Below the pieces are notes generated by a model. That model did not search any database. It had not been told where the DNA came from and worked only from the letters and a program-made list of their open reading frames with translations. The translations under genes were made by a program, and so were the position numbers. From an uncultured Pseudomonadota bacterium (GTDB lineage: Bacteria > Oederibacteriota > Muellerivitia > Muellerivitales > Muellerivitaceae), in contig CAWJKT010000015.1 of assembly GCA_963843375.1 (NCBI GenBank), forward strand, positions 68,305 through 132,304: a stretch of DNA of 64,000 nt, written 5' to 3'. Below are positions 1-64,000 of the stretch, piece by piece (within the stretch, counting starts at the first letter, position 1; the number at the start of each line of letters is the position of its first letter).

Positions 1-1
1 A

Positions 2-703
2 GTTCCAACCGTTTTAACGGAGGAATTTGCGGGGAACCCCGCCACCCTTCTCGACCCGGAGCGGTTTCAATACCGGTTTGACCTGGCGGCTATGCCTATA
101 GAAGGGTTGACTGGGGATGCAATAACAAGGAATTATTATTCGCGTTATGTGATTGGTTTTGATGAACTAGGGAAGTTTTTAATGGGTTTGGGCCGATATT
201 CGGATTCGATACGCGCCTTTGATAGATCCCTCAAGCTCGACCCCTCTTTTCAGGAACCGCAAACCTTTTTGGCCCAAATGTATTCCCAAAAGAATATCCT
301 GGAAGCCGCCCAGTTGGAATTTGAAAAAATAATCCATGTTCAACCGGATAAGATTTCAGTATTGATGGGGAGGATCGAGGAAGCCCAGAAGGATAAGGAC
401 GAGTCGGAAATAGGTTTGTGGTTGGATCAAATGATTCAATTGAATTCGGAATTGGCCAACGCCGAATATCAATTGTCGAAAATCTATGAAAAAGAGGGGC
501 GAACCCAGGAGGCCAAGACAATGTTGGAATCCTCCGTCAACATGAACCCGCAACAATTGGGAGCCCAGATAACGCTTGGCCACCTGATGAAAAAATTAGG
601 AAACCGAATCAAGGCACAAGAAGCTTTTCACTCGGCTTTAGTGATCGACCCCCAAAACAAGGAAGCGCAAGTGGAGTATTGGAAATTGCTGAACAATCAG
701 TGA
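2..703 (+). CDS. TPR-repeat protein, C-terminal part (5' end lies outside the window)
   Basis: The frame of ORF 92..703 stays open back to base 2. The translation shows tandem TPR-like units (e.g. AFDRSLKLDPSFQEP, AFHSALVIDPQNKEA). Confidence 0.6.
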   Translation, partial: VPTVLTEEFAGNPATLLDPERFQYRFDLAAMPIEGLTGDAITRNYYSRYVIGFDELGKFLMGLGRYSDSIRAFDRSLKLDPSFQEPQTFLAQMYSQKNILEAAQLEFEKIIHVQPDKISVLMGRIEEAQKDKDESEIGLWLDQMIQLNSELANAEYQLSKIYEKEGRTQEAKTMLESSVNMNPQQLGAQITLGHLMKKLGNRIKAQEAFHSALVIDPQNKEAQVEYWKLLNNQ

Positions 704-2448
704 GGTTTTCAGTGAGAACAAAAGAACCTGAGTCTGTTTCCAAGGTGAAAATTAAAAGGTCGTTCTCTCTCTTTTTTCCCGGGGGTGGCCTCCTTTATTT
801 ATCTGTTTTGTGGGTAATCCTCTTGAGGGCCCAAAACCCTGGATTGATGTCCGATGATAGCGGGGAAATGGCCTCCTCGGCTTACGGGTTGGGGATTCCC
901 CATCCTCCGGGTTACCCACTCTTCAACTTATTGGGGCATTTAGTTTGTTGGTTGCCGCTCGGAACGGTTGCTTTTCGCTTAAATCTCTTATCCGAGTTCT
1001 TTGTTTTAGTCTCCTTGGGGATTGTTTTAATTACCTGCCGAAGAATTGTTGATAAATTACCGGGCCCATTTCTGGGAAGAGGTATTGAAGATTTGCTTTT
1101 AATGATGGTTGGAATCTTTTTTATTTCTTGCCGGAGCATTTTTGCACAAAGCCTCACTGCAAAAGGCTGTATTTACTCTCTAACTCTGTTATTGGTTTCC
1201 TGCGTGGCCTTGCTGCAACTATTGGATGTTGGGAAAGTCTCTTTGAAGTTTTTGTTTTTAGCCGTTTTTTTATGGGCGGTAGGAATGGGGAACCATTGGC
1301 AAACCATGGTTTTATTCATTCCATTTTATTTATTTTGGTTTTATAAAAAAAAATCCGTTTTGAATTTACGAAATTTTATTTTCATGTTTATGGTCGTTCT
1401 GGTGGGGTTCTCTACCTATTTGTACCTGCCCTTGAGGGCGGAATTAAACTGCTCACCATCCTGGGGGTATCCCATTCATTTTTCTCTTTTCTTTTGGGTT
1501 GTTTCCCGGCAGTTGATTGCTGGCCATGAACCCTGGATCCAAAATCCCCTCTTTTATTTTGAGACGGTTAAGGAAATTTCAAAGGTTTTTGTTTTTTATT
1601 GGCTCCCCGGTTTTATTTTTTTTGTTTTGATCGGAATGAGAATCTTATGGATCAATGAAAAGAGAGTGGCTTTGGCCATGTTGTTGCTTTTGTTACCTGT
1701 TTTTGCAGGGATCGTGGCAATTCATGAACAAAAAAATATTTATTTACTGCATGCCTATTTGGTTCCGCTGGCGGGATTGATAGGAGTGTTTGGCTTTTGG
1801 GGTTTTCGTTCCCTTTTTACCTTTACGAATAACAAAATGACTCAGTGGATGATGATTTTTTTATTTATTTTTGTATCTGTTGCGTGGTTTATTCATGTTT
1901 TTCAAATTGAAAGCAAAAATGAGTATTTGGCGGCTGAGGATTTTGGCGAAAATGTCATGAAACCCCTTCCGGAGGGATCCATTCTCCTTGCCGAAGGGGA
2001 TCATTACGTGATGTCGATTTGGTATGAACGGTTCGTGAAGCAGAAAAGACAGGATTTGATCTTTGAACCATCCGTATTTCTTCTTCATGGCTGGGGATGG
2101 AAACAACTGGCAAATCAATCAAAAGACTTGAATCAGGTCGAAAGCGGTTCAACCTTATTTGGGAATCGGTTGGAGTTTTTAACCCGCTTTCCTCTTGCCC
2201 ACCCTCTCTATTATTCGCTATCAATGATGGAACTTGGGCCGGTCCTGGCCCAAATGCCCGGAATTTGGGTTCCAAAGGGGTTAACTTATGAATGGGAATC
2301 CCAAAAACCAAACCAACCGCGAATAGATCATCCAAATATACGAACCTTTCAGGATCTAAGAATTCGGGGAATGGATTATTGGGGAAGTCCCGCTATGGAC
2401 CCTTCCACCGCTGAAATTTACCGTTATTACCATTCCGAGCCTTTTTGA
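679..2448 (+). CDS. Polytopic membrane protein, DUF2723 / GT-C (PMT-like) glycosyltransferase family
   Basis: 589-aa ORF with more than 10 hydrophobic segments. N-terminal motif SDDSGEM..GIPHPPGYPLFNLLGH is typical of DUF2723/TMEM260-like GT-C enzymes. Start uncertain (TTG 679 or GTG 745). Confidence 0.55.
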   Translation: MEIAEQSVRFSVRTKEPESVSKVKIKRSFSLFFPGGGLLYLSVLWVILLRAQNPGLMSDDSGEMASSAYGLGIPHPPGYPLFNLLGHLVCWLPLGTVAFRLNLLSEFFVLVSLGIVLITCRRIVDKLPGPFLGRGIEDLLLMMVGIFFISCRSIFAQSLTAKGCIYSLTLLLVSCVALLQLLDVGKVSLKFLFLAVFLWAVGMGNHWQTMVLFIPFYLFWFYKKKSVLNLRNFIFMFMVVLVGFSTYLYLPLRAELNCSPSWGYPIHFSLFFWVVSRQLIAGHEPWIQNPLFYFETVKEISKVFVFYWLPGFIFFVLIGMRILWINEKRVALAMLLLLLPVFAGIVAIHEQKNIYLLHAYLVPLAGLIGVFGFWGFRSLFTFTNNKMTQWMMIFLFIFVSVAWFIHVFQIESKNEYLAAEDFGENVMKPLPEGSILLAEGDHYVMSIWYERFVKQKRQDLIFEPSVFLLHGWGWKQLANQSKDLNQVESGSTLFGNRLEFLTRFPLAHPLYYSLSMMELGPVLAQMPGIWVPKGLTYEWESQKPNQPRIDHPNIRTFQDLRIRGMDYWGSPAMDPSTAEIYRYYHSEPF

Positions 2449-2542
2449 TGGTAAAACCATAAAATAATGGGTTTTTCCCCCTTTGAAATTGATATAATGA
2501 AGTCGATGTTTCGACGCTTTTAAACGCTTTCTGGGAGATGGG

Positions 2543-4846
2543 ATGGACCTTCAGCAGCTCCTTTATTCCATGGTTGAAAAAAAGGCCTCCGATGTGCATA
2601 TGAAGGCCGGTGCTCCTCCTCTTTTTCGTATTGATGGTGACTTGGCCCCCCAAAGCGAGAATCCCTTGACCCCCCAGGAACTAGCTGAAGTGGCTTCCTA
2701 TCTCATGGATGAAAAACAACAAAGAACCTTTTTCGAAGAACATAAAGAAGTGGATTTGGCCTATGCCGTGGAAGGTTTGGCTCGATTCAGGACCAATGCC
2801 ATGTGGCAAAGGGGATTGCCTGAGATAATTATGCGCGTTATTCCACAGCGCATTCCGAAAATTGAAGATATTAATATGCCGACAGCGATTCTGAAACAAA
2901 TTGCCATGGAGCAACGGGGCCTAATTCTGGTGACCGGAATCACGGGATCGGGCAAATCCACTACTTTAGCATCCCTTATCAATGAAATGAACGTCAACCG
3001 GGCGGCTCATATCGTCACGGTTGAAGATCCCATCGAGTTCGTCCATCCTGACAAAAAATCAAGCGTCACCCAGCGGGAAGTTGGTCTTGATACCGAGAGC
3101 TTCAAAACGGCCCTTAAATATGTTTTGCGGCAAGACCCAGATATCATTCTGATTGGGGAAATGCGCGATATTGAAACGGTTCAGGCCGCCATATCAGCCG
3201 CCGAAACGGGCCACTTGGTTTTATCGACCCTGCATACGATGGATACGATTCAAACGATCGAGCGTATTTTAGATTTTTTCCCTCCGGAACAACAAAATCA
3301 AATTCGGGTCCAGCTTGCTGGAACCCTCCGGGCTGTTATTTCCCAACGATTAGTCAACAAGGCCGATGGTGTTGGGGTGGTGCCGGCTTGCGAAATCATG
3401 ATTGTGACCCAGACCATAAAATCCTTGATCGCCGAGGGCAAAATTTCATCCATCCGGCAATTTATCGCGGAAGGCCATAGTCAATATGGCATGCAAACTT
3501 TCGATCAATCCTTGATTCAATTAGTTCGCGGGGGGTTCATCACGAAAGAAAACGCCATGGAGCAGGCGTCTTCTCCCAGTGAAATAGATTTGGGATTAAA
3601 AGGCATCTCTTCTTCGAAAGCCTCGGCTCAGTCTCTCATTTCTCAAATGGAGAATGCCCAACAAAAAGACCGCGTCAATGGCTGGCTTAAAAAGGGGCAG
3701 GAATACTATGAAAAACGTCGTTACGATGAAGCAAGGGGTGAACTCAAACGAGTCCTTCAGGAAATTCCGGAGCATAAGGAAGCCAATGCCCTGATGGCTC
3801 GGTTGCGGGAGATGGATAATAAGAGCGAAAAGAAAAAGGACGCGTCCACCAACATCAAAACGGCTTTACAGCTTTACCGGGAGGGGAAGCATCAGGCGGC
3901 GATTTTGGAGTTTCAAAAAGCGCTGGAACTCGACCCGGAAAACAAACAAGCTCAGGGTTATATTAAGGCCATCCAGGAAGAACTGGATAACCGATCCAAG
4001 GCCCGTGAATTCTATCAGGCGGCTTTAAACGCCCAAAATCAAAATGATTTGGCGGGCGCTTTGTCCTATGTGGATCAAGCCCTGGTTCTTGATCCGGAAA
4101 ACGAACAAGTCCAAGTTTTACAGCGGGACCTAAAAATATCCGTTCAAAAAGAACAGGCTCGATCCAAGGCTGATTCATTCAATCAAACAGCGATCGATTT
4201 ATACAAGTCGGGGGATTTGTTGAGCGCGTTGGTCGCTTGGAATAAAGCTTATGAGCTCAATTCCGAATTGGAAGATGTCGCCCGCTATCTTCAACAGGGA
4301 ATCACCAAGCTTTTGTCATTTGGGGTGGATGGGTTGGATGCTAATCCAGAGAAACAGCTTATTTTAAACCTCTTCGAACAGGGAGTCCGCAGTTATGTCC
4401 GTGGCGATTTTCAAACAGCTATGGACTTTTTCAAAAAAGCCATTTCCAAGGCCGATGGAAATAATTATTTAAACGCCTATCTTCAAAAGTCCGGCCAAAT
4501 GTTGGAACAACAGATCGGCGAGTTCCTTCAAGACGGGATTCGTGCCCAACAATCCGGAGATTTGACTACCGCCCAAAAGGAATTCACGAAAGTCATTCGG
4601 CTTTCCCCCGGACACCCTGAAGCCATTAAACAATTAGGGGCATTGAAGGTGACTATCCAGCAGAACATGGAAAAACTTTACGCCGATGGCAAACAATATT
4701 TTGATGCCAATGACATGGACCGGGCCATTCGGATTTGGACCCAGATTTTAGACCTGGAGCCTTCAAATGAACGGGCTCAGAAGCGCATTGAAGAGGCGAA
4801 GATCAAAAAAAATACCTTAAGCGGAATATTTTCAAAAATCAGTTGA
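2543..4846 (+). CDS. pilT: PilT-family type IV pilus retraction ATPase fused to a ~400-aa C-terminal TPR domain
   Basis: N-terminal ~350 aa carry Walker A GITGSGKSTT, Walker B DPDIILIGEMRD, His box TGHLVLSTLHT and a PilT-like TIKSLIAEGK. The remaining ~400 aa are TPR-like repeats (e.g. EFQKALELDPENKQAQ, ALVLDPENEQVQ, ILDLEPSNERAQ). Single uninterrupted ORF. Confidence 0.85.
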   Translation: MDLQQLLYSMVEKKASDVHMKAGAPPLFRIDGDLAPQSENPLTPQELAEVASYLMDEKQQRTFFEEHKEVDLAYAVEGLARFRTNAMWQRGLPEIIMRVIPQRIPKIEDINMPTAILKQIAMEQRGLILVTGITGSGKSTTLASLINEMNVNRAAHIVTVEDPIEFVHPDKKSSVTQREVGLDTESFKTALKYVLRQDPDIILIGEMRDIETVQAAISAAETGHLVLSTLHTMDTIQTIERILDFFPPEQQNQIRVQLAGTLRAVISQRLVNKADGVGVVPACEIMIVTQTIKSLIAEGKISSIRQFIAEGHSQYGMQTFDQSLIQLVRGGFITKENAMEQASSPSEIDLGLKGISSSKASAQSLISQMENAQQKDRVNGWLKKGQEYYEKRRYDEARGELKRVLQEIPEHKEANALMARLREMDNKSEKKKDASTNIKTALQLYREGKHQAAILEFQKALELDPENKQAQGYIKAIQEELDNRSKAREFYQAALNAQNQNDLAGALSYVDQALVLDPENEQVQVLQRDLKISVQKEQARSKADSFNQTAIDLYKSGDLLSALVAWNKAYELNSELEDVARYLQQGITKLLSFGVDGLDANPEKQLILNLFEQGVRSYVRGDFQTAMDFFKKAISKADGNNYLNAYLQKSGQMLEQQIGEFLQDGIRAQQSGDLTTAQKEFTKVIRLSPGHPEAIKQLGALKVTIQQNMEKLYADGKQYFDANDMDRAIRIWTQILDLEPSNERAQKRIEEAKIKKNTLSGIFSKIS

Positions 4847-4892
4847 TCTTACCTTGGCTGTTTTTGACTTTTAAAATTAAAAAGGGGTGGAA

Positions 4893-5300
4893 ATGAAATT
4901 AATGATAGTGGGTGCTGGAGTTTTAATTCTGATTTTTATCGTTGTGCTGAACACGTCAATGGTCGCGGACCAAGCGTTATCTTGGGTTGCGGCCAATCCA
5001 AAGGATCCTGGAGCCCCTGATGTTCTTTATCGCACGGCGCGGTGGTGCGATATGCTTGGTAGCGACGACAAGGCAGCATCCATATATTTACAATTGTACC
5101 AACAATATCCCGAGCGGGGGGACTTGTGTGCGCCCGCCCTTTATCATTTGGCGTACAATCTGGCGAATGGAACATATATTGTTGGAATCAAAAAACAAGC
5201 CCTCCCTTATTTAGAAACGATCATGAACCAGTATTCGAGTCAAGACGAATGGTCGACTAAGGCAAAACAACTTTATGATGAGGTGAATTATGCCCATTAA
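4893..5300 (+). CDS. Small N-terminally membrane-anchored protein with TPR/YbgF-like helical repeat (hypothetical)
   Basis: ATG 4893 is preceded by AAAGGGG. One N-terminal hydrophobic helix (MKLMIVGAGVLILIFIVVL). The 3' end overlaps the next gene. Confidence 0.45.
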   Translation: MKLMIVGAGVLILIFIVVLNTSMVADQALSWVAANPKDPGAPDVLYRTARWCDMLGSDDKAASIYLQLYQQYPERGDLCAPALYHLAYNLANGTYIVGIKKQALPYLETIMNQYSSQDEWSTKAKQLYDEVNYAH

Positions 5301-6339
5301 GCTTGGCCGGACTGCGGAATGTTTGATTTTAATGTCGGCTATTTTTGCATTAGGAATTGGGTGCCGTTTGTGGGCGGCAACGGTAGAGGTGGAAAATGAG
5401 GATGATGATATTTCCGTGATTCCCACGCCTGCGCCAAAGGCAATGAATCCCCAAGTGACTCCATCGAACGATAAAGGGGTTGATGCGGATATTGAATTAC
5501 AGGGCGAAGAAAAAGAAGTTTTGCCATCGCCAACACCCGTAAAAAAACCAGAGGTGGATACACCAACTCCGAGCGTTGTTGCAAATGAAAGCCAAGTGAA
5601 AAAAAATGAACAGTCGAATTCTATCGAATCGACCTTACCTCGGGTTCGGATCAATGATAATGTTGGTTTTTATTATTTTGTTTCCGCCGGTTTCATGATT
5701 TCAGATAACGCCCAAATGCACTCCATAGGTAAAGTGATCGGGAACGCCGATACCAGCCTTAATTTCAGCATGCCCAAGAGAACTTATATTGAGTTGGCAT
5801 CAGATCATTATGAAGTTAGGCCTGATGACTTATTAGTTGTTTTTCATTCGGTGCCGGCGTTTCATGATTCGCATTCCACATTTCCTGCATACCAAATCGA
5901 AAATCTAGCCATTGTCAAAGTCATCGAAATTCAGAAAAGACGTGTGCTGGTTGAAGTAAAGGAATCTTTCCGGACTTTTCAGGACGGGGACTTAGTGGAG
6001 ACTTATGAAAATGAGATTAAAAGATGGAAACAGGCTCAAATTAAAAAAGTCCTTCCTTCGCACCCCGTTAAATGTTTTGTAATGGGGGGGGAGTTAAGCC
6101 GCCAAAATTACGAACAAACAGATTTTATTTTTCTTTCCGCTGGCTCAAAAGCTGGTGTTGTGGAAGGCCAAAAATTTGAACTACGGGAAATTGACAACAC
6201 TGGTGCTATGGAAGAGCCTCTTCATGCGCTGCGAGGCGTCGCCCAAGTTATTTCTGCAGGACTAAGGTGCTCCACGGCACAAATCATTAGCAATAGTGAA
6301 TCCATTAAAAAAGGTTTTGAAGCCGTTTACCAACCTTAG
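5290..6339 (+). CDS. Hypothetical exported/membrane protein with an acidic, Pro-rich linker
   Basis: 349-aa ORF with an N-terminal hydrophobic segment and an E/D/P/T-rich low-complexity region, followed by a globular C-terminal half. I recognise no family. Confidence 0.4.
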   Translation: MPIKLGRTAECLILMSAIFALGIGCRLWAATVEVENEDDDISVIPTPAPKAMNPQVTPSNDKGVDADIELQGEEKEVLPSPTPVKKPEVDTPTPSVVANESQVKKNEQSNSIESTLPRVRINDNVGFYYFVSAGFMISDNAQMHSIGKVIGNADTSLNFSMPKRTYIELASDHYEVRPDDLLVVFHSVPAFHDSHSTFPAYQIENLAIVKVIEIQKRRVLVEVKESFRTFQDGDLVETYENEIKRWKQAQIKKVLPSHPVKCFVMGGELSRQNYEQTDFIFLSAGSKAGVVEGQKFELREIDNTGAMEEPLHALRGVAQVISAGLRCSTAQIISNSESIKKGFEAVYQP

Positions 6340-6369
6340 GAGGTTTTCGGACCCCGAGAGGAATCTCTC

Positions 6370-7227
6370 ATGACTGTGATGATAGAGGAAGATCAGAGTT
6401 TTAAAAAAATATTGGCTTTTCTTTTGCGCTCAAAAGGTTTCGACGGTAATCACTATAAAACTAATTACATCAAACGTCGAATCGCGGTTCGAATGAGGGT
6501 GGTCGGAGCTTCAACCTATACCGACTATTTAAAAATCCTCCAACATAACCTTGAAGAACCAGCCAGACTTCTGGACCGCCTGACAATCCACGTAACAGAA
6601 TTTTTTCGTGATCCGAGTGTTTATAAAGCGGTCCAAGAAAAAGTACTTCCCGGTTTTTTGGGAAAAGCAGGAAAAAAAATGAAAGTATGGTGCGCTGGCT
6701 GCAGTACCGGTGAGGAGCCCTATTCACTTGCGGGGCTGTTGAACGAATGGGTTTCTTCGAATCCGGAGTACTCTTTTCAAATATTTGCTACGGACATTGA
6801 CCTAAAAAGCATCAGCTTCGCTGAAAAAGGGGAGTATTCACGTGAGTCCTTGGTAAAGGTGCCCAAAGGGGGGCTGACCCGTTGGTTTCGTTCCGATGGA
6901 ACAAAGGTCTCAGTTTCATTTGAATTGAAGAATCATGTTCGATTCAGGGTACATGATTTGCTTGGGAAATGGATGGCAAGTTTGTCCGATTTCGACCTCA
7001 TCTTTTGCCGGAATCTTTTAATCTACCTTACTGGAAAACAACAACAAAAAATTTATGAACAGTTTTCAAACGCCCTAAATCCCCAAGGGTATCTTGTGCT
7101 AGGGCTTACGGAAACCCTTCTGGGGCCCGCTCGGAAATATTTCCATTGCGTGGATGTTAAACATCGTATTTATCAAACCCTGGATTCAAGCGGTGAATTG
7201 GATTTGGAAAAGGATGCGAATGGATAA
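6370..7227 (+). CDS. cheR: Chemotaxis protein methyltransferase CheR
   Basis: N-terminal CheR helical domain plus SAM-binding VWCAGCSTGEEPYSLA and ..DLIFCRNLLIYL. Confidence 0.88.
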   Translation: MTVMIEEDQSFKKILAFLLRSKGFDGNHYKTNYIKRRIAVRMRVVGASTYTDYLKILQHNLEEPARLLDRLTIHVTEFFRDPSVYKAVQEKVLPGFLGKAGKKMKVWCAGCSTGEEPYSLAGLLNEWVSSNPEYSFQIFATDIDLKSISFAEKGEYSRESLVKVPKGGLTRWFRSDGTKVSVSFELKNHVRFRVHDLLGKWMASLSDFDLIFCRNLLIYLTGKQQQKIYEQFSNALNPQGYLVLGLTETLLGPARKYFHCVDVKHRIYQTLDSSGELDLEKDANG

Positions 7228-8392
7228 GGCACAAGAACACATCAATTTGGGGACGGCTTTTTCCCTTTCGCGTCGATTCGATGACGCCATCATTGAGTTC
7301 AAAAGAGCGTTGGAACTGAGTCCTTCTGACGCTGAGATACTTTTTCAATTGGGGGGACTCAGCACGAATGTTGGAAATTATGGGGAGGCGGAAAATTATT
7401 ACCGCCGCTCGCTTGAAATAAATCAAATGAATCTAAACGCACATTGCAAGCTGGGACTCCTTTTGGAAGTTCAGGGGAAATATCAGGAAGCTATTTTGGC
7501 GTTTCAGAAATCGGTTGAATTAAATCCTCTTGATGTCGGCCTTTACAATAACCTCGGAAATGTCTATTCCAAAATGGGGAAATACCAGGAGGCGATTGGA
7601 CAATACCAGAAATATATTGTTATCAATAAAAGTAACGCTGAGATTTACTTCAAATTGGGATATGCCTATGAACAAGCCGGTCAGTTGGAGGAGGCGATTT
7701 CTTCTTACGAACGGGCTTTGATTACGAATCCGCGGCACGCCGCGGTTTACGCTATTTTGGGAAACGTTTATTTAAAAACCGGGAAATACAATGAGGCGAT
7801 CGTTCAATACCATCAGGCCGTGAAATTTAACCCTAACGAACCGGAAGTTCATCTTAAACTCGGCCAAGCCTATATGTCACTTGGTCAATACGAAAAGGCG
7901 TTGGAGATTTTGAATCAGGCAAAAATAAAAAATCCCAACAACGCTGAAGTCTATTTGAAATTAGGAATGATTTACGCAAGTCGGGGTCAACATGATGAGG
8001 CCATTCAAATGTATAGAAAAGTTATGGAAATCAACCCTAATGATGCAAGCGTTCACAATGTTTTGGGGTATATTTATGACAAGCAGGGCGACCTTCAGCG
8101 GGCTCGGGATGAGTATAAAGCCGCCAAGTTAATTAATCCAAACGATGTTCAGATTTTGGACAATTTAGGAAATTTGAGTTACAAACAGGGGAATTTTGAC
8201 GAAGCGGTTGTCGAGTTTGAAAAACTGATAACTTTGAATCCTTCTCACCTGGACGCTCAGGCCAAACTGGGAAACATTTACATGAAAAAGGGCGAAAAAG
8301 AAAAAGCCATAGCTCATTGGGAGAAAGCATTGATACTCGATCCTTCGAATGATATTTTAAAAAATAATTTGAAAATTGTGCGAGGGAACTAA
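7220..8392 (+). CDS. TPR-repeat protein (overlaps the cheR stop; possibly the C-terminal half of a FrzF-like CheR-TPR)
   Basis: About 11 tandem 34-aa TPR units (consensus ..G.Y.EAI..Y.KAL.INPN.A....LG..Y). ATG 7220 has AGGA 5 nt upstream. The track ORF starts at 7154. Confidence 0.75.
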   Translation: MDKAQEHINLGTAFSLSRRFDDAIIEFKRALELSPSDAEILFQLGGLSTNVGNYGEAENYYRRSLEINQMNLNAHCKLGLLLEVQGKYQEAILAFQKSVELNPLDVGLYNNLGNVYSKMGKYQEAIGQYQKYIVINKSNAEIYFKLGYAYEQAGQLEEAISSYERALITNPRHAAVYAILGNVYLKTGKYNEAIVQYHQAVKFNPNEPEVHLKLGQAYMSLGQYEKALEILNQAKIKNPNNAEVYLKLGMIYASRGQHDEAIQMYRKVMEINPNDASVHNVLGYIYDKQGDLQRARDEYKAAKLINPNDVQILDNLGNLSYKQGNFDEAVVEFEKLITLNPSHLDAQAKLGNIYMKKGEKEKAIAHWEKALILDPSNDILKNNLKIVRGN

Positions 8393-8395
8393 TTT

Positions 8396-9034
8396 ATGAT
8401 GAAACCGCAAGAAAAATCATTGGGTGAGCTTCTTCGCCAAGCGGGAAAAATCACTTTTCGTCAAATTCAAGTGGCGTTAGGCGAACAAAAAAAAACCCAT
8501 GAACCGATTGGGAAAATTCTGATAAAGCTGGGTTTTGTCGAGGAACAAGACATATTGCAAGTCATGCAAGGGATGATGGTTTTGACCTTTCGTGTGGAAA
8601 AAGAATGGTATGGAATTGAAACATTTCGGGTTCGTGAAGTTTTAAAATACTCACCATTTCAATTGTTGGAAAATCCGAATGGGTCCTGGGTGGGAACACT
8701 TTCTTTGCGAGGGAAAACTATTTCTGTTTTATCTTTTCGAACTTTTCTGGAAATGGGACAAGTTCAAAGTCCTGAGGGAACTTGGTTTATTGTTTTGGAA
8801 AAGAAAGGGAATCCATTTGTATTGTGGGTTGATCAGGTGAAAGAAGTCACGAGGTTTAAAATAGAACAAATTGAACCCTTGCCGCCTTATTTATTGGGTA
8901 AAAAAAACGACTTATATTATTGTTTGGGTAAAATAAAAGACGATCTTTATTCAATCTTAAATCCAGACAAATTAATCGACGATAACGGCGTTTTACTGCC
9001 ATCGTCAGGGGTTGGTTATGCCTACCCGACCTGA
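8396..9034 (+). CDS. Hybrid protein: T2SSE_N/MshEN-like N-terminal domain fused to a CheW domain
   Basis: Residues ~8-57 (SLGELLRQAGKITFRQIQVALGEQ...PIGKILIKLGFVEEQDILQVMQ) match the tandem GspE/MshE N-domain motif. Residues ~60-200 are CheW-like (..YGIETFRVREVL...LSLRGKTISVLSFR...LWVDQVKEV). Confidence 0.7.
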   Translation: MMKPQEKSLGELLRQAGKITFRQIQVALGEQKKTHEPIGKILIKLGFVEEQDILQVMQGMMVLTFRVEKEWYGIETFRVREVLKYSPFQLLENPNGSWVGTLSLRGKTISVLSFRTFLEMGQVQSPEGTWFIVLEKKGNPFVLWVDQVKEVTRFKIEQIEPLPPYLLGKKNDLYYCLGKIKDDLYSILNPDKLIDDNGVLLPSSGVGYAYPT

Positions 9035-11231
9035 AACTAAAACTATCCGTGAACTTGCCCATGGAAGCGATCAAGGGGACGCTTCTACTCACAATAATTT
9101 GGGCGTATTTTATTATTCCAAAGGGATGTATGCCGAGGCCATAAAAGAATTTAAAACGGCTTTGGAAGTGGATCCGGAAAACAATCAAGCGCAAGAAAAC
9201 TTGAAGGCCGTGAACCGTCATACAGGGCTTTATGATAGGTCGATCGAGGCTTACAAAAAATCAGTCCAAATGTTTCCCCAGGATGCCGAGGCTTATTACA
9301 ATCTGGCCAATGCATATCGTTATACCGGTCAATATGAAAAGGCCATCGAGGAGTATCGAAAGTCGCTCCAATTAAATCCGGACCATCCTTTTGCCAGGAA
9401 TTATTTGGGGATTGCTAACAAATGCTTAGGCAGGTTTGATGAAGCACTGGCCGAATTTCGAAAGGCCATTGAAAAAAATCCTTTTTTTGCCGACCTTCAT
9501 AATAATTTGGGCGAGGTTTATTATAAAAAAACTATGATCAACGAGGCATTGATCGAGTTTAAAAAAGCTATTTCCCTAAATCCTGATTATGCCATTGCCC
9601 ATTACAATTTAAGTTTTGTTTATGGCGACAAAAATATGCTTCAAGAAGCGGAACGAGAATTCAAAAAAGCCGTAGATTTGAATCCGAATTTTGGTCAAGG
9701 ATCACAGGCACTTTTGGCTATTGAACGCCCTAAAACCTTGGAAGAAAGGGTAGCGGAGAAAGTCGCAGCAAATCCCGCCGAACACAATGGAGTCGATACT
9801 TATTTGAGCTTAGCTTCCGCATATAAAGGAAAGGGGTTATTGGACGAGGCTATTCGGGAATATAAACGGGCCATCGAGGCCGTTCCTGGACAAGAAAAAC
9901 TTTATCGCGCCTTAGGAGAAATATATCTTGTTAAAGGGATGTTGGAGGACTCCTTAGCGGCTTCCCAAAAAGCCATCGAATTGGCTCCCAAGAATGTTGA
10001 AAACTATATTCAAACAGGGATTGCTTTAAGAGAACTTAATCGAACGGACCAAGCCGCAAAACAGTTTCTAACGGCCATACAAATATCACCTGGATCTAGT
10101 ATGGGCCATTTTGAACTGGGAGTGACCTACTTTAAAATGGGTGAAAGTGAAAAGGCGACCCAACAGGTGCGGGAAGCATTGGAAATCGATCCTCAAAATG
10201 CCGAAGCCCATTATTATCTTGGAGTTTATTACTACAAAGTGAATTTATATGACGAAGCCATTCGTGAAATTTCACAAGCCATTGATTTAAATGTTTCTAT
10301 CGCATCCAGCGCTGAAGCGTTGACCTATCTGGGATTGGCTTTATCCGATAAGGGACGGTTTGAGGAAGCGATCGCGGAATATAAAAAAGCGATGGAGTTT
10401 GACCCCAAAAATCCGATAATTCACAATAGCTTAGGAGTTGCTTACAAGAATGCAGGTATGATTCAAGAATCCATTGCACATTACCAAAAGGCCATTGAAC
10501 TTAACCCCCAATACGCAAAAGCCTACAATAATTTAGGCGTTGTTTACTTTAAAATGAGCCAATACGAGAGGGCCATTGAAGCATTCAAAAAAGCGGTTGA
10601 AATTGAACCGCTTTATAAAACAGCGCAAAATAATTTGGCCGTTGCCCTGAAAAAGAAGAATGTCCTGTCGGAAGCATCGGAAGTTCTTATTAAACAAATT
10701 ATGGCGGATCCCGAAAACGCTTCTCTCCATTTCAATTTAGGAATTCTTTATAAGAATACTGGGCAGTTTTTGGAGGCCGTTAGGGAATTTCAAGAAACGG
10801 TTCGATTAGTTCCGAAGAATCGTGAGGCTCTTACAAATTTAGGTGAAGTTTATTTGAACTTGGAAATGTTGGATGATGCCATAAAGGTTTTGGCACGCGC
10901 AGTGTCCTGTGATGTTCAATTTCCGGAAGCTCATTTACAACTGGGCAAGGTCTACATTCGGCGCAAATGGTGGGACGAGGCGCTAGTTGAACTTAGAAAA
11001 GCAGAGGAGCTTAAACCGGAATTGAATGAGGTTCATTTTTATTTGGGGCAGGTGTATAGGTTTAAAAGTTGGTGGGATGAAGCGGTTGTCGAGTTTCAGA
11101 AATATATGGACTCCCATAGCCCTGAAGAAGATAAGGTGATTCAATCGATTGACATGCTTCAACAGATACAAGTTTGGAAAAGAGAACTACAGATTTCTCC
11201 CAGCGCCGATAAATCGAAATTGATTAAATAG
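9018..11231 (+). CDS. Large TPR-repeat protein (~737 aa, about 20 repeats)
   Basis: Continuous TPR units throughout (NLGVFYYSKGMYAEAIKEFKTALEVDPEN... onward). ATG 9018 overlaps the upstream gene by 17 nt. Confidence 0.8.
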   Translation: MPTRPETKTIRELAHGSDQGDASTHNNLGVFYYSKGMYAEAIKEFKTALEVDPENNQAQENLKAVNRHTGLYDRSIEAYKKSVQMFPQDAEAYYNLANAYRYTGQYEKAIEEYRKSLQLNPDHPFARNYLGIANKCLGRFDEALAEFRKAIEKNPFFADLHNNLGEVYYKKTMINEALIEFKKAISLNPDYAIAHYNLSFVYGDKNMLQEAEREFKKAVDLNPNFGQGSQALLAIERPKTLEERVAEKVAANPAEHNGVDTYLSLASAYKGKGLLDEAIREYKRAIEAVPGQEKLYRALGEIYLVKGMLEDSLAASQKAIELAPKNVENYIQTGIALRELNRTDQAAKQFLTAIQISPGSSMGHFELGVTYFKMGESEKATQQVREALEIDPQNAEAHYYLGVYYYKVNLYDEAIREISQAIDLNVSIASSAEALTYLGLALSDKGRFEEAIAEYKKAMEFDPKNPIIHNSLGVAYKNAGMIQESIAHYQKAIELNPQYAKAYNNLGVVYFKMSQYERAIEAFKKAVEIEPLYKTAQNNLAVALKKKNVLSEASEVLIKQIMADPENASLHFNLGILYKNTGQFLEAVREFQETVRLVPKNREALTNLGEVYLNLEMLDDAIKVLARAVSCDVQFPEAHLQLGKVYIRRKWWDEALVELRKAEELKPELNEVHFYLGQVYRFKSWWDEAVVEFQKYMDSHSPEEDKVIQSIDMLQQIQVWKRELQISPSADKSKLIK

Positions 11232-11242
11232 TAAGGATATTC

Positions 11243-11581
11243 ATGAAATTGCTTGTTTGTATTATTTCGCCCAAAAAAATTGAACAAGTTAAAAAGACTT
11301 TATGGGAAGCTGGAGTTCGAGGAGTAACCTTGTCGGAGGGGTATGGTTTTGGATATCAAAGGGTTCAGGTAGAAGCGATAAAAGGGGCGGATTATAAAGT
11401 CCAATACCAGCCGAGAATACGTGTTGAAATTGCATTGCCTAATAATGAAGTTGAAAAAGTGCTTGAACTGCTTTTGGAAACAGTCCGGACGGGTCGAATT
11501 GGAGATGGAAAATTCTTTATCTTACCTCTTGAGGATGCGATTCGTGTTCGCACGGGTGAACGGGGCGAAGGTACTCTTTAA
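11243..11581 (+). CDS. P-II family signal-transduction protein (GlnB/GlnK-like)
   Basis: 112 aa, collinear with canonical GlnB: MKL..IISP.K...VK..L.EAGV.G.T..E..GFG.Q...........Y.V...P..R.EI....EVE.V...L....RTG.IGDGK.F..P...A.RVRTGE. Confidence 0.8.
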   Translation: MKLLVCIISPKKIEQVKKTLWEAGVRGVTLSEGYGFGYQRVQVEAIKGADYKVQYQPRIRVEIALPNNEVEKVLELLLETVRTGRIGDGKFFILPLEDAIRVRTGERGEGTL

Positions 11582-11699
11582 TAGGTTTTTATTGATTGGC
11601 ATAAAGCTTAAAATTTAAAAAGGTTTTCATTTTTCAACAAAACAATTAACATCAGTTTGGATCGGAACTACAAATTTATTCGTTTTTAGGGAGGGTGAA

Positions 11700-12062
11700 G
11701 TGGCACATCGAGTTATGCTCGTTGATGATGCGTCTTTCATGAGAATGATGCTGAAAAACATTCTTGTGGGATCCGGATATGAAATTATTGGTGAGGCTGA
11801 AAACGGGGCCAAAGCGGTTGAACAATATAAGAGCCTGAAACCGGATTTAACAATCATGGATATTATCATGCCTGAAATGGGTGGTATTGATGCGGTACGG
11901 GAAATTGTAAAAATAAATCCTTCCGCAAAAATTCTAATGTGTAGCTCCATGGGTCAACAATCATTAGTGGTGGAAGCAATTCAAGCTGGGGCCAAAGATT
12001 TTATTGTCAAACCTTTTCAACCATCCAACGTATTGGAGGCTGTTAAAAAGGCATTGGGTTAA
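11700..12062 (+). CDS. cheY: Chemotaxis response regulator CheY
   Basis: 120-aa receiver: VMLVDDASFMR, phospho-acceptor context DLTIMDIIMPEMGG, KPF. GTG start preceded by GGGAGGG. Confidence 0.9.
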   Translation: MAHRVMLVDDASFMRMMLKNILVGSGYEIIGEAENGAKAVEQYKSLKPDLTIMDIIMPEMGGIDAVREIVKINPSAKILMCSSMGQQSLVVEAIQAGAKDFIVKPFQPSNVLEAVKKALG

Positions 12063-12110
12063 ACCTAAAGCACTTTAAAGTCTATTCGGTTAAACAAAGT
12101 GGGTGGCGCG

Positions 12111-12750
12111 ATGGGAATAGAATCTGAAATTTTCAGTGATTTTCAATTGGATGCTTTGCGGGAAATCGGAAATGTTGGAGCCGGAAACGCCGCCACTGCT
12201 CTTTCTCAAATGGTCGGGCGCCGAGTCGATATGTCGGTAACAAAGGTTTTGGTTTTGCCAACCGATGGCATTGCGGGTTTTTTAGGCGGGTTGGATCAAA
12301 ATGTGGCTGCGGTTCATATGCCCATCTATGGAGAAGTTTGCGGTATTTCCCTTGTGTTCTTTCCACTGGATAGAATCAATGAGCTTTGTGGGATGTTGAT
12401 CGGAAAAGTAGAAAAAGATCCATTCCATTTGTCCGAATTGGGCCAATCCGCCATTAAGGAACTTGGAAGCATACTAACGGGTTCCTATTTAAGCGCTTTG
12501 TTCAGGTTTGTCCATATTCAAATGATCCATGGTGTTCCTGGGCTTGGCGTTAGATATGGCGCAAGCCGTGCTTGATACGGTTTTGGTGGAATTAGAGCAA
12601 AAAGAAGAAATCGCCATCGTGATTGAAACAGAATTTCTTGAAAATGAAAAACAATTAACAGGTAGTTTTTTCCTTTTGCCGGAAGCCGGGTCTTTGAAAA
12701 AATTGTTTATTGCTTTTTCAAAATCACTTGGAATTCCTGGGAATGCCTGA
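12111..12750 (+). pseudogene. cheC: CheC-like CheY-P phosphatase, split by a single +1 frame disruption near 12540-12547 as given
   Basis: ORFs 12099..12575 and 12529..12750 together are collinear with the intact CheC at 17422..18036 (..HGVPGL | ALDMAQAVLDT..). Both active-site motifs are partly degenerate (first ends in T rather than P; second has S for N). Confidence 0.75.
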
Positions 12751-13192
12751 AGAAAACTGGATTGTTGGCATCGCGGAATATAAGGTAACCCACAGCCCAA
12801 ACAGGCTAGTGGCTTATGGTCTGGGTTCTTGCGTGGGGGCTATACTTTGCGATCTCCAGGCTAAAGTTGGCGGGTTGGCTCATATCATGCTTCCCTCAAG
12901 CCGTCTTTATGTTCAGACGGAATTTCCTGGTAAGTTTGCCGATACTGCGATTGACATGTTAGTAAATGAGATGGAAAAATTGGGGAGCTGTCCAAAAAAT
13001 ATTTTCTCCAAAATTGTTGGTGGCGCAAATATGTTTTCTTCGATCTCGCAAAATTCAGTTCCGATTGGGTTGCGTAACGTTTCTGCTGTTCGTGAAAAGT
13101 TGCAGCAGCGAAACATCCCTATTTTGGCCGAACAAGTGGGGGGGACCCAGGGAAGAACAGTCTTATTTGATATTGAGACCGGAAAGAGTTGA
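12743..13192 (+). CDS. cheD: Chemoreceptor glutamine deamidase CheD
   Basis: ..GLGSCVGAILCD...GGLAHIMLPSS.. are the CheD catalytic Cys/His contexts. ATG 12743 overlaps the cheC stop (ATGCCTGA). Confidence 0.85.
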   Translation: MPEENWIVGIAEYKVTHSPNRLVAYGLGSCVGAILCDLQAKVGGLAHIMLPSSRLYVQTEFPGKFADTAIDMLVNEMEKLGSCPKNIFSKIVGGANMFSSISQNSVPIGLRNVSAVREKLQQRNIPILAEQVGGTQGRTVLFDIETGKS

Positions 13193-13242
13193 AATACGGA
13201 AATTAAATCAATTTTCGGAATGGATTTGATCGGAAGTGTGAA

Positions 13243-13708
13243 TTGAGTGTTTCGTTATCGGAAGTATCTAATAGTTTCCAGGTTAGCGATGAATTCCAAT
13301 GGGTTGTTTTCTGCATAGCTGGATCCGAGATGAGTGTTGGGATCAGTCATGTTCGGGAAATAATCCGTGTGGGCGAAATAACTCGAATGCCAAGGGCTCC
13401 CAAATTTTTGGAAGGAATCATCAATCTGCGAGGACGTATTATCCCCGTTTTAGACTTGAAAAGACGTTTTAATATGCCACTTGTGGATTCGACAAGTGAA
13501 TCACGGATATTAGTAGTTGAAATTGAAGACCAAATGTTAGGTCTTTTAGTGGATAAGATTTTAGAAGTCATAAAAGTTTCTGTCGCAAATGTCGCTCCGC
13601 CAAAAGAGACGACATTGAATATCGGCCCCGAGTATCATAAATGGAGTGCTGACTTTGGATCGTCGAAAAATTCTTATTTTTGAACTTGCTGAAGCTTTTT
13701 GTATTTGA
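13243..13708 (+). pseudogene. cheW: CheW coupling protein; 3' end displaced by a +1 disruption at a C-run near 13626-13629
   Basis: CheW domain (..FCIAGSEMSVGISHVREI...INLRGRIIPVLDLKRRF..LGLLVDKILEV). The conserved C-terminus (..SIINGVLTLDRRKILIFELAEAF) is only readable in the +1 frame, which ends at 13708. Confidence 0.75.
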
Positions 13709-13764
13709 GGATATGAAATTATTTTCGGATTCTGAGGCGGGTTCTTTTGGGGAGGGAAAAACCA

Positions 13765-14130
13765 TTGGCCATTAAAGTATTATTCGTGGATGATTCTTCT
13801 TTCATGAGAACTGTTCTGAAAGGGATTATTCTAAAAGACCCTTTTGAACTTGCAGGAGAGGCTGGAACCGGTAAAGATGCCGTGGATCTTTATAAGAAGT
13901 TAAAACCTGATCTCGTCACCATGGATATCGTGATGCCGGAAATGAACGGTATAGACGCCGTAAAAGAGATTCGACTCTTTGACTCGCAAGCGAAAATCAT
14001 TATGGTAAGTGCGATGGGGCAACAGAATATGGTGATTGATTCTATACAGGCAGGTGCCAGGGATTTCATAATTAAACCCTTTCAGCCACCGCGCGTCCAC
14101 GAAGCTTTGAAGCGGGTAATTGGTATTTAA
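13765..14130 (+). CDS. cheY: Chemotaxis response regulator CheY (second copy)
   Basis: Receiver domain: KVLFVDDSSFMR, DLVTMDIVMPEMNG, IIKPF. TTG 13765 sits 9 nt after GGAGGG (track start 13747). Confidence 0.85.
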   Translation: MAIKVLFVDDSSFMRTVLKGIILKDPFELAGEAGTGKDAVDLYKKLKPDLVTMDIVMPEMNGIDAVKEIRLFDSQAKIIMVSAMGQQNMVIDSIQAGARDFIIKPFQPPRVHEALKRVIGI

Positions 14131-14160
14131 GATGTATATATCAGGCCTTAGGAATTCTTT

Positions 14161-15273
14161 ATGATGCCTGAAAAATCCTCCACCATTAAAGTTTTGGTCG
14201 TCGATGACTCCTACTTCATGCGAAAAATGCTTCAGGATATCTTGGCGGATTCAAGCGATGTTATCCGTGTAGTGGACACCGCTAAAAACGGTTTGGAGGC
14301 AATTGAAAAGACTAAAAAATTAAAACCTGATGTTATTACCATGGATGTCGAAATGCCTCGGATGGATGGTTTGGTGGCTCTTGAAAAGATTATGCGGGAA
14401 CGACCGACCCCAGTGATCATGCTCTCGAGCCACACAGGAAAAGGTAGCGAAGCCACTATTCGGGCGCTGGAATTAGGAGCCGTTGATTTTATCGAAAAGC
14501 CGGTCGGCAGGATCTTGGAAAATGTTCGGGACATTCAAGGTGAATTGATTGAGAAAATTAAGATGGCGTCCCTAAGCAGGCCAAGATACTTTCCTCCATC
14601 GAGTCCAGAAGTTGAAACTAAAAGTTCAATAAAAAACCGTCCGCAGGTGAGCGGGGCTTCATCAAACGGTATCAAAAGTGAAAATCGGGCGACTTTTATT
14701 GTTGCAATCGCCTCGTCGACGGGCGGTCCCCGCGCACTGAACGAGCTTTTTTCTCGAATAACTGGAAATTCAACTTCGGCTTTCGTAATTGTGCAACATA
14801 TATCCGTTGGATTTACCAAGGCTTTAGCCCGAAGGTTAGGGGAAGTGAGCCCATTAGTATTTTCAGAAGCAATAGAAAATGGTTACTTGAAAGCAGGATG
14901 TGTTTATCTCGCGCCTGGGGGATGTCATCTCGTTTTAGAGGGGTTGCCCGGCAATTTTCGATTTGCCTTTGACGACTCTCCTCCCCGTTTAGGCGTCAAG
15001 CCCTCGGCGGATATTACAATGGCCTCCGTGGCAAAGGTTGCTCCAAAAAAATGTTTGGGAGTTGTTTTAACAGGAATGGGCCGGGATGGAACTATTGGTT
15101 TAAAAAGTATACGAGCTGTTGGTGGAAAAACGTTTGCTCAAGATGCAGAGAGTTGTGTTGTCTATGGCATGCCTAAATCTGCGATGGATGCCAAAGTGAT
15201 AGATCGACAATTGCCAATAGCCGCAATTGCGGCTGAAATCAATGCCTTTTTAAGCCACCAAATTGAACTCTAG
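14161..15273 (+). CDS. cheB: Protein-glutamate methylesterase/glutaminase CheB (receiver + methylesterase)
   Basis: N-terminal receiver (VLVVDDSYFMR, DVITMDVEMPRMDG). C-terminal catalytic contexts IASSTGGPRAL, VQHISVGF, TGMGRDG. Confidence 0.9.
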   Translation: MMPEKSSTIKVLVVDDSYFMRKMLQDILADSSDVIRVVDTAKNGLEAIEKTKKLKPDVITMDVEMPRMDGLVALEKIMRERPTPVIMLSSHTGKGSEATIRALELGAVDFIEKPVGRILENVRDIQGELIEKIKMASLSRPRYFPPSSPEVETKSSIKNRPQVSGASSNGIKSENRATFIVAIASSTGGPRALNELFSRITGNSTSAFVIVQHISVGFTKALARRLGEVSPLVFSEAIENGYLKAGCVYLAPGGCHLVLEGLPGNFRFAFDDSPPRLGVKPSADITMASVAKVAPKKCLGVVLTGMGRDGTIGLKSIRAVGGKTFAQDAESCVVYGMPKSAMDAKVIDRQLPIAAIAAEINAFLSHQIEL

Positions 15274-15345
15274 TGACGGAATGTCATAACCAATGGTTTA
15301 AAATACATAAGGTGATTTGGACTTTGTTATTGACGGGAGCTTTTA

Positions 15346-17441
15346 GTGAACATCGGAGATTATAAAGATGCTTTTTTGACGGAAGCCCGCGAGTACTTAT
15401 CGACACTTAATAATTCCTTGGTTTTGTTGGAAAAAAATCAAACTCAAACCGACGCCATTAATGATATTTTCCGAGCGGCTCATACACTTAAGGGGATGGC
15501 CGCGACGATGGGTTACGATCCAATGGTGCGGTTGACACACCAAATGGAAACACTTTTGGAACCGATTCGTTCCGGGACTCAAAATCCTTTCTACCCGAAT
15601 GGTAGATGTCCTGTTTGTTTGTTTGGATCAGTTGGAAAAATGGTTGGAAATTTTAATGACGCAAGATTTTATTGAGGAAGAAAGCCTTCAAACGGTTCTT
15701 CAATTGCTCTATTCGGTTTGGGATGACCAATCTAATTCAGATGTTTCCGGGATCGATTCTTTTACCCCCGAAATCGAAATTCCACTACTTTTCTCGGAAT
15801 CGGAAAATGAAATATTGTCCCAAGCTAAGATAAATGGCTTTTCTATCTTTAAAATTATCAATCCAATTAGTCCCGGATTGTAATTTCAAAGAAGTTCGAG
15901 CTTTCATGATCCTAAAAAACATAAATGTGTTTGGCGAAATTGTTCAAAAGCCGTCCTATTCCCGAAGAAATTGAAAAGGGACATTTTATGGACCGGTTTA
16001 TATTAGTTGTTGTGACTGATTGGAAACCTGAAAAAATCAAAGAATCGCTTTTGAATGTTGGAGAGGTTATCGATGTTAGAGTCGAGGACTTTGTGCCCAG
16101 AATCTTCTTCGGCTCCATTTACTGGGAATGAGGAAGTTTTGGGGCTGAATTCGAAAACGATTTCTCTTTCTCCGCCGAGTCAGTCGGTGGCCCCGGAAGA
16201 GCGGAAGATTATTTTACCTACCATCCGTGTCCATACCTCGAAATTAGATAAATTAATGGCATTGGTTCAGGAATTGGTAATTTCGAAAATTCGCTTTGAA
16301 CAAGTTGCTACCTCCAAAGCATTGAAAGAGTTGTCGGACCCGCTTTCACAACTAAATCACATTACCGACGAACTTCAGGACGAAATTATGAAGGTTCGTC
16401 TGATGCCCGTGAAACAAATTTTCGAAAGATTTCCGAGGATGATTCGGGACTTGGCCAAAAATTTGAATAAACAAGTTGATTTGGAAATGGATGGAGCGGA
16501 AGTTGAATTAGATAGGACAGTACTAGAGGAAATGAGCGAACCACTTGTTCATCTTTTAAGAAACGCGGTTGACCATGGGATAGAAGAACCCGAAATAAGG
16601 ACCAAAGAAGGGAAGGAACCCTATGGGACCATCCGGCTTCAGGCTAAACGCGAGAGATCTTATGTTGTTATTTCCATTTCGGATGACGGTCGGGGGGTTG
16701 ATCCGGATATTATTCGACAAAAATCTATTGAAAAAGGACTTGTGACCCCTGACGATGCGGCAAAACTAACAGATGAAGAGGTGATTCGTTTGATTGCCTT
16801 ACCTGGCTTTTCAACCGTTGAAAATGCTACTGAAATATCTGGCCGAGGTGTTGGGGTTGATGTGGCCAAAACAAAAGTTGAAATACTTAGGCGGAACTTT
16901 TCGGATTCTAAGCAAAAAAGGACATGGAACCACATTTATTTTGAAATTTCCGCTTACTTTGGCAATTATTAAGGCACTTTTAGTCAAGTGTAACCAGGAA
17001 ATATTTGCCATGCCTGTTGTCAATATCATTGAAACGCTCGATGTTTTTCCAGCGGAGAAAAAATTGATTCAACAACAAGAAACTATTATTTTGAGGGGAG
17101 ATGTTATACCCCTTTATCCACTTCAGGAACTACTGGATTTGCCCATTCCCGATGTTAGTTACATAACTGGACTGGAGACTGTTCTGGTGGTTGAGGTGGG
17201 GGAATCAAGAGTGGGATTGCGGGTGGATGAGGTAATTGCCCAACAAGAGATAGCCATTAAATCCCTAGATCGAATTTTAAAAGGCATACGTGGTTTTTCG
17301 GGCGCAACTATTCTGGGGAATGGTAAGATAGCGCTCATATTGGATGTGAATAGTTTGATCGAAGATTTAAAGGACAAGCGTTTTCAGGTTGAACATCCTC
17401 TTTTTAGTAAGGAAGACGTTAATGCTTCTCAATCTCGATGA
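15346..17441 (+). pseudogene. cheA: Chemotaxis histidine kinase CheA, spread over five reading frames (at least 5 single-nt +1 disruptions)
   Basis: HPt (AAHTLKGMAATMG) lies in ORF 15346..15675. The P2-like VRAFMILKNINVFGEIVQ and PIPEEIEKGHF lie in two further frames. P3/P4 (TIRVHTSKLDKL, HLLRNAVDHGIE, DDGRGV, GRGVGVDV) are in 16055..16972. The end of the ATPase domain and P5/CheW-like (GGTFRILSKKGHGTTF..PLTLAIIKALLV) are in 16794..17441. Confidence 0.88.
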
Positions 17442-18036
17442 ATTAAATCCAGCTCAACTGGATGCGATAAAAGAAGTTGGAAATATTGGAGCGGGGCACG
17501 GTGCGACAGCCCTTTCTCAGCTTTTAGGGAAAAGAATCTTAATCACTGTTCCTAAAGCAAACATCATTCCCTTATCAGAGATTCCGAGCTTAGTGGGGGA
17601 TCCAAATACCCTGGTAGCGGGGCTTACTTTGTCTATTTTGGGGGATGCAACAGGAAAAATTATTCTTTTGTTTCCAAGGGATTCAGCGCTTCATCTTGCG
17701 GACATGCTTTTAAAACAACCGATCGGTTCCAGCAAAATTCTAACCGAAATGGGACATTCGGCCATTAAGGAAGCTGGAAATATTCTAACCGGAGCTTACT
17801 TAAGTGCTTTAAATGAATTTTTGGGAATGTTACTCCTTATTTCAGTTCCAACTTTAGTTTTTGACATGGCGGGTGCCCTTTTGGCTACTGTCACTCAAGG
17901 GTTGGAAGATGCGACAAAAGTTATTTCGATTGAAACACGATTCATTGATGACAACAAAGAAATAGGCGGTTATTTTATTTTGGTTCCAGATGCGGTTTCG
18001 TTACGTGCTATTTTTCAAGCAATCAAGGTTAAGTGA
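17422..18036 (+). CDS. cheC: CheC-type CheY-P phosphatase (both D/S-x3-E-x2-N-x22-P motifs intact)
   Basis: DAIKEVGN + 22 aa + P, and SAIKEAGN + 22 aa + P. ATG 17422 overlaps the cheA end (track start 17389). Confidence 0.75.
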   Translation: MLLNLDELNPAQLDAIKEVGNIGAGHGATALSQLLGKRILITVPKANIIPLSEIPSLVGDPNTLVAGLTLSILGDATGKIILLFPRDSALHLADMLLKQPIGSSKILTEMGHSAIKEAGNILTGAYLSALNEFLGMLLLISVPTLVFDMAGALLATVTQGLEDATKVISIETRFIDDNKEIGGYFILVPDAVSLRAIFQAIKVK

Positions 18037-18184
18037 GATTTATTGTTAGTTTTTTGCGGTTTTGAATAAGCCTTTATTTGCGCCTTTCTGATATTTAATA
18101 AGACCGTGTTAATATAATGCCATTAAATTCTATGTTTGCTATCAGCTTGAATAAGAGGTTTTGTGAGTTCCGACACCACCCTAA

Positions 18185-19261
18185 TTGAAAAACTCATTTC
18201 ACGTTGTGTCAAACCCGCCAATTCATCAATCAAATCTAGTTGCATGCTGTAAAGATATTCTGGAAAACTTCAAATTTGACTGTGTTTTTTTGGCTCGCGC
18301 TTCCAATGCCGAAGAACCCCTTTCGATAGTGGCATTAGATGGTAAGGAAGAAGTAATGGATACCTGCCTTTATCGGTTGGGGGTGGAGGAGCGAAATGCA
18401 CTTTCCAAACTTCCGCTAAAAACCTATTTGGATATAACTGGAAAACCTGTTTTCAATAAATCCGGGTCTCTTCGCATTCAAAAACCCAACAGCGGCGTGT
18501 TTATGGTATTGAACCGGGCAAAAAAAAATTATTTGTTATTTGGATGTGCTCATCAGAATTCGCAAGCTTATGATCATAAAACGCTGGAGGAGCTTTCCGC
18601 ACTTTGGAAGCTGTGGCAGGAACCGTTGGAAAGAGCCGTTCTGCAAGTGTCCGAAACGGGGAAAAAGGACGGGGGAATTGATAATTCAAAGAATGAAACT
18701 GTTGTTGAAGAAAAACCGGGTTTCACTTTAATTAATTCAGTTACAACGCCCCAATCCCCTGAACTTAATCGAGATGGACGTCGCCCGATAGTCCTGGTGG
18801 ATGAAGTGACTCGTCTTTTTAATAAAGAATATTTTGCCGAATGTCTTTCAATTGAGGTTGAAAGGGCGAAAAGATATTCCCGCTTGATGAGCCTTATGTT
18901 TCTAAGCGTTTCACCTGTTGATGGCGTTTCAAGCAAACTGGATAAAAATCTAGTGGCGACACAAGTCGCTGAAATTCTTTCCAAGAGTCTTCGCCGGGTA
19001 GATGTAATCTGTCGGTTAGATCAAAATAAATACGGAATAATTCTTCCGGACACGGCGAATAACACGTATGGAATTATTGCGAAAAGAATTTTTAAATTCT
19101 TCAAGCTAATTATGGGAGACGCGTCTCCTGTGTTTCTTAATATCAGTGCTTCTACTTATCCAAAGCATGCCGCGGACCATCATAGTCTTCTTGAGAATGC
19201 TGAAAAACTTTTGGCTCAAGCGCAAGAGGTTGGGCCGAACAAAGCTGTTCTACCGGAATGA
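18185..19261 (+). CDS. Two-domain signalling protein: N-terminal GAF-like region plus a degenerate GGDEF domain
   Basis: The C-terminal ~165 aa align to the GGDEF fold (DEVTRLFNKEYF...RYSRLMSLMFLSV...R.VDVICRLDQNKYGIILPDT). The GG(D/E)EF signature is replaced by DQNKY. Confidence 0.55.
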   Translation: MKNSFHVVSNPPIHQSNLVACCKDILENFKFDCVFLARASNAEEPLSIVALDGKEEVMDTCLYRLGVEERNALSKLPLKTYLDITGKPVFNKSGSLRIQKPNSGVFMVLNRAKKNYLLFGCAHQNSQAYDHKTLEELSALWKLWQEPLERAVLQVSETGKKDGGIDNSKNETVVEEKPGFTLINSVTTPQSPELNRDGRRPIVLVDEVTRLFNKEYFAECLSIEVERAKRYSRLMSLMFLSVSPVDGVSSKLDKNLVATQVAEILSKSLRRVDVICRLDQNKYGIILPDTANNTYGIIAKRIFKFFKLIMGDASPVFLNISASTYPKHAADHHSLLENAEKLLAQAQEVGPNKAVLPE

Positions 19262-19645
19262 AACGGAAAATAATTTAGTTCAAGGTCATCAATCCAAGTG
19301 AATAACCGTATAAACCTTCCTGACCTCCATCTCGAGGGTGTTATTGGATTGCGTTGATGGTAGTCGGAAAAAAATCGTTTTCCCAGTTTCGATTGAAGTT
19401 TTGGTGAGATACACAAAAGGCCTTTGACGGATCAACGATTGGCCTCGGAGTTTAGAGAGAAAAGACTTGGTTCAATAGGTCGCGGAACCTTGTCGTTTCA
19501 AAAATTTCGATTCGCGAATTTTTGTGATTTAAAAATTTTAAAATCTGATATTCGAAAAGAATATAAAAAAACGTCAAATGAAAGTGTTTAAAAGGGTTTA
19601 ATTAATTTTTTTCTTCTCGTTTTGCGACCTGAAAAAGCCGAAAAC

Positions 19646-19674
19646 TTGACAAACCCAACGGTACTACCTATTCT
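19646..19674 (+). promoter_or_regulatory. Candidate sigma70-type promoter for topA
   Basis: TTGACA (19646-19651), a 17-nt spacer, then TATTCT (19669-19674). It lies ~70 nt upstream of the GTG start in a 480-nt AT-rich intergenic region. Confidence 0.3.
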
Positions 19675-19742
19675 TGCCCAATTATAAGAGGCACCTATAA
19701 AATGGTTCTCGAATTGTAATCAACGCTTAATCGGAGATTTCA

Positions 19743-22082
19743 GTGGCAAAAACAAAAGCGAAAAAGGTACCGAACAAGAAATTAGTCATTGTTGAGTCAC
19801 CTTCGAAAGCAAAAACAATCAATAAATACTTAGGTTCGGACTACGTCGTTTTGGCTTCGAAAGGGCATTTAATTGATCTTCCCAAGAGCAAGTTGGGAGT
19901 TGACATCGAGAACAACTTTGAGCCGAAGTATATCCCCATTCGGGGAAAAGCCTCCATTATTAAGGAACTCAAGAAGGCCGCCCAAAAGTCCACGGCTGTT
20001 TACCTCGCGGCCGACCCGGACAGGGAAGGTGAGGCTATTGGATGGCATATCCGAAATTTTCTTAGTTCCATGGAAACGGTACCCGTTATTTATCGGCTGC
20101 GTTTAAATGAGATCACTAAAGCTGCTATTGAGGAAGCGATTAATGCTCCCAGTGAAGTTGATATAAATATGGTTAACGCTCAGCAAGCTCGCCGTGTTTT
20201 GGATCGGTTGGTGGGGTATGGTATAAGCCCTCTTCTTTGGAAAAACATCCGAAGGGGTCTTTCGGCGGGACGTGTTCAATCCGTCGCTTTGCGCCTTATT
20301 TATGAAAGGGAGAAGGAGATCGAAGGCTTCAAACCTGTTGAGTATTGGACATTAGAAGCCGATTTCATCATGGAGGATGGTCGGGTAGTTCGCACCAAAT
20401 TGGCTAAAATAGACGGTGAAAAAACCGAACTAAAAACGCAAGTGGACACCCAAGCGTTGATTGATCGTATAAAAAGCGCGGATTTCAAAGTTACGGCTGT
20501 TTTACACAGGGACAAATCAAAAAAACCCCCAATGCCTTTTACCACTTCTAAGCTTCAACAAGAGGCCTATAAACAATTAAGGTTTGGAGCCCGCAAAACC
20601 ATGTCGGTGGCCCAAGGACTCTATGAGGGAATTGAGGTTGGTGAATCCGCTCCGGTTGGTTTGATTACCTATATGCGCACAGATTCCAAACGTGTTTCCC
20701 CCGATGCGAAGTTAGAAGCGGCTAAATTTATTGGTCAAACCTATGGCGAAAAATACTTGGGGCCTGGTGATCGTGATACTTCCAGCAAAGGCAAAATTCA
20801 GGACGCTCATGAGGCTATTCGGCCGACTTCAGTTTTCCGAACACCGGATCAAATGAAAAATTTTCTTACGCCCGAGCAATTTAAACTTTACCAATTGATT
20901 TGGGAAGACTTCCTGGCGAGTCAAATGAGTAACGCCCTGTATCGAGAAACGAGCGTGGAAATCGGCGCCAATAATGTGGTTTTTCGAGCCACTGGAACTG
21001 AAACTGTTTTTGAGGGTTATACCAAAGTTTATGAAGAAGCCGCCGATGAGGATAAAAAAGAAAGCCAGGGTGAGGGGGATGAAACGGGCCAAGTGAATCC
21101 CAATAAACTTGCGGGTATCAGCGAAGGACAAAAAGCTATTTGGAAGGAGCCGTTTCCAGAACAACACTTTACCCAACCTCCCCCACGCTTCACCGACGCC
21201 TCCATGGTTAAGACATTGGAAGAGATGGGAATTGGGAGGCCTTCCACTTATGCCCCGACCCTTGAAACCATTCAAACGAGACATTATGTAAAAAAGGAAA
21301 ACGGGCGATTTTTTCTTGCCGAATTAGGAAACTTGGTTCTGGAAATATTGATGAAAAATTTTCCTGTAATTTTGGATTATGCTTTTACGGCCAAAATGGA
21401 AGGGGAGTTGGACCAAGTTGAATCCGGCGAACGGGAATGGCGGACCGTCATCCAAGAATTCTATACGCCATTCAAAGACACCCTTGCTGAAGCGGAAAAA
21501 CTTATTGGCGAGGAAAAAAGTAAAATCGAGCAAGTAACCGATATTCCTTGTGAAAAATGTGGCCAGATGATGATAGTAAAATGGGGACGTCATGGGAAAT
21601 TCCTGGCTTGTTCCAAATATCCGGAGTGCCAGAATACAAAAAGCCTTAAAGAAACGACGGATGGTTCGATTCAAGTCGATGTGGATACAAAAACCGATGA
21701 GAAGTGTCCAAAATGTGGAGCCGATATGGTCGTCAAAATGGGGCGTTTCGGAAAGTTCCTGGCTTGTTGCAAATATCCGGAGTGCAAGACAGCCAAGCCT
21801 ATTTCGCTCGGCATTAAATGCCCGTTGGGGTGTGGTGGCGAAGTTGTTTCCCGCGGTTCTCGCCGGGGAGTTTTCTATGGTTGTAATAAATATCCCGATT
21901 GTAAATTCATATCTTGGTACAAACCAGTCAACCGCGCCTGTCCGCAATGTTCCAATCCTTACTTGGTGGATAAGTATCTTAAAACCTTGGGGCCCCATAT
22001 CGCCTGTCCGAATAAGGAATGCGACTATAAAGAATTTCCAAAATCGGAAGCCCAACCAGCGGAAGTAGCGCCAACGGCCTAA
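19743..22082 (+). CDS. topA: DNA topoisomerase I with four C-terminal Zn-ribbon motifs
   Basis: Toprim LVIVESPSKAKTI, active-site Tyr context GLITYMRTDS, and 4x C-x2-C...C-x(5-6)-C fingers. Confidence 0.95.
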   Translation: MAKTKAKKVPNKKLVIVESPSKAKTINKYLGSDYVVLASKGHLIDLPKSKLGVDIENNFEPKYIPIRGKASIIKELKKAAQKSTAVYLAADPDREGEAIGWHIRNFLSSMETVPVIYRLRLNEITKAAIEEAINAPSEVDINMVNAQQARRVLDRLVGYGISPLLWKNIRRGLSAGRVQSVALRLIYEREKEIEGFKPVEYWTLEADFIMEDGRVVRTKLAKIDGEKTELKTQVDTQALIDRIKSADFKVTAVLHRDKSKKPPMPFTTSKLQQEAYKQLRFGARKTMSVAQGLYEGIEVGESAPVGLITYMRTDSKRVSPDAKLEAAKFIGQTYGEKYLGPGDRDTSSKGKIQDAHEAIRPTSVFRTPDQMKNFLTPEQFKLYQLIWEDFLASQMSNALYRETSVEIGANNVVFRATGTETVFEGYTKVYEEAADEDKKESQGEGDETGQVNPNKLAGISEGQKAIWKEPFPEQHFTQPPPRFTDASMVKTLEEMGIGRPSTYAPTLETIQTRHYVKKENGRFFLAELGNLVLEILMKNFPVILDYAFTAKMEGELDQVESGEREWRTVIQEFYTPFKDTLAEAEKLIGEEKSKIEQVTDIPCEKCGQMMIVKWGRHGKFLACSKYPECQNTKSLKETTDGSIQVDVDTKTDEKCPKCGADMVVKMGRFGKFLACCKYPECKTAKPISLGIKCPLGCGGEVVSRGSRRGVFYGCNKYPDCKFISWYKPVNRACPQCSNPYLVDKYLKTLGPHIACPNKECDYKEFPKSEAQPAEVAPTA

Positions 22083-22092
22083 GGAAACTTTC

Positions 22093-22956
22093 GTGCAAGA
22101 CTCCATTCAAAAAGCTCAAATCCTTGTAGAAGCATTTCCCTATATCCGTCAGTGGTATGGTTCCACCGTTGTTGTTAAATATGGCGGAAGTACAAGATCG
22201 GGCGCAGAGGAACTCAAAACAACCTTACAAGACATTGTCTTAATGAAGTTTGTGGGAATGAGGCCTGTAGTTGTCCATGGTGGCGGAAAAGATATTACCC
22301 GGTTAACCGAAAAAATGGGGATACATTCCAAATTTGTTGATGGCCTTAGAGTGACAGATTTACCGACCATGGAAATTGTTGAAATGGTGTTGGGGGGAAA
22401 GATTAATAAAGAATTAGTGAGTGTTATCCACCAATTGGGCGGTTCGGCGGTGGGGCTTTCAGGTAAAGACGGGGCAATGTTAGAGGCTTCGCGAATTAAA
22501 TCCAAATCTGGAAAAGATATAGGTTTCGTTGGGAAAGTCGCAAAGGTGAATACTGCAGTTTTGGAAACCCTCGATCGTGAACAATTCATTCCCGTGATTG
22601 CCCCCTTGGGCCTAGGTAAGGACGGGCAAACTTATAATGTGAACGCCGATGAGGCAGCTGGCGCTATTGCGGGGGCATTGAAAGCCGAAAAATTGGTATT
22701 TCTAACGGATGTTCCGGGCATTTGCCGAAAAAAGGATGACCCAAAGACGCTCTTTTCAACTGTTAGGGTTAAGGAAGTTCCTAAGCTCCTCAAGAGTGGT
22801 GTCATCTCGGGTGGAATGATTCCCAAAATCGAAGCTTGTCTTCATGCGCTGAAAACGGGTGTACATAAGACCCACATCATTGACGGCACCCTACCCCATG
22901 CACTGCTTTTAGAAATTTTCACACCTAAAGGGGTTGGAACGGAAATTGTTCCTTAA
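22093..22956 (+). CDS. argB: Acetylglutamate kinase
   Basis: VVVKYGGS, VVVHGGG and NVNADEAAGAIA motifs; 287 aa. Confidence 0.9.
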   Translation: MQDSIQKAQILVEAFPYIRQWYGSTVVVKYGGSTRSGAEELKTTLQDIVLMKFVGMRPVVVHGGGKDITRLTEKMGIHSKFVDGLRVTDLPTMEIVEMVLGGKINKELVSVIHQLGGSAVGLSGKDGAMLEASRIKSKSGKDIGFVGKVAKVNTAVLETLDREQFIPVIAPLGLGKDGQTYNVNADEAAGAIAGALKAEKLVFLTDVPGICRKKDDPKTLFSTVRVKEVPKLLKSGVISGGMIPKIEACLHALKTGVHKTHIIDGTLPHALLLEIFTPKGVGTEIVP

Positions 22957-23084
22957 ATTCTATAAATAAAGCCAAAATATACAAAGCCATGGCTATCAAG
23001 TTCTTGATAGTTCGTTTATTGATGTAACCTACCTGTGGTATAATCCGGCCGATATTTTTACCACAACCTGTTGAGGAGTTGTTC

Positions 23085-23543
23085 ATGAAGTGCCCCTTTT
23101 GTGGACATCAAGAAGATAAAGTCATGGATTCAAGGCCCAGCAAAGGCGGTTCGGCGATTCGCCGTCGTCGGGAATGCTTGAAATGCGAGAAACGTTTCAC
23201 GACCTATGAACAAATAGAAGAAATACTTCCTATGGTTGTTAAACGCGATGGACGCCGAGAACCTTTTGATCGTTTGAAGATTGTGGCCGGCATTCGCAAA
23301 GCAGTTGAAAAAAGACCGGTTTCCTCTGAGAAAATTGAAGCTCTGGTGGATGACATTGAAAATACATTGATGGAACGAGCCGCCAAGGAAATCAATTCCA
23401 CTGAGGTGGGAGAAATGGTTATACGTCGGCTGCAGGACTTGGATGATGTGGCTTATGTGCGGTTCGCAAGTGTTTATCTCCAGTTTAAGGACATCAATGC
23501 TTTCATGGATGTTGTTAAAAAGGTTCTAGCCCGAAAAAGCTAA
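23085..23543 (+). CDS. nrdR: Transcriptional repressor NrdR
   Basis: [17 protein letters not shown]...[12 protein letters not shown] Zn ribbon plus an ATP-cone. ATG follows GAGGAG (track start 23079). Confidence 0.9.
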
Positions 23544-23576
23544 CTCAGAAATCAAAACAAATTAAATTAGGGGAAA

Positions 23577-24890
23577 ATGATGGCGAACATTATTCCATTT
23601 CGCGGACTTCGTTACCGAATGACTGATTCCAAAAAAATGATGAAGGTAATGGCGCCTCCTTATGACGTTATTTCTCCCCAACAAAAGCGGGAACTTAAAA
23701 CGGCCGATCCGCATAACGTCATCCGCCTGATTATCGGAAATCCCAGCCACGAAAAACATAAGGCTTCTGATTACCAATCGGCGAAAAAAACATTTGCAGA
23801 TTGGCAAAAGAAGGGAATCCTAATACGTGATAGTGAAAAATCAATCTATGTTTATCAACAAACTTTCAGCAATTATGGAAAAACCTACCACCGAACCGGA
23901 TTTGTGGCTTTATCCCAATTAACACCTTTCGGAAATAAGAAGGGTGGAATCCTTGCGCACGAACACACTTTGAGCGGACCCAAAGCCGACCGCCTCAAAT
24001 TAACCAAGGCTTGCAGAGCCAATTTCAGTTGTATCTTTTCCCTTTATCCGGATAAGGGAGGGGTTGGCAAGGTTTTGAAAAAGATCACCGCGACGAAAGC
24101 CGATATTACGGTCGAATTTCCTACAAGTATTCAGAATCGGGTTTGGAAGATTTCCGACGTCAATGTGATTAAAGAAATTCAGAAAAAAATCAAGAATGCC
24201 ACGCTCTTTATCGCGGATGGACATCATCGATATGAAACTGCATTGACCTATCAAGCCTTTCGGGCCAAGGGTTTGCGGGGTAAACCAGGTTCCCGACCTT
24301 TTGACTTCGTCCAAATGATGTTTGTCGCGATGGAAGACCCGGGACTGGTCATTCTACCAACCCATAGGATGCTTCCGAAAAGACTGATTTCCTCATCGTC
24401 GCTTTTACTGAGTCGCTTATCGTCACTGGGAGAAATTCACGAATTCAAAAAACCTTTGAAGGGGTTGACGCCATGGCAGTGGATGGAAAAACTGGGAAAA
24501 AAACAACCTACAATCGGGATTTCTTTTGATGGGAAAAAACTTTATGCCCTTAGGTTTTCGAAATTGGTTGTCCATTCTCCTTTGTTAAAAGATGTTTCTG
24601 ACGCCCAGAAGAAATTAGACGTGACTCTTTTGCACAGGTTAATTCTTGAACCATTCTTTGGGATCACCAAGGAAAAAGTGGAGCATGAAATTTCTTTTAC
24701 CAGTAAAGCGGAAGAAGCCGTGGAGAGAATGCGTAAAAACGAATTCGCTGCCACCTTCTTTTTAAACCCCACGCGTATCGAGCAGTTAAGGGAAGTGGCT
24801 TTGAAGCAAGAACGCATGCCGCAAAAATCCACTTACTTTTACCCCAAGCTTGTCACGGGCCTCGTGATAAACAGTTTGGATTCTTTTTGA
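23577..24890 (+). CDS. DUF1015 family protein
   Basis: IIPFRGLRY...MAPPYDVIS and IADGHHRYETAL are characteristic of DUF1015. Confidence 0.7.
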   Translation: MMANIIPFRGLRYRMTDSKKMMKVMAPPYDVISPQQKRELKTADPHNVIRLIIGNPSHEKHKASDYQSAKKTFADWQKKGILIRDSEKSIYVYQQTFSNYGKTYHRTGFVALSQLTPFGNKKGGILAHEHTLSGPKADRLKLTKACRANFSCIFSLYPDKGGVGKVLKKITATKADITVEFPTSIQNRVWKISDVNVIKEIQKKIKNATLFIADGHHRYETALTYQAFRAKGLRGKPGSRPFDFVQMMFVAMEDPGLVILPTHRMLPKRLISSSSLLLSRLSSLGEIHEFKKPLKGLTPWQWMEKLGKKQPTIGISFDGKKLYALRFSKLVVHSPLLKDVSDAQKKLDVTLLHRLILEPFFGITKEKVEHEISFTSKAEEAVERMRKNEFAATFFLNPTRIEQLREVALKQERMPQKSTYFYPKLVTGLVINSLDSF

Positions 24891-24986
24891 TCCGTAAGGC
24901 TATAGTTTTACATGAGGGCTTGCCTGAAATTGCCAAGCGAAGGTAGAATCAGCCTTCGTTTTGATCTCCGTTTACCTGAAATCTGA

Positions 24987-26288
<1,302 letters not shown>

Positions 26289-26371
26289 TTGTCGGGGTTG
26301 TAAATGTGAATTGAGATTTTTTATTTATAGGAAGGTGGGTTTTCCCACTCTCTTGTTTTATTAAGCGAGGT

Positions 26372-27298
26372 TTGATATTGCTGCCAGCATTCTCGAATCC
26401 CCCTCGAATTTACGATAACGTCAGCGAATTGGTTGGAAGAACTCCTCTTCTACAAATCCACAGCCATGGTGTGCCGGGGGTCGAATTGTGGGCGAAATTG
26501 GAAGCCTATAACCCAGGCCGCTCGGTAAAGGATAGGCCCGCCCTTCGAATGATCCTGGAGGGTATCCGTATTGGGAAGCTCACTAAAGATAAGACCATTC
26601 TGGACGCTACATCGGGGAATACGGGAATTGCCTATGGTTGGATTGGTGCGGCTATGGGTTATAAAGTGGCTTTGGCCATACCTGCGAACGTTAGTGACGA
26701 GCGAAAACGAATTCTCAAATCATTCAATGTGGAAGTCCACTATTCGAGCGCCATGGAGGGTTCGGATGGCGCTATCCGCTTGGCCCGCGAAATCTATAAG
26801 GAAAATCCTGAGAAATACTTTGTGCCCGACCAATATAACAATCCCGAGAATCCCAAAGCCCATATGCTTTCCACGGCGGAAGAAATATTTGAACATTTAG
26901 GGGAAAAGATGACCCACTTTGCCGCCACGATTGGAACCAGCGGGACCCTGATGGGAACGGGCAAAAGAATCAAAGAGTTGAAGCCTTCGGTAAAGATAAT
27001 CGCATTGGAGCCGTCCCAACCTTTTCACGGATTGGAAGGCTTGAAACACATGGCTTCTTCGATAGTTCCGGGAATCTATGATCCCGGGGCTTATGACGAG
27101 AATCTTCCTATCGATACGGATGAAGCCTATGAATGGGTCAAAAAATTGGCCCAGCACGAAGGCGTTCTGGTGGGGCTATCCAGCGGGGGCGCCATGGCGG
27201 GATGCGTTCAATTAGCCAAGCGAATTCAAAAAGGCTGCATTGTGACTATTTTCGCTGATTCGGGCGATAAGTATCTTTCGACAAGGGTATGGGAGTAA
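26372..27298 (+). CDS. Cysteine synthase (PLP-dependent CysK/CysM family)
   Basis: NPGRSVKDRPAL (PLP lysine context), TSGNTGIAYG, SSGGAM. TTG start. Confidence 0.85.
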   Translation: MILLPAFSNPPRIYDNVSELVGRTPLLQIHSHGVPGVELWAKLEAYNPGRSVKDRPALRMILEGIRIGKLTKDKTILDATSGNTGIAYGWIGAAMGYKVALAIPANVSDERKRILKSFNVEVHYSSAMEGSDGAIRLAREIYKENPEKYFVPDQYNNPENPKAHMLSTAEEIFEHLGEKMTHFAATIGTSGTLMGTGKRIKELKPSVKIIALEPSQPFHGLEGLKHMASSIVPGIYDPGAYDENLPIDTDEAYEWVKKLAQHEGVLVGLSSGGAMAGCVQLAKRIQKGCIVTIFADSGDKYLSTRVWE

Positions 27299-27301
27299 AT
27301 C

Positions 27302-27709
27302 ATGATTTCGTTTGACGAAGGAGCTAAAACCCAGATGATCGCCATTGGGGAGCGGGGCTATCCTCATGAAATCTGTGGTTTGATGTTTGGGAAAGCGGGC
27401 GATACCCGGGTAGTGATAGAAGTGTTTGAATGTGGAAATCTTAACAAACTCAAACCCGAAACCCGTTATGACATGGATCCAAAAGATTATATGAAGGGGG
27501 AAGCTCTGGCCCGTCAGAAGGGATTAGACGTGGTAGGAATCTTTCATTCTCATCCCGATCATCCCGACAAAGCTTCGGAAACGGACCGTCAGGCTGCCTG
27601 GCTTGGCTTTTCATATGTCATCATGTCTATCCAAAATGGAAAGTACGCTTCCATGAAATCCTGGGTTCTGAACGAGGACTCAAAATTCGACGAAGAATCA
27701 ATCCGTTAA
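27302..27709 (+). CDS. JAMM/MPN+ metalloprotease (Mec+-like)
   Basis: E in HEICGLMFG, plus HSHPDHPDKASETD (the H-x-H-x7-S-x2-D JAMM motif). Confidence 0.8.
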   Translation: MISFDEGAKTQMIAIGERGYPHEICGLMFGKAGDTRVVIEVFECGNLNKLKPETRYDMDPKDYMKGEALARQKGLDVVGIFHSHPDHPDKASETDRQAAWLGFSYVIMSIQNGKYASMKSWVLNEDSKFDEESIR

Positions 27710-27715
27710 GCCGTT

Positions 27716-28543
27716 ATGATTTGGCTCGGAATGGCAGTCGTGGCGGGATTTTTCAATGCCTTTTGGACCGCCTTATCCAAAAAGATATTAAATCACCTTT
27801 CCTCCCGCGAATTCACCATGCTTTTTCGAACTCAGGTTTGTTTGATGTTGCTGCCATTCGCACTTTTCCAATGGTCTTGGATAACTTCTTGGCACTGGTG
27901 GGCATTAACGACTGCTTCAGGTGTTTTTGAGGGTTGTCGGATCTGGCTGCTTACGACCGGGGTCAAAAAGGATTACTACTCAACGTATGCTTTTTATAAT
28001 TTAACCCCTTTTTTTACAGTATTGAGCGCGCCCTGGTTGTTATCCGAAGCACAACCTCCGGCCCTCGTTGCAGGTGGAATCCTTATTGCAATTGGCGCCT
28101 TTGTGTTTCATAAAATGGGCCGGTGGTCCTGGCCGGGATTGATTGGAGCTGTTTTTTCAACCATAGCGGCAGTCTTAAGCAAAAAGGCGCTAATGGATTC
28201 ACCACCATTGTTTTTTACCTTTTGGTCCTTTTTGGTTGCGGCTTTGATTCTCATTCCATTGGAATATTTGGAACCGAAACATATGAAAGGTTCCCGAGGA
28301 TTGATCAGGAAGGACTGGATGGAAGTCCTGCCGGTGGCTTTTTTATCCTTCTTAGCCTCCCTTCTGTTTTATGTCGCCTTAAAATACGCGCCGGTCTCAA
28401 AGATTAATCCGTTAGTTCGAGCTAATCTGTTATTCGGTTTTTTCTTTAGTTACTACTTATTAAAAGAAAAATCGGGTTGGAGATCCAAAGCCTTGGGTGG
28501 GGGTCTTATCATCGGTGGACTTATTCTTGTGGCGTTTTCCTGA
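27716..28543 (+). CDS. EamA/DMT-superfamily-like permease
   Basis: 275 aa with ~10 hydrophobic helices. Paralogous to the next gene. Confidence 0.5.
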   Translation: MIWLGMAVVAGFFNAFWTALSKKILNHLSSREFTMLFRTQVCLMLLPFALFQWSWITSWHWWALTTASGVFEGCRIWLLTTGVKKDYYSTYAFYNLTPFFTVLSAPWLLSEAQPPALVAGGILIAIGAFVFHKMGRWSWPGLIGAVFSTIAAVLSKKALMDSPPLFFTFWSFLVAALILIPLEYLEPKHMKGSRGLIRKDWMEVLPVAFLSFLASLLFYVALKYAPVSKINPLVRANLLFGFFFSYYLLKEKSGWRSKALGGGLIIGGLILVAFS

Positions 28544-29361
28544 TGTGGGTCATTTATGCCTTAGGCTCAGGAATTTTTAACGCCTTATGGACTTCCCAAA
28601 TCAAGAGCAAGGTCCAACAAGAAGGCGCCCTGCCTTTCACGGCATCCATTCGATGGGGTGTGGTAGTGATCCTTGCGCCCATTGCCATTTTGAACTGGAT
28701 CCCGGTTTCAATAAAATGGTGGGCTTGCACAGTATTCAGCGGAATCTTCGAATCTCTCGGCATTTGGACTCTGGCCCGCGGAGCCAAAATAAATTATTAC
28801 TCCAGTTATGCCTTGAGCAATTTAACTCCGATTTTTGTTTTTTTCCTAGGATACCGTTTCCTGAATGAAAAAGTGGATGTAGCATTGGGCGTGGGAGCGG
28901 CCCTCGTTGGGTTTGGGGCCCTTTGGCTTTATTACCGAGGGCATTGGTCCTGGTGGGGCTTTTTAGCCTCCGTGATTGGAGCTTTTAGCAGTCTTTCCAG
29001 TAAGTTGGTCATTGACCAGGCGGATCCAATCCAACACGCCTGCTTGTCTTTTTTAGTTGGTGCGATTTTCTGCACCGGGTTTTCTGTTGGTAGCCATCCG
29101 ATAAATTCGATTAGGCGGATAACGGCCAATATTTGGGCCTACCGATATCTAAACATTGGATCCGCTTTAGCAACTTACTGTTTTTACTTGGCCCTTTTCT
29201 TGGCCCCTTTAAGTCGGATGAGTCCCTTGGTTCGGATCAATATGGTGGCGGCTTTTTTATTGAGCGTATTTCACTTAAAAGAACGACACGACTGGAAAGG
29301 CAGGGGGTTGGGTGCCCTTCTCATTCTTTTTGGCATTCTTTTGGTAATATGGAAACGGTAG
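28543..29361 (+). CDS. EamA/DMT-superfamily-like permease (tandem paralog)
   Basis: The ATG overlaps the upstream stop (TGATG). N-terminus [17 protein letters not shown] parallels MIWLGMAVVAGFFNAFWT (track start 28477). Confidence 0.5.
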
Positions 29362-29371
29362 GGAGGTTCAA

Positions 29372-29785
29372 ATGAAGTTTTTGACTGAATACATGTGGTT
29401 CAACACAAAGAAGCATCGGGAATATGTCAATATTACCGAGGACGTAGAAAAGGTGGTTAAAAAAAGCGGAATCAAAGAAGGCATGGTTTTGGTTTCGGCT
29501 ATGCATATTACCGCCGGAGTTTATGTTAACGATGCCGAGGACGGTCTGATTTCCGATATCGATGAGTGGTTGGAGAAGTTGGCCCCCTATAAAGAAAATT
29601 ACCGCCATCATTTGACAGGTGAAACTAATGGGGATTCTCATTTAAAAAGCCTTCTAGTTCATCATGAGGTACTTGTACCTGTTACGGAAGGAAAGATGGA
29701 TTTCGGTCCTTGGCAACAGATTTATTACGCTGAGTTCGACGGCCAGCGCAAAAAGCGACTGATCATTAAGGTTATGGGGGAATAA
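29372..29785 (+). CDS. yjbQ: YjbQ/UPF0047 family protein (secondary thiamine-phosphate synthase-like)
   Basis: ..[17 protein letters not shown]...WL..L.P.....[14 protein letters not shown]. is typical of UPF0047. Confidence 0.8.
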
Positions 29786-30081
29786 TGGAAAGCTCGAAAC
29801 CAAAATTTGAAAAATATGTTTTTGTTTGTGTCAATGAACGGCCCGAAGGCGAAAGGGTTTCCTGTGGCGGAACCTTTTGTGGCAAAGAAATTTGTGAAAA
29901 ACTAAAAGAAGCGGTCAAGCACGCGGGACAATCCGAAAGAATCCGCGTGTCCAAAAGCAAATGCCTTGATGTCTGTGAAGAAGGCGCCAATGTGCTGGTC
30001 TACCCAGATAACTTGTGGTTTAAGAAGGTGGAAATATCGGATATTCCGGCAATCCTTGAAAAGTTTGGGATTAAGCCGTAG
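29785..30081 (+). CDS. Thioredoxin-like [2Fe-2S] ferredoxin-domain protein
   Basis: FVCVNERPEG..SCG...C...SKCLDVCEEGANVLVYP pattern. The start overlaps the yjbQ stop (TAATG). Confidence 0.6.
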   Translation: MESSKPKFEKYVFVCVNERPEGERVSCGGTFCGKEICEKLKEAVKHAGQSERIRVSKSKCLDVCEEGANVLVYPDNLWFKKVEISDIPAILEKFGIKP

Positions 30082-30109
30082 CATGCGGTCAGCTGGTGAA
30101 TTTAAACGT

Positions 30110-30451
30110 GGGGGTGACCGGTTTCGACTGGGAAGCTGAACTTTTGGGAGCGTGTCGAGGCGCCATCGCTCGTCAAACATGGCAACGGTTTAACTGCCGA
30201 CAATCAGTTAGCTCTGGCCGCTTAAGCGGTTAGCGTTTCGCCTTTGATGCCTATTAGGGGGAGGAAACGTAAGCAGTAGGCTGGTCCGCAACAGGGTTGT
30301 TCCACCGATGGGCGGATGAGAAACAAAGGGACTGGCTTTCCGCCGGCTGCTCGGGAGCGAGCGGGAGGCGAGACTCATTCTTGAGCTACGCACGTAGGGC
30401 CCATTACGGATGTTTTTCAGGACGTGGGTTCGATTCCCACCACCTCCACCA
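30110..30451 (+). ncRNA. ssrA: tmRNA (SsrA)
   Basis: 5' GGGGGUGACCGGUUUCGAC pairs with 3' ..CACCUCCACCA, giving a G3:U alanine identity pair. T-arm GGGUUCGAUUCCCAC. Internal tag reading frame ends ..AAU CAG UUA GCU CUG GCC GCU UAA (..NQLALAA*), 30181-30225. Confidence 0.9.
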
Positions 30452-30763
30452 TTTTTTTAAACACCCTGTTCTAAAACTCAAATCTGGAATAAATTTTAGT
30501 CGATTTTGGGATTTCTAAAAATAATAAACCACCTTTTTAAGACTTTTTCATTAATAAATCATCGGGCAGTTACACGGGTAAAGTGAGTTCGCTTTAATGG
30601 GCTTTAACGTTTTAAACTTCTAAAGTTTTGAAACCATTTGTCGTTAGAAACCAGGACTCTTCCAACGAACTATCGGCATTCGGGAAATTAACTTTGCAAA
30701 GGTTTAGCCTTTTGTTAAACTGAAAAGTGATTTTCACTTTTTTTAAAAAAGAGGCCCTCTGTT

Positions 30764-31801
30764 ATGAATTATCTTTTATCCTTGGCGACCGGTTTATTTC
30801 TAATGGTGAGTTTTCAAACTGCTCAGGCAGCTGGTCCTACCTATGTAAAGGATGCAACGATTGCGGCTTCCGCGGAATGGACGAAAGATAACAGCCCATA
30901 TGTACTTCAGAGCGACCTAGTTGTTTCTCGAGGAGCCATTCTTACTATTGATCCAGGAGTTGAAGTTCAGTTCGCGGTTTCCGATACAACAAAACAAGGT
31001 GCGGGACCGAACTTAGTGATCCAGGGTGGATTAAAAGCCGTGGGTAATTCGACTACACCGATATTATTCAACCCTTCGGTTCAAGGTTCCTTATGGGGTG
31101 CTATCTACTTTTATAATTCTGATTCCGCCAATTCAATTTTACAATGTTGCATGATCAAAGGTGGGAGAGTTGTTTGTAATGGATCATCGCCTACTATTAC
31201 ACAGAGCGCTATTTATGGAGCGCGGAGTGGCGTTGAAGTGGGTGCCAATTCGCAACCGCAAATCATTGGAAACAGAATCACTGCGGATGGTTATGGTATA
31301 AATCTTTTAGCGGATACTGCGAGTCCAATCATTACGGGCAATGAAATTTACAACAATAATTACGGGTTTTATTTAAAAGATTTTGGAACGCCCAATATTT
31401 CTGGAAATAAGATTTACAATAACATCAAGTTTAACATTGTGAATTCTTCCCCAAAATCTTTGGATGCGCCTAATAATGATTTTCGAAGCCTGGACGCACA
31501 GGAAATCGTTCGCACCGTATATGATGGTGCATATAACCCTAGTTTGGGACGTATTAACTTTATGCCATTTGTGGGAATGCCTGTAGGGCAGAATCAACAA
31601 GTCGTTGCTAGCGCTCAACCGGCCGCTTCCAATCAGGAAAAACCAAAAATTCAAGAAGAGGATTTTTGGAGTTATGGCCGACCTTTTGACGCAATGAAAA
31701 TCAGCAATGTGGATGCTCAAAAGAAAAAACCTTCAAACACGGTTAAGGTTTTGGCGGTTGGCGCTACGGCAGTTGTGACCGTAGTTCTTTTATTCCTTTA
31801 G
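30764..31801 (+). CDS. Secreted right-handed parallel beta-helix (CASH/NosD-like) repeat protein with a C-terminal hydrophobic anchor
   Basis: Signal peptide ..SFQTAQA|AG. Repeats include IIGNRITADGYGINL, ITGNEIYNNNYGFYL and ISGNKIYNN. C-terminus KKKPSNTVKVLAVGATAVVTVVLLFL. Confidence 0.6.
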   Translation: MNYLLSLATGLFLMVSFQTAQAAGPTYVKDATIAASAEWTKDNSPYVLQSDLVVSRGAILTIDPGVEVQFAVSDTTKQGAGPNLVIQGGLKAVGNSTTPILFNPSVQGSLWGAIYFYNSDSANSILQCCMIKGGRVVCNGSSPTITQSAIYGARSGVEVGANSQPQIIGNRITADGYGINLLADTASPIITGNEIYNNNYGFYLKDFGTPNISGNKIYNNIKFNIVNSSPKSLDAPNNDFRSLDAQEIVRTVYDGAYNPSLGRINFMPFVGMPVGQNQQVVASAQPAASNQEKPKIQEEDFWSYGRPFDAMKISNVDAQKKKPSNTVKVLAVGATAVVTVVLLFL

Positions 31802-32015
31802 TTTCAAAAATTAAATCCTAGGTTTATTTAAATAAATACAATGGTACTGGTTTCTTTTGTGCAACATTTTTAGCAGTTTTTTTGAAGTCTTTTTCAGATT
31901 TGAGAGACAAAGAATAAATCTGATTGTCCAATAAGTCACAATCCAAAAAATAAGTGTTTCAGATGGTTCATCTAAGAGATACTTCCAAGACCAAGCTTTC
32001 TGAGGCCGGGATTTT

Positions 32016-32396
32016 ATGACATCATTTCTCCCTTCGGATAAGCGTTTTTCTAAACGGATCTCGGTAAGGATTTTCTTGCGCTTTCGCCTTTTGGAATCAC
32101 CTTCTGGGGAAAAGCCTGAGTTGGAACTCCACAATGGAAACAATATTATGTCGAATATCAGCAGGACGGGCTTCTTTCTTTCAACAAAAAATTATTTAGA
32201 AGTTAATTCCCTGATTGAAGTTGAGTTTCCCTTGGAAAACTTTCATGCGGTTATTCGATCTGAAGCGAAAGTTGTAAGAGCCAATCACGCTAATTTTCCA
32301 AACCAGGGCAGGTATGAATATGGCCTTCATTTCGAGGCTATGCATCCTCACTTCAGGGAACTTTTGGAAAAACTATCAAAATTAACCGAAGGTTGA
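32016..32396 (+). CDS. PilZ-domain (c-di-GMP binding) protein
   Basis: KRFSKRISVR (RxxxR-type) and NISRTG ([D/N]xSxxG) motifs in a 126-aa protein. Confidence 0.7.
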   Translation: MTSFLPSDKRFSKRISVRIFLRFRLLESPSGEKPELELHNGNNIMSNISRTGFFLSTKNYLEVNSLIEVEFPLENFHAVIRSEAKVVRANHANFPNQGRYEYGLHFEAMHPHFRELLEKLSKLTEG

Positions 32397-32526
32397 TTTG
32401 CAAAAAGCCTGATTTATCGCAATTTCCAAAACCTTCCATTGTTCTCTACCGCTGGTTCGTGTAAGATTTCGCTTCAATTTCATCCGGCCTGTACGTCCCA
32501 GTGCTGGAAAATAACAAGGAGCTAAC

Positions 32527-33078
32527 ATGCGTTTTATAACTCTGTTGTGCTGTTTTTTAATTGCCACTGTAGTTTCGGCGAAAGATTTTAAAATTGCGAT
32601 CGTTGACATGCAGAAACTTTTCAATAGTTATCCGGGAACTGAAAAAGCGAAGAAAAAATTGGGTGACCTTGAAGAAAAGAAAAAAGAAGACTTGGCCGAT
32701 TCAAAACAGGAATTGATTGATCTGCAAAAAGAGCTAAGCGAAGGGGGCTCGATTCTTTCCGAGAAACAACGGTTAAAAAAGGAAAAGGAATATAACGATA
32801 AATTGGGCGCTTACAATCAAGCCACCGAACAAGTCCAGAAAGAACTGATGGCTGATGAAACCGAAATGACCCAAGACATCGTGGACCAGATCAAGAGAAT
32901 TGTTGCTTCTGTGGCAAAAGATAAGGGAATGGATATGGTCTTGGATTCGGACAAGACTGTTTATGTCGACAATCCGACCGACTTGACGAGTGATATTCTT
33001 GACCAATACAAAAAGATAACTGACACGGATTCCAAGAGTGACACGGATTCCAAAAGTGATTCGGATTCCAAAAAGTAA
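32527..33078 (+). CDS. skp: Periplasmic chaperone Skp/OmpH
   Basis: Signal peptide, then IAIVDMQKLFNSYPGTEKAKKKL and long K/E-rich helices. It precedes lpxD, as in canonical envelope clusters. Confidence 0.8.
   Translation: MRFITLLCCFLIATVVSAKDFKIAIVDMQKLFNSYPGTEKAKKKLGDLEEKKKEDLADSKQELIDLQKELSEGGSILSEKQRLKKEKEYNDKLGAYNQATEQVQKELMADETEMTQDIVDQIKRIVASVAKDKGMDMVLDSDKTVYVDNPTDLTSDILDQYKKITDTDSKSDTDSKSDSDSKK
33025..33078 (+). repeat. 3 x 18-nt imperfect tandem repeat encoding (T/S)DSKSD at the skp 3' end
   Basis: acggattccaagagtgac / acggattccaaaagtgat / tcggattccaaaaagtaa. Confidence 0.6.
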
Positions 33079-33096
33079 CGAAATGACCGATAAACG

Positions 33097-34149
33097 GTGA
33101 GAATGGGCGTTTCTTATTCGCTGGAAAAGTTGGCGCAGGAGATTGGGGCCACCCTGCAAGGGGATGGATCTGTGCGAATTTTTGGTATTGCACCTTTGGA
33201 TAAGGCGAAGGAAGGGGACATTACCTTCGTCACGAATGCCCGATATAAAAAAACGGCGATGGAAACCAAAGCTTCAGCTATTTTATGTGAAGCCCCCATT
33301 CCTGGAAACTCCAGGGCATTTCTGTTAATTGCAAATCCCTATGTCGCCCTCGCTAAAGTTATCTCATTGTTTCATCCGAGAGTTTCGTTCTTGCCTGGGA
33401 TTAGGACTGGAGCTTACGTGCATCCCGAGGCTTCCGTGGATTCTCAGGCTAGTGTTGCGGCCGGGGCTACCATTTCCGCCGGAGCGAAGGTTGGCTCCCG
33501 ATCGGTTCTTTATCCCGGTGTCTTTATTGGCGAAAATACTGTTGTGGGAGAGGATTGTCTTCTTTATCCCAATGTCACGGTGAGGGAAAATTGTGTATTA
33601 GGAAACCGAGTTGTTCTTCAACCGGGAGTGGTTGTCGGCTCTGATGGGTTTGGTTTTGCCAAAAATAATGATGAAAGCTACCAAAAAATTCCCCAGGTTG
33701 GAAATGTGGTTATTGAAGACGATGTCGAATTGGGAGCAAATACCTGCGTCGATCGAGCTGTTCTGGGGACTACCCTGATTGGAAAAGGAAGCAAACTGGA
33801 CAACTTAATTCAAGTTGGCCACAACGTTGTAATCGGGAACCATACGGTCATGGCGGCCTTGAGCGGTATTTCGGGTTCCACTCAGATCGGGAATAACGTC
33901 ACGATGGGGGGGCAAGTAGGCATCGCCGGGCACCTTAAGATTGCAGACCACGTGACTTTAGCCACCCGTACGGGGGTTATGGAAGACATTGTTGAAAAAG
34001 GCGTCTATTGGGGTTCACCGTCCACGGAGATGAACTCAGAGATGAAGAATGTTGCTGCTTATCGACAATTGCCCGGGATAGTGAAGCGGATCCGTCGTTT
34101 GGAAAGGGTTCTTGAAAAGCTCAGTGGTGTGAAAATTGATGAAGAGTGA
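33097..34149 (+). CDS. lpxD: UDP-3-O-acylglucosamine N-acyltransferase
   Basis: N-terminal LpxD domain (L..LA..IGA.L.GDG...I.G.APL..A..GDITFV) followed by hexapeptide repeats. Confidence 0.9.
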   Translation: MRMGVSYSLEKLAQEIGATLQGDGSVRIFGIAPLDKAKEGDITFVTNARYKKTAMETKASAILCEAPIPGNSRAFLLIANPYVALAKVISLFHPRVSFLPGIRTGAYVHPEASVDSQASVAAGATISAGAKVGSRSVLYPGVFIGENTVVGEDCLLYPNVTVRENCVLGNRVVLQPGVVVGSDGFGFAKNNDESYQKIPQVGNVVIEDDVELGANTCVDRAVLGTTLIGKGSKLDNLIQVGHNVVIGNHTVMAALSGISGSTQIGNNVTMGGQVGIAGHLKIADHVTLATRTGVMEDIVEKGVYWGSPSTEMNSEMKNVAAYRQLPGIVKRIRRLERVLEKLSGVKIDEE

Positions 34150-34951
34150 TTTCGGGACAAGATTCCAAAAAACGATTGATCACCCCTTCTCTTTCGAAGG
34201 AGTGGGGTTGCACACAGGCGATACCTGTCGTGTTAAGGTATCCCCATTGCCAGAAGGATCAGGTATTTGTTTTTATAGATCCGACTTAAATGCCAATATT
34301 CCTGTAACGCCCGAGGCTGTTTCCAGCACAGCCCGGGGAACAACCCTCGTGGGGGAAAAAAAAGCAACTGTTCAAACGATCGAGCATTTTTTGGCGACCA
34401 TTCACGGGTTTGGAATCAACAACCTCAAGATTGATATGGATTCAGAAGAAATGCCCATTCTGGATGGGAGCGCCGCCTCTTTTTGCGATTTTTTTAAAAA
34501 AGCAGGTGTAGTCGAACAAAAAAAACAAATATCACCCTTGAAGGTTACCGAAACCATTGAACTGAGCTATGGTGATGTTTATTTAAAAGCGGAGCCGGCA
34601 GACGGACTTGAACTGGATGTGACGATTTCTTTTCCATATCCGGGTCTTGAAAAACAAAAAAAAGTTTTTCATCTTCCGGAGCAAAATTTTGAAAGTGAAT
34701 TATCATCTGCTCGTACCTTTTGTTTTGAGGAAGAGATCGAAGAACTTCGTCGGCAAGGTTTGATAAAAGGCGGGGATTTAAGTTGTGCCTTAGTGATTGG
34801 GAATAAAGGCGTTTTAAATGGTCCCTATCGTTTTGAAGATGAAATTGTGCGGCATAAAACTCTTGATTTGCTGGGCGACTTAATGCTTTTGAATCGCCCT
34901 TTGTTGGCTAAGGTTACGGTTCGGAAAGGCCGGCCACCGTTACCATGTTGA
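34136..34951 (+). pseudogene. lpxC: UDP-3-O-acyl-GlcNAc deacetylase LpxC; C-terminus displaced by a +1 disruption near 34928, and the corrected frame runs into fabZ
   Basis: GVGLHTGD, TIEHFLAT, RHKTLDLLGDL. The conserved ..[17 protein letters not shown] is only readable in the +1 frame, which has no stop before the fabZ ATG at 35031. Confidence 0.88.
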
Positions 34952-35030
34952 ATTAGCCAAAGCCCTCCTGGAAAAATTCGGGAATGGGACCAAAAGCATA
35001 AAAACCATATCAAAATCAAAAGAGGAGACA

Positions 35031-35483
35031 ATGTTAGATATTCTTGAAATACAAAAAATCTTGCCACACCGATATCCTTTTTTATTGGTCGACCGGATTT
35101 TGGAACTGGAACCGAATAAAAGGGTGGTGGGAATTAAAAACGTTACGGCCAATGAACCTTTTTTTCAGGGACATTTTCCAGGTCACCCCATCATGCCAGG
35201 GGTTTTAATTATTGAGGCTATGGCCCAAGTCGGCGGAATTGCACTTTTGAATAGTGGGGGCGAAAATCTTGGAAAAATTCTGTATCTGGCGGGAATTGAT
35301 AATGCCCGATTTCGAAAACCCATTACGCCTGGGGATCAGATCCGCTTTGAGATCGATGTTTTGTTTAATCGAGGAAAAATCGCGAAGGTTTCAGGTAAAG
35401 CATTAGTGGATAGCCAATTAGCGGTGGAAGCCGAAATTACCTGCGCGATTGTTGAGAAGAACGCCCCCAAAAAGGAAAACTAA
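35031..35483 (+). CDS. fabZ: 3-hydroxyacyl-ACP dehydratase FabZ (probably the C-terminal domain of an LpxC-FabZ fusion)
   Basis: [37 protein letters not shown]. Confidence 0.9.
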
Positions 35484-36269
35484 GTGCCTGTGTCATCGGT
35501 AAAAATTCATCCGACGGCCATTGTTGATGCGAAAGCTCATCTTGAGGATGGCGTCATAGTGGGGCCCTATTCGATTATTGATGAATATGTTTCGATAGGT
35601 GAAGGAACATCCATTGGACCCCATTGTGTCATTACGGGTCACACGGCCATTGGCAAAAGAAACAGGATTTTCTCGGGAGCGATCATCGGTAGCGAACCAC
35701 AGGATGTGAAATACCACGGAGAAGAAACTTACCTTGAAATAGGTGATGATAATGTTATTCGAGAACATGCCACAATTAATCCAGGGACTGGAGAGGGGTC
35801 GAAAACTGTAATCGGGAACGATAATTGGATAATGATCCAAGCTCACGTTGGCCATAATTGTTTTATTCAAAATCATGTAAAGCTGGCGAATGGGGTAATG
35901 CTGGGAGGGCACGCGGTTATTGAGGACTATGCCACCGTGGGTGGAGGAACACCGGTGCATCAATTTGTTCGAATTGGGCGTTTTGCAATGATTGGTGGCG
36001 GGTTTCGGGTGGTTCAAGATGTTGTTCCATTTATGATGGCCGGGGATGAGCCTTTACGTATTTATGGACTAAATCAGGTAGGGTTGGAACGAAACAATGT
36101 TTCAAAAGAATCGATTGAATGGTTAAAGAAGGCCCACAAAATTATTTTTCGCCAAAAATTAACGACAAAAGAAGCGGTTCAAGTTCTTTCAACGGAATTT
36201 CCTCCCAGTGAAGAAGTGAAGCATCTTATTGAATTTCTCTCTACCTCTGACCGCGGGATCGTTAGGTAA
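35484..36269 (+). CDS. lpxA: Acyl-ACP--UDP-GlcNAc O-acyltransferase
   Basis: IHPTAIVD start, hexapeptide repeats and an LpxA C-terminal helical domain. GTG start. Confidence 0.9.
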   Translation: MPVSSVKIHPTAIVDAKAHLEDGVIVGPYSIIDEYVSIGEGTSIGPHCVITGHTAIGKRNRIFSGAIIGSEPQDVKYHGEETYLEIGDDNVIREHATINPGTGEGSKTVIGNDNWIMIQAHVGHNCFIQNHVKLANGVMLGGHAVIEDYATVGGGTPVHQFVRIGRFAMIGGGFRVVQDVVPFMMAGDEPLRIYGLNQVGLERNNVSKESIEWLKKAHKIIFRQKLTTKEAVQVLSTEFPPSEEVKHLIEFLSTSDRGIVR

Positions 36270-36271
36270 AT

Positions 36272-37081
36272 ATGCTGGCACCTTCCTCCATTGGTTTAAT
36301 CGCGGGGGAAGGAGAGTTGCCTTTTTACTTTGCGCGTCGCGCAAAAGAAAAAAGGTTTGTCCTCAAGACAGTTGCGATACGAGGTGCGGCTTCCCCTGAT
36401 ATTGAAAAACTAAGCGACGAAATTGTATGGTTGTCCCTTGGACAGCTGGGATCACTTCTTTCATTTTTTAAAAAACAAGGCGTCAATCGTGTTGTTATGC
36501 ACGGTAAAGTTCAACACTCAAAGCTGTTCAAGAATCTGCGGTTGGATTGGAAGGCTCTTTCCGTCTGGACGCGGTTGAAGGATAGGTCCGGGGAATCTCT
36601 TTTGAAGGCAGTGGCCGGTGAATTGGAAAAAAATAAAATACAACTTTTAGATAGTCGTTATTTGATGGAAGAAACCATTGCCCAGTCTGGTTGGCTGGGA
36701 ACTGGGAAAATTGATTTGGATACACGAAAGACCATTTCCTATGGACTTCAAAAAGCCAGGACTTTAGCCAAATCAGGCATCGGTCAGACGCTCGTGGTCA
36801 AACGTAGTGCGGTAGTGGCGGTAGAAGGTATGGAAGGGACAGATGAAACCATTCGCAGAAGTGGAAAGTGGGCCGGGGCAGGCTGCATTATGGTGAAGGT
36901 CGCCAGTCCTAGGCAGGATTGGCGTTTTGATGTCCCAACCATTGGCTTGAAAACAATTCAAGTGCTAAGCGGGATCAAGGCAAAAGGGTTAGTGCTGGAA
37001 GCCGGGAAAGCTTTTCTTTTAAAAAAGGAAGAGGTTTTGGCCGTCGCAAAGAAAGCCGGATTATTTATTTTTTCGGTTTGA
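36272..37081 (+). CDS. lpxI: UDP-2,3-diacylglucosamine pyrophosphatase LpxI (DUF1009)
   Basis: IGLIAGEGELP..., GIGQTLVVK..AVVAVEGMEGTDETIRR, RFDVPTIGL.T. Position immediately after lpxA. Confidence 0.75.
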   Translation: MLAPSSIGLIAGEGELPFYFARRAKEKRFVLKTVAIRGAASPDIEKLSDEIVWLSLGQLGSLLSFFKKQGVNRVVMHGKVQHSKLFKNLRLDWKALSVWTRLKDRSGESLLKAVAGELEKNKIQLLDSRYLMEETIAQSGWLGTGKIDLDTRKTISYGLQKARTLAKSGIGQTLVVKRSAVVAVEGMEGTDETIRRSGKWAGAGCIMVKVASPRQDWRFDVPTIGLKTIQVLSGIKAKGLVLEAGKAFLLKKEEVLAVAKKAGLFIFSV

Positions 37082-37124
37082 TTTCAAAAAATTCATTGAA
37101 AGATCGAATTTCAATCCCAGTTAT

Positions 37125-38213
37125 TTATCGATTCTTCCAAGCGAGCATTATCGGGACAAGCAAAGCAAAGATAACGTTCACGACCCATACGGATAGAAAA
37201 GGTGAAATGACCCCCGCTTCGCCTAAGTGCTGCCCGATTTGCATTCCCCCCAAATAGACAAAACCTACGGCCATGCTAATTAAGAAACTGGTCACAACCC
37301 CGCTGTATTTTCGCATGGTCCAACCCCATGGAACCCCCAAAATGGCCAAAATGACACATCCGAAGGGAGAAGCGAATTTATAATAGAGTTCCACTAATTC
37401 CTTGTGGCAATCAGAACCATTTCGTTTTAATTGGTTGATGTATGCCACCAACTCCGTGATGTTGAGTTCGTTGGGTTCCTTTTGTTCTTTCAAAAAGTCA
37501 CTGGGCTTTTCTGGAAGGGCAAGCGGCATTTTATCAAAAGGTTGGGCGGATATTTCGGCGTCGGAGTCGTCAAAGGTTCGTAAATATCCGTCGTAAAAAA
37601 CCCACTGACTGTTCTCGTATTTGGCGGCTTTTGCATCTAGGCGGGATTCCAGGTGGCTATTGGGGCCGAATTCCAAAATAAGGATGTCTGATAAGGTGTT
37701 AGTGGTTCCGTCGAAAGCACCAATGTGATAGAGCTGGCCTCCGACGCCGATCATTGAAATGTCTTGCCGAAACTTATTGGTTTCGGTTTCGGGTTGATGC
37801 AATATTTCCACGGATTTGATCCGTCGTTTCAAAGCCTCGGCCTTAGGGACCACCAGTTCATTGAATAAAATGCTTGAGACACAAATGATTATTCCTGATA
37901 AAAATAACGGAATGGCCACGTAATAAATATTGATTCCGCCTGCCCTCATGGCAATAAGCTCGTTTCCTTTGGAAAGCCCGCTTAAAGAAAAAAGTACCCC
38001 AAACAAGCAAGCGATAGGGATGATCTGGATAATAAAACTCGGAATATGAAAAGAAAAATATTTAAGTGTCACCAAAAAATTAGGTTTGAATTCCATGATG
38101 AGATGCATATCGTTAAAAATTTGAACTAGGAGAAAAAGCACGCTGAATCCCGCGGTGGCCAGAAAGAAAGGTTTTAGGAACTCGTTTAAAATATATCGAG
38201 TAAGAATTTTCAT
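37125..38213 (-). CDS. lptG: LPS export ABC permease LptG (YjgP/YjgQ family)
   Basis: 362 aa with YjgP/YjgQ topology (3 TM, a large periplasmic domain, 3 TM). Second gene of an abutting pair. Confidence 0.75.
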   Translation of the reverse strand: MKILTRYILNEFLKPFFLATAGFSVLFLLVQIFNDMHLIMEFKPNFLVTLKYFSFHIPSFIIQIIPIACLFGVLFSLSGLSKGNELIAMRAGGINIYYVAIPLFLSGIIICVSSILFNELVVPKAEALKRRIKSVEILHQPETETNKFRQDISMIGVGGQLYHIGAFDGTTNTLSDILILEFGPNSHLESRLDAKAAKYENSQWVFYDGYLRTFDDSDAEISAQPFDKMPLALPEKPSDFLKEQKEPNELNITELVAYINQLKRNGSDCHKELVELYYKFASPFGCVILAILGVPWGWTMRKYSGVVTSFLISMAVGFVYLGGMQIGQHLGEAGVISPFLSVWVVNVIFALLVPIMLAWKNR

Positions 38214-39374
38214 CTAGGCGACGGCCTTTCGATTAAATCTTTTTTTGCGGATTGAGGAAACCCGGCGTCTAAAGGCCGAGTGTTCGGAAATCACAATGTA
38301 ATAAATCACAATACCCGCGACAGCCAAAATAATATTGGCGCCCCAAAGACCTAGAAAAGGATCGATTTTTCCATCGTTACTCAAAGTCTGGCCAAACATG
38401 AACATTAAGTAATAGGCGAAAATCATGGCCAAACCCAGGACAAATCCCATAAATCCCTTGGATCGAGTCCAAAGACCCAAAGGAGCACAAAACCAGGTTA
38501 GCACCAAACAGGCAAATGGGAGAGCAAGGCGTTTTTGGTATTCGGTTTTAAGGTAGTTCAGTCGTCCCGGATCGGTTTCGTGTGGAATCGCGCGTTCTAT
38601 TTCATGCAAGTCCATTTCCTCGTAATCTTTCTTGACGTCGGTTAGTCCAGCCAATTGATTTTCCAATTTTAATCGGATGATATAATGTTCGAAGTAAAGT
38701 TGGTTGTAAGTATGATAGTGATTGTTGTCCCAACTCATGACGCCGTTATTCAAATGGAAAAAAACTTGGTAGGATTTTTGATCGGTATCGAGTGTTCCAG
38801 TCTTGGCAAGAGTGGTTTGTACTGAAGAGTTTGAAGACCAATGGTCAAAGACTTTCACGTCTGAAAAGAGGCCGTCCGGATCCCTTCGGTCGATATAAAA
38901 CTTGTGTCCCTCGAACTGGTCAATAAAAACTCTTTCTCGGATTGCGACATCCGCCTTTTTCTTGACAATGTTAAATTCAATTTTTTTGACCATAAACTGT
39001 GCGGCCGGAAGGACTTTATCATTGAAGTAAAGCATCAGACAGGTCATAAGAAGGCCAAACAGAAGGATTGGGGAAATGAGATGAAATAGGTGGCCTCCAC
39101 CACTTTTGAAAGCCGTGACTTCCATGTCAGAACTTAATCTTCCGAAAGCAAGAAGGGTTCCTACCATCATGGCCATAGGAATGGTCAGCGAGAGTATCAA
39201 GGGCAGAAGGCTGACGTAGAGGAGTAAGGTCTCGGAAATAGAGACCTTTTTATTGAGGACCAAATCCAGGGACAAGAAAATTTTGTTGATCATAAAAAGA
39301 AAAGTCAAAATAGCGACGCATAAAAGAAAAGACGGCAACATTTCCATGAGAACGTAGCGATAAATAGTTTTCAT
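38214..39374 (-). CDS. lptF: LPS export ABC permease LptF (YjgP/YjgQ family)
   Basis: 386 aa, same architecture. First gene of the pair; its stop abuts the lptG start. Confidence 0.75.
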   Translation of the reverse strand: MKTIYRYVLMEMLPSFLLCVAILTFLFMINKIFLSLDLVLNKKVSISETLLLYVSLLPLILSLTIPMAMMVGTLLAFGRLSSDMEVTAFKSGGGHLFHLISPILLFGLLMTCLMLYFNDKVLPAAQFMVKKIEFNIVKKKADVAIRERVFIDQFEGHKFYIDRRDPDGLFSDVKVFDHWSSNSSVQTTLAKTGTLDTDQKSYQVFFHLNNGVMSWDNNHYHTYNQLYFEHYIIRLKLENQLAGLTDVKKDYEEMDLHEIERAIPHETDPGRLNYLKTEYQKRLALPFACLVLTWFCAPLGLWTRSKGFMGFVLGLAMIFAYYLMFMFGQTLSNDGKIDPFLGLWGANIILAVAGIVIYYIVISEHSAFRRRVSSIRKKRFNRKAVA

Positions 39375-39655
39375 TCAAATCCTGAGCAATTCATGCCCTC
39401 TGGCGCCCGGAATAGGCCGAAGGTTTAATGTGCCTAGCCTTCAATTAAATTGATTTTCGGCATGTGATCGAAGACAAGGGGCAGACAAGGTGAATCGCCG
39501 TCAGTATAACATAGGGTTTTCGCCCTTTTAGGTCCCTTTTCCGTCCATTCGAGAGTTCTCCGAACCATTCACAACCAAGATGAGATATTTTTACTTTAGG
39601 GCATCAGCCCTCATCTTCCGGATTCACCCGGTGATGGAAGGGCTGATATTGGGCA

Positions 39656-39695
39656 ACGTCCGGGCCGATTGAAAGATTGGCCCGGCGTTATTTTT
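39656..39695 (+). terminator. Intrinsic-terminator-like hairpin with no upstream plus-strand gene (orphan)
   Basis: ACG(U)CCGGGCC, a 12-nt loop, GGCCCGGCGU, then UAUUUUU. A second long imperfect hairpin lies at ~39603-39650 (AUCAGCCCU..AGGGCUGAU). Confidence 0.45.
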
Positions 39696-39868
39696 AAAAG
39701 CGTCTCATCCTCCAAAAACAATAAGGAAATGGAATGGAAAAGGTCAAAAATAGCCCATGGAACTTTCCGAGAATTGATATCATTTCAAAAGATGTTTCTT
39801 TTCCGGGTAAGATATCCCGTTTTTCGACCCAAGATGCCGGAAACCTCATCAATCGGAAAGAATGGACC

Positions 39869-41020
39869 ATGAACAAAGCATGGAAAAAAATATTTTTACT
39901 AGATTTTGAGAAATCTTTTTTTTCTTCTTGCGGAAAATTGCTTCTTATTTGGAATCCTCTTTGGACTTTGATTGTGACCATTGCTTTAGGAAACCATTCC
40001 CTTACTTCAATCCTTTTTAGGTGGGGCTGGAATTTTTTGGAAGCCTCACTCGTTTGCTTCATGGGGCTCGCGGTGATACGGGTTTATCTTTTGGTTGAAA
40101 ATATTTGGGCTATTAAATCCTCAAAAAATCAACCCCGCCACGGGACAGGCTGGTACATGTTTTTCCTGGCCTTCCTGGCGCCACCTGGATTGTTTATAGC
40201 GGTTCGATTAATGGTTGCCGGAATAAATTATTTTTATGCCGGTGCGCCGATCGCTCCAAGCTTTCAATGGGAATATTACGGAACGGAAATATTTTGGGTT
40301 TGGGCGCTTTTGCTGGTTTGCTTTTTGTTTATGTCTTGGCAGGATTTGCGCGATTCGGTCCAAAGAAATCAACTTCGAGCGGAGGAACTGGAAAAAGAGA
40401 GGCTTCATGCCTTATTAACCAAGTTAAAAGACCAAATGAACCCGCATTTTCTTTTTAATACTTTGAACACGGTGGCATCCTTAATCCCGGCGGATCCTGC
40501 CAAAGCGGAGCAAGTGGTGATTAAGCTTTCCACTCTTTTTCAAGGCGTTTTAACTGCCACAAGAAGAACCCACCACCCACTGGAAAAGGAATTGGAGTTT
40601 TGTCGTGACTATCTTGATATAGAAAAAGTCCGTTTTGGATCGCGCTTGGAGTCCCATATTCATGTTGAAAAGGATTTGGATCCGGCGAGAGTTCTTATCC
40701 CGGTTTTGTTGCTTCAACCATTAGTTGAGAATTCTGTCAAACACGGTCTTTCATCCCGGGCGACGGGAGGTCACCTTTGGATCAACGCGTGCTTGGCCAA
40801 CGGTAATATGAAATTGAGTGTGGAGGATGATGGAGTCGGTTTTGGAAATTCCCCCTATTCGGGTTCAGGAACAGCTTTGGAAAATTGTAGAAAAAGGTTG
40901 GAGTTGGGTTTTGGAAAAGACGGGAAAATGGAGATTGTCCCTAGGGATAACGGGGGAACAAGAGTGACATTGATTTTACCGGTAATGAACGTTGATCTTT
41001 CGGATGAGGTGGAAAAATGA
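39869..41020 (+). CDS. LytS/YehU-type sensor histidine kinase
   Basis: Multi-TM N-terminus, NPHFLFNTLNTVASLI (His_kinase family), and HATPase LLLQPLVENSVKHGL..EDDGVGF..GSGTALENCRKRL. Track ORF 39734; ATG 39869 is the likelier start. Confidence 0.8.
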   Translation: MNKAWKKIFLLDFEKSFFSSCGKLLLIWNPLWTLIVTIALGNHSLTSILFRWGWNFLEASLVCFMGLAVIRVYLLVENIWAIKSSKNQPRHGTGWYMFFLAFLAPPGLFIAVRLMVAGINYFYAGAPIAPSFQWEYYGTEIFWVWALLLVCFLFMSWQDLRDSVQRNQLRAEELEKERLHALLTKLKDQMNPHFLFNTLNTVASLIPADPAKAEQVVIKLSTLFQGVLTATRRTHHPLEKELEFCRDYLDIEKVRFGSRLESHIHVEKDLDPARVLIPVLLLQPLVENSVKHGLSSRATGGHLWINACLANGNMKLSVEDDGVGFGNSPYSGSGTALENCRKRLELGFGKDGKMEIVPRDNGGTRVTLILPVMNVDLSDEVEK

Positions 41021-41766
41021 TCAAGGTTATGATCGTGGACGATGAAACCCCGGCGCGTACGCGCCTCGCTAGAATGCTCTCCACTTTCAAAGATATTGAA
41101 GTTGTTTCTGAGGCCTCCAACGGATTGGAGGCTTTGCAGATTGCCGAAAATCTAAAACCGGACTTGGCTTTTCTTGATATTGAAATGCCCGAACTTAATG
41201 GTTTGGAAGTGGCAGAAGCTTGGGGGGGAGGAGGCCCGATGGTGGTTTTTGTAACGGCTTATAGTGAGCATGCTTTGAAGGCCTTTGAACTTTCGGCGTT
41301 GGATTATTTGGTAAAACCCGTTTCCACGGAAAGGCTGACCGAAACAATTGAACGGATAAGAAAAAGAAAAAATCCAACCCCATTGGGGAACATTCAGAAG
41401 TTTCTTGAGAAATTGGAAGAGGGAAGAGTGAAACGGCGAATGGCGGTCAAATGTGGGGCTAAGTACCGTGTTTTCGACCCAGCCCAAGTTTCAGCCGTGA
41501 TCGCACGGGATCATTACGCTGTTATTTTGCTGGAAGGGCAAGAACTTTTGGCGGATGACAGTCTAGATACTTTGGCTCAAAGGCTGGACTCCGGACGTTT
41601 CTTGCGGATTCACCGCAGCGCCATTATCAATCTGGATTTTCTTAAAGAATTGGAACACGAAGGCGACCGAAAATATCTGGCGATTTTATCTGACGCAGTC
41701 AAAACACGTTTGCCTGTCAGCCGAGAACGATTGGACGAATTGAAAAAAGTATTGAACTTGGATTGA
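41017..41766 (+). CDS. LytR/AlgR-family response regulator (receiver + LytTR DNA-binding domain)
   Basis: VMIVDDE, DLAFLDIEMPELNG, DYLVKP. LytTR region ..FLRIHRSAIINLDFLKEL. 4-nt overlap with the kinase gene. Confidence 0.9.
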   Translation: MIKVMIVDDETPARTRLARMLSTFKDIEVVSEASNGLEALQIAENLKPDLAFLDIEMPELNGLEVAEAWGGGGPMVVFVTAYSEHALKAFELSALDYLVKPVSTERLTETIERIRKRKNPTPLGNIQKFLEKLEEGRVKRRMAVKCGAKYRVFDPAQVSAVIARDHYAVILLEGQELLADDSLDTLAQRLDSGRFLRIHRSAIINLDFLKELEHEGDRKYLAILSDAVKTRLPVSRERLDELKKVLNLD

Positions 41767-41875
41767 AGACGATGAAACACACTTTTTGTTACATGTGGGG
41801 AAATTGTTCTGGAGTGAGCCCGGTTTTTTATTATGGTTATAACGTTTTCTGGCCATTTTTTAAAAGGATTAATGA

Positions 41876-44800
41876 ATGTGGTTTTCCAACATATACTTCT
41901 ATGCAATAACCACAATTAAAAGCCTCCGGCTATTATTCGCTTTTTTTCTGCTGGTTTTGACGGCTAAGGGACTTGAGGCTCAAACAGCGGGTGTAACAAA
42001 TTCTTCGGGTTCCGTAACGGCAATTCAAAGCGCTTCGGCCCCTGCTACCGATTTGTCCGTTAGTCCACAGGAAGAAATCCAAATTTTGGACGCTATCGAG
42101 GCCCAATCGAATACCATTTCGGCTGGTTCTACTGCCCAAGGAACCACGGTTTCCACAAATAACCAAGGCCAATCCATTGCGGGCCTTAACTCCAATTCTT
42201 CTTCAGTTTCGGTTTCTTCTCCGACTCCTATTGCGATGAGTTATGCTCCGCCATCCGAACCCACGGGATTGAGTTTCTTGATTCTGAAAGAAGGCATTTA
42301 TCTCTCTTGGGCGGCAGCTTCGGCTAATTCAGCTGTCACGGCATATAATGTTTTCCGTTCCACAACCCCTGGGTTTGGATATAAAAAGGTTAATCTAACG
42401 CCATTGACTGCGCCTTATTTTCTGGATGGCGCCCAAAACAGCCTTTCACCCCCCCATAATGGGGAAGACTATTTTTACGTCATTACTTCCAACGATTCCC
42501 AAGGCAATATCAGTCCTTATTCCGACGAAATAGCGGTAACGCCCGAAGGCATGGAGATACCTGAAACGGAGGAGGAAAAAGAGGCTCGGAAACCCAAATC
42601 GAAGCCAACGCCCGAGGCTGAAAAGGTTCTTAATATACCGGATAAAATTAATATACAACTTCCTGCCGACACCTCACTTGCCATTCAGGGATACAAAAAA
42701 GTAGACATCCTTATGGCTTTCCAGGATTTCGACCGCCCAGCAATCAATGGAGTTTTACCGGAAGTGAACACGACCACCGTCAATCAAGAATTAGTCGTGA
42801 CTTTGCAGGGAAAAGTGGGGAAAAACGTCGACGTGAACGTTGATTACAGCGATGTCAACCGGGCAGGGGGCGTGGACCAGACTAAGCAGGATATTTCTAT
42901 CAAGTACCACGGGGACACAGATAGCGCTATCCAGGAGGTGGACTTCGGAGATCTACAACTTGTATTGCCTAACACGGAATTTGCGGGTTTCAGCAAAGAG
43001 TTGTTCGGCCTCGAGGCCAAAGTCAAAGTCGACCAACTCAACCTGACCACCTTTTTCGCTCAAACAAAGGGTATCTCTGAAACGAAAGTCTTCCAGGGGA
43101 ACGCTACCCAAAACGACATGTATATCCAGGATATAAGTTATGTTCCTTATAAATACTTCCTAATGACTCGAGATTACAAGGCCTATACCGATCCGACGTC
43201 AGGACAAACGGTAAATGGGGCCGGGCCGCAAAATAGCACGGAACAGATTTGGGTGGACCCGGGAACCGGAGTGATTAATCCTCTTGGACCCAATTTCAAT
43301 GGGCTTTTCGAGCATTGGCTACCGGGCCGGGATTACACGGTTGATTATTCAACCGGTATTATTACCTTCATTCGAGGGTTATCCCAATCCTCCCGGATCG
43401 CGGTATGTTTCCAAAGAAAATATGACGGGGCTTACATCGGGTTTGCCCCTGGTTCTACCACAACCATTGATCTCTCAAGCGCCAGTTTGTATGTGCCGGA
43501 TGATGGAATTGTGGGAAGGATTCCCCCGCCACCAATTGATCCTGGAAAAACGGTTGAGGGACATTTAATTAAAGATAACAACAACAGTACAGGAGGAACC
43601 TCCGCTACAGCTGTCGCCCTGAGCCCCAACTATCTGGTGAATTACTTTAATTTGGGAACCAACAAAATCACTCCCCCTCAAGAGGATCCCAATTTCATGT
43701 TCCAAGTCATTTCTCAGGGCACCAATAACGTCTTACAAACGGGACAAGGGGTCACGGCAGTGGGGGCCACTAATCCCTGGGTATACACCGTGAATTTGGA
43801 TTTTAACTATCTGACGGTCACTAATTCGAACTTTTACATAGCCCCTGGAACCATTCCCCCGGTGCCGAATGCTGCCACCTCCTTCCTTTGGCCTGAACGG
43901 CCTTTCGCCAATTTGGATACGACCGGCGGTTCCAGTTCAAGCAACACCCCCACGGACGTTTATGACCAGACCACAAGTCCAACCAGCCTCTATTCGATTC
44001 ACATCCGATATAAAACCCAATTAAATTTCTACCAGATGGGTCGCTTCAATATCATTCGTGGAAGCGAGTCGGTTTATCTCGACGGTCGCAAACTGCAAAG
44101 AGACGTGGATTACACTTTCGATTACACCTCGGGATTTCTGGATTTTGTCAACAAGAGCATCCTGACGCCCGCCAGTCAGGTTGTCGTTACCTATGAATAC
44201 GCTCCCTTTGGTACTTTCAGCGCCGATAACATCCTAGGAGCCCGGGCCGAATATGACGTTAACGACCATTTTTTTATTGGGTCCACTTTTCTGGAAAGTG
44301 ACGCTCAACAACCTATTGATGTCCCGCAAATCGGTTCCACACCTGATTCCCTAACTCTCTTCGATGCGGATGCGAAATTAGATCTTTTGTCGGAGGATGT
44401 TCAATCTATTACCGGCATTATTCCGGGTTTGGAAAGCTGGAAGCCGCCTCTGACCATCAAACTATCCGGAGAAATCGCCCAAAGTTTTTACAATCCCGAT
44501 ACTTTCAGCGCGGAAGGAGAAAACGGCGTGGCGATGGTGGATAACATGGAAGGCATCGACAGCGTTTCGGGACCATCCATGAATCAAACAAGCTGGTTGG
44601 TCTCATCTGCGCCACAGCCTGTTTTCACGTTCCTCCCGGGTTTGGTACCGGTTGCAGCTTCGGGTCCAAGCAATAACCGAACCCGGTTTTATAACGCGGG
44701 CGACGTCTAATCCCACCATGACCATTTTCCAGACGATTGGGACCACAAATGCGGTTGGCGGCACATATCAAAATTTCCCGAGTGTTCCTGCCTACGGGGG

Positions 44801-47800
44801 AGAAACCTACGCCAATACCCAGCAGGCGAACGACGCGGTCGCTGTTCTCCAATTTCCCTATACGAATTTAACCAACCAGAAGTGGGCCGGTCTGAGGTCG
44901 GTCATTTCCGCCAATGGAACCGATTATTCGAACGTCACCTTTTTGCAATCTTGGATTTATAACGACGGCAATCCGAAATGGGTCATGGTGGATTTTGGGG
45001 TGATTAATGAGGATTCAAATGGTAATGGGGTGTTGGATTTTGATCCGGGAATGACGGCGGTTCCGCAAGTTGCGGCTAATCCGAATTATGGAATTCCCAC
45101 ATTTTATTTTCAGGGTAACCCTTGGACCGGAAGCGATACAACGCCATTCGCTTCTCTTTTTGGGGGTGAGACCACTTCACAAGAGGGAGTCAGCGTTGGA
45201 AACGGCACCAGTTATGTGACGGAAAACATGGATGGCACTGGAATATTAAACACCAGCGATGCTTACTATGAATATGGTTTCCAAGTCAATTGGACAGGTT
45301 GGAAACAAGTAAAGGTACCTGTGAGTTACACCTCGGCAGACAATATGACCACCACTCCGGACGGGACCACTTATTTTTTCCATACGCAGGGCTCTGCCAA
45401 TCCGACCATTATCCGATCGGTGAGGGTTTGGACCACGGGGGAAAGTTCAACCCCGATCAGCGGCGATTTTTACATGCAAAATATCAGTTTCAGCCACAAC
45501 CTTTGGGTGTTGTCCGTGGACCCGACGGTAAATGCAAATGAGGGCATCACCGTTAATACCTCGAAGTTCGACGTGAATTCCATCAGCCAGAACCAGAATT
45601 CGAATTACGTACCCACTTTGCGTTTCATTACCGTTCAGGCGGGTCAGGACCAATCGGCCCTTCTATACCAGGAAAAATCTTTGGAGCTCACTTATAACCT
45701 ATCCAATGCGGATATTTATAACGGCCTTCCCGCTTATTACGCCACCCGGAGTTTCAATCCGGGGCTGGATTTCACCAATTACGATGATATCCGGATGGAT
45801 CTTTACATGCTTTCTTACCAGCCCGGGGAAGTCCTCTTCGTCAGGATCGGGAACGACCAAGCGGACTATTACCAATACAACATACAATTGGATGCTGCGG
45901 CCGTCAGTTGTTTGGACAATTGGGGGACCGTTGACCTGCCTATAAATGGTTCGGGAGGAAACCGGCTACAGGTGGGAACACCTTACATTAACCGCGCCAC
46001 CCAAGTCAGCTTTGGTATTCTTTCACCAAACGCCCCCGCGGCGGGGCACACGGGGGATCTTTGGATCAACAACCTCAGGGTCGCTAATGCCAACGTGCGA
46101 AGCGGTGTTGCCAGGCGTGTTGATGCGGCTTTTGTTTTTGGAAAAAACTTTGCCACCATCAATACCCGTTATCGGGAAGTGGACTCGGGTTTCACCGAAA
46201 TCGACCAAACCTCCACCCACTTCCAGCATTCCACCCAATGGGGCGCGGATTTTACATCAAGCGGCGTAACCCTATTTTCCCAACCTTTGGTCACCCAAGC
46301 CTCGCTCACCAGGCAGGACCTCTATACCGAGGCCGCCTTACTGGACAACCCTTACTATATTAATCTTCCGGATAGCCTTATTGACAATTTCACCGGAAGC
46401 ATCAGTTACACCAAAGATCTCGGCCCCAGTTTAGGGAGATTGACCGCCGTGCGTCTTTCCGGAAGCACCAACTATGAGACGGATGTCTATGAGGAAGCCT
46501 ATCTCAGCCAGCCAGGTGTGCAGGGCAATACACAAAAGGGAGAGGCAATCGAAACCTTGGCCTCCACCTATGACGCTCCGAAAAAATTATTTTTTATCTC
46601 CTTGGGTGCGAACCAATTCACGGAAAGCTACAGTTTAACCCACGATACCCAGGAATTTGATAACACCTCCTTTGCTCCTTATGACCGGCTTACCCGGTCT
46701 CAAAATTATTCATGGACGAACACCACGGAATTGTTGAAAAATCTCGTCTTTACCCCCGGTTATACTTTGACCTTGGTGGACGCGACGGGAAATACCAATT
46801 CACCCGGCGTTCCCGGCAGTGTTCTCGGGCTATACCCCTTTCAATCAGCGGTACCAGCCCAAGTTGGGTTTGGTTTATCGGGGCATACCGGGAATGATTC
46901 CCGCGGTGGATTTTACCGGTAGCAACCAGTACGATTATGTTTCCTATCCGGACGGAACCCGGTTCAACAACGCCAATAACCTGAATTATTCCCTCAACCT
47001 GACGCCGGGCAGCTGGTTTTCCTTGTTCCAGAAAATGAACCTGACGATATTTGGCGGGATCACCGAAAGCGGTACAGCCGCTATTCCGGATATTGCCAGG
47101 ATCAGCACCCCTGAATTTTCGGCATCGATGGTCTGACCAGCCCTGTATTGCCCCTCAATGGTTTTAACCCTTTTGACTTGCCTTAACCGGCAACCAGTCC
47201 ATAGCCCATCAATTGAACGCCAGTTTCCGGCTTTTCGACGTCTGGGATTTCCGGCCTACGGGTTCCTGGACCGACCAGTTAAGTCTTTTGTCCCAGGGCA
47301 CCTACCCCGTCAAACAGGATGGAGAAACACTTGGGGTTGACGACCATTTACAACAAAAAGATATTTACCCTTCCTTTCGTGAATTTCTCACTTAACTCCG
47401 CCCAATTTCAATATACCCATACGGGCACCATCCAATACGACAGCTCGGTTGCACCCGTTTCGCTGACATCGCTAATATTTCCAACGATACCACGAGCGAT
47501 ACCTATGGGATCACCTTGCCTTATGACATCAATAAAAAAGCCCAGGGCACCATCAAATTCCAACGCACCGTCGGTTACTCAGGATGGATTGTCCACCACC
47601 GATATTCCCACTTATCAATTGGATGACCAGGCTTCCATCGAATATGACCAGAAATTCGCGCCCAATGGAATCATCCATATTCCTTTCACTCATTTGAAGA
47701 TCAAACTTCAGGACGCCATCGAATTACAAGCGATCTTCCTCATGGAGTTAATCAATAACCAATCGACCTACATTTACAACAAGTCCAATCCCAAAGGTAC

Positions 47801-47946
47801 CGTGCTACAATTAATCTCAATTATAACGCCCTCAAGAATTTACGAGTCGGAATCGGCTTGGTGAATGAGTATTTCACAAATGACCTAAATTCCCAGTTGA
47901 GTTATACCTTGTGGCAGGTGACGTTTCCGCGGAAGCGCGGTTTTGA
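41876..47946 (+). pseudogene. Giant (~2,000 aa) SprA-like outer-membrane protein with an N-terminal FN3 domain; about 9-10 frame disruptions as given (one near 44.7 kb, the rest between ~46.8 and 47.9 kb)
   Basis: Signal peptide, then an FN3 unit (YNVFRSTTPG...). The block VVTLQGKVGKNVDVNVDYSD...ISIKYHGDTDSAIQEVDFGDLQLVLP...LFGLEAKVKVDQLNLTTFFAQTKG...YKYFLM parallels the SprA N-terminal signature as I recall it. The frame-corrected C-terminus ..LSYTLWQVTFSAEARF resembles an OMP beta-signal. Pieces lie in track ORFs 41876, 44652, 46819, 47213 and 47319. The 3' end is approximate. Confidence 0.55.
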
Positions 47947-48063
47947 GGATTGTGGCCGTTAAAATGATCGGAGCTATTTTGAGATCACCTTGAGACTTCT
48001 CCATCTTGTGGCGTTAAAATTCATTATGAAGATGCGTTATTAAAGAGGCGAGGAGACACTGAT

Positions 48064-51000
48064 TTGAAAGTTAGTTTTTTTAGGCGACAAGCATGGATGT
48101 TTTCGATGTTCTTGCTCATCTTCATCCAATCGGTTCCGTGCCCGTATCGGCTCAGGCCCCAGCGCCTAGCGGTTTAAGTGTTTTGCCGCCTTATGACGGT
48201 CAGGTGAACCTGGCAATGGACACCGGATATTTCCGAAACCCCAGCTGAAACGGCTTACGCGGTTTCCCGGGAATTGGTGAATTTGACCTGCTACCCCGAC
48301 CCCCACATCCACCGGACCCATCACACCAATCCTTACTTGTACACCCTATTGCGACAGTACTTTTATCTGCTATGCCTTCATCGCGGGAACTCCTGTTTAC
48401 CAGGATTTCCAGGTTACCAACGGCCGTTTTTACCTTTACCAAGTGCAGGGAATGGACGTAAATGGCCCAGGGACCGCGGCGCTGTGACTATGGCACCCTT
48501 ATCTTGCCCCCGCAGCCGTCCAACCTGTGAGCGTCTTGAACATCCACTCAAACGCCTTGGATCTTTTTTGGGGAGTACCAGTTTCCAGTTTTCCTGTTTC
48601 TTTTTACCAGGTATACCGGTACGAATATATTGCCACAACAGCCATGCCGACGCCCACATTCACCAACAGTCCCACGATAACACCAACTATAACTTCGACC
48701 CCTACTGGAACATGGAACACCTCAACGGCAACTTCCACTCCGACGCCCTTTACACCTACTCCCACAGCAACCACCGCATTTTCCACAACACCTCCCGTTT
48801 CCGTGGCCACGATTTTAACTAACGCGACTCCAGTAGCGACCGTCTTCGGAACGACCTACAGTGACCTATTTTCCTACCCCCACCGGAGCAGAGGCCTACT
48901 ATTACGTTGTAATGGCGGTTGATAGCGACACACCAGGAAATTTAAGCGCCCAGCCGACGCTTCCTTCCAATCCTGCATTGCCTCAAAACATGGCGCCGCC
49001 GGGCCCCGATAGCCTTACGGGAGCTACTCTCCACCACTTCCTATGGGGTAAGTCTTTCCTGGACGGGATCGTTGTCATCGGAGCAGGTAACGGCTTATCA
49101 GGTTTTGCAGAACGGTGTAACTTTGGCGACGATTCCATATTCAAATTTGGCACCGTAACCTATTTTGACAATACGGTTCCGGGGACAGGTTTACCGGTTA
49201 CTTATATAGTACAAGCGACAAACAACTTTGGGACGACGCCTTCCAATTCTATCTTTGTAACCGTCGTGGAGTGCAATGAAGGGAGGGATTCAAGTAACCC
49301 CTAACGCGACCACGAACTGCCGTGACCATAACCTGGCAACCGGCCACGGCCGGAATTTATGGATTGGGGGTTATCAGGTTTATAAGAGCCTATATGGGGT
49401 ACCGACCGCCAATTCAACCCCACGTTTCGGGGGAGACTGCGACTCCGACGCCTTTTTATGCCGTCACCTTTAACCCCACAGTTGGTTTTACGATCACTCC
49501 CGTAATTGATTCACCGATAATAAACCATATGAATTATTGGGTCCAACCGATGGATTCGAGCGGGCACGGAGGAGTGGTGGGAGTGGCTTTTCCGCCCGCT
49601 TTGAACTTGGCGCCAACGCCACCCTCCAATGTGGGTGCCGCAGCTCCCGTGGGAAATGATCAGATTGCTGTTTCCTGGACGGCGGGTGCTCCTGGATTTT
49701 ATGGGTCCACGCAGAATAACGTGATATTTCGGTTGAACTTTACCACGCCAACTCCAACTCCCCGATTTATCGCCAAGGTGCCAGCCAGCCAGCTTAGCTA
49801 TAATGACATTGCCCCAGAATTGACGCCAGGCACTCTCATCGGCTATCAAGTCGAGCTGTCCGACGCGTTAGGAAACACCTCCGATGCGTCCCTTTCGTCC
49901 AATGGAGTTAATACTTCCGCATTAACGAATCCTCCGGCCACACCCCGGGTATTACCCTTTACAGGAACTGTCAACTCAATTGTCTTTTCTTGGGCCAATA
50001 ATCCCCGAGCCGATTGCGTGACCAATTACCAGGTTTATGGTTTCGATTGGCTTACTCCGGTACCCCTTACTCCGACACCCGTTTTGGTTGTGCCGGTTAC
50101 AGGTTCTCCCACCTTCGTTTTTACTTTTGCTCCTACACCAACCCCCTGGGCCCCCAATGATTATTATCTTGTTGCTCAAAATAGCATTGGCAATAGCCAG
50201 CCAGCGACCATGAATGGTATCCCGGTGCCAACCTACAATGTCACGGCCGTAATTCCAACTGGAACCCAGCAAGTTTCGGTCAGTTGGAACCTGGTTCCGG
50301 CGCTAACGGTCACTCCTGTAATTGATTCTTATGGAGTCTACCGATCCCTGACACCGGACGCGAAATTTACATCCATTGCGACTGTTCCAATTTCAAGCAC
50401 TAGTTATTTGGATGTACCTCCCATCGCCACTGCTGGGGTAACTTATTATTATCGGATCACAGCAAGGTCGGGCCAGTCGGCGGAAAGTCCAATTCTTTTC
50501 CCAACGATGACGCCCGATCCACAAGCAAGCCTGTTGATTTGGCCCAATGCGCCTTCGGGAGTAACGGCCTTGTCATCCTCGTATAATCAAACGACTCTTT
50601 ATTGGGCGGGGAACGCCAGCCAGGAAGGGGTGACGGGTTATTCAATTTATCTGGACGGATCACCAACACCGGTTGCCACAGTTGCGGCGTATTTAAGTCC
50701 TTCCCCAACTGTTTCTTATATTGCCCAGGAAACCCCAGGAAATCTTTCTTATTACAGTGTCCAGGCCAATAATCCCTCAGGGGGCAGTAATTTATCCCAA
50801 TCGGTAAGTGTCTTGGTGCCTCCTGCCATAACGCCCGGCATAAACTTAACACCGCCGCTTTACGTGTCCCCAACTCCCAACCAAACTCCTGCATTTTCAC
50901 CAGGGGTTTGGATTACGGGTATGAACTATTTCCCTTCGATGACCCCCACATGGGTTACGGGTTATTCCATTTACAGATTAAGCGTTCCTACCCCCAGCAC

Positions 51001-52735
51001 CACACCCACGTTTGTTTCGGTGGGTTCAGTCGCGGCTCCCGTTTCCTATTTTGAGGACACCGGTTTTGTTCCCGGATATGTAAATTATTATCAAGTCGTG
51101 GCAAGTAACACGGGATTAGGGATCAGCGCAAATCCGGCTGTTTCGGCCCAATTAGGGGTCACCCTTTGGCCCGAACCACCCAATTTTACATTTACAGGGA
51201 ACGCCACATCGGTAACCCTGTCCTTTGCCACCCCAACGGGCAATAACGTTGCGATATCGGGGTATGACATCTACCGCAGCCTTTATCCAACCACTACTCC
51301 CAACCCAACCCCTTATGCTCAAATCACTCCGCCCATTTCGACTTATTCGGATTCGGGAGTCAGCACGGGGACGGCTTATATTTATTGGATGGATGCTCAA
51401 AACTCCCAGGGGAATAGCGGTTATTCCGCGCCACAAAGTTTTATTCCTGTTCCGGTGCCGACCCTGTACCTGACTCCGCTTCCTGAACGAAATCAGCTTT
51501 TTTGGGCTCCCATAACGGTGGCAACGGCAAGTCCCGTGACCGGATATGCCGTTTACCGTGCGGCCGTTCCGACACCAAGCTTGACACCGAATTTCGCTCA
51601 AATAGGCTCGATCGTGGAGCCTATTTCTAATACTAATTATGTTGATACGACTGTCACCGATGGGGTTTCTTATATTTACGAGATCGCCCCCAGTTCACAA
51701 AATAATATGCTTGGTCCCTTTTCAAATACCGTTACCCAATATGTTTATCCCCAACCGGTGACCAACTTCATCGCCGTTTCGGGGGATGATTTGGTCCAAC
51801 TGCGGTGGGCTTACCAGGGAATCGCCAGCAATACGGTTTACATCCAGCGGAAGTTGGGGCCGGCCCCTGGATCTACTTTCCAAACCATCACAACTGGATA
51901 TCAGGGCGTGAATTTCACGGATACAGGTGTTGTCGACAAAAACTTTTATATTTACCATATTTATTCCGTGGATGCCCTGGGACTGACCTCAACTTCTTAT
52001 GCGTCGGCTATTGCTTTGCCGGCAAAGCCACCAATACTCCAAATTCCCTCGGGTGCGACCGGGCCGCCAGTGACATTGACCCAGAACGCAAGCAACGCGC
52101 AAACTTTGATTGGAAATACACTCTCCTGGGGAGGGGCCGATCTAACGGGCTTCGACCCGACCACCATGTATCCATTGGGGGGATACTCTATTTCAAGGTC
52201 ATCGGATGGTGGAGGGGTTTATCAAAACATTGCCATCGTTCCGGTTACTTTTGTGAACGGACTCCCCACGGCTGCCGCAAATTACTTCGATCAGGTTCCT
52301 TTGATCAATGGTTCGGCTTATACTTATTTAGTCCAAGCCTTTGACAATCCTCCTAACCTTCCGGTAGGGTTTTCCGAAGCCGTGACGGAGGGGTTGGTCC
52401 ACCTCAGTACTTACAATCCAGTGACGGGTTTCCCCATTAGTCCCAATACAGCGTTGGACCGAAACGCAATCCATCCCACAATCGCTAATGAAAATTCCGT
52501 AAATATCCGTTTTATAGTCACCACTCCTGGCAACGTGACGATCAAGGTCTACACCTTGGACGGGACTTTCGTTATGCAACTAGTGAATCAGTATTATTCC
52601 CAGCCAGGTATTTTTTGGACAAATTGGAACGCCCACAATATGTTCGGAAACCTTGTGGCGTCAGGGGTTTATCTCATTACCACGGAATCTCCAGGTGGGC
52701 ATCAGGAATTTGAAAAAGTAGCGGTTATCAAATAA
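48064..52735 (+). pseudogene. ~1,550-aa secreted protein with at least 10 FN3-like modules and a T9SS-type (Por_Secre_tail / FlgD-Ig-like) C-terminal domain; at least 10 frame disruptions in its first ~1.4 kb
   Basis: Signal-peptide-like start (..RRQAWMFSMFLLIFIQSV..VSAQA). Recurrent modules P..V..L......V.L.W.......GY.(I/V)YR.....P...F..I......Y.D......Y.Y.V.A. T/P-rich linker (TPTFTNSPTITPTITSTPTG..). C-terminus NSVNIRFIVTTPGNVTIKVYTLDGTFVMQL...WNAHNMFGNLVASGVYLITTES..GHQEFEKVAVIK. The 5' coordinate is approximate. Confidence 0.6.
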
Positions 52736-52946
52736 TCGTAAAATAAGCGATGATTGTTCAACGGGTTATTCCTTCATTTGGAACTGGCATGGAGGCTTTG
52801 ATTCCCACTGCCTTAAGCACCAACCGGAAACTTTACAAAGCCGGGTTCATCGGGTTTGGTGCCATTGTTTCTAGCCGAACGCCACGGCATTTCAGTAATT
52901 CGTTATGTTGAATTCTCAATCTCGAATTATATTTGCCCTTATGTGA

Positions 52947-54024
<1,078 letters not shown>

Positions 54025-54042
54025 AGCCTTTCTGGGGGGAAT

Positions 54043-54468
54043 ATGCATCCAGTAGTTTGGTGGATAGCGACGGCGGTTGTTTTTTTTATTCTGGAATTAA
54101 CAACCGCTTCTTTTTTCTTCCTTTGGATTGGCGCTGGTGCCGTTGTAACAGCCCTCTTGAGTCTCTTTGTCTCCACGGCCTGGATTGAATATGCGACCTT
54201 TGCTGTATCTTCCATTCTCTTGGTTATCTCAAGCCGCCGCTGGGCCCCCCGTTTTTCTGGAAAAATTCAGCGTCTCTCCAATATCGACGCCTTAATCGGC
54301 CAAAAAGCCATCGTAACCAAAGTCGATGACCATAATTTGCTCATGGGTTACGCGAAAGTAGACGGGGAAATTTGGAAAGCAGAATCCGAAGATCAGGGGC
54401 CCTTGAAAGTTGATGCGAAAGTAAGTGTTGTTGCTGTGAAAGGAAATGTTTTAGTCGTTAAAATTTAG
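54043..54468 (+). CDS. NfeD-family membrane protein
   Basis: Three N-terminal TM helices plus a C-terminal OB-like domain (LIGQKAIVTKV...GYAKVDGEIWKAES...G..V.VVAVKGNVLVV). It precedes an SPFH gene. Confidence 0.7.
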   Translation: MHPVVWWIATAVVFFILELTTASFFFLWIGAGAVVTALLSLFVSTAWIEYATFAVSSILLVISSRRWAPRFSGKIQRLSNIDALIGQKAIVTKVDDHNLLMGYAKVDGEIWKAESEDQGPLKVDAKVSVVAVKGNVLVVKI

Positions 54469-54492
54469 CGATCATTTGAAAGGAGTTCTTCC

Positions 54493-55419
54493 ATGGATTT
54501 CATCGCGGGCCCGGCCCTATTTGTTCTCGCTGTTTTGGCCTTGATCTACGCTTTTCGCGCCATCCGAATTGTCAGGCAATATGAAAAGGGGTTGATCGAA
54601 AGGTTTGGAAAATATACCCGTACCGCCGATTCGGGTCTTACGATCCTAATACCACCTTTTGAGAAAATGAAGAAAGTGGACATGCGGGAGCAATTCATTA
54701 GTGTTCCGCCCCAGGAAGTCATCACAAAGGATAATGTGGTGGTGACTGTTGACGCGATCATTTATTTCCACGTAACGGACCCTTTTAAGGTCGCTTACAA
54801 CGTGCTTTATTTCGAACAATCGGCCATGAAATTGGCTCAAACCAATCTTCGCAATACTATTGGGGAATTGGCATTAGATGAAACCTTGAACAGCCGTGAG
54901 CGGATCAACACCCAGCTCAGGGAGGTGTTGGATGAGGTGACGGATAAGTGGGGTGTAAAGGTGACCCGGGTGGAAATCCAGAAAATCGATCCTCCGGCGG
55001 ATATTGTCAATGCCATGAGTGCCCAAATGAAAGCAGAACGGACTAAACGAGCCGCCATTATTGAGGCGGAGGGTGTCAAACAGGCCGCTATTACGCGCGC
55101 TGAAGGTGATAAGCAATCGGCCATCTTGAAAGCTGAAGGTGAAGCCGGAGCCATTCAAAACGTGGCTACGGCTAATAAATTTCAGAAGATTGCCTTGGCC
55201 GAAGGAGACAGTCAAGCCATATTGACCGTGTTCAAGGCCATTCACGACGGCAACCCAACCCAGGATCTTTTGGCCTTGAAATATATGGAGATGCTGGGCA
55301 ACGTTGCGAATGGACAGGCCACCAAAATTTTCCTGCCTTTGGAGGCTTCCGGAACCTTGGGCGCCCTCAGCACGATCGCCGAAGCCTTTAAGACAGACCT
55401 AAAACCAAAATCCAAATAA
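54493..55419 (+). CDS. SPFH/band-7 (stomatin/prohibitin-like) protein
   Basis: N-terminal TM anchor, then [16 protein letters not shown]..., [14 protein letters not shown] and a coiled-coil AE-rich tail. Confidence 0.85.
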
Positions 55420-55457
55420 GCGTAATTTTAAACCAGCCAGTTCAGAAAGGAATGGGA

Positions 55458-56663
55458 ATGGCTTCTTACAATAAATTGACAGTTGAGGACTTAAATCCGT
55501 CTGGAAAAAGGGTTTTAGTTCGTGTTGACTTCAACGTGCCTTTGGATGAGAACTTGAAAATTACAGACGATACCCGTATCAGGGAATCATTGAAAACAAT
55601 TCAATATTTGTCTGACAAAGGGGCAAAGGTCATTCTTTGCTCCCATTTAGGAAGGCCGAAAGGAATCGATGAAAAACTTCGCTTGAAACCTGTGGCCGAT
55701 CGCCTCTCGGAATTATTAAAGAAGCCAGTGAAGGGCTTGCGGGAATCAGTCGGGCTGGAAGTTGAAAAGGAAGTTTCTTCCATGAAGAATGGCGATATTC
55801 TTCTCCTCGAAAATGTCCGCTTTCACGCCGAGGAAGAGAAAAACAATCCCGAGTTCGCAAAGAAACTTGCGGTCTTAGCCGATATTTATGTCAATGACGC
55901 TTTCGGAACAGCCCATCGGGCTCACGCCTCGACGGAGGGTGTTACTAGGTTTGTTTCCCAATCGGCTGCGGGGTTTTTGATGATGAAGGAAATAAAATAC
56001 ATGGGTGGGGCCTTGTCGAATCCTGCCCGACCTTTTGTTTCCATTATTGGTGGGTCCAAGATTTCGTCCAAGATCGACGTCATTAAAAATCTCATGAAAA
56101 TAGTGGACGTGCTCATTATCGGTGGCGGCATGTCCTATACCTTTTTGAAAGCCCGAAAATTTGAGATAGGTAAGTCCTTGGTGGAAAACGATAAATTGGA
56201 TTTGGCCAAGGAGTTACTTAGTCAATCAATAGACACGGATGTTCCTCTGCTCTTACCTATTGACCATGTCATTGCAGATAAGTTTGATGCCAAAGCTAAC
56301 GTGAAACTCGTCCCGCGAGGTGGAATCCTTCCAGACTGGGAAGGGGTCGATATCGGTCCCGCCACTGTTGAAAAATATGCTAATTTTATTCAGACCGCTA
56401 AAACCCTTTTTTGGAACGGACCTGTGGGTGTTTTTGAAATGGAACCTTTTGCCAAAGGAACATTTGCCATTGCTAAATTGTTGGCCGAGGCTTCAGAAAG
56501 GGGAGCCATAACGATTGTGGGTGGAGGTGATTCTGTTGCCGCCGTAACCCAAATGGGGTTGGCTTCAAAGATGTCCCATATTTCAACCGGGGGCGGAGCA
56601 TCTTTGGAATTCATGGAAGGAAAAGAACTTCCAGGGATTGTGGCCCTGACGGACAAAAAATAA
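55458..56663 (+). CDS. pgk: Phosphoglycerate kinase
   Basis: [21 protein letters not shown] and [10 protein letters not shown] motifs. Track start 55452; ATG 55458 has better RBS spacing. Confidence 0.95.
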
Positions 56664-56682
56664 ATAAAAAGGATTTTATAAA

Positions 56683-57436
<754 letters not shown>

Positions 57437-57528
57437 GTGGAAACCAATTGAGGTTTCAAAGATTTATTGGCATATTGGGGTTGGTTTCATTTAAAATAAA
57501 CGAAATTTGAAAAGGTTAAAGGAGTTAC

Positions 57529-57933
57529 ATGAGCTTCTTCGTCACGCTTCTTTTCGTTTTGACAGCCATATTTTTGGTGGGAGTGGTTTTGATTCAACAG
57601 CCCAAAACAGCGGGAGGATTGTTTTCCGGAACGGGGCAAAGCCTTTTAGGAACCAGCGGTAAATCTTTTTGGACTAAATTCACCACTATTTTGGCTGGTT
57701 TTTTTATGGCGCTTTGCTTGTTGATGGCGAATTTGCCAAGATTTCAACAGCCGAAAAGTTCGGTTACGGACATCATTGAAAAGCAACAACAACAAGCTGC
57801 GCCAGCACCCGCGCCGGTAGGATCTTCTGCAGTTCCATCAGGCTCGAATTCTAAAGTTCCATCTAATCCCGCACCACAAAGTGTCCCAGGTGTTTCAAAA
57901 AATGTTGAGCCAATTTCTGGGAGTACAAAATAA
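57529..57933 (+). CDS. secG: Preprotein translocase subunit SecG with a long P/A/S-rich C-terminal extension
   Basis: Two TM helices flank LIQQPKTAGGLFSGTGQSLLGTSG. Located after tpiA, as is common. Confidence 0.8.
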   Translation: MSFFVTLLFVLTAIFLVGVVLIQQPKTAGGLFSGTGQSLLGTSGKSFWTKFTTILAGFFMALCLLMANLPRFQQPKSSVTDIIEKQQQQAAPAPAPVGSSAVPSGSNSKVPSNPAPQSVPGVSKNVEPISGSTK

Positions 57934-57980
57934 TTTCTTTTCAGACAAATAAATTAAATTGAGAAGGGCATGAAAACGAT

Positions 57981-59051
57981 ATGATAAGTGGAAGTAAATC
58001 TCGGGCGACTCTTAAACAAATAGCAAAGTTTTGCGGTGTTTCTCACACCACGGTTTCAATGGTCATTAACCAAAATCCCAGAATCTCAGCGGAGACTCGG
58101 GAGAAGGTTATGGCGGCAATCAAGAAATTTAATTATTACCCCAATGTGGCCGCTCGCAGCCTCGTGATGTCCCGAACCAATACCATCGGAATTTTTGGGA
58201 CCATGTTTGATTCTCCGTATTACAACGAGATCATCCGCGGTATTGAGATGGAATGCCGGCATGCCAACGTAGATTTGAAAATTTACAACTGCAATGGAAG
58301 CTTGGAAGATTTTAACGATTTCTATGATCGAATTTTGGGGGAAAGGCGTATTGATGGGGTTATCGCCTTATCCGTTCCGATGGAAGATGCGGTACTTGAA
58401 CGGTTTCAAACGGAGGAACTTCCTCTAATCATTCTCCAACCGGTTTCTATTGAAGGACCGAACCATCTTTTAGAAAAAATCCCAACATTACATGCGGAAG
58501 ACCGAAAGGGAATTTACAAAGCGGTCAATTACCTTATTTCACTTGGACACAAAAAAATCGGTTTTGTTAATGGCCCGGAGCATCTCAAAATTTGTCAAGA
58601 CCGATTGGCGGGTTATCGTGACGCTCTTCGGGACAACAACATCCCGTATCAGGAAAATCAGGTGGGATATTCCCATGTGAAACCCGACGCCTTTACAATG
58701 GATGCCGGTTACCAAGTTGCGAAGGAATTAATGGAAGGGTTTCCAGACTTAACCGCGATTTGCTGCGTTTCGGACACCATGGCCATTGGAGTGATCAAGG
58801 CAGTTCGTCACCGGGGTAAGTCAGTTCCAGAGGACATGTCGATCGTGGGATTTGATGATACCTATGTCGCCCGGTTGGCTGATCCCTCTTTGACCACACT
58901 TCATCAACCACTGCTCGAGATGGGAAAGGCTTCCGTGTCCTTAGCGCATGCCTTTTTGAACAAGAAACCTATTGAATATCTCCATCGAGGGTTTGATGTG
59001 GAATTAATTATTCGCGAATCCACTGGAAAGCCACGAAAATCCCCGAAATAA
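57981..59051 (+). CDS. LacI-family transcriptional regulator
   Basis: HTH TLKQIAKFCGVSHTTVSMVINQ plus a periplasmic-binding-protein-like core (VGFDD). Confidence 0.85.
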   Translation: MISGSKSRATLKQIAKFCGVSHTTVSMVINQNPRISAETREKVMAAIKKFNYYPNVAARSLVMSRTNTIGIFGTMFDSPYYNEIIRGIEMECRHANVDLKIYNCNGSLEDFNDFYDRILGERRIDGVIALSVPMEDAVLERFQTEELPLIILQPVSIEGPNHLLEKIPTLHAEDRKGIYKAVNYLISLGHKKIGFVNGPEHLKICQDRLAGYRDALRDNNIPYQENQVGYSHVKPDAFTMDAGYQVAKELMEGFPDLTAICCVSDTMAIGVIKAVRHRGKSVPEDMSIVGFDDTYVARLADPSLTTLHQPLLEMGKASVSLAHAFLNKKPIEYLHRGFDVELIIRESTGKPRKSPK

Positions 59052-59141
59052 AATTGAATTGAAACTCGTTTTTTTGAAACTTGGATTCCGTTATTCAATG
59101 CCTTTTGGAAATCCTTTTTACCAACCTGTTATAATATTTCG

Positions 59142-60740
59142 ATGAAACCAGGTCTTTCCCTCTTCTACCGAATCCTTTTATGTTTATTGAGCGGATCCCT
59201 CGTCTGTTTTTCCTTTCCGAATTTTATAGCAAGAACCCTAAACCCTCCCACGGCATTTTTGGGATGGTTTGCCTTGATACCCCTTTTCGTGGCCTTTAAT
59301 AAAACTTCCCCAAAGCAAGGGGCTTTCCTCGGGTGGTTTTTTGGATTTGTCCAATTCGGAGGAATCCTCTATTGGATTGCTTTTCTGGAAGCGGCCCAGT
59401 CGTTAAGTGGCTTAGCATGGTTTGCGTTAGTTTTATATTTGAGTTTTTATTTTTTCCTTTTCGGTTTGATATACCGGATCTTGGACAAGAAATCGGGATG
59501 GGGTGTTTGGAGCGCCCCTTTTCTTTGGGTGGCTTTGGAATACATTCGCGGAAGCCGTCCCTGGGGTGGCTTTTCGTGGGGAGAAATTGGTTATAGCCAA
59601 GCTCCGTATCCCTGTTTGTTGACCTTGACTTCCTTGGCCGGTGTTTATGGTCTCACTTTTATGATGGTTTGGTTTAATGCCTGGCTTGCACATTGGTTTG
59701 TTACTGTTTTGGAGGGCCCAACAGAAACCTCGAAAAACTCTTCATCCGTTAAATGGCTATCTTTTGCATTTCCCCTTTTAGTTTTGATGTTTGTCATTAT
59801 TTCCGGTGAAATTAAAATCAAAACTACCAAACAAAAAAAAGCTGGTTCGGTAGTTTTATTACAGCCGAGTATTGACCAGGATGTTAAATGGAGCAAAGCG
59901 AATGTGATCGCTACTTATAATAGAATCGAAAAGCTTGTAATGGGGACAACCCGCTTGCATCCAAGCTTGATCATTTGGCCGGAAACTGCGGCCCCCTCCT
60001 ATCTCTTACGAACTCCCCAAGACTTAAATCGTGTCGAATCGATCATTCGGCGGTCACATGATTCCAACCTAGTTGGTTGCCTTGACGCCCCAATAGAGAA
60101 AGATAGAGAAACCCATTATTACAACGCGGCAATTTACTTCACCCCGAACGGCAAACCCGAGGGTATTTATCACAAGCGTCATTTAGTGCCGTTTGGTGAA
60201 TTTGTTCCTTTCCAGAAATACCTTACTTTTCTGGGTCCCGTTGTGGGTGATTTGGGTAATTTTGATTCCGGACGAAGTTACGAAAAATTCAATGTTCCGG
60301 ATTTTTCTTTTACTCCCATGATTTGTTATGAAGTTATTTTCCCTGGAGATGTTTATCAGGCCTTTAGAAGTAATGCCGATGCCTTAGTGAATATCAGCAA
60401 TGATGCATGGTATGGGCGGACTGCTTCCGCCTATCAGCACGCAATGATGGCCGTGGTGCGGTCAGCAGAGGAAAGAAAACCGCTTTTAAGGGCCTCAAAT
60501 ACCGGGATATGTCTGGCGACCGACCCATTTGGAAGAATTCTTAATTCAACCCGGTTATTTGACGAGACAACCCTAGATGCGGATGTCTTTTTGATTGAAG
60601 ATTCCCCGACACTTTATTCACGATGGGGAAACTGGCTACCCTTGCTTTGTTGGGTGATGGTGATTTTCTTTTGGTTCCGGGTACATCAAAAGCCAAAACA
60701 ATCGGTAGCACGAATTGAGGTTAAAAGTTTTGACCCCTAA
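59142..60740 (+). CDS. lnt: Apolipoprotein N-acyltransferase
   Basis: Eight-TM N-terminal half plus a nitrilase-like domain with WPETA, YHKRHLVPFGE and ICYEVIFP (the E-K-C triad contexts). Confidence 0.9.
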   Translation: MKPGLSLFYRILLCLLSGSLVCFSFPNFIARTLNPPTAFLGWFALIPLFVAFNKTSPKQGAFLGWFFGFVQFGGILYWIAFLEAAQSLSGLAWFALVLYLSFYFFLFGLIYRILDKKSGWGVWSAPFLWVALEYIRGSRPWGGFSWGEIGYSQAPYPCLLTLTSLAGVYGLTFMMVWFNAWLAHWFVTVLEGPTETSKNSSSVKWLSFAFPLLVLMFVIISGEIKIKTTKQKKAGSVVLLQPSIDQDVKWSKANVIATYNRIEKLVMGTTRLHPSLIIWPETAAPSYLLRTPQDLNRVESIIRRSHDSNLVGCLDAPIEKDRETHYYNAAIYFTPNGKPEGIYHKRHLVPFGEFVPFQKYLTFLGPVVGDLGNFDSGRSYEKFNVPDFSFTPMICYEVIFPGDVYQAFRSNADALVNISNDAWYGRTASAYQHAMMAVVRSAEERKPLLRASNTGICLATDPFGRILNSTRLFDETTLDADVFLIEDSPTLYSRWGNWLPLLCWVMVIFFWFRVHQKPKQSVARIEVKSFDP

Positions 60741-61110
60741 AAAATCACCGAAACTCTTAAAAATTGCGTCGATAAAAGAACTCAAAAATGGACAATCCAA
60801 AAAATTCATTCTTCAACGTTCCGACCGTAAAACGAAAGCGTTTTTAATCAAAATAAACGATGATTATCACGCTTATTTAAATTTATGCCGTCATTGGACT
60901 GTGGGGTTGGATTTTGATGACAATGATTTTTTTTCGGAAGATTCCCAATGGATTATTTGTAAGAATCACGGGGCTCTTTACAATCCATCAACCGGCCAAT
61001 GCGAAAGTGGGCCATGTGGTGGTGTTTCTTTATATCGGGTCCCACTCGTGGAAAAAGACGGGTTTCTCTACGCCGATGTGATGAAGATCGACTGGGGCGA
61101 TGCGTTCTGA
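60715..61110 (+). CDS. Rieske [2Fe-2S] domain protein
   Basis: CRHW...(x)...CKNHG Rieske ligand motifs. Start uncertain; it overlaps the lnt 3' end. Confidence 0.6.
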   Translation: MRLKVLTPKKSPKLLKIASIKELKNGQSKKFILQRSDRKTKAFLIKINDDYHAYLNLCRHWTVGLDFDDNDFFSEDSQWIICKNHGALYNPSTGQCESGPCGGVSLYRVPLVEKDGFLYADVMKIDWGDAF

Positions 61111-61138
61111 GATCTTTTGTTGAGGGTAAAAATAATAA

Positions 61139-62201
61139 TCAGATGGGATGAAGCCCGCGGCGGGTTAGCCCGGTCGTTTCATCTAAACCGAACATGAGGT
61201 TCATGTTTTGAACCCCCACATGGGCTCCACCCTTGCCTATGCTATCCAATACGCTGAAAACCACGATCCGCCCCCGGTTTTCATCCACATCCAGTCCAAT
61301 GAAACAGAAATTTGTTCCGGAAACGCTGTTTACCCACGGATAAGGTTTGTATTGCCAGGAGGCGCCTTCTTCTTTGGGCAAATCGTAAAATTTCACGAAA
61401 TACTCGTTTTTATAAAATTCCTTATAAAGTTCTATTAGTTGCTTACGGGTTACTTTGTGTTTTGGGAAAGCATGGCAGATATCCAAAATCCCCCGAACTA
61501 TAGGGACATAGATTGGAGTAAAGCCAATTTTCACTTTTTTCTTAGTCTTAGAAAGAAGGCTCAATTCCTGTTCCGCTTCAAAGGTATGACGGTGTCCTGT
61601 TACGTTGTAGGGAATCAAATTATTGCCAATTTCAGCATGGTGCGCGGGCCGAGATAGGTCCGCCCCGATACCTGCAGTTCCGGAAAGTCCATCCACCGCA
61701 ATTTTATCCGTGTCAATAAGATTGGCTTTGACGAGCGGAGCCAAACCCAAAATTGCGGCGGAAGCAAAGCAACCGGGGTTGGCGATTACACGGGCATTTT
61801 TAATTTCATCGCGGTGTAATTCGGAAATCCCATAAACAGCTTCCTTGGCCAGGTTCCAACTTTTGTGTTTTTTATTGTAAACTTTTTCCCAAGTAGGGCG
61901 GTCGCTCAGGCGGAAATCCGCGCCCTAAGTCGATAACCTTAGCGCCTTCTTTTAAGAATTTGGGTGCTAATTCCATTGGGACACCGGTTGGAAGGGCCAT
62001 GAAAACGACATCGCAAGGAGTGGTTTGTTCAGGACGAATGAACTGAATTCCGGTACCAAATAAATTTGGATGGTAATCGGCGACTTGAGCTTCGCTGCGG
62101 CTGGTAGCCCAGGCGATTTCTACTTCGGGATGATCCATGAGCACGCGCAAAACTTCGCCACCCATATATCCTGTGGCGCCATAAATTCCGGCTCGAATCA
62201 T
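61139..62201 (-). pseudogene. argC: N-acetyl-gamma-glutamyl-phosphate reductase, one +1 disruption near 61923-61925 as given
   Basis: N-terminus IYGATGYMGGE lies in ORF 61872..62201(-). The segment holding the catalytic Cys, ..ANPGCFASAAILGLAPL.., is readable only in the third frame (61750-61915). The rest lies in ORF 61139..61750(-). Removing one C/G from the run restores a single ORF. Confidence 0.9.
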
Positions 62202-62275
62202 ATTATCCTCGCTTTTGAAGTGTCCATTGGTGAGGTTTGCAACCCTTTGGTATCCATGGATTTTCTGGTTGTAAT

Positions 62276-62351
62276 TGGCGACCCCAACGGGAGTCGAACC
62301 CGTGTTACCGGGATGAAAACCCGGTGTCCTAGGCCTCTAGACGATGGGGTC
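62276..62351 (-). tRNA. tRNA-Glu (anticodon UUC), CCA encoded
   Basis: The reverse complement GACCCCAUCGUCUAGAGGCCUAGGACACCGGGUUUUCAUCCCGGUAACACGGGUUCGACUCCCGUUGGGGUCGCCA folds as a cloverleaf. The 7-bp acceptor pairs GACCCCA with UGGGGUC, and the anticodon loop is UUUUCAU. Confidence 0.9.
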
Positions 62352-62623
62352 GACTAGATTTTTGAAAAAAGCCCTGGAAAAGAGAGCAAATTCTAGGGGA
62401 CGTGGCTTGGGAAGTCAAGAAAGGAAGGACCTAATTGGAATGAAATGCTAACCTTTATAACCGTAAAGAGATGAATTTTTGGGGTTGGGTTTTAAATCCA
62501 GAAAAATTTAGAAGTTGGATGATTCGGAAGGAAGTTGCCCATTATGATCGATTCACTCGAATCTTTGACACGGGAAAGGATTCTGTTTTACTATTTCACT
62601 GATAATTTATTTGGGAGGGCGAA

Positions 62624-63104
62624 TTGAAGAAAAAAAAAAAAAACGAAAACGATCGGCAAGACAGTTAAAAAAAATACCGGGATTACAAAAATTCATTTTG
62701 AAACGACTCGAGGAATCTTTACCACAGAAATTTTTTCAGACGTGAAAGCACACGCGGAAAATTTCATCAGTCTGGTATCCTCGGGTTTTTATGATGGACT
62801 CATCTTTCACAGGTATGAACCCAACTTCGTCATCCAAGGGGGCGATCCCACTGGAACCGGAATGGGAGGGTCGGGTAAAACGGTTCCGCTGGAAATCACA
62901 AGCCATCGACATGTAAAAGGAGCATTGGGAATGGCTCGCTCACAGGACCCTAACTCCGCCTCCTGCCAATTTTACGTTTGTTTGACTGACGCTCATTTTC
63001 TGGATAATGAATATACCGTTTTTGGTCAGGTGGTTGATGGCATGGATAACGTTTTGAAACTCAGAAAAGACGACAAAATGATTAAAGTAACTTTAATGAA
63101 ATAG
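62624..63104 (+). pseudogene. Cyclophilin-type peptidyl-prolyl isomerase; the N-terminal 39 codons are out of frame because of a ~14-nt poly(A) tract right after the TTG start
   Basis: FHRYEPNFVIQGGDPTGTG and the following residues lie in ORF 62742..63104. The same frame is open upstream (..TKIHFETTRGIFTTEIFSD) back to the A-run but contains no ATG/GTG/TTG. GGGAGGG + TTG 62624 is one frame off. Confidence 0.8.
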
Positions 63105-63370
63105 ACAAGACACGGTTGTATTTGTTTTGAGAAACTATGATTTTTTTTCAAATGGGAGTGGATAATGTTTCGTAGGTTTGACTTGTTTCAATTATGCGGA
63201 TTGGGGCAGGGGGCTGCGCTGTAAAGGCCGATACTAACGGACTGTTGTGATAACATGATGGAAATGCCTTGATGAAAGTAAGTAATTGATCAAAAGTTAT
63301 TGAAACTCTAGGTGGAGTAACGATTATAATGATCACTGAATTTACTATTCGAGAATAGGGGCGAAATTAA

Positions 63371-64000
63371 ATGGCGATTACCATTAAGGATGTTGCTCAA
63401 AAAGCCGGAGTGTCCGTCGCGACCGTTTCTCGAGTCGTGAATCAAAAAGATATCCATAAGGTAGGCGTAAAGACTCAACAAAGAATCGAAAGAATTTTAA
63501 AAGAACTTGGATATTACCCGAATAGCATGGCCCGGGGCCTTAAAACCCGAAAGACTTTTAACATTGGAGTGGTTTTCTTTTGGTATGAAAAGCCGTCTTT
63601 AACCGATTTCTATTTGACCCGTGTTCTCGACGGTGTGATCAGTTATATCAGTGAGAAGCGTTACAACATCCTAATGAATACTTTTAGTCGGCAAGTTCAA
63701 AATGAAGGAATTTACGCCAGCTTTGTAAATTCAGGTCTTGTGGATGGAGTTCTCGCAATCGCCCCACCCGTTGAATCTCGGTTTTTTCAAGATCTTAAGC
63801 AAGGGGCTTTGCCTTATGTTTTAGTGAATTATCAAGTCAATGACCCGGATGTTTGCTTTGTGGATTGTTTGAATACCCAGGGAATTATCGATGTGGTTGA
63901 TCATCTTGTTTCTTTGGATCATAAACACATTGGTTTTATTGCCGGGGATATCCAATATTCGAAAAATTCACTAGATCGCTTTAATGCCTTTAAATATATC
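63371..64000 (+). CDS. LacI-family transcriptional regulator (3' end outside the window)
   Basis: ATG 63371. HTH TIKDVAQKAGVSVATVSRVVNQ. Open frame to the window end (210 codons). Not in the ORF track because no stop is reached. Confidence 0.8.
   Translation, partial: MAITIKDVAQKAGVSVATVSRVVNQKDIHKVGVKTQQRIERILKELGYYPNSMARGLKTRKTFNIGVVFFWYEKPSLTDFYLTRVLDGVISYISEKRYNILMNTFSRQVQNEGIYASFVNSGLVDGVLAIAPPVESRFFQDLKQGALPYVLVNYQVNDPDVCFVDCLNTQGIIDVVDHLVSLDHKHIGFIAGDIQYSKNSLDRFNAFKYI

Follow-up and report, generated by a model that had tools for sequence, protein, structure and literature searches.

How does a chemosensory gene cluster operate when it encodes a kinase, adaptors and receptor-modifying enzymes without a methyl-accepting chemotaxis protein (MCP), and what process does it control when a PilT-family ATPase lies inside it? 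We investigated such a locus within a 64-kb stretch of DNA, the window. Inspection of its ORFs and their junctions bore out the layout of the original prediction: 19 genes lie between positions 2543 and 19261, all on the plus strand, with only two intergenic gaps longer than 100 nt (11582–11699 and 18037–18184). They encode PilT-TPR, CheR, two large TPR proteins, a CheW with an N-terminal extension, a P-II protein, two CheY, two CheC-like proteins, CheD, CheW, CheB, CheA and a degenerate GGDEF protein. Each member of the predicted signalling core (CheA, CheW, two CheY, two CheC, CheR, CheB and CheD) has a Pfam match; CheA is present as claimed, but it is split into at least four ORFs in this window. 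CheW domains were located by Pfam at 8396–9034, at 13243–13775 and in CheA-P5. The features are as follows.

1 to 703, plus strand: 3′-terminal part of a gene for a large TPR protein, which has about 763–782 aa in relatives (Pfam TPR families)
679 to 2448, plus strand: TMEM260-like O-mannosyltransferase (PF11028, 1.1e-20)
2543 to 4846, plus strand: PilT-TPR, a PilT/PilU-family hexameric ATPase (aa 1–350) followed by about 420 aa of TPR repeats (Pfam T2SSE, 1.5e-49, and TPR)
4887 to 5300, plus strand: small protein with an N-terminal anchor and a borderline TPR_6/YfiO-like repeat (TPR_6, 1.7e-5)
5290 to 6339, plus strand: secreted or lipoprotein-like 349-aa protein with two FlgT-C/TsaP-like beta domains (AF2 model, Foldseek)
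6370 to 7227, plus strand: CheR methyltransferase (PF01739, 1e-53; CheR_N, 2.5e-12)
7220 to 8392, plus strand: TPR390, a 390-aa all-TPR protein with eleven TPR repeats (Pfam)
8396 to 9034, plus strand: MshEN-CheW (NF053729, PDB profile matches, AF2 model)
9018 to 11231, plus strand: TPR737, a 737-aa all-TPR protein (Pfam TPR families)
11243 to 11581, plus strand: P-II (GlnB-like) signal protein (PF00543, 1.8e-22)
11700 to 12062, plus strand: CheY1, a single-domain response regulator (PF00072, 1.8e-30)
12111 to 12750, plus strand: CheC phosphatase, with a +1 insertion at 12543 (PF04509)
12743 to 13229, plus strand: CheD deamidase, its 3′ end altered by a +1 insertion at 13183 (PF03975, 1e-30)
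13243 to 13775, plus strand: canonical CheW carrying two +1 insertions, at 13634 and at 13676 (PF01584, 7.4e-31)
13747 to 14130, plus strand: CheY2 (PF00072, 1.3e-28)
14161 to 15273, plus strand: CheB, REC plus methylesterase (PF01339, 4.9e-55, and REC)
15346 to 17441, plus strand: CheA (Hpt-P2-dimerisation-HATPase-CheW), with at least four frame changes (Pfam Hpt, H-kinase_dim, HATPase_c and CheW on the pieces)
17389 to 18036, plus strand: second CheC/CheX-like phosphatase (CheC, 1.1e-23; CheX, 1.5e-10)
18185 to 19261, plus strand: degenerate GGDEF protein with a conserved N-terminal domain (PF00990, 4.3e-14)

Twenty-one species-level genomes from the uncultured candidate phylum FCPU426 share exactly this gene order, showing that the PilT, TPR and P-II genes are not accidental neighbours of the che genes. 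The linkage of PilT-TPR extends to the lineage of loci L038–L041, where the protein is 41% identical, and the core of CheR, TPR and MshEN-CheW is found in all 40 loci. Median identities are higher for the accessory proteins (81% for TPR737, 79% for PilT-TPR and 78% for P-II) than for the enzymes CheB (60%) and CheR (59%); CheY1 is the most conserved at 89%, with TPR737 second only to it, and MshEN-CheW identities range from 49 to 84% across the 21 FCPU426 loci. P-II is part of every full cluster variant. A third lineage (L026, L027, L029, L030 and L037) carries the cluster without an MCP and without an adjacent CheA, and the module can therefore be rearranged. The locus is a real conserved cluster, the lineage-typical chemosensory locus of FCPU426. 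Of the two genes upstream, the large TPR protein (a 763-aa ORF of L025 aligns to window positions 5–700 by tblastn) keeps its position only inside this clade, and the TMEM260-like gene is a clade-specific neighbour, replaced by prfA-prmC in sister lineages, that lies outside the deeply conserved system. Pfam scans identified the remaining large ORFs as housekeeping, LPS and two-component genes; in the window they found no flagellar genes, in agreement with the original prediction, and no pilus genes beyond the cluster's own.

The interruptions in cheC, cheD, cheW and cheA could mark a decaying locus whose che genes are pseudogenes in this strain and whose signalling system is non-functional. 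At least eight frameshifts between 12.5 and 17 kb are packed into 4.5 kb, and the region from 2.5 to 12.5 kb is clean. Nevertheless, we consider decay very improbable. The four +1 insertions in cheC, cheD and cheW are relative to a short-read contig, L001, that is 99.9% identical to the window (6 differences in 6431 positions); all four genes that it covers are intact, including CheC (212 aa), CheD (161 aa) and CheW (176 aa), the last of which has in the window a PF01584 match ending at profile position 103 of 138. The CheA frames run 1, 2, 1, 2, 3 relative to an intact 698-aa ORF in L025, and relatives encode an intact CheA of 687–713 aa. Similar fragmentation occurs in a related long-read contig, L041 (labelled 'np'). 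Because the essential gap gene of this window is also split and the near-identical short-read contig is intact, the cheA, cheC, cheD and cheW frameshifts are, by sequence comparison, assembly errors and do not indicate gene decay.

The Che core appears to be F1-like, that is, of Thermotoga/Bacillus/archaeal type, a class read from proxies (model scores and an MCP alignment). The best NCBIfam model for CheA is CheA_Halo (540 bits, compared to 360 bits for the E. coli model), CheA scores 347 bits with T. maritima CheA versus 267 bits with E. coli CheA, the second phosphatase matches CheC_Thtogales (4.5e-49), and the MCP of a sister cluster is collinear with T. maritima TM1143, while alignment to Tsr requires a 14-aa gap. 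Like the systems of Thermotoga maritima, Bacillus subtilis and archaea, the cluster combines CheA (P1–P5), CheW, CheY, CheB, CheR, CheC, CheD and a CheC/X-like protein. It differs from them in lacking an MCP and flagellar genes; the classical role of F1 systems is flagellar or archaellar. We know of no F1 operon with PilT-TPR, a TsaP-like protein, P-II, MshEN-CheW or large TPR proteins. The P-II protein scores 99 bits with NCBIfam P-II models, under the equivalog cutoffs; it has Ile at the T-loop Tyr51 position and keeps the B-loop GDGK and RVRTGE.

Where, then, are the receptors? As originally predicted, neither cluster nor window contains an MCP. A six-frame phmmer search of the window with Tsr and McpB hairpin probes found nothing below E=0.8, in agreement with Pfam, and the same probe finds MCPs in related loci at E=1e-34 to 1e-38. 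An MCP is likewise absent from the cluster in all 21 clade loci. Two sister lineages, however, carry a dedicated, two-TM MCP of about 430 aa between cheD and cheW (L036, PF00015 2.4e-45; also L032, L035 and L038–L041), at a junction that is 13 nt long in the window. An MCP thus belongs to the same conserved cluster in relatives, but not in this clade. The suggestion that TPR proteins occupy receptor positions fails, since the MCP slot of the sister clusters is elsewhere, and the suggestion that they replace the receptor layer is not supported, since L032, L035 and L036 hold TPR737, TPR390 and the MCP in one cluster. Together, the comparison points to a lineage-specific loss of the MCP gene and gives no sign of a receptor-free system.

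An array without any MCP, in which the TPR proteins, MshEN-CheW and P-II act as scaffold and input and sense cytoplasmic c-di-GMP or metabolites, would account for the 21 MCP-free clade clusters and the MCP-free 64-kb window. It would also fit the unusual conservation of TPR737, which is missing from the MCP-bearing L038–L041 variant, and the observation that, in the four contexts inspected, members of the ~430-aa MCP family always lay within clusters and had never moved elsewhere. We give this reading little credence. The co-occurrence of both TPR proteins with an MCP argues that they are no substitute for it, and no hidden MCP-like hairpin appears in the six frames of the window. CheR keeps its SAM-binding and catalytic motifs (FFRD, CAGCSTGEEPYS and FCRNLLIY), as do CheB (SSTGG, QH and GMGRDG) and CheD (GLGSCV and HIMLP), so that a methyl-accepting substrate should exist elsewhere; to our knowledge, MCPs are the only substrates of these three enzymes. 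CheA-P5 and CheW are receptor-binding modules, and MCP genes unlinked to che operons are common in bacteria. Receptors are therefore probably encoded elsewhere in the genome.

The gene for TPR390 overlaps the 3′ end of cheR and directly follows CheR in 40 of 40 related loci; TPR390 is the split counterpart of CheR-TPR fusions. The pairing of CheR with TPR repeats and the connection to GGDEF proteins and c-di-GMP recall the ACF systems Wsp of Pseudomonas and Frz of Myxococcus (PMC3447774), with the differences that CheR and its TPR protein are separate, overlapping genes here and that the response regulators are single-domain proteins.

MshEN-CheW offers a candidate entry point for c-di-GMP. 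Its residues 5–58 resemble the four-helix c-di-GMP-binding domain of MshE and residues 60–196 form the CheW domain. The domain exceeds the NF053729 cutoff (5.7e-15; 54.8 versus 38 bits), and its family profile matches PilF (6f8l, 1.5e-15), the PilF c-di-GMP domain (8pdk, 6e-6) and MshE (5htl, 8e-6). The earlier call of a T2SSE_N-CheW hybrid was thus right, though Pfam does not detect T2SSE_N even at E≤10. The AF2 model superposes on c-di-GMP-bound structures (8pdk_A, 1.0 Å over 48 columns; 5htl_B, 1.7 Å over 56 columns), and the N-terminus is nearly invariant among homologues. The likeness is to the domain of MshE, PilF GSPII-B and PilB, with about 53 residues in four helices and two 24-residue motifs joined by a 5-residue spacer (PMC5013675). 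In these receptors the domain is joined to an ATPase, whereas here it is joined to CheW. Motif I departs from the consensus, with Ser in place of the stacking R9, preceded by Lys/Arg, and with hydrophobic positions occupied by R14 and K18; motif II lacks the final Q. Therefore, the extension is an MshEN-type, c-di-GMP-receptor-like domain by sequence and model, and c-di-GMP binding is putative. Fusions of MshEN to REC, HD-GYP, CheA and CheX have been listed, CheW not being among them (PMC5013675); the MshEN-CheW architecture forms about six clusters at 50% identity among 1.84 billion representatives.

The GGDEF protein was correctly recognized as degenerate. Its active site reads DQNKY, and orthologues have DQNKY, SPNQY or EKDKY at these positions with an invariant KSLRRVDV; the protein has lost its active site and kept an invariant RxxD I-site. 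Unlike WspR, it has no active site and no REC domain detectable by Pfam, and WspR-type output is not possible. An FtsA/PilM-like protein takes its place in L023 and L038–L041, and an HD-GYP protein stands in the place of PilT-TPR in the L032/L035/L036 sister lineage. The MshEN-like domain on CheW, the I-site and this HD-GYP protein make the proposed link to c-di-GMP plausible.

On the output side, PilT-TPR is by its sequence scores a bona fide PilT/PilU-family ATPase (TIGR01420, 468.9 bits versus a cutoff of 319; Thermus PilT 5fl3, 1.6e-111). The next protein, read from its sequence, begins with a hydrophobic helix; the claim that it bears TPR repeats stands as borderline, its TPR_6 score (25.6 bits) falling just under the 26.3 cutoff. 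Its positional counterpart in L036 matches YfiO (2.2e-8), and hhalign relates the two with a probability of only 44%. The 349-aa protein has no Pfam match in its window copy, and its AF2 model (pLDDT mostly >90 over aa 120–349) resembles TsaP/FlgT: the best Foldseek match is PilQ-bound TsaP (6ve2_O, E=1e-4, TMt 0.57), and the two share a signal sequence followed by a tandem pair of FlgT-C-like beta domains. The match is moderate, sequence identity is only 13% and no LysM domain was detected, in contrast to TsaP. The C-terminal 220 aa are homologous across all cluster variants (hhalign 99.9–100%).

FlgT-like domains occur in flagellar rings too, and the F1-like core could instead drive flagellar rotation as in Thermotoga and Bacillus, or another non-pilus output, with the FlgT-like protein in a basal-body ring and PilT-TPR separate or regulatory. 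The F1-like signature itself speaks for such an output, as do the matches of the 349-aa protein's homologues to FlgT_C (10 of 24) and to FlgT 3w1e, and flagellar genes have been reported in a related phylum, Goldbacteria (PMC7031533). We judge this reading unlikely. No flagellar gene occurs in the window or any fetched locus, PilT-TPR and the module are tightly packed (junctions of 40 nt or overlapping) in a linkage kept over deep divergence, and the best whole-protein fold match is to TsaP, spanning both domains over 243 columns, compared to 95 columns for FlgT. Pilin, pilB, pilC, pilMNOPQ and secretin genes are likewise absent from the 64-kb window and fetched flanks, which leaves membership in the PilT family and a single moderate fold match as the basis for a type IV pilus output; with these two lines of evidence, the originally suggested pilus link is plausible.

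One of the closest known systems, the Tfp-class Pil-Chp system of Pseudomonas aeruginosa, is a chemosensory pathway with a genetic link to the motors of type IV pili; its two CheY-like regulators, PilG and PilH, act on PilB and PilT. The cluster here lacks a PilJ-type MCP and pilI, its CheA differs from ChpA in having only one Hpt and lacking a REC domain, it includes CheC and CheD, and its ATPase lies inside the cluster, fused to TPR repeats. PilK/ChpB methylation in Pil-Chp has been described (PMC12129077).

With moderate confidence, we favor a pilus-motor system with receptors encoded elsewhere, its frameshifts being assembly errors. The locus consists of an F1-like core (P-II, CheY, CheC, CheD, CheW, CheY, CheB, CheA and CheC/X), a degenerate I-site GGDEF protein and a welded accessory module (PilT-TPR, the small anchored TPR protein, the TsaP/FlgT-like periplasmic protein, CheR, TPR390, MshEN-CheW and TPR737). 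Receptors from elsewhere in the genome would nucleate CheA/CheW arrays, whose kinase coupling would be tuned by MshEN-CheW via c-di-GMP and by P-II via its ATP/ADP/2-oxoglutarate state, and adaptation of the receptors would fall to CheB, CheD and CheR, the last together with its split TPR partner. Phosphorylated CheY would target the PilT-TPR motor and thereby affect type IV pilus retraction at a TsaP-like/secretin complex. The two CheC-type phosphatases would reset CheY, and the TPR proteins would serve as docking scaffolds. Through the cluster, retraction of type IV pili would thus probably respond to c-di-GMP and to metabolic state.

The chemosensory cluster (positions 2543–19261) comprises 19 genes, all on the + strand, whose junctions overlap or are very short. 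The ORF layout bears out the earlier reading that only two gaps between cluster genes exceed 100 nt, and a scan for promoters and terminators found no enrichment (31 versus 37.5 and 29 versus 25.6 in shuffles) and was uninformative about operon structure. Searches with Pfam confirmed the gene inventory of the original prediction:

2543–4846, + strand: PilT-type ATPase fused to TPR repeats (PilT-TPR)
+ strand: small anchored protein with a borderline TPR_6 match
5290–6339, + strand: 349-aa protein with no Pfam match
+ strand: CheR
7220–8392, + strand: 390-aa all-TPR protein (TPR390)
8396–9034, + strand: CheW with a 60-residue N-terminal extension (MshEN-CheW)
9018–11231, + strand: 737-aa all-TPR protein (TPR737)
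+ strand: P-II; two single-domain CheY proteins; two CheC-like proteins; CheD
+ strand: canonical CheW; CheB; CheA; GGDEF-domain protein

The pathway components CheW, CheY, CheR and CheB are all present in the window. Pfam matches to pieces of CheA show its Hpt, dimerisation, HATPase and CheW-like domains, and its orthologues in relatives are intact at 687–713 aa. The genes for CheR and TPR390 are separate and overlap by 8 nt in all loci.

In the window itself, disruptions affect cheC, cheD and cheW as well as cheA, the last being spread over four or more ORFs. These disruptions are concentrated at 12.5–17 kb, and the stretch from 2.5 to 12.5 kb is clean. They could reflect real pseudogenisation of the che genes in this strain, which we consider very improbable. 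A near-identical short-read contig (L001), with 6 differing bases in 6431 aligned, does not have the single-base insertions at 12543, 13183, 13634 and 13676, all four of which are +1 in the window, and its copies of CheC (212 aa), CheD (161 aa) and CheW (176 aa) are uninterrupted. Aligned to the closest species (L025), the window's cheA passes through frames 1, 2, 1, 2 and 3, with frame changes at about 15580–16900. The essential gap gene (52950–54024) is likewise split, its frame changing at about 53431–53513. Because gap is also split and the short-read twin contig is intact, che-specific pseudogenisation was rejected; the frameshifts stem from errors in the assembly consensus and not from decay of the genes.

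More than 100 close homologues of the extended CheW exist, every one of them from an uncultured source. Scanning one genome per GTDB species gave 33 loci, most of them labelled candidate division FCPU426, with single records labelled Goldbacteria and Methylomirabilis. We found by tblastn mapping that the window's gene order is conserved, being common to 21 species-level loci wherever the contig reaches and running from the TPR and TMEM260-like genes that precede the cluster through to the gene of the GGDEF protein. In this clade the extended CheW is 49–84% identical to that of the window. Median identities to the window are 89% for CheY1, 81% for TPR737, 79% for PilT-TPR and for CheC/X, 78% for P-II, 60% for CheB and 59% for CheR. 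Since TPR737, PilT-TPR and P-II exceed CheB and CheR, the 'accessory' proteins are more constrained than the classical enzymes. Other lineages carry variants of the cluster.

Cluster variants and associated genes in related loci
Sister lineage L032, L035, L036: small TPR protein, unknown protein, HD-GYP, CheR, TPR, extended CheW, large TPR, P-II, CheY, CheC, CheD, MCP, CheW, CheY, CheB, CheA, CheC/X
Sister lineage L038–L041: prfA, prmC, PilT-TPR, small protein, unknown protein, CheR, TPR, extended CheW, P-II, CheY, CheC, CheD, MCP, CheW, CheY, CheB, CheA, CheC, then FtsA/PilM-like protein, (dprA), topA
Stand-alone five-gene module, L033:5218–9347 and L034:6461–10582: nifU/mnmA-type housekeeping genes on one side, suf/ABC housekeeping genes on the other
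FtsA/PilM-like protein: L038:15934–18114; L039; L040; L041; L023:20137–20586; L043:13678–

In the first of these lineages an HD-GYP protein takes the position of PilT-TPR; the second, reached through homologues of the L036-type MCP, is without the large TPR protein. A module of five genes (small TPR protein, TsaP-like 349-aa protein, CheR, TPR and MshEN-CheW) stands alone in the Goldbacteria- and Methylomirabilis-labelled genomes, with no further che genes nearby. This module is therefore separable.

A third FCPU426 lineage (L026, L027, L029, L030 and L037) has a cluster from CheR to CheB, for example at L027:8000–17682, with neither an MCP nor an adjacent CheA; CheB is followed there by a conserved 268-aa protein without a Pfam match, and in L027 prfA and prmC lie upstream. 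Directly 3′ of the last cheC, several lineages encode an actin-fold FtsA/PilM-like protein of 703–727 aa; in the clade of the window this position is taken by the gene for the degenerate GGDEF protein. Such an FtsA/PilM-like protein also follows the last cheC in L043, an unrelated che operon without the accessory module.

As originally reported, the 64-kb window shows no MCP: six-frame phmmer with MCP hairpin sequences gave no match there, and none is present at any of the 21 clade loci. The negative search is meaningful because the same probe detected the MCPs of related loci at 1e-34 to 1e-38; with these positive controls, the idea that the TPR proteins or an alternative frame conceal an MCP was rejected. 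In the L032/L035/L036 cluster type, an MCP (PF00015, 2.4e-45) that has two TM helices set close together and lacks a periplasmic domain lies between cheD and cheW. In the window's clade, the cheD–cheW junction measures 13 nt and the slot is empty. Because sister lineages carry an MCP in this slot, a dedicated MCP belongs to this cluster type, and the clade of the window has lost it from that position. Consequently, the proposal that the TPR proteins serve as receptors since an MCP is absent was dropped: sister clusters have a dedicated MCP, and in the L032/L035/L036 lineage it occurs together with TPR proteins.

CheR, CheB and CheD retain their catalytic motifs in the window, and a methyl-accepting substrate is therefore expected to be encoded elsewhere in the genome. 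When relocated MCPs of the clade were sought through homologues of the sister-cluster MCP, every member of about 430 aa that was inspected lay inside a cluster. A HAMP-MCP on a long contig is part of an unrelated che operon. The empty slot at all clade loci would also suit a truly receptor-less array, which is highly unlikely, the methylation enzymes having kept their motifs. We likewise consider it improbable that the clade has dispensed with its dedicated transmembrane receptor and that the Che core is a cytoplasmic integrator. CheA would then be gated by a CheW that binds c-di-GMP, by P-II as a metabolic sensor and by the very highly conserved TPR proteins as scaffolds, which would also exert direct control over the TPR-fused PilT retraction motor. 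If the receptor-less reading were true, the inputs of the array would be second messengers and metabolites, not MCP ligands.

The affinities of the Che core were examined using an intact orthologue of CheA. Its best model is the halobacterial CheA_Halo, with 540 bits compared to 360 for the E. coli model, and it scores 347 bits against T. maritima CheA and 267 bits against E. coli CheA. The Thermotogales CheC model recognises the second CheC (4.5e-49), and auxiliaries of the CheC, CheD and CheX types accompany the core, as the F1 class of Wuichet and Zhulin demands. F1 systems are characterised by 44-heptad MCPs. Residues 142–429 of the L036 MCP are collinear with residues 14–308 of T. maritima TM1143, whereas alignment to Tsr needs a 14-residue gap. 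Together, the model scores, MCP collinearity and CheC/CheD point to the signature of the F1 class, the scores being proxies that stand in for class-specific HMMs.

A link to a pilus motor is a trait that the cluster shares with Pil-Chp. However, the ChpA-like CheA of that system, of the Tfp class, has multiple Hpt domains and a C-terminal REC domain, while the CheA orthologues here have one Hpt and no REC; because this CheA is not ChpA-like, the core falls outside the Tfp class. The output of the ACF class is a multidomain response regulator, combining REC with GGDEF, HK or similar. Both CheYs here are REC-only and the GGDEF protein has no REC, so that the core lies outside the ACF class as well. 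As to the CheR-TPR fusion of the ACF class, CheR and TPR390 are encoded here by separate, overlapping genes. Wsp and Frz pair CheR with TPR and have contact with c-di-GMP, and the cluster is like them in both respects (PMC3447774). The locus appears to work like an F1 chemotaxis core and, by defining features, belongs to neither the Tfp nor the ACF class.

The extended CheW had been described as a T2SSE_N-CheW hybrid. Pfam T2SSE_N gave no match even at E ≤ 10; the domain was recovered by NCBIfam and by PDB profile search. The extension matches NF053729 ('cyclic di-GMP-binding domain, MshE-related') with 54.8 bits (cutoff 38), and the family profile matches Thermus PilF in three stretches (1.5e-15), as well as V. 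cholerae MshE and the c-di-GMP domain of PilF. Its AlphaFold model (pLDDT 86–93) has a four-helix fold and superposes on c-di-GMP-bound MshEN at 1.0 Å over 48 columns (8pdk_A) and 1.7 Å over 56 columns (5htl_B). Judged by profile and model, the extension is an MshEN-type domain.

MshEN domains consist of two 24-residue motifs, RLGxxLLxxGLLxxxxLxxxLxxQ, with a 5-residue spacer (Wang et al., PMC5013675). Both motifs and the spacer are recognisable in MshEN-CheW and almost invariant over 40 loci; motif II is preserved, as are the motif spacing and the residues equivalent to Gly, Leu and Gln32. In motif I the stacking Arg is replaced by Ser and two charged residues occupy hydrophobic positions, and S8, R14, K18 and the last position fall outside even the relaxed motif of PMC5013675. 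MshEN-CheW may plausibly bind c-di-GMP. The fusions listed in PMC5013675 include CheA and CheX, not CheW; the architecture forms only about six 50%-identity clusters among 1.84 billion representatives, and our literature searches for MshEN with CheW found no description of it.

PilT-TPR scores 468.9 bits against TIGR01420 (cutoff 319.1), aligns to Thermus PilT 5fl3 over 350 residues (1.6e-111), and contains GITGSGKST, DIILIGEMRD and TGHLVLSTLHT as Walker A, Walker B and His box. By these sequence matches it is a genuine PilT/PilU-family ATPase. Literature searches for a PilT with C-terminal TPRs found no description. No pilB, pilC, pilMNOPQ or pilin gene occurs in the window or its flanks. The 349-aa protein has a signal-peptide-like N-terminus, and the best PDB match of its confidently modelled C-terminal half is TsaP (E = 1e-4, TMt 0.57, 243 columns), followed by FlgT. 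This C-terminal domain is homologous across all cluster variants, and 10 of 24 homologues match Pfam FlgT_C; TsaP itself has two FlgT-C-like domains. TsaP is a secretin-associated protein of the PilQ complex.

The P-II protein matches PF00543 (80 bits, cutoff 25) and remains below the cutoffs of the GlnB and GlnK equivalog models (99 and 90 bits; cutoffs 181 and 202); its T-loop has Ile at the Tyr51 position. Literature searches for a P-II gene within a che operon found no description. In the GGDEF protein, the active site reads DQNKY in the window and SPNQY or EKDKY in orthologues, not GG(D/E)EF, while the RxxD I-site five residues upstream is RRVD in all four sequences that reach it. A dead, variable active site with an invariant I-site is what would be expected of a c-di-GMP receptor, not of a cyclase.

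The remaining window genes include topA, argB, nrdR, eno, an LPS/lipid A block, lptFG, a LytS/LytTR pair, gap-pgk, lnt and three very large proteins. The outer-membrane/lipid A block at 32527–39374 (skp/ompH, lpxD, lpxC, lpxA, lpxI, lptF/lptG) shows the organism to be diderm, which would fit a pilus machine of the secretin type. At 39734–41766, a LytS-type histidine kinase (His_kinase and HATPase_c) and a LytTR response regulator adjoin three very large ORFs (41876–52735; 944, 756 and 1137 aa), whose sole Pfam trace is one sub-threshold fn3 match. There, GC rises to 0.48–0.51 and GC skew is negative though the genes are on the + strand; the region could represent an acquired island or else encode a group of surface proteins.

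Starting from the observed gene content, conservation, domain identities and ancestral MCP slot, we propose a mechanism whereby MCPs encoded elsewhere would assemble with CheA and both CheW proteins. Coupling would respond to c-di-GMP through MshEN-CheW, and to energy and carbon/nitrogen state through P-II. Adaptation would be the task of CheB, CheD and CheR, the last acting with its split TPR partner. CheY~P, which the two CheC-type phosphatases would reset, would act on the PilT-TPR motor at a pilus machine containing the TsaP-like protein, with the TPR proteins as docking surfaces. We lean towards this overall picture, and regard pilus output specifically as evenly balanced. An F1-like core and the FlgT match could also accommodate flagellar output, which is unlikely; as first noted, the window has no flagellar gene, and the rest of the 64 kb holds no pilus gene either.

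If MshEN-CheW binds c-di-GMP, it would provide a route different from the known PilZ-based ones, leading directly from the motile–sessile second messenger to the kinase-coupling layer of the array, and the locus would gain in interest if such binding by a coupling protein were confirmed. A handful of well-studied archetypes serve to classify chemosensory pathways. The present locus, from a host phylum without a cultured member, draws on three of these: its core is F1-like, its pilus motor Tfp-like, and its TPR and c-di-GMP elements ACF-like. Its variant series (with or without MCP and TPR737, PilT-TPR or HD-GYP, GGDEF or FtsA-like protein) is a ready-made comparative experiment.

Follow-up and report, generated by a model that had tools for sequence, protein, structure and literature searches.

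Can a chemotaxis coupling protein itself be a receptor for cyclic di-GMP (c-di-GMP)? This second messenger controls whether cells move or settle and chemotaxis controls where they move, and the known links between the two either run through PilZ proteins that are separate molecules or take effect at the motor. The question is raised by an ORF of 212 aa (8396..9034, + strand) in the window, the whole stretch of 64,000 nucleotides that was analysed, for which the original prediction proposed a CheW domain preceded by a domain of the kind found in the ATPase MshE.

The two domains of the fusion protein

The CheW domain of the protein was borne out. Residues 62-196 (8579..8983, + strand) matched PF01584 of Pfam with 86.2 bits (E=2e-24; cut-off 23.5), and Foldseek matched CheW structures with E=1e-12 to 1e-9, at target-normalised TM values of 0.78-0.87 for the top seven CheW matches.

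Residues 5-59 (8408..8572, + strand) form a predicted four-helix bundle of the MshEN_N type, as indicated by NF053729, the AlphaFold2 (AF2) model, Foldseek and pN/pS. NF053729, an NCBIfam model of 53 positions for a cyclic di-GMP-binding domain ('c-di-GMP_motif, MshE-related'; cut-off 38 bits), matched residues 9-57 with 54.8 bits (E=5.7e-15), and the isolated N-domain (residues 1-62) scored 58.6 bits. A phmmer search against the PDB sequences retrieved PilF (6f8l, E=1.8e-13) and MshE (5htl, E=2.5e-5). The AF2 model of the fusion, built on 20 family members, had a mean pLDDT of 84.6. The N-domain helices are predicted at residues 9-15, 21-34, 38-44 and 50-58 with pLDDT above 90; helix 1 begins at L9 with no N-terminal extension, and the CheW strand E60-67 directly follows helix 50-58 without a linker. 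Foldseek superposed the modelled N-domain on c-di-GMP-bound MshE (5htl_B) over 50 columns with an rmsd of 0.9 Å and 40% identity, and on PilF GSPII-B (8pdk_A) over 50 columns with an rmsd of 1.0 Å.

The original prediction had named the lack of a PF05157 match as grounds for giving up the N-terminal domain, and taken literally this is what we found: PF05157 gave zero matches even at E<=10, for the whole protein as for residues 1-62 alone. This miss is technical and does not validly refute the identity of the N-domain, because PF05157 models a longer two-subdomain unit. The fusion is not a full MshEN of the PF05157 kind, as it has no C-terminal T2SSE_N1 subdomain and its CheW strand comes directly after helix 4 in the AF2 model. 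We set the miss aside because the 53-residue model, the PDB sequences and the predicted fold all match. By the NF053729 score, the PF01584 score and the fold matches, the predicted MshE-type domain at the N-terminus of a CheW stands, and the presence of an MshEN_N-type and a CheW domain in one protein is confirmed as real.

Full-text literature searches found no MshEN-CheW fusion, and it is not mentioned in a survey of CheW-like architectures. The latter is expected because Pfam is blind to the N-domain, so that such surveys class the fusion as a plain CheW. Among the best 150 of 1433 N-domain matches in a library of 1.8 billion proteins, CheW occurred only in the fusion family and in three close outliers (P0220, P0232 and P0242), the other members being multi-repeat MshEN_N proteins. 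A region-restricted homologue search returned the fusion family alone and no further architectures. Separately, the N-domains of divergent-clade members gave weak, below-cut-off Pfam matches to DUF4388 (PATAN) with E=7e-5 to 3e-3 (L028:4776-4964, L032:10001-10195 and L023:10001-10189), which hints at a possible sequence relation between the PATAN and MshEN_N motifs.

The fusion ORF opens with ATG-ATG, 3 nt past the stop codon of an upstream TPR gene, and the next TPR gene overlaps its 3' end. About 100 homologues are 54-100% identical to it, nearly all of them about 212 aa long, and in the alignment all share its start. The conserved region opens with an invariant QEKSLGELL, with the same start in 34/34 family sequences (window included); the in-frame sequence upstream of QEKSLGELL is not conserved in the 33 related loci. 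Nei-Gojobori counts over 210 pairs gave a pS of 0.82, a pN of 0.089 and a pN/pS of 0.11 for the N-domain (residues 5-59), as compared to 0.75, 0.277 and 0.37 for the CheW part. Synonymous sites in the fusion are saturated (pS about 0.8), and constraint on the N-domain is about threefold that on the CheW part. The shared start, together with a pN/pS of 0.11 at saturated synonymous sites, indicates that the N-domain is translated and under strong purifying selection, which disposes of the earlier caveat that the true start might lie downstream of it. An artefact, that is, a chance motif match or a downstream start leaving the N-region untranslated, would fit the missing PF05157 match, but it has virtually no chance of being correct and is, on this evidence, already refuted by the NF053729 match (E=5.7e-15), the low pN/pS of the N-domain and the start and QEKSLGELL common to 34/34 family sequences.

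The fusion gene in its che operon

The fusion belongs to a four-gene core, cheR-TPR (about 376 aa)-fusion-TPR (about 740 aa), whose order is kept in nearly all related loci, which come mostly from candidate division FCPU426. The first core gene, cheR (6370..7227, + strand), encodes CheR and CheR_N domains and is syntenic in 33/33 related loci. The TPR-repeat protein upstream of the fusion (7154..8392, + strand) is about 376-390 aa long, its true start probably lying near 7217-7223; its orthologues are collinear, with 35-88% identity over about 375 aa, and lie directly 5' of the fusion in 32/33 loci. The downstream TPR-repeat protein of 739 aa (9012..11231, + strand), whose gene overlaps the 3' end of the fusion gene, has collinear orthologues with 41-93% identity over about 740 aa in 29/33 loci. 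In many cases this 739-aa protein exceeds the fusion's CheW domain in conservation.

After the core there normally follow genes for P-II, cheY, cheC, cheD, cheW, cheY and cheB; most clades also have cheA and cheX there. In the window, the rest of the operon (11243..18036, + strand; assigned by Pfam and synteny) comprises P-II, cheY, cheC, cheD, cheW, cheY, cheB, a frame-broken cheA and cheC/X. The fusion gene shares this operon with cheA and with cheR, Y, C, D, W, B and X, and the arrangement is syntenic in 33 loci. The P-II gene, of the GlnB/K type (11243-11581), is located within the che operon, and its synteny extends to nearly all related loci, with 41-85% identity. The cheA gene is split over at least three frames (Hpt at 15346-15675, dimerisation and HATPase at 16055-16972, P5 at 16794-17441). 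In the same-genus relative L021, cheA is one intact ORF of 698 aa. Splits also occur in FliG and several GGDEF genes elsewhere in the window's genome, and cheC and cheW carry frameshifts in this assembly too; errors of assembly at homopolymers are the likely, though unproven, origin of the split. In the L022/L023/L025/L026/L033 clade, no cheA was found within 4 kb after cheB, and the ORFs at L023:16791-20587 (762 aa, 268 aa and 177 aa) matched no Pfam family.

The last operon gene (18185..19261, + strand) encodes a degenerate GGDEF protein (GGDEF, 53 bits) with DQNKY at the A-site and an intact I-site, RRVD. This gene ends the operon in the window's clade. Among 13 orthologues, the I-site R[RK]VD, five residues upstream of the A-site, is invariant, and the A-site is degenerate. 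By these motifs the protein is a candidate c-di-GMP receptor. Instead of this gene, the divergent L028/L031/L032 clade has, directly upstream of cheR, a gene for an HD-GYP protein with N-terminal membrane segments and intact HD, HHE and GYP motifs (L028:1376-2773; L032:6496-7920; L031 about 6582-7970). The same clade has an MCP of 421-437 aa between cheD and cheW, whereas the che operon of the window's clade has no MCP.

A gene upstream of the core (2543-4846) encodes a PilT-like ATPase fused to about 400 aa of TPR repeats; in the window's clade its identity is 70-92%, and the operons of other clades lack it. Between this gene and cheR lies a gene for a 349-aa protein (5290-6339) with an N-terminal hydrophobic segment, a Pro/Thr-rich region and no Pfam family; it is syntenic at this place in the window's clade, with 27-59% identity.

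The window's genome contains three MshEN_N matches, namely a PilB-like ATPase (71.8 bits), the fusion and a GspE-like ATPase, along with about 18 GGDEF loci, 15 PilZ domains and 2 HD-GYP proteins. One of the 15 PilZ-domain matches lies at 32136-32375, about 13 kb downstream of the che operon. The genome also encodes 4 MCPs, a second che cluster, FliG and a PilB-PilT pair.

The taxonomic survey called for by the original prediction revealed that the domain pair is phylum-wide: a single full-length copy of the fusion is present in 65/99 genomes of the phylum, including 47/60 high-quality genomes, and in 41/62 genera. When scored against FliG (FliG_C matches), the genomes fell into 52 with both, 13 with the fusion only, 23 with FliG only and 11 with neither (odds ratio about 1.9), and there was no clear association. 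Six of the 13 fusion-carrying genomes without a FliG_C match are 96-100% complete. We do not claim a flagellar output for the operon, because of this lack of a clear association and the 13 fusion genomes without FliG; its output may differ between lineages.

Motif residues and the published binding rules

The N-domain contains two tandem motifs of 24 residues, 5 residues apart. Motif I (residues 8-31, SLGELLRQAGKITFRQIQVALGEQ; 8417..8488, + strand) aligns with R9-Q32 of MshE, and motif II (residues 37-60, PIGKILIKLGFVEEQDILQVMQGM; 8504..8575, + strand) aligns with R38-Q61. They are separated by the spacer KKTHE (8489..8503, + strand), which is 5 residues long in 32/34 family members. A run of nine A nucleotides (8487-8495) extends into the spacer, and the reading frame through it matches that of all homologues. 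Two copies of one sequence pattern had been predicted here. The first is a literal fit (LGELLRQAGKITFRQIQVALGEQ), but the second reads IG..L...G.V......VM..M, its terminal Gln being replaced by M60. In the phmmer alignment with MshE, S8 falls on R9, Q31 on Q32, P37 on R38 and M60 on Q61; the replacement of the leading Arg of the two motifs by Ser and Pro was thus correctly foreseen.

We counted motif conservation over 34 family members, window included. Position 1 of motif I is S in 33/34 and T in 1/34, outside both the R/K/L set and the relaxed set of Wang 2016 (R, K, P, N), and Ser at motif position 1 is rare elsewhere (13/648 motif instances in other MshEN_N proteins). P37 of motif II lies within the relaxed position-1 set, as in the binder PilF GSPII-C. 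Motif I is invariant at G3, E4, L5, L6, Q16, A20, L21 and Q24 (the last being Q31 of the protein), with L in 33/34 and I in 1/34 at position 2; motif II is invariant at P1, G3, K4 and G23. Motif II never has Q at position 24, where 34/34 members carry M, L or I, so that Gln ends only one of the two motifs. The hydrophobic-Gly turns are kept (L9-G10 and I38-G39, with the G invariant in both motifs), as are the hydrophobic triads (I24/L28/I38 and L9/I53/M57) and the helix-turn glycines (G17 in 31/34 members, G46 in 32/34). Across the whole protein, conservation is highest in the motifs, at the L/G positions, the triads, the helix-turn Gly and Q31, and the length of the spacer is kept as well. 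R14 and K18 place charges at core positions in the window's clade, unlike in the divergent clades. S8-x-x-E11 looks like a helix capping box, which could pre-form or occlude the amide site.

An MshEN_N domain binds one c-di-GMP; the contacts come from backbone amides in the LG turns, from two Leu triads and from the Gln ending each motif (PMC5013675). The guanine is bound by the LG-turn backbone amides, and the position-1 residue stacks on it (PMC5013675). The isolated N-subdomain binds c-di-GMP alone (PMC11731258, PMC5013675). The original prediction had considered binding doubtful for want of the leading Arg, and this argument did not hold in that form. Position-1 Arg is dispensable, as PilF GSPII-B, with K and L there, binds c-di-GMP at 6 nM (PMC11731258), and PilF GSPII-C, whose motif II starts with Pro, does so at about 0.3-0.5 uM (PMC11731258) or 324 nM (PMC12002112). 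The doubt itself persists, by way of the Ser of motif I and the non-Gln end of motif II. The Q218E mutation of PilF carries a 77-fold affinity cost (PMC11731258). In the non-binder PilF GSPII-A, binding was regained only after repair of S39 and of both non-Gln position-24 residues, and putting Ser back at motif II position 1 (S39) of the engineered domain abolished it (PMC12002112). I19R is among the changes listed for another non-binder, XpsE (PMC5013675).

The NF053729 score was rejected as a proxy for binding: the non-binder GSPII-A scored 54.6 bits, GSPII-C 51.7, MshE 84.1 and the fusion N-domain 58.6. The score indicates the fold family and not binding. In favour of a live site, the LG/IG turns, the triads, the Gly positions, Q31 and the spacer length are kept in the fusion, whereas the known non-binders XpsE and GSPII-A have decayed at several LG, Gly and Leu-triad positions (PMC5013675, PMC12002112). 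The predicted start of helix 1 at L9 and the different c-di-GMP genes in the operons of two clades point the same way. Overall, we judge that the N-domain may bind c-di-GMP at roughly even odds.

Possible roles of the N-domain

The fusion gene is best explained as coding for a coupling protein that is specialised and the second of its kind in a complete chemosensory operon. That it is a c-di-GMP-sensing one is a proposition we regard as evenly balanced. The N-domain would bind a cyclic dinucleotide, most likely c-di-GMP, via a variant site in which Ser and Pro stand where the two Arg would be and only the Gln of motif I is left. With no break between helix 4 and CheW strand 1, occupancy would be transmitted rigidly to the CheW domain and would change the contacts of this CheW with receptors, CheA-P5 or the co-encoded TPR proteins and CheR; a second-messenger input would then be placed directly on the array scaffold. 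This reading is supported by the domain identity, the retention of the ligand site, the strong constraint on the N-domain, the published binders without the position-1 Arg and the c-di-GMP-related genes of the operon and of the genome; it is weakened by the Ser of motif I, the non-Gln end of motif II, R14 and K18, and a model score that does not separate binders from non-binders.

The main rival is that a degenerate, ligand-free MshEN_N bundle acts as a fixed docking module, for instance for the two co-translated TPR proteins or CheR, which it would recruit to the array via CheW. The Ser of motif I and the non-Gln residues (M, L or I) that end motif II are changes that were harmful in PilF GSPII-A (PMC12002112), R14 and K18 sit at core positions, and the NF053729 score is equally compatible with a non-binder. 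The TPR genes flanking the fusion as collinear orthologues (32/33 and 29/33 loci), with overlapping or 3-nt junctions, and the 739-aa TPR protein being more conserved than the CheW domain would likewise suit a docking partner. We nevertheless consider a fixed docking module unlikely, though worth serious attention, as the LG, Gly and Leu-triad positions that decayed in XpsE and GSPII-A are the most conserved ones here, and a c-di-GMP-related gene occurs independently in the operon of two clades. Docking and c-di-GMP sensing could also combine, as ligand-dependent docking.

The original prediction had further proposed that the locus physically links a Che array to type IV pilus components, with the N-domain contacting the pilus machinery or the PilT-TPR ATPase. 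Within the window's clade, the PilT-like ATPase with TPRs (2543-4846) is indeed syntenic, at 70-92% identity, and the 13 fusion-carrying genomes without FliG, six of them 96-100% complete, suggest an output that is not strictly flagellar. However, three genes lie between the PilT-TPR gene and the fusion, the operons of the more divergent clades (L022-L033) do without it, and the genome has FliG as well as a separate PilB-PilT pair, with a PilB-like ATPase that carries its own canonical MshEN (71.8 bits). The operon moreover contains cheC, cheD and cheX, whose products are typical of flagellar-class systems in the classification of Wuichet and Zhulin, as summarised in 10.1101/2022.05.07.491037. 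Judged by gene set and by a PilT-TPR linkage confined to one clade, it does not look like a system of the Tfp class, which combines conserved pilus linkage with the lack of CheC, CheD and CheX. The proposed link could not be upheld as stated, and we give a tie between the Che array and pilus function only a slim chance.

The chance is slimmer still that the bundle binds another nucleotide (cGAMP, c-di-AMP or other), with the Ser/Pro/Met site reflecting a changed specificity. MshEN binds cGAMP weakly (PMC5013675), and S8, P37 and M/L60, along with the invariant Q5-E6-K7, Q16 and K4 of motif II, are fixed phylum-wide; on the other hand, the guanine-specific backbone-amide geometry of the LG/IG turns is kept, and the operon-linked enzymes are of the c-di-GMP type (GGDEF I-site, HD-GYP).

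Set against known systems, the fusion represents a new architecture and a variant, in sequence, of a module already known; as a system it is not of a new kind. It shares with MshE of Vibrio cholerae (5HTL) and PilF GSPII-B/-C of Thermus thermophilus (8PDK) the two 24-residue motifs, the 5-residue spacer and the four-helix bundle, keeping the LG turns, the Leu-type triads, the helix-turn Gly and the Gln of motif I, and with GSPII-C the Pro at motif II position 1. Unlike MshE and PilF, it lacks MshEN_C/T2SSE_N1 and the ATPase, its helix 4 entering CheW instead, and has Ser for R/K/L at motif I position 1, M/L/I for Gln at motif II position 24 and, in the window's clade, R14 and K18 at core positions. 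Closest in design are the fusions of Supplementary Table 4 of Wang et al. 2016, (MshEN_N)2-CheX of Geobacter lovleyi (Glov_2742) and a CheA of Aeromonas veronii with an internal MshEN_N (PMC5013675). In these, as here, a stand-alone 53-residue module on a chemotaxis protein implies a putative c-di-GMP input to the Che pathway, but the chemotaxis fusions of that table are of CheA and CheX only, with no stand-alone CheW (PMC5013675), whereas the present partner is a stand-alone CheW and the module is single, N-terminal and linker-less.

The downstream operon has the gene set of Thermotoga/Bacillus-type che operons (CheA, W, Y, B, R, C, D and X). It differs from them by two large TPR proteins, P-II, a second CheW bearing MshEN_N and a degenerate GGDEF or HD-GYP protein and, in the window's clade, by the lack of an MCP.

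Among the PilZ routes from c-di-GMP to chemotaxis are MapZ-CheR1, YcgR and PilZ-bearing receptors. PlzC of V. cholerae provides another (PMC12799141). In these routes, as in the candidate role of the fusion, a second messenger modulates chemosensory output, but there the PilZ domain is separate or attached to a receptor, while here the candidate receptor is part of the array scaffold.

Should the N-domain bind c-di-GMP, the site rules of MshEN_N would widen to include a leading Ser in motif I and a site with just one Gln. More broadly, and with somewhat less than even confidence, we suggest that the array scaffold may itself be a second-messenger receptor: an Arg-free Ser/Pro MshEN_N site, acting with the TPR scaffolds, CheR, P-II and the c-di-GMP receptor or phosphodiesterase of the operon, would constitute an unrecognised input layer that gates receptor-kinase coupling phylum-wide. 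If so, a CheW with its own c-di-GMP-type module would place the messenger at the receptor-kinase interface.

Follow-up and report, generated by a model that had tools for sequence, protein, structure and literature searches.

A putative SprA-like translocon gene paired with the gene of a giant FN3-repeat protein in an uncultured bacterium of probable FCPU426 affiliation

Four co-directional genes follow one another in the window (the whole 64,000-nt stretch of DNA analysed), as the preliminary description had held. They encode a PF06580-type histidine kinase, a LytTR response regulator, a SprA/Sov homologue of ~2,020 aa and an FN3-repeat protein of ~1,555 aa. The module lies inside an envelope-biogenesis cluster (Skp, LpxD, LpxC-FabZ, LpxA, LpxI and LptFG). 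Divergent from it are two paralogous LPS-export permease genes, lptF and lptG (37125..39374, reverse strand; PF03739 E=1.9e-83 and 1.3e-78), which lie upstream in every FCPU426 locus long enough to show them. The LpxC-FabZ fusion pointed out earlier is genuine: a single 445-aa ORF encodes it in the relative L003, whereas its reading frame is broken in the window.

The kinase gene is preceded by a structured leader (39602..39695, forward strand; terminator scan, fold z-score -2.76), in which a first hairpin is followed by a strong terminator-like hairpin with a T-run at 39660-39685. This second stem (11 pairs, 7 of them G-C) is kept in L003 by compensatory changes. No Rfam family matched the leader, and the Rfam scan of the window returned tmRNA and tRNA only. 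The kinase (39734..41020, forward strand) is of the LytS/YehU type, with PF06580 (E=3e-24) and HATPase_c (E=2.7e-8), and hydropathy predicts four transmembrane helices (residues 67-87, 101-127, 139-165 and 181-205) with nearly no periplasmic loops. It has no PF07694 (5TMR-LYT) match and no GAF domain. Translation may in fact begin at the Met at 39866; the orthologues align only from about residue 40 on. The regulator (41017..41766, forward strand), whose start overlaps the kinase stop by 4 nt, carries Response_reg (E=1.3e-21) and LytTR (E=9.3e-19), and in both proteins Pfam thus returns the domains previously assigned to them. The best NCBIfam match of the regulator is BtsR (162.7 bits, cut-off 246), with LytR at 120.8 bits (cut-off 375). 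Given scores under the equivalog cut-offs, the pair does not appear to be orthologous to LytS/BtsS and LytR/BtsR.

The third gene (41876..47946, forward strand) encodes a giant, putative outer-membrane protein that, after frame correction, starts with a signal peptide, continues through an FN3-like domain and a core homologous to SprA, and ends in ..ARF. Its N-terminal 944-aa ORF (41876-44710) reaches 198.3 bits (E=1.4e-58) on TIGR04189, for which the curated cut-off is 200 bits; the gene cannot be scored whole in the window because of its frame breaks. Orthologues exceed the cut-off, with 226.6 bits for the intact gene of L003 and 238.5 bits for the frame-joined gene of L001 (82% identity). 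The resemblance to SprA noted at first reading thus holds on TIGR04189, and it finds no echo in Pfam PF14349 (SprA_N), which gave no significant match in the window. A profile of 9 family members also matches F. johnsoniae SprA (6h3i_A) at E=4.5e-12, colinearly, with query 275-427 aligned to SprA 151-298 and query 678-1076 to SprA 689-1181. With the C half alone, a search of 1.84 billion representatives found just 88 representative clusters, among them ‘cell surface protein SprA [Bacteroidota]’ (E=4.7e-4). On these matches the ~2,000-aa protein is a member of the SprA/Sov family that is distant from canonical SprA. The frame-corrected C-terminus reads ..GDVSAEARF (stop codon 47944-47946), in agreement with the proposed outer-membrane-protein-like ending. 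An N-terminal FN3-like domain (residues ~125-225; 42248..42550, forward strand) has a profile match to PDB chain 3mpc, ‘Fn3-like protein’ (E=5.7e-4). In an AlphaFold2 model of the N-terminal 944 aa (mean pLDDT 43.6) this domain is the sole confident part, built of beta strands and with a block pLDDT mostly of 77-85 that dips to 67.

The fourth gene, referred to here as the cargo gene (48064..52735, forward strand; tblastn against the L001 and L003 orthologues), starts with a TTG at 48064 that has AGGAG upstream, and its intact part covers 49322-52735. In the frame-corrected protein a signal peptide is followed by numerous FN3-like domains, with Pro/Thr-rich linkers between them, and a domain of sorting type closes the C-terminus. 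Orthologues also have the signal peptide, which appears in the window when translation is read from the TTG. The fn3 family PF00041 matches at E=4.8e-5, and the motif Y-x-[IV]-[YF]-R is found repeatedly over the length of the protein.

The C-terminal ~95 aa (52448..52732, forward strand; TIGR04183, AlphaFold) form a predicted beta-sandwich of T9SS type-A CTD or FlgD-Ig type, with the pattern ..ALDRNAI.P....V.IRF.V...G.V.IKVY.L.G.FV..LV...G..W..W.A.N..G.LVASGVYL......G.QE..KVAVIK. It constitutes the last residues of the protein in the window and in all 18 orthologues checked. The window domain scores 22.0 bits on TIGR04183 (E=1.2e-4), just under the cut-off of 23, and 12.7 bits on PF18962 (E=0.16, cut-off 27 bits), which is not significant. 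Among the cargo orthologues, 18/19 match TIGR04183 at E<=0.01 (best E 6.4e-6) and 19/19 match the PorZ CTD; the window domain also matches the CTDs of PorZ, PorU and an M6-like protease. The family-level signal is real but marginal, since nearly all orthologues match TIGR04183 and the window copy falls just short. Of the earlier assignment to the T9SS type-A sorting domains, what survives is a type-A-like domain across the orthologues; the window copy by itself stays below both family thresholds.

Other evidence on this domain is less specific. A profile of the CTD retrieves 2,320 proteins, mostly PF13860 or PF18962, and the alignment finds its motifs in common with proteins of both families. 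PF13860 FlgD_ig-type ends occur in phyla without known T9SS, for example in the Elusimicrobiota protein P0127. The AlphaFold model of the CTD is confident (pLDDT 90.4) and all-beta over the last ~95 residues, and its Foldseek matches include PorU 6za2 (E=1.8e-4) and FlgD. The fold match does not discriminate, because the Ig-like beta-sandwich is common to many domains. Among the sequences compared here, a local HMM of the cargo CTD matched only the cargo orthologues, a giant protein of the FCPU426-related locus L036 and a small FCPU426 protein, P0095, in which a signal peptide and a Pro/Thr linker precede the same C-terminal domain. In the window and the 27 related loci, this HMM detected no CTD protein besides the cargo.

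Neither of the two large genes, presented as single proteins at the outset, is a clean ORF in the window. Frameshift-aware protein-to-DNA alignment to the intact L003 orthologues maps ~20 frame disruptions: the SprA-like gene has 8 (one at 44702, seven within 46824-47916) and the cargo gene ~12 (48119-49423). Read literally, this number would make both genes pseudogenes here, or would make 44702 the junction of a split gene or a programmed frameshift, and the break at 44702 does recur at the same position in L001 (82% identical, another assembly), with a conserved ATG after it. We nevertheless regard real disruptions as highly improbable. Nineteen of the ~20 fall in an error-rich patch of 2.6 kb (46824..49423) that spans the SprA-like 3' end and the cargo 5' end, versus one in the remaining 8.3 kb of the same genes. 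After correction, identity within the patch (85.5% for the SprA part, 71.5% for the cargo part) is as in the clean parts, and dN/dS gives no sign of relaxation. Housekeeping genes are affected as well, with GAPDH, LpxC-FabZ and CheA also frame-broken in the window.

At 44702 itself, L003, which is as close to the window as L001, is continuous together with 19 other species. Given the continuity in L003, L004, L006 and 17 further species, we reject a split gene or a programmed +1 shift, and the position of the extra base within a G-run also argues against programming. The extra base lies within GCGGGCG in the window and within a G6 run in L001, both typical of indel errors, and removal of one G from the L001 run restores the exact L003 peptide NAGASNPTM. 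The disruptions are most likely long-read assembly errors, because ~20 related genomes have single intact ORFs (1,886-2,033 aa in 20 loci for the SprA-like gene; 1,439-1,724 aa from stop to stop in 18 loci for the complete cargo gene). The gene models of the window therefore require frame correction before their annotation can be trusted. All four genes are under strong purifying selection, with dN/dS of 0.05-0.10 (kinase 0.09 against L003, regulator 0.047, SprA-like gene 0.064-0.066, cargo gene 0.099).

The gene order lptF/G, (kinase, regulator), sprA-like, cargo, gap is common to 27 species. The cargo gene directly follows the SprA-like gene in 22/22 informative FCPU426 loci, and in 13 species -1 to +3 nt lie between the stop of the SprA-like gene and the start of the cargo gene. 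The pairing of translocon-like and cargo genes, which had been described as non-canonical, is confirmed as such and as functionally tight, with stop and start abutting in most loci. The pair recurs at another genomic location, with a 1-nt overlap, in L036, which represents a deep second FCPU426-related lineage; the giant protein encoded there carries the same CTD (E=4e-15 with the local HMM), and the L036 pair has neither a two-component system at this position nor the lptFG neighbourhood. A second SprA-like gene, located after rplQ, is absent from the FCPU426 genome GCA_040756875.1.

Each of the 27 related genomes either bears the label candidate division FCPU426 or is unclassified, and NCBI places FCPU426 among the unplaced candidate phyla. 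In 16S phylogeny an FCPU426 cluster groups with Goldbacteria (PMC7031533), and the nearest named non-FCPU426 matches of SecY from L036 are Goldbacteria and Spirochaetia. The host thus appears to belong to candidate division FCPU426, and the labels of its relatives, the 16S grouping and the L036 SecY matches do not support the suggestion that it is a relative of the FCB superphylum. We found no paper that links FCPU426 or Goldbacteria with type IX secretion.

The two-component system is less firmly attached to the locus than the pair. Kinase and regulator lie directly upstream of the SprA-like gene in 21/27 species-representative loci and are absent from this position in 5 divergent species, so the system is a later insertion at this spot. 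Between regulator and SprA-like gene lie 109 nt in the window (41767..41875) and just 12-61 nt in 12 other species; a gap so short in many of the loci with the system makes co-transcription with the SprA-like gene likely. A search of 41767-41875 for direct or inverted repeats, as expected of LytTR sites, found none, and upstream of the kinase gene there are just two short tandem repeats of 8-11 nt, one of which is not kept in L003. The original placement of the unit under a LytTR regulator is accordingly reduced to gene position, the system being missing from this site in L036 too, and we infer LytTR control from that position alone.

So, do these genes form a secretion unit? The interpretation that we favor, with somewhat better than even confidence, is a conserved, dedicated translocon-cargo operon for the surface display of a giant adhesin or coat protein. 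The repeat protein would cross the inner membrane by Sec; its CTD would then be recognised at the SprA-like barrel, and the protein would be passed through the outer membrane and come to lie on the cell exterior in that adhesive or coating role. Where the kinase-regulator pair is present, it may tune expression of the unit. Against this explanation count the terminator-like hairpin upstream of the kinase gene, the window CTD score below the cut-off, the PF13860-type ends in phyla without known T9SS and the lack of other T9SS genes in the window and in the flanks of the related loci.

A different role is suggested by the neighbourhood. The SprA-like protein could serve an outer-membrane or LPS function tied to lptF/lptG and the lpx genes, while the FN3 protein would be an ordinary surface protein with a FlgD-Ig-like C-terminal domain that is structural instead of a sorting signal. 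SprA-family genes lie divergently beside lptF/lptG in FCPU426, a Bacteroidota lineage and two others (L031, L032/L033 and L034 are such loci beyond FCPU426), an arrangement of which we found no mention in the literature, and the locus sits within the envelope-biogenesis cluster. This reading would also accommodate both the PF13860-type C-terminal domains of phyla without known T9SS and the window CTD score below threshold. We consider it unlikely, since the family takes its definition from a translocon proven by experiment (PMC10994853), and since the domain stands at the extreme C-terminus in all orthologues and finds its best matches in the PorZ, PorU and M6i CTDs. Stop-start coupling, found in most species, persists in L036, where the lptFG neighbourhood is absent, which argues for a joint function of the two genes. 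The lptFG-sprA synteny could still point to an old link between the SprA barrel family and LPS export.

If the operon is indeed a translocon with its cargo, it may depend on the other type IX components or act on its own. No family of PorK/L/M/N/V/U/P is represented among the 47 window ORFs of >=130 aa, which upholds the earlier statement that PorK/L/M/N, PorV and PorU genes are lacking in the window, and no other T9SS gene, with GldK/L/M/N, PorV, SprE/PorW, SprT/PorT and PorU taken as the core, occurs in the window or in the ~20-kb flanks of the 27 related loci. With no such gene near the pair in ~30 loci, one may think of a self-contained two-gene device, in which the SprA-like barrel and a dedicated passenger operate without GldLM, PorKN, PorV and PorU as an ancestral or stripped-down type IX secretion outside the FCB group. 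The phylum-wide retention and translational coupling of the pair, its recurrence at another genomic location in a second deep lineage and the great distance of the SprA-like protein from canonical SprA, with a C half that finds so few clusters, are consistent with such a device. Known T9SS genes are normally dispersed around the genome, so empty flanks say little. A two-gene device would also need an energy source, because F. johnsoniae cells without the motor keep their substrates trapped on SprA (PMC10994853). Furthermore, the existence of at least one other small CTD-type protein in an FCPU426 genome, P0095, suggests a shared pathway with several substrates. We therefore rate a two-gene device as quite improbable, and see an equally slim chance that FCPU426 uses a minimal relative of type IX secretion, with one barrel per giant CTD cargo and no GldLM/PorKN, that reflects a possible ancestral state of the translocon.

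The gene pair matters because published descriptions restrict type IX secretion to Bacteroidota or the FCB superphylum (PMC7463736; PMC11205867), and here a clear though distant SprA orthologue is encoded throughout an uncultured phylum in an apparent operon with a single CTD-tagged giant protein. Should FCPU426 also have motor and carrier proteins, the range of the T9SS would be extended and the locus would offer a natural model of one translocon with one major cargo. Should they be absent, a SprA-type barrel would work without the rest, a result with direct bearing on the energy supply and the evolution of the T9SS.

Compared with LytS/LytTR systems such as BtsS/BtsR and LytS/LytR, the pair has the same architecture of a PF06580 and HATPase_c kinase with a receiver-LytTR regulator; unlike LytS, this kinase has its four transmembrane helices without 5TMR-LYT or GAF. 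It is also unrelated to PorX/PorY, the canonical T9SS regulators, and its link to the SprA-like gene is positional only.

The SprA translocon is a 36-strand capped beta-barrel with a lateral opening. SprA of F. johnsoniae and Sov of P. gingivalis (TIGR04189; PDB 6H3I, 6H3J and 8GL6) are, like the protein studied here, giant and equipped with a signal peptide. Shared features further include the colinear HMM matches over the N-terminal and central regions and the C-terminal aromatic ending typical of barrels. At ~2,000 aa the protein is ~380 aa shorter than F. johnsoniae SprA (2,403 aa) and receives about a tenth of the score that a canonical SprA would give. It further differs in the extra N-terminal FN3-like domain, in the coupling of its gene to one cargo gene and in its FCPU426 host. 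Canonical SprA has PorV, Plug, PPI, SprE and the motor as partners, of which none came to light in the loci covered here.

The type-A CTDs of RgpB, HBP35, PorU and PorZ are likewise beta-sandwiches of ~90 aa at the extreme C-terminus, and type-A substrates similarly have a Sec signal peptide and a modular passenger ahead of the CTD. The motifs ..NP.., V.I.VY...G..V..L, W.G.N..G..VASGVY and K..VIK are held in common, whereas the N-terminal motif reads ALDRNAIRPFG where type-A domains usually have ..QNYPNPFN.. The cargo CTD is equally close to FlgD Ig-like domains, with type-A scores at or just under the cut-off.

As a functional analogy only, two-partner secretion (TpsB/TpsA) also couples one barrel gene to one giant repeat passenger, but there is no sequence relationship, the putative signal here is C-terminal in place of an N-terminal TPS domain, and the putative barrel is about four times larger. 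A further parallel is offered by type-B CTD cargo genes that sit beside the gene of a dedicated PorP/SprF-like outer-membrane partner, such as sprB-sprF (PMC9143113). Although the neighbour here is a putative translocon and not a PorP-like anchor, and the CTD is type-A-like and not type B, in both cases a cargo gene lies beside the gene of an outer-membrane T9SS protein that the cargo needs or, here, would need.

The giant protein encoded at 41876-47946 (+) is, by sequence comparison, a true, yet very distant, member of the SprA family, the outer-membrane translocons of type IX secretion (T9SS), as the preliminary description had proposed. Its 944-aa N-terminal fragment matches the SprA/Sov model TIGR04189 with E=1.4e-58 and 198.3 bits, slightly below the 200-bit cut-off, which is passed by the orthologues from two related loci, L001 (238.5 bits, frame-joined) and L003 (226.6 bits, intact, 2,028 aa). 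The other model, Pfam SprA_N, has no significant match in the protein. A profile built from nine members of the SprA-like family aligns colinearly with the Flavobacterium johnsoniae SprA structure (6h3i_A, E=4.5e-12). Among 1.84 billion representative proteins, the C-terminal half recovered only 88 clusters, comprising the clade of candidate division FCPU426, a tier of 2,000-2,200-aa proteins (~30% identity), another of 1,500-1,750-aa proteins (~26%) and a protein recorded as 'cell surface protein SprA [Bacteroidota bacterium]' (E=4.7e-4). At the N-terminal side, the 2,020-aa protein carries a signal peptide and, at residues ~125-225, an FN3-like domain; after frame correction it ends in ..GDVSAEARF. 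The barrel architecture is putative, and the structural model of the N-terminal part is of low confidence (pLDDT 43.6). In a Caldisericota metagenome-assembled genome (MAG), an annotated protein of 1,662 aa is distantly related to the C-terminal half (RLD17450.1; locus L035, 287-5275), which hints that the giant-barrel family extends to further phyla.

The adjoining gene (48064-52735, +), hereafter the cargo gene, uses the TTG at 48064 as its start codon, with AGGAG ahead of it, and encodes a signal peptide, followed by many FN3-like units of ~95 aa that are joined by Pro/Thr linkers and repeat the motif Y-x-[IV]-[YF]-R. Conservation is strong in the final ~95 residues of the protein, which resemble the C-terminal domains found in PorZ, PorU and an M6-like protease that depends on T9SS. 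The score against the T9SS type-A C-terminal domain (CTD) model TIGR04183 is 22.0 bits, below the cut-off of 23, and across 19 orthologous tails TIGR04183 is found in 18, the PorZ tail in all 19 and FlgD Ig-like domains in about half. The earlier assignment of a T9SS sorting domain is upheld. A CTD profile search returned 2,320 proteins, mostly with PF13860 and/or PF18962, and alignment with proteins of these types shows motifs in common with the cargo CTD. The last 200 residues were modelled as two beta-sandwiches (pLDDT 90.4), with PorU and FlgD among the structural matches; the model is consistent with a CTD and does not discriminate. In the small FCPU426 protein P0095, a Pro/Thr linker connects a signal peptide to a cargo-type CTD and there is nothing else, an architecture that fits the CTD being a sorting module that can be reused. 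Proteins of Elusimicrobiota likewise end in a domain of this type.

Both giant genes are disrupted in the window. Aligning the intact orthologous proteins from L003 with the DNA of the window by dynamic programming that allows for frameshifts placed 8 disruptions in the SprA-like gene (one at 44702 and seven across 46824-47916) and about 12 in the cargo gene (48119-49423). Of these, 19 are packed into 2.6 kb (46824-49423) astride the boundary of the two genes, and 1 falls in the remaining 8.3 kb. After correction, identity to L003 is 85.5% for the SprA-like protein and 71.5% for the cargo, equal to that of the undisturbed parts. Single breaks outside the patch occur in the GAPDH gene (52950-54024; break at 53431-53513), the gene for an LpxC-FabZ fusion (34136-35483; break at 34951-35031) and CheA (16055-18036). 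The fusion itself is genuine, being encoded by one 445-aa ORF in L003 (2277-3614). The SprA-like gene is uninterrupted in 20 of 27 related genomes (one ORF of 1,886-2,033 aa), and the complete cargo gene is a single ORF of 1,439-1,724 aa, stop to stop, at 18 loci. Many of the related genomes come from long-read metagenome assemblies, as the window probably does. Given this origin and the intact ORFs in relatives, we read the frame breaks in the window as assembly errors. A split gene or programmed frameshift at 44702 might be suspected, because L001, 82% identical and separately assembled, is broken at the same place, with an ATG after the break. Against this, the reading frame runs uninterrupted through this position in L003, L004, L006 and other species; in L001 the surplus base sits within a six-G run, where deletion of one G restores the exact L003 peptide; and in the window it sits within GCGGGCG. 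We therefore rejected a split or frameshifted gene in favor of assembly error. Indel errors are very unevenly spread, and gene calls on this contig need frame correction.

All long ORFs of 39734-52735 are on the + strand. The kinase gene (39734-41020, +) encodes His_kinase (PF06580) and HATPase_c domains and four predicted membrane helices with nearly no external loops, and it overlaps by 4 nt the regulator gene (41017-41766, +), which encodes a receiver and a LytTR domain. Downstream, the uncorrected sequence yields overlapping ORFs in shifting frames (41876-44710, 44652-46922, short ones, and 49322-52735). The four-gene module of the preliminary description, kinase, regulator, SprA-like protein and cargo, is largely correct once frame-corrected, but the two giant genes are not clean ORFs in the window. 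Between lptG and the kinase gene lies a structured leader (39602-39695, +), in which a first hairpin precedes a second, strong and terminator-like one with a T-run, whose stem is kept in L003 (7720-7830) through compensatory base changes. It matched no Rfam family and could be an attenuator or small RNA.

Scanning one genome per species, we recovered 27 loci, labelled mostly as candidate division FCPU426 and otherwise as 'bacterium', 'uncultured bacterium' or 'proteobacterium' (three MAGs). The conserved gene order is LptF/LptG (- strand), kinase, regulator, SprA-like protein, cargo and GAPDH. At each of the 22 loci that reach far enough, the SprA-like gene is followed by the cargo gene. From the stop of the first to the start of the second, 13 species have -1 to +3 nt, 4 have 13-17 nt and 3 have 109-155 nt; the window has 117 nt. 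Regulator stop and SprA-like start are 12-61 nt apart in 12 species and ~110-120 nt apart in the clade of the window and in L004, L010 and L023. All four genes have a dN/dS of 0.05-0.10 against L003. These data show a barrel protein homologous to SprA and a neighbor with a CTD-type ending, encoded by genes that are coupled and under purifying selection. Kinase and regulator occur at 21 loci and are missing from the 5 most divergent, one locus being indeterminate. In L036, a second, deep lineage related to FCPU426, a 2,207-aa SprA-like gene (TIGR04189, 188 bits) overlaps by 1 nt the gene for a 2,483-aa FN3 protein with a cargo-type CTD (E=4e-15), and the pair sits behind the ribosomal protein cluster without a two-component system. 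This L036 region (7771-23317), directly behind rplQ, also encodes a 491-aa multi-pass membrane protein with no Pfam family. Because the pair occurs in L036 and the divergent loci without kinase and regulator, the conserved core is the translocon-cargo pair, with the two-component system added later in one clade. LytTR control of the module, as proposed previously, is wrong or unproven, and the regulator may tune transcription where it is present.

The suggested affinity of the organism to the FCB superphylum is likewise wrong or unproven. FCPU426 is listed among the unplaced candidate phyla at NCBI, PMC7031533 groups its 16S cluster with Goldbacteria, and the SecY of L036 is nearest to FCPU426 and then to Goldbacteria and Spirochaetia, so sequence affinities do not support FCB membership.

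Pfam scans of 47 further ORFs in the window revealed no other T9SS genes. In known systems such genes are scattered, so this says little. LpxC-FabZ belongs to an envelope-biogenesis cluster (Skp, LpxD, LpxC-FabZ, LpxA, LpxI) just upstream of lptFG, and other neighbors are glycolysis genes, SecG, Lnt, a chemotaxis cluster and a PilB-like ATPase. The genes lptF/lptG (37125-39374) are divergent from adjoining SprA-family genes in several lineages: all FCPU426 loci, one whose protein bears the name 'cell surface protein SprA [Bacteroidota bacterium]', and two further, unclassified ones in which the SprA-like protein has 2,100-2,200 aa. Loci L031, L032/L033 and L034 represent these three lineages beyond FCPU426. 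This neighborhood is unmentioned in the T9SS literature searched. Elsewhere, a 767-aa protein (2543-4846) combines a T2SSE domain, the ATPase domain of type II/IV secretion, with a long stretch of TPRs in one chain; its gene is adjoined by a TMEM260-like O-mannosyltransferase (679-2448) and near several large TPR proteins interleaved with the chemotaxis cluster (6370-18036). The window also encodes tmRNA (30110-30451, +; tag peptide ADNQLALAA) and tRNA-Glu(TTC) (62276-62351, -).

How might the pair function? The SprA-like protein and cargo would be exported by Sec, the cargo CTD would be recognized at the SprA-like barrel, and the cargo would be passed on to the cell surface, where it may act as an adhesin or coat. 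We consider it improbable that the locus is a minimal, stand-alone relative of the type IX system. In F. johnsoniae, substrate release from SprA requires the motor, SprE and SkpA (PMC10994853). In nearly all species, comparing loci L003-L029 with the window, the predicted signal peptides of the SprA-like protein (41876-41990) and cargo (48064-48160) terminate at ..A|Q or ..G|Q, as in LEA-QT and VWA-QA. In this they resemble the 'Q-rule' that is described as Bacteroidetes-specific (PMC5837995).
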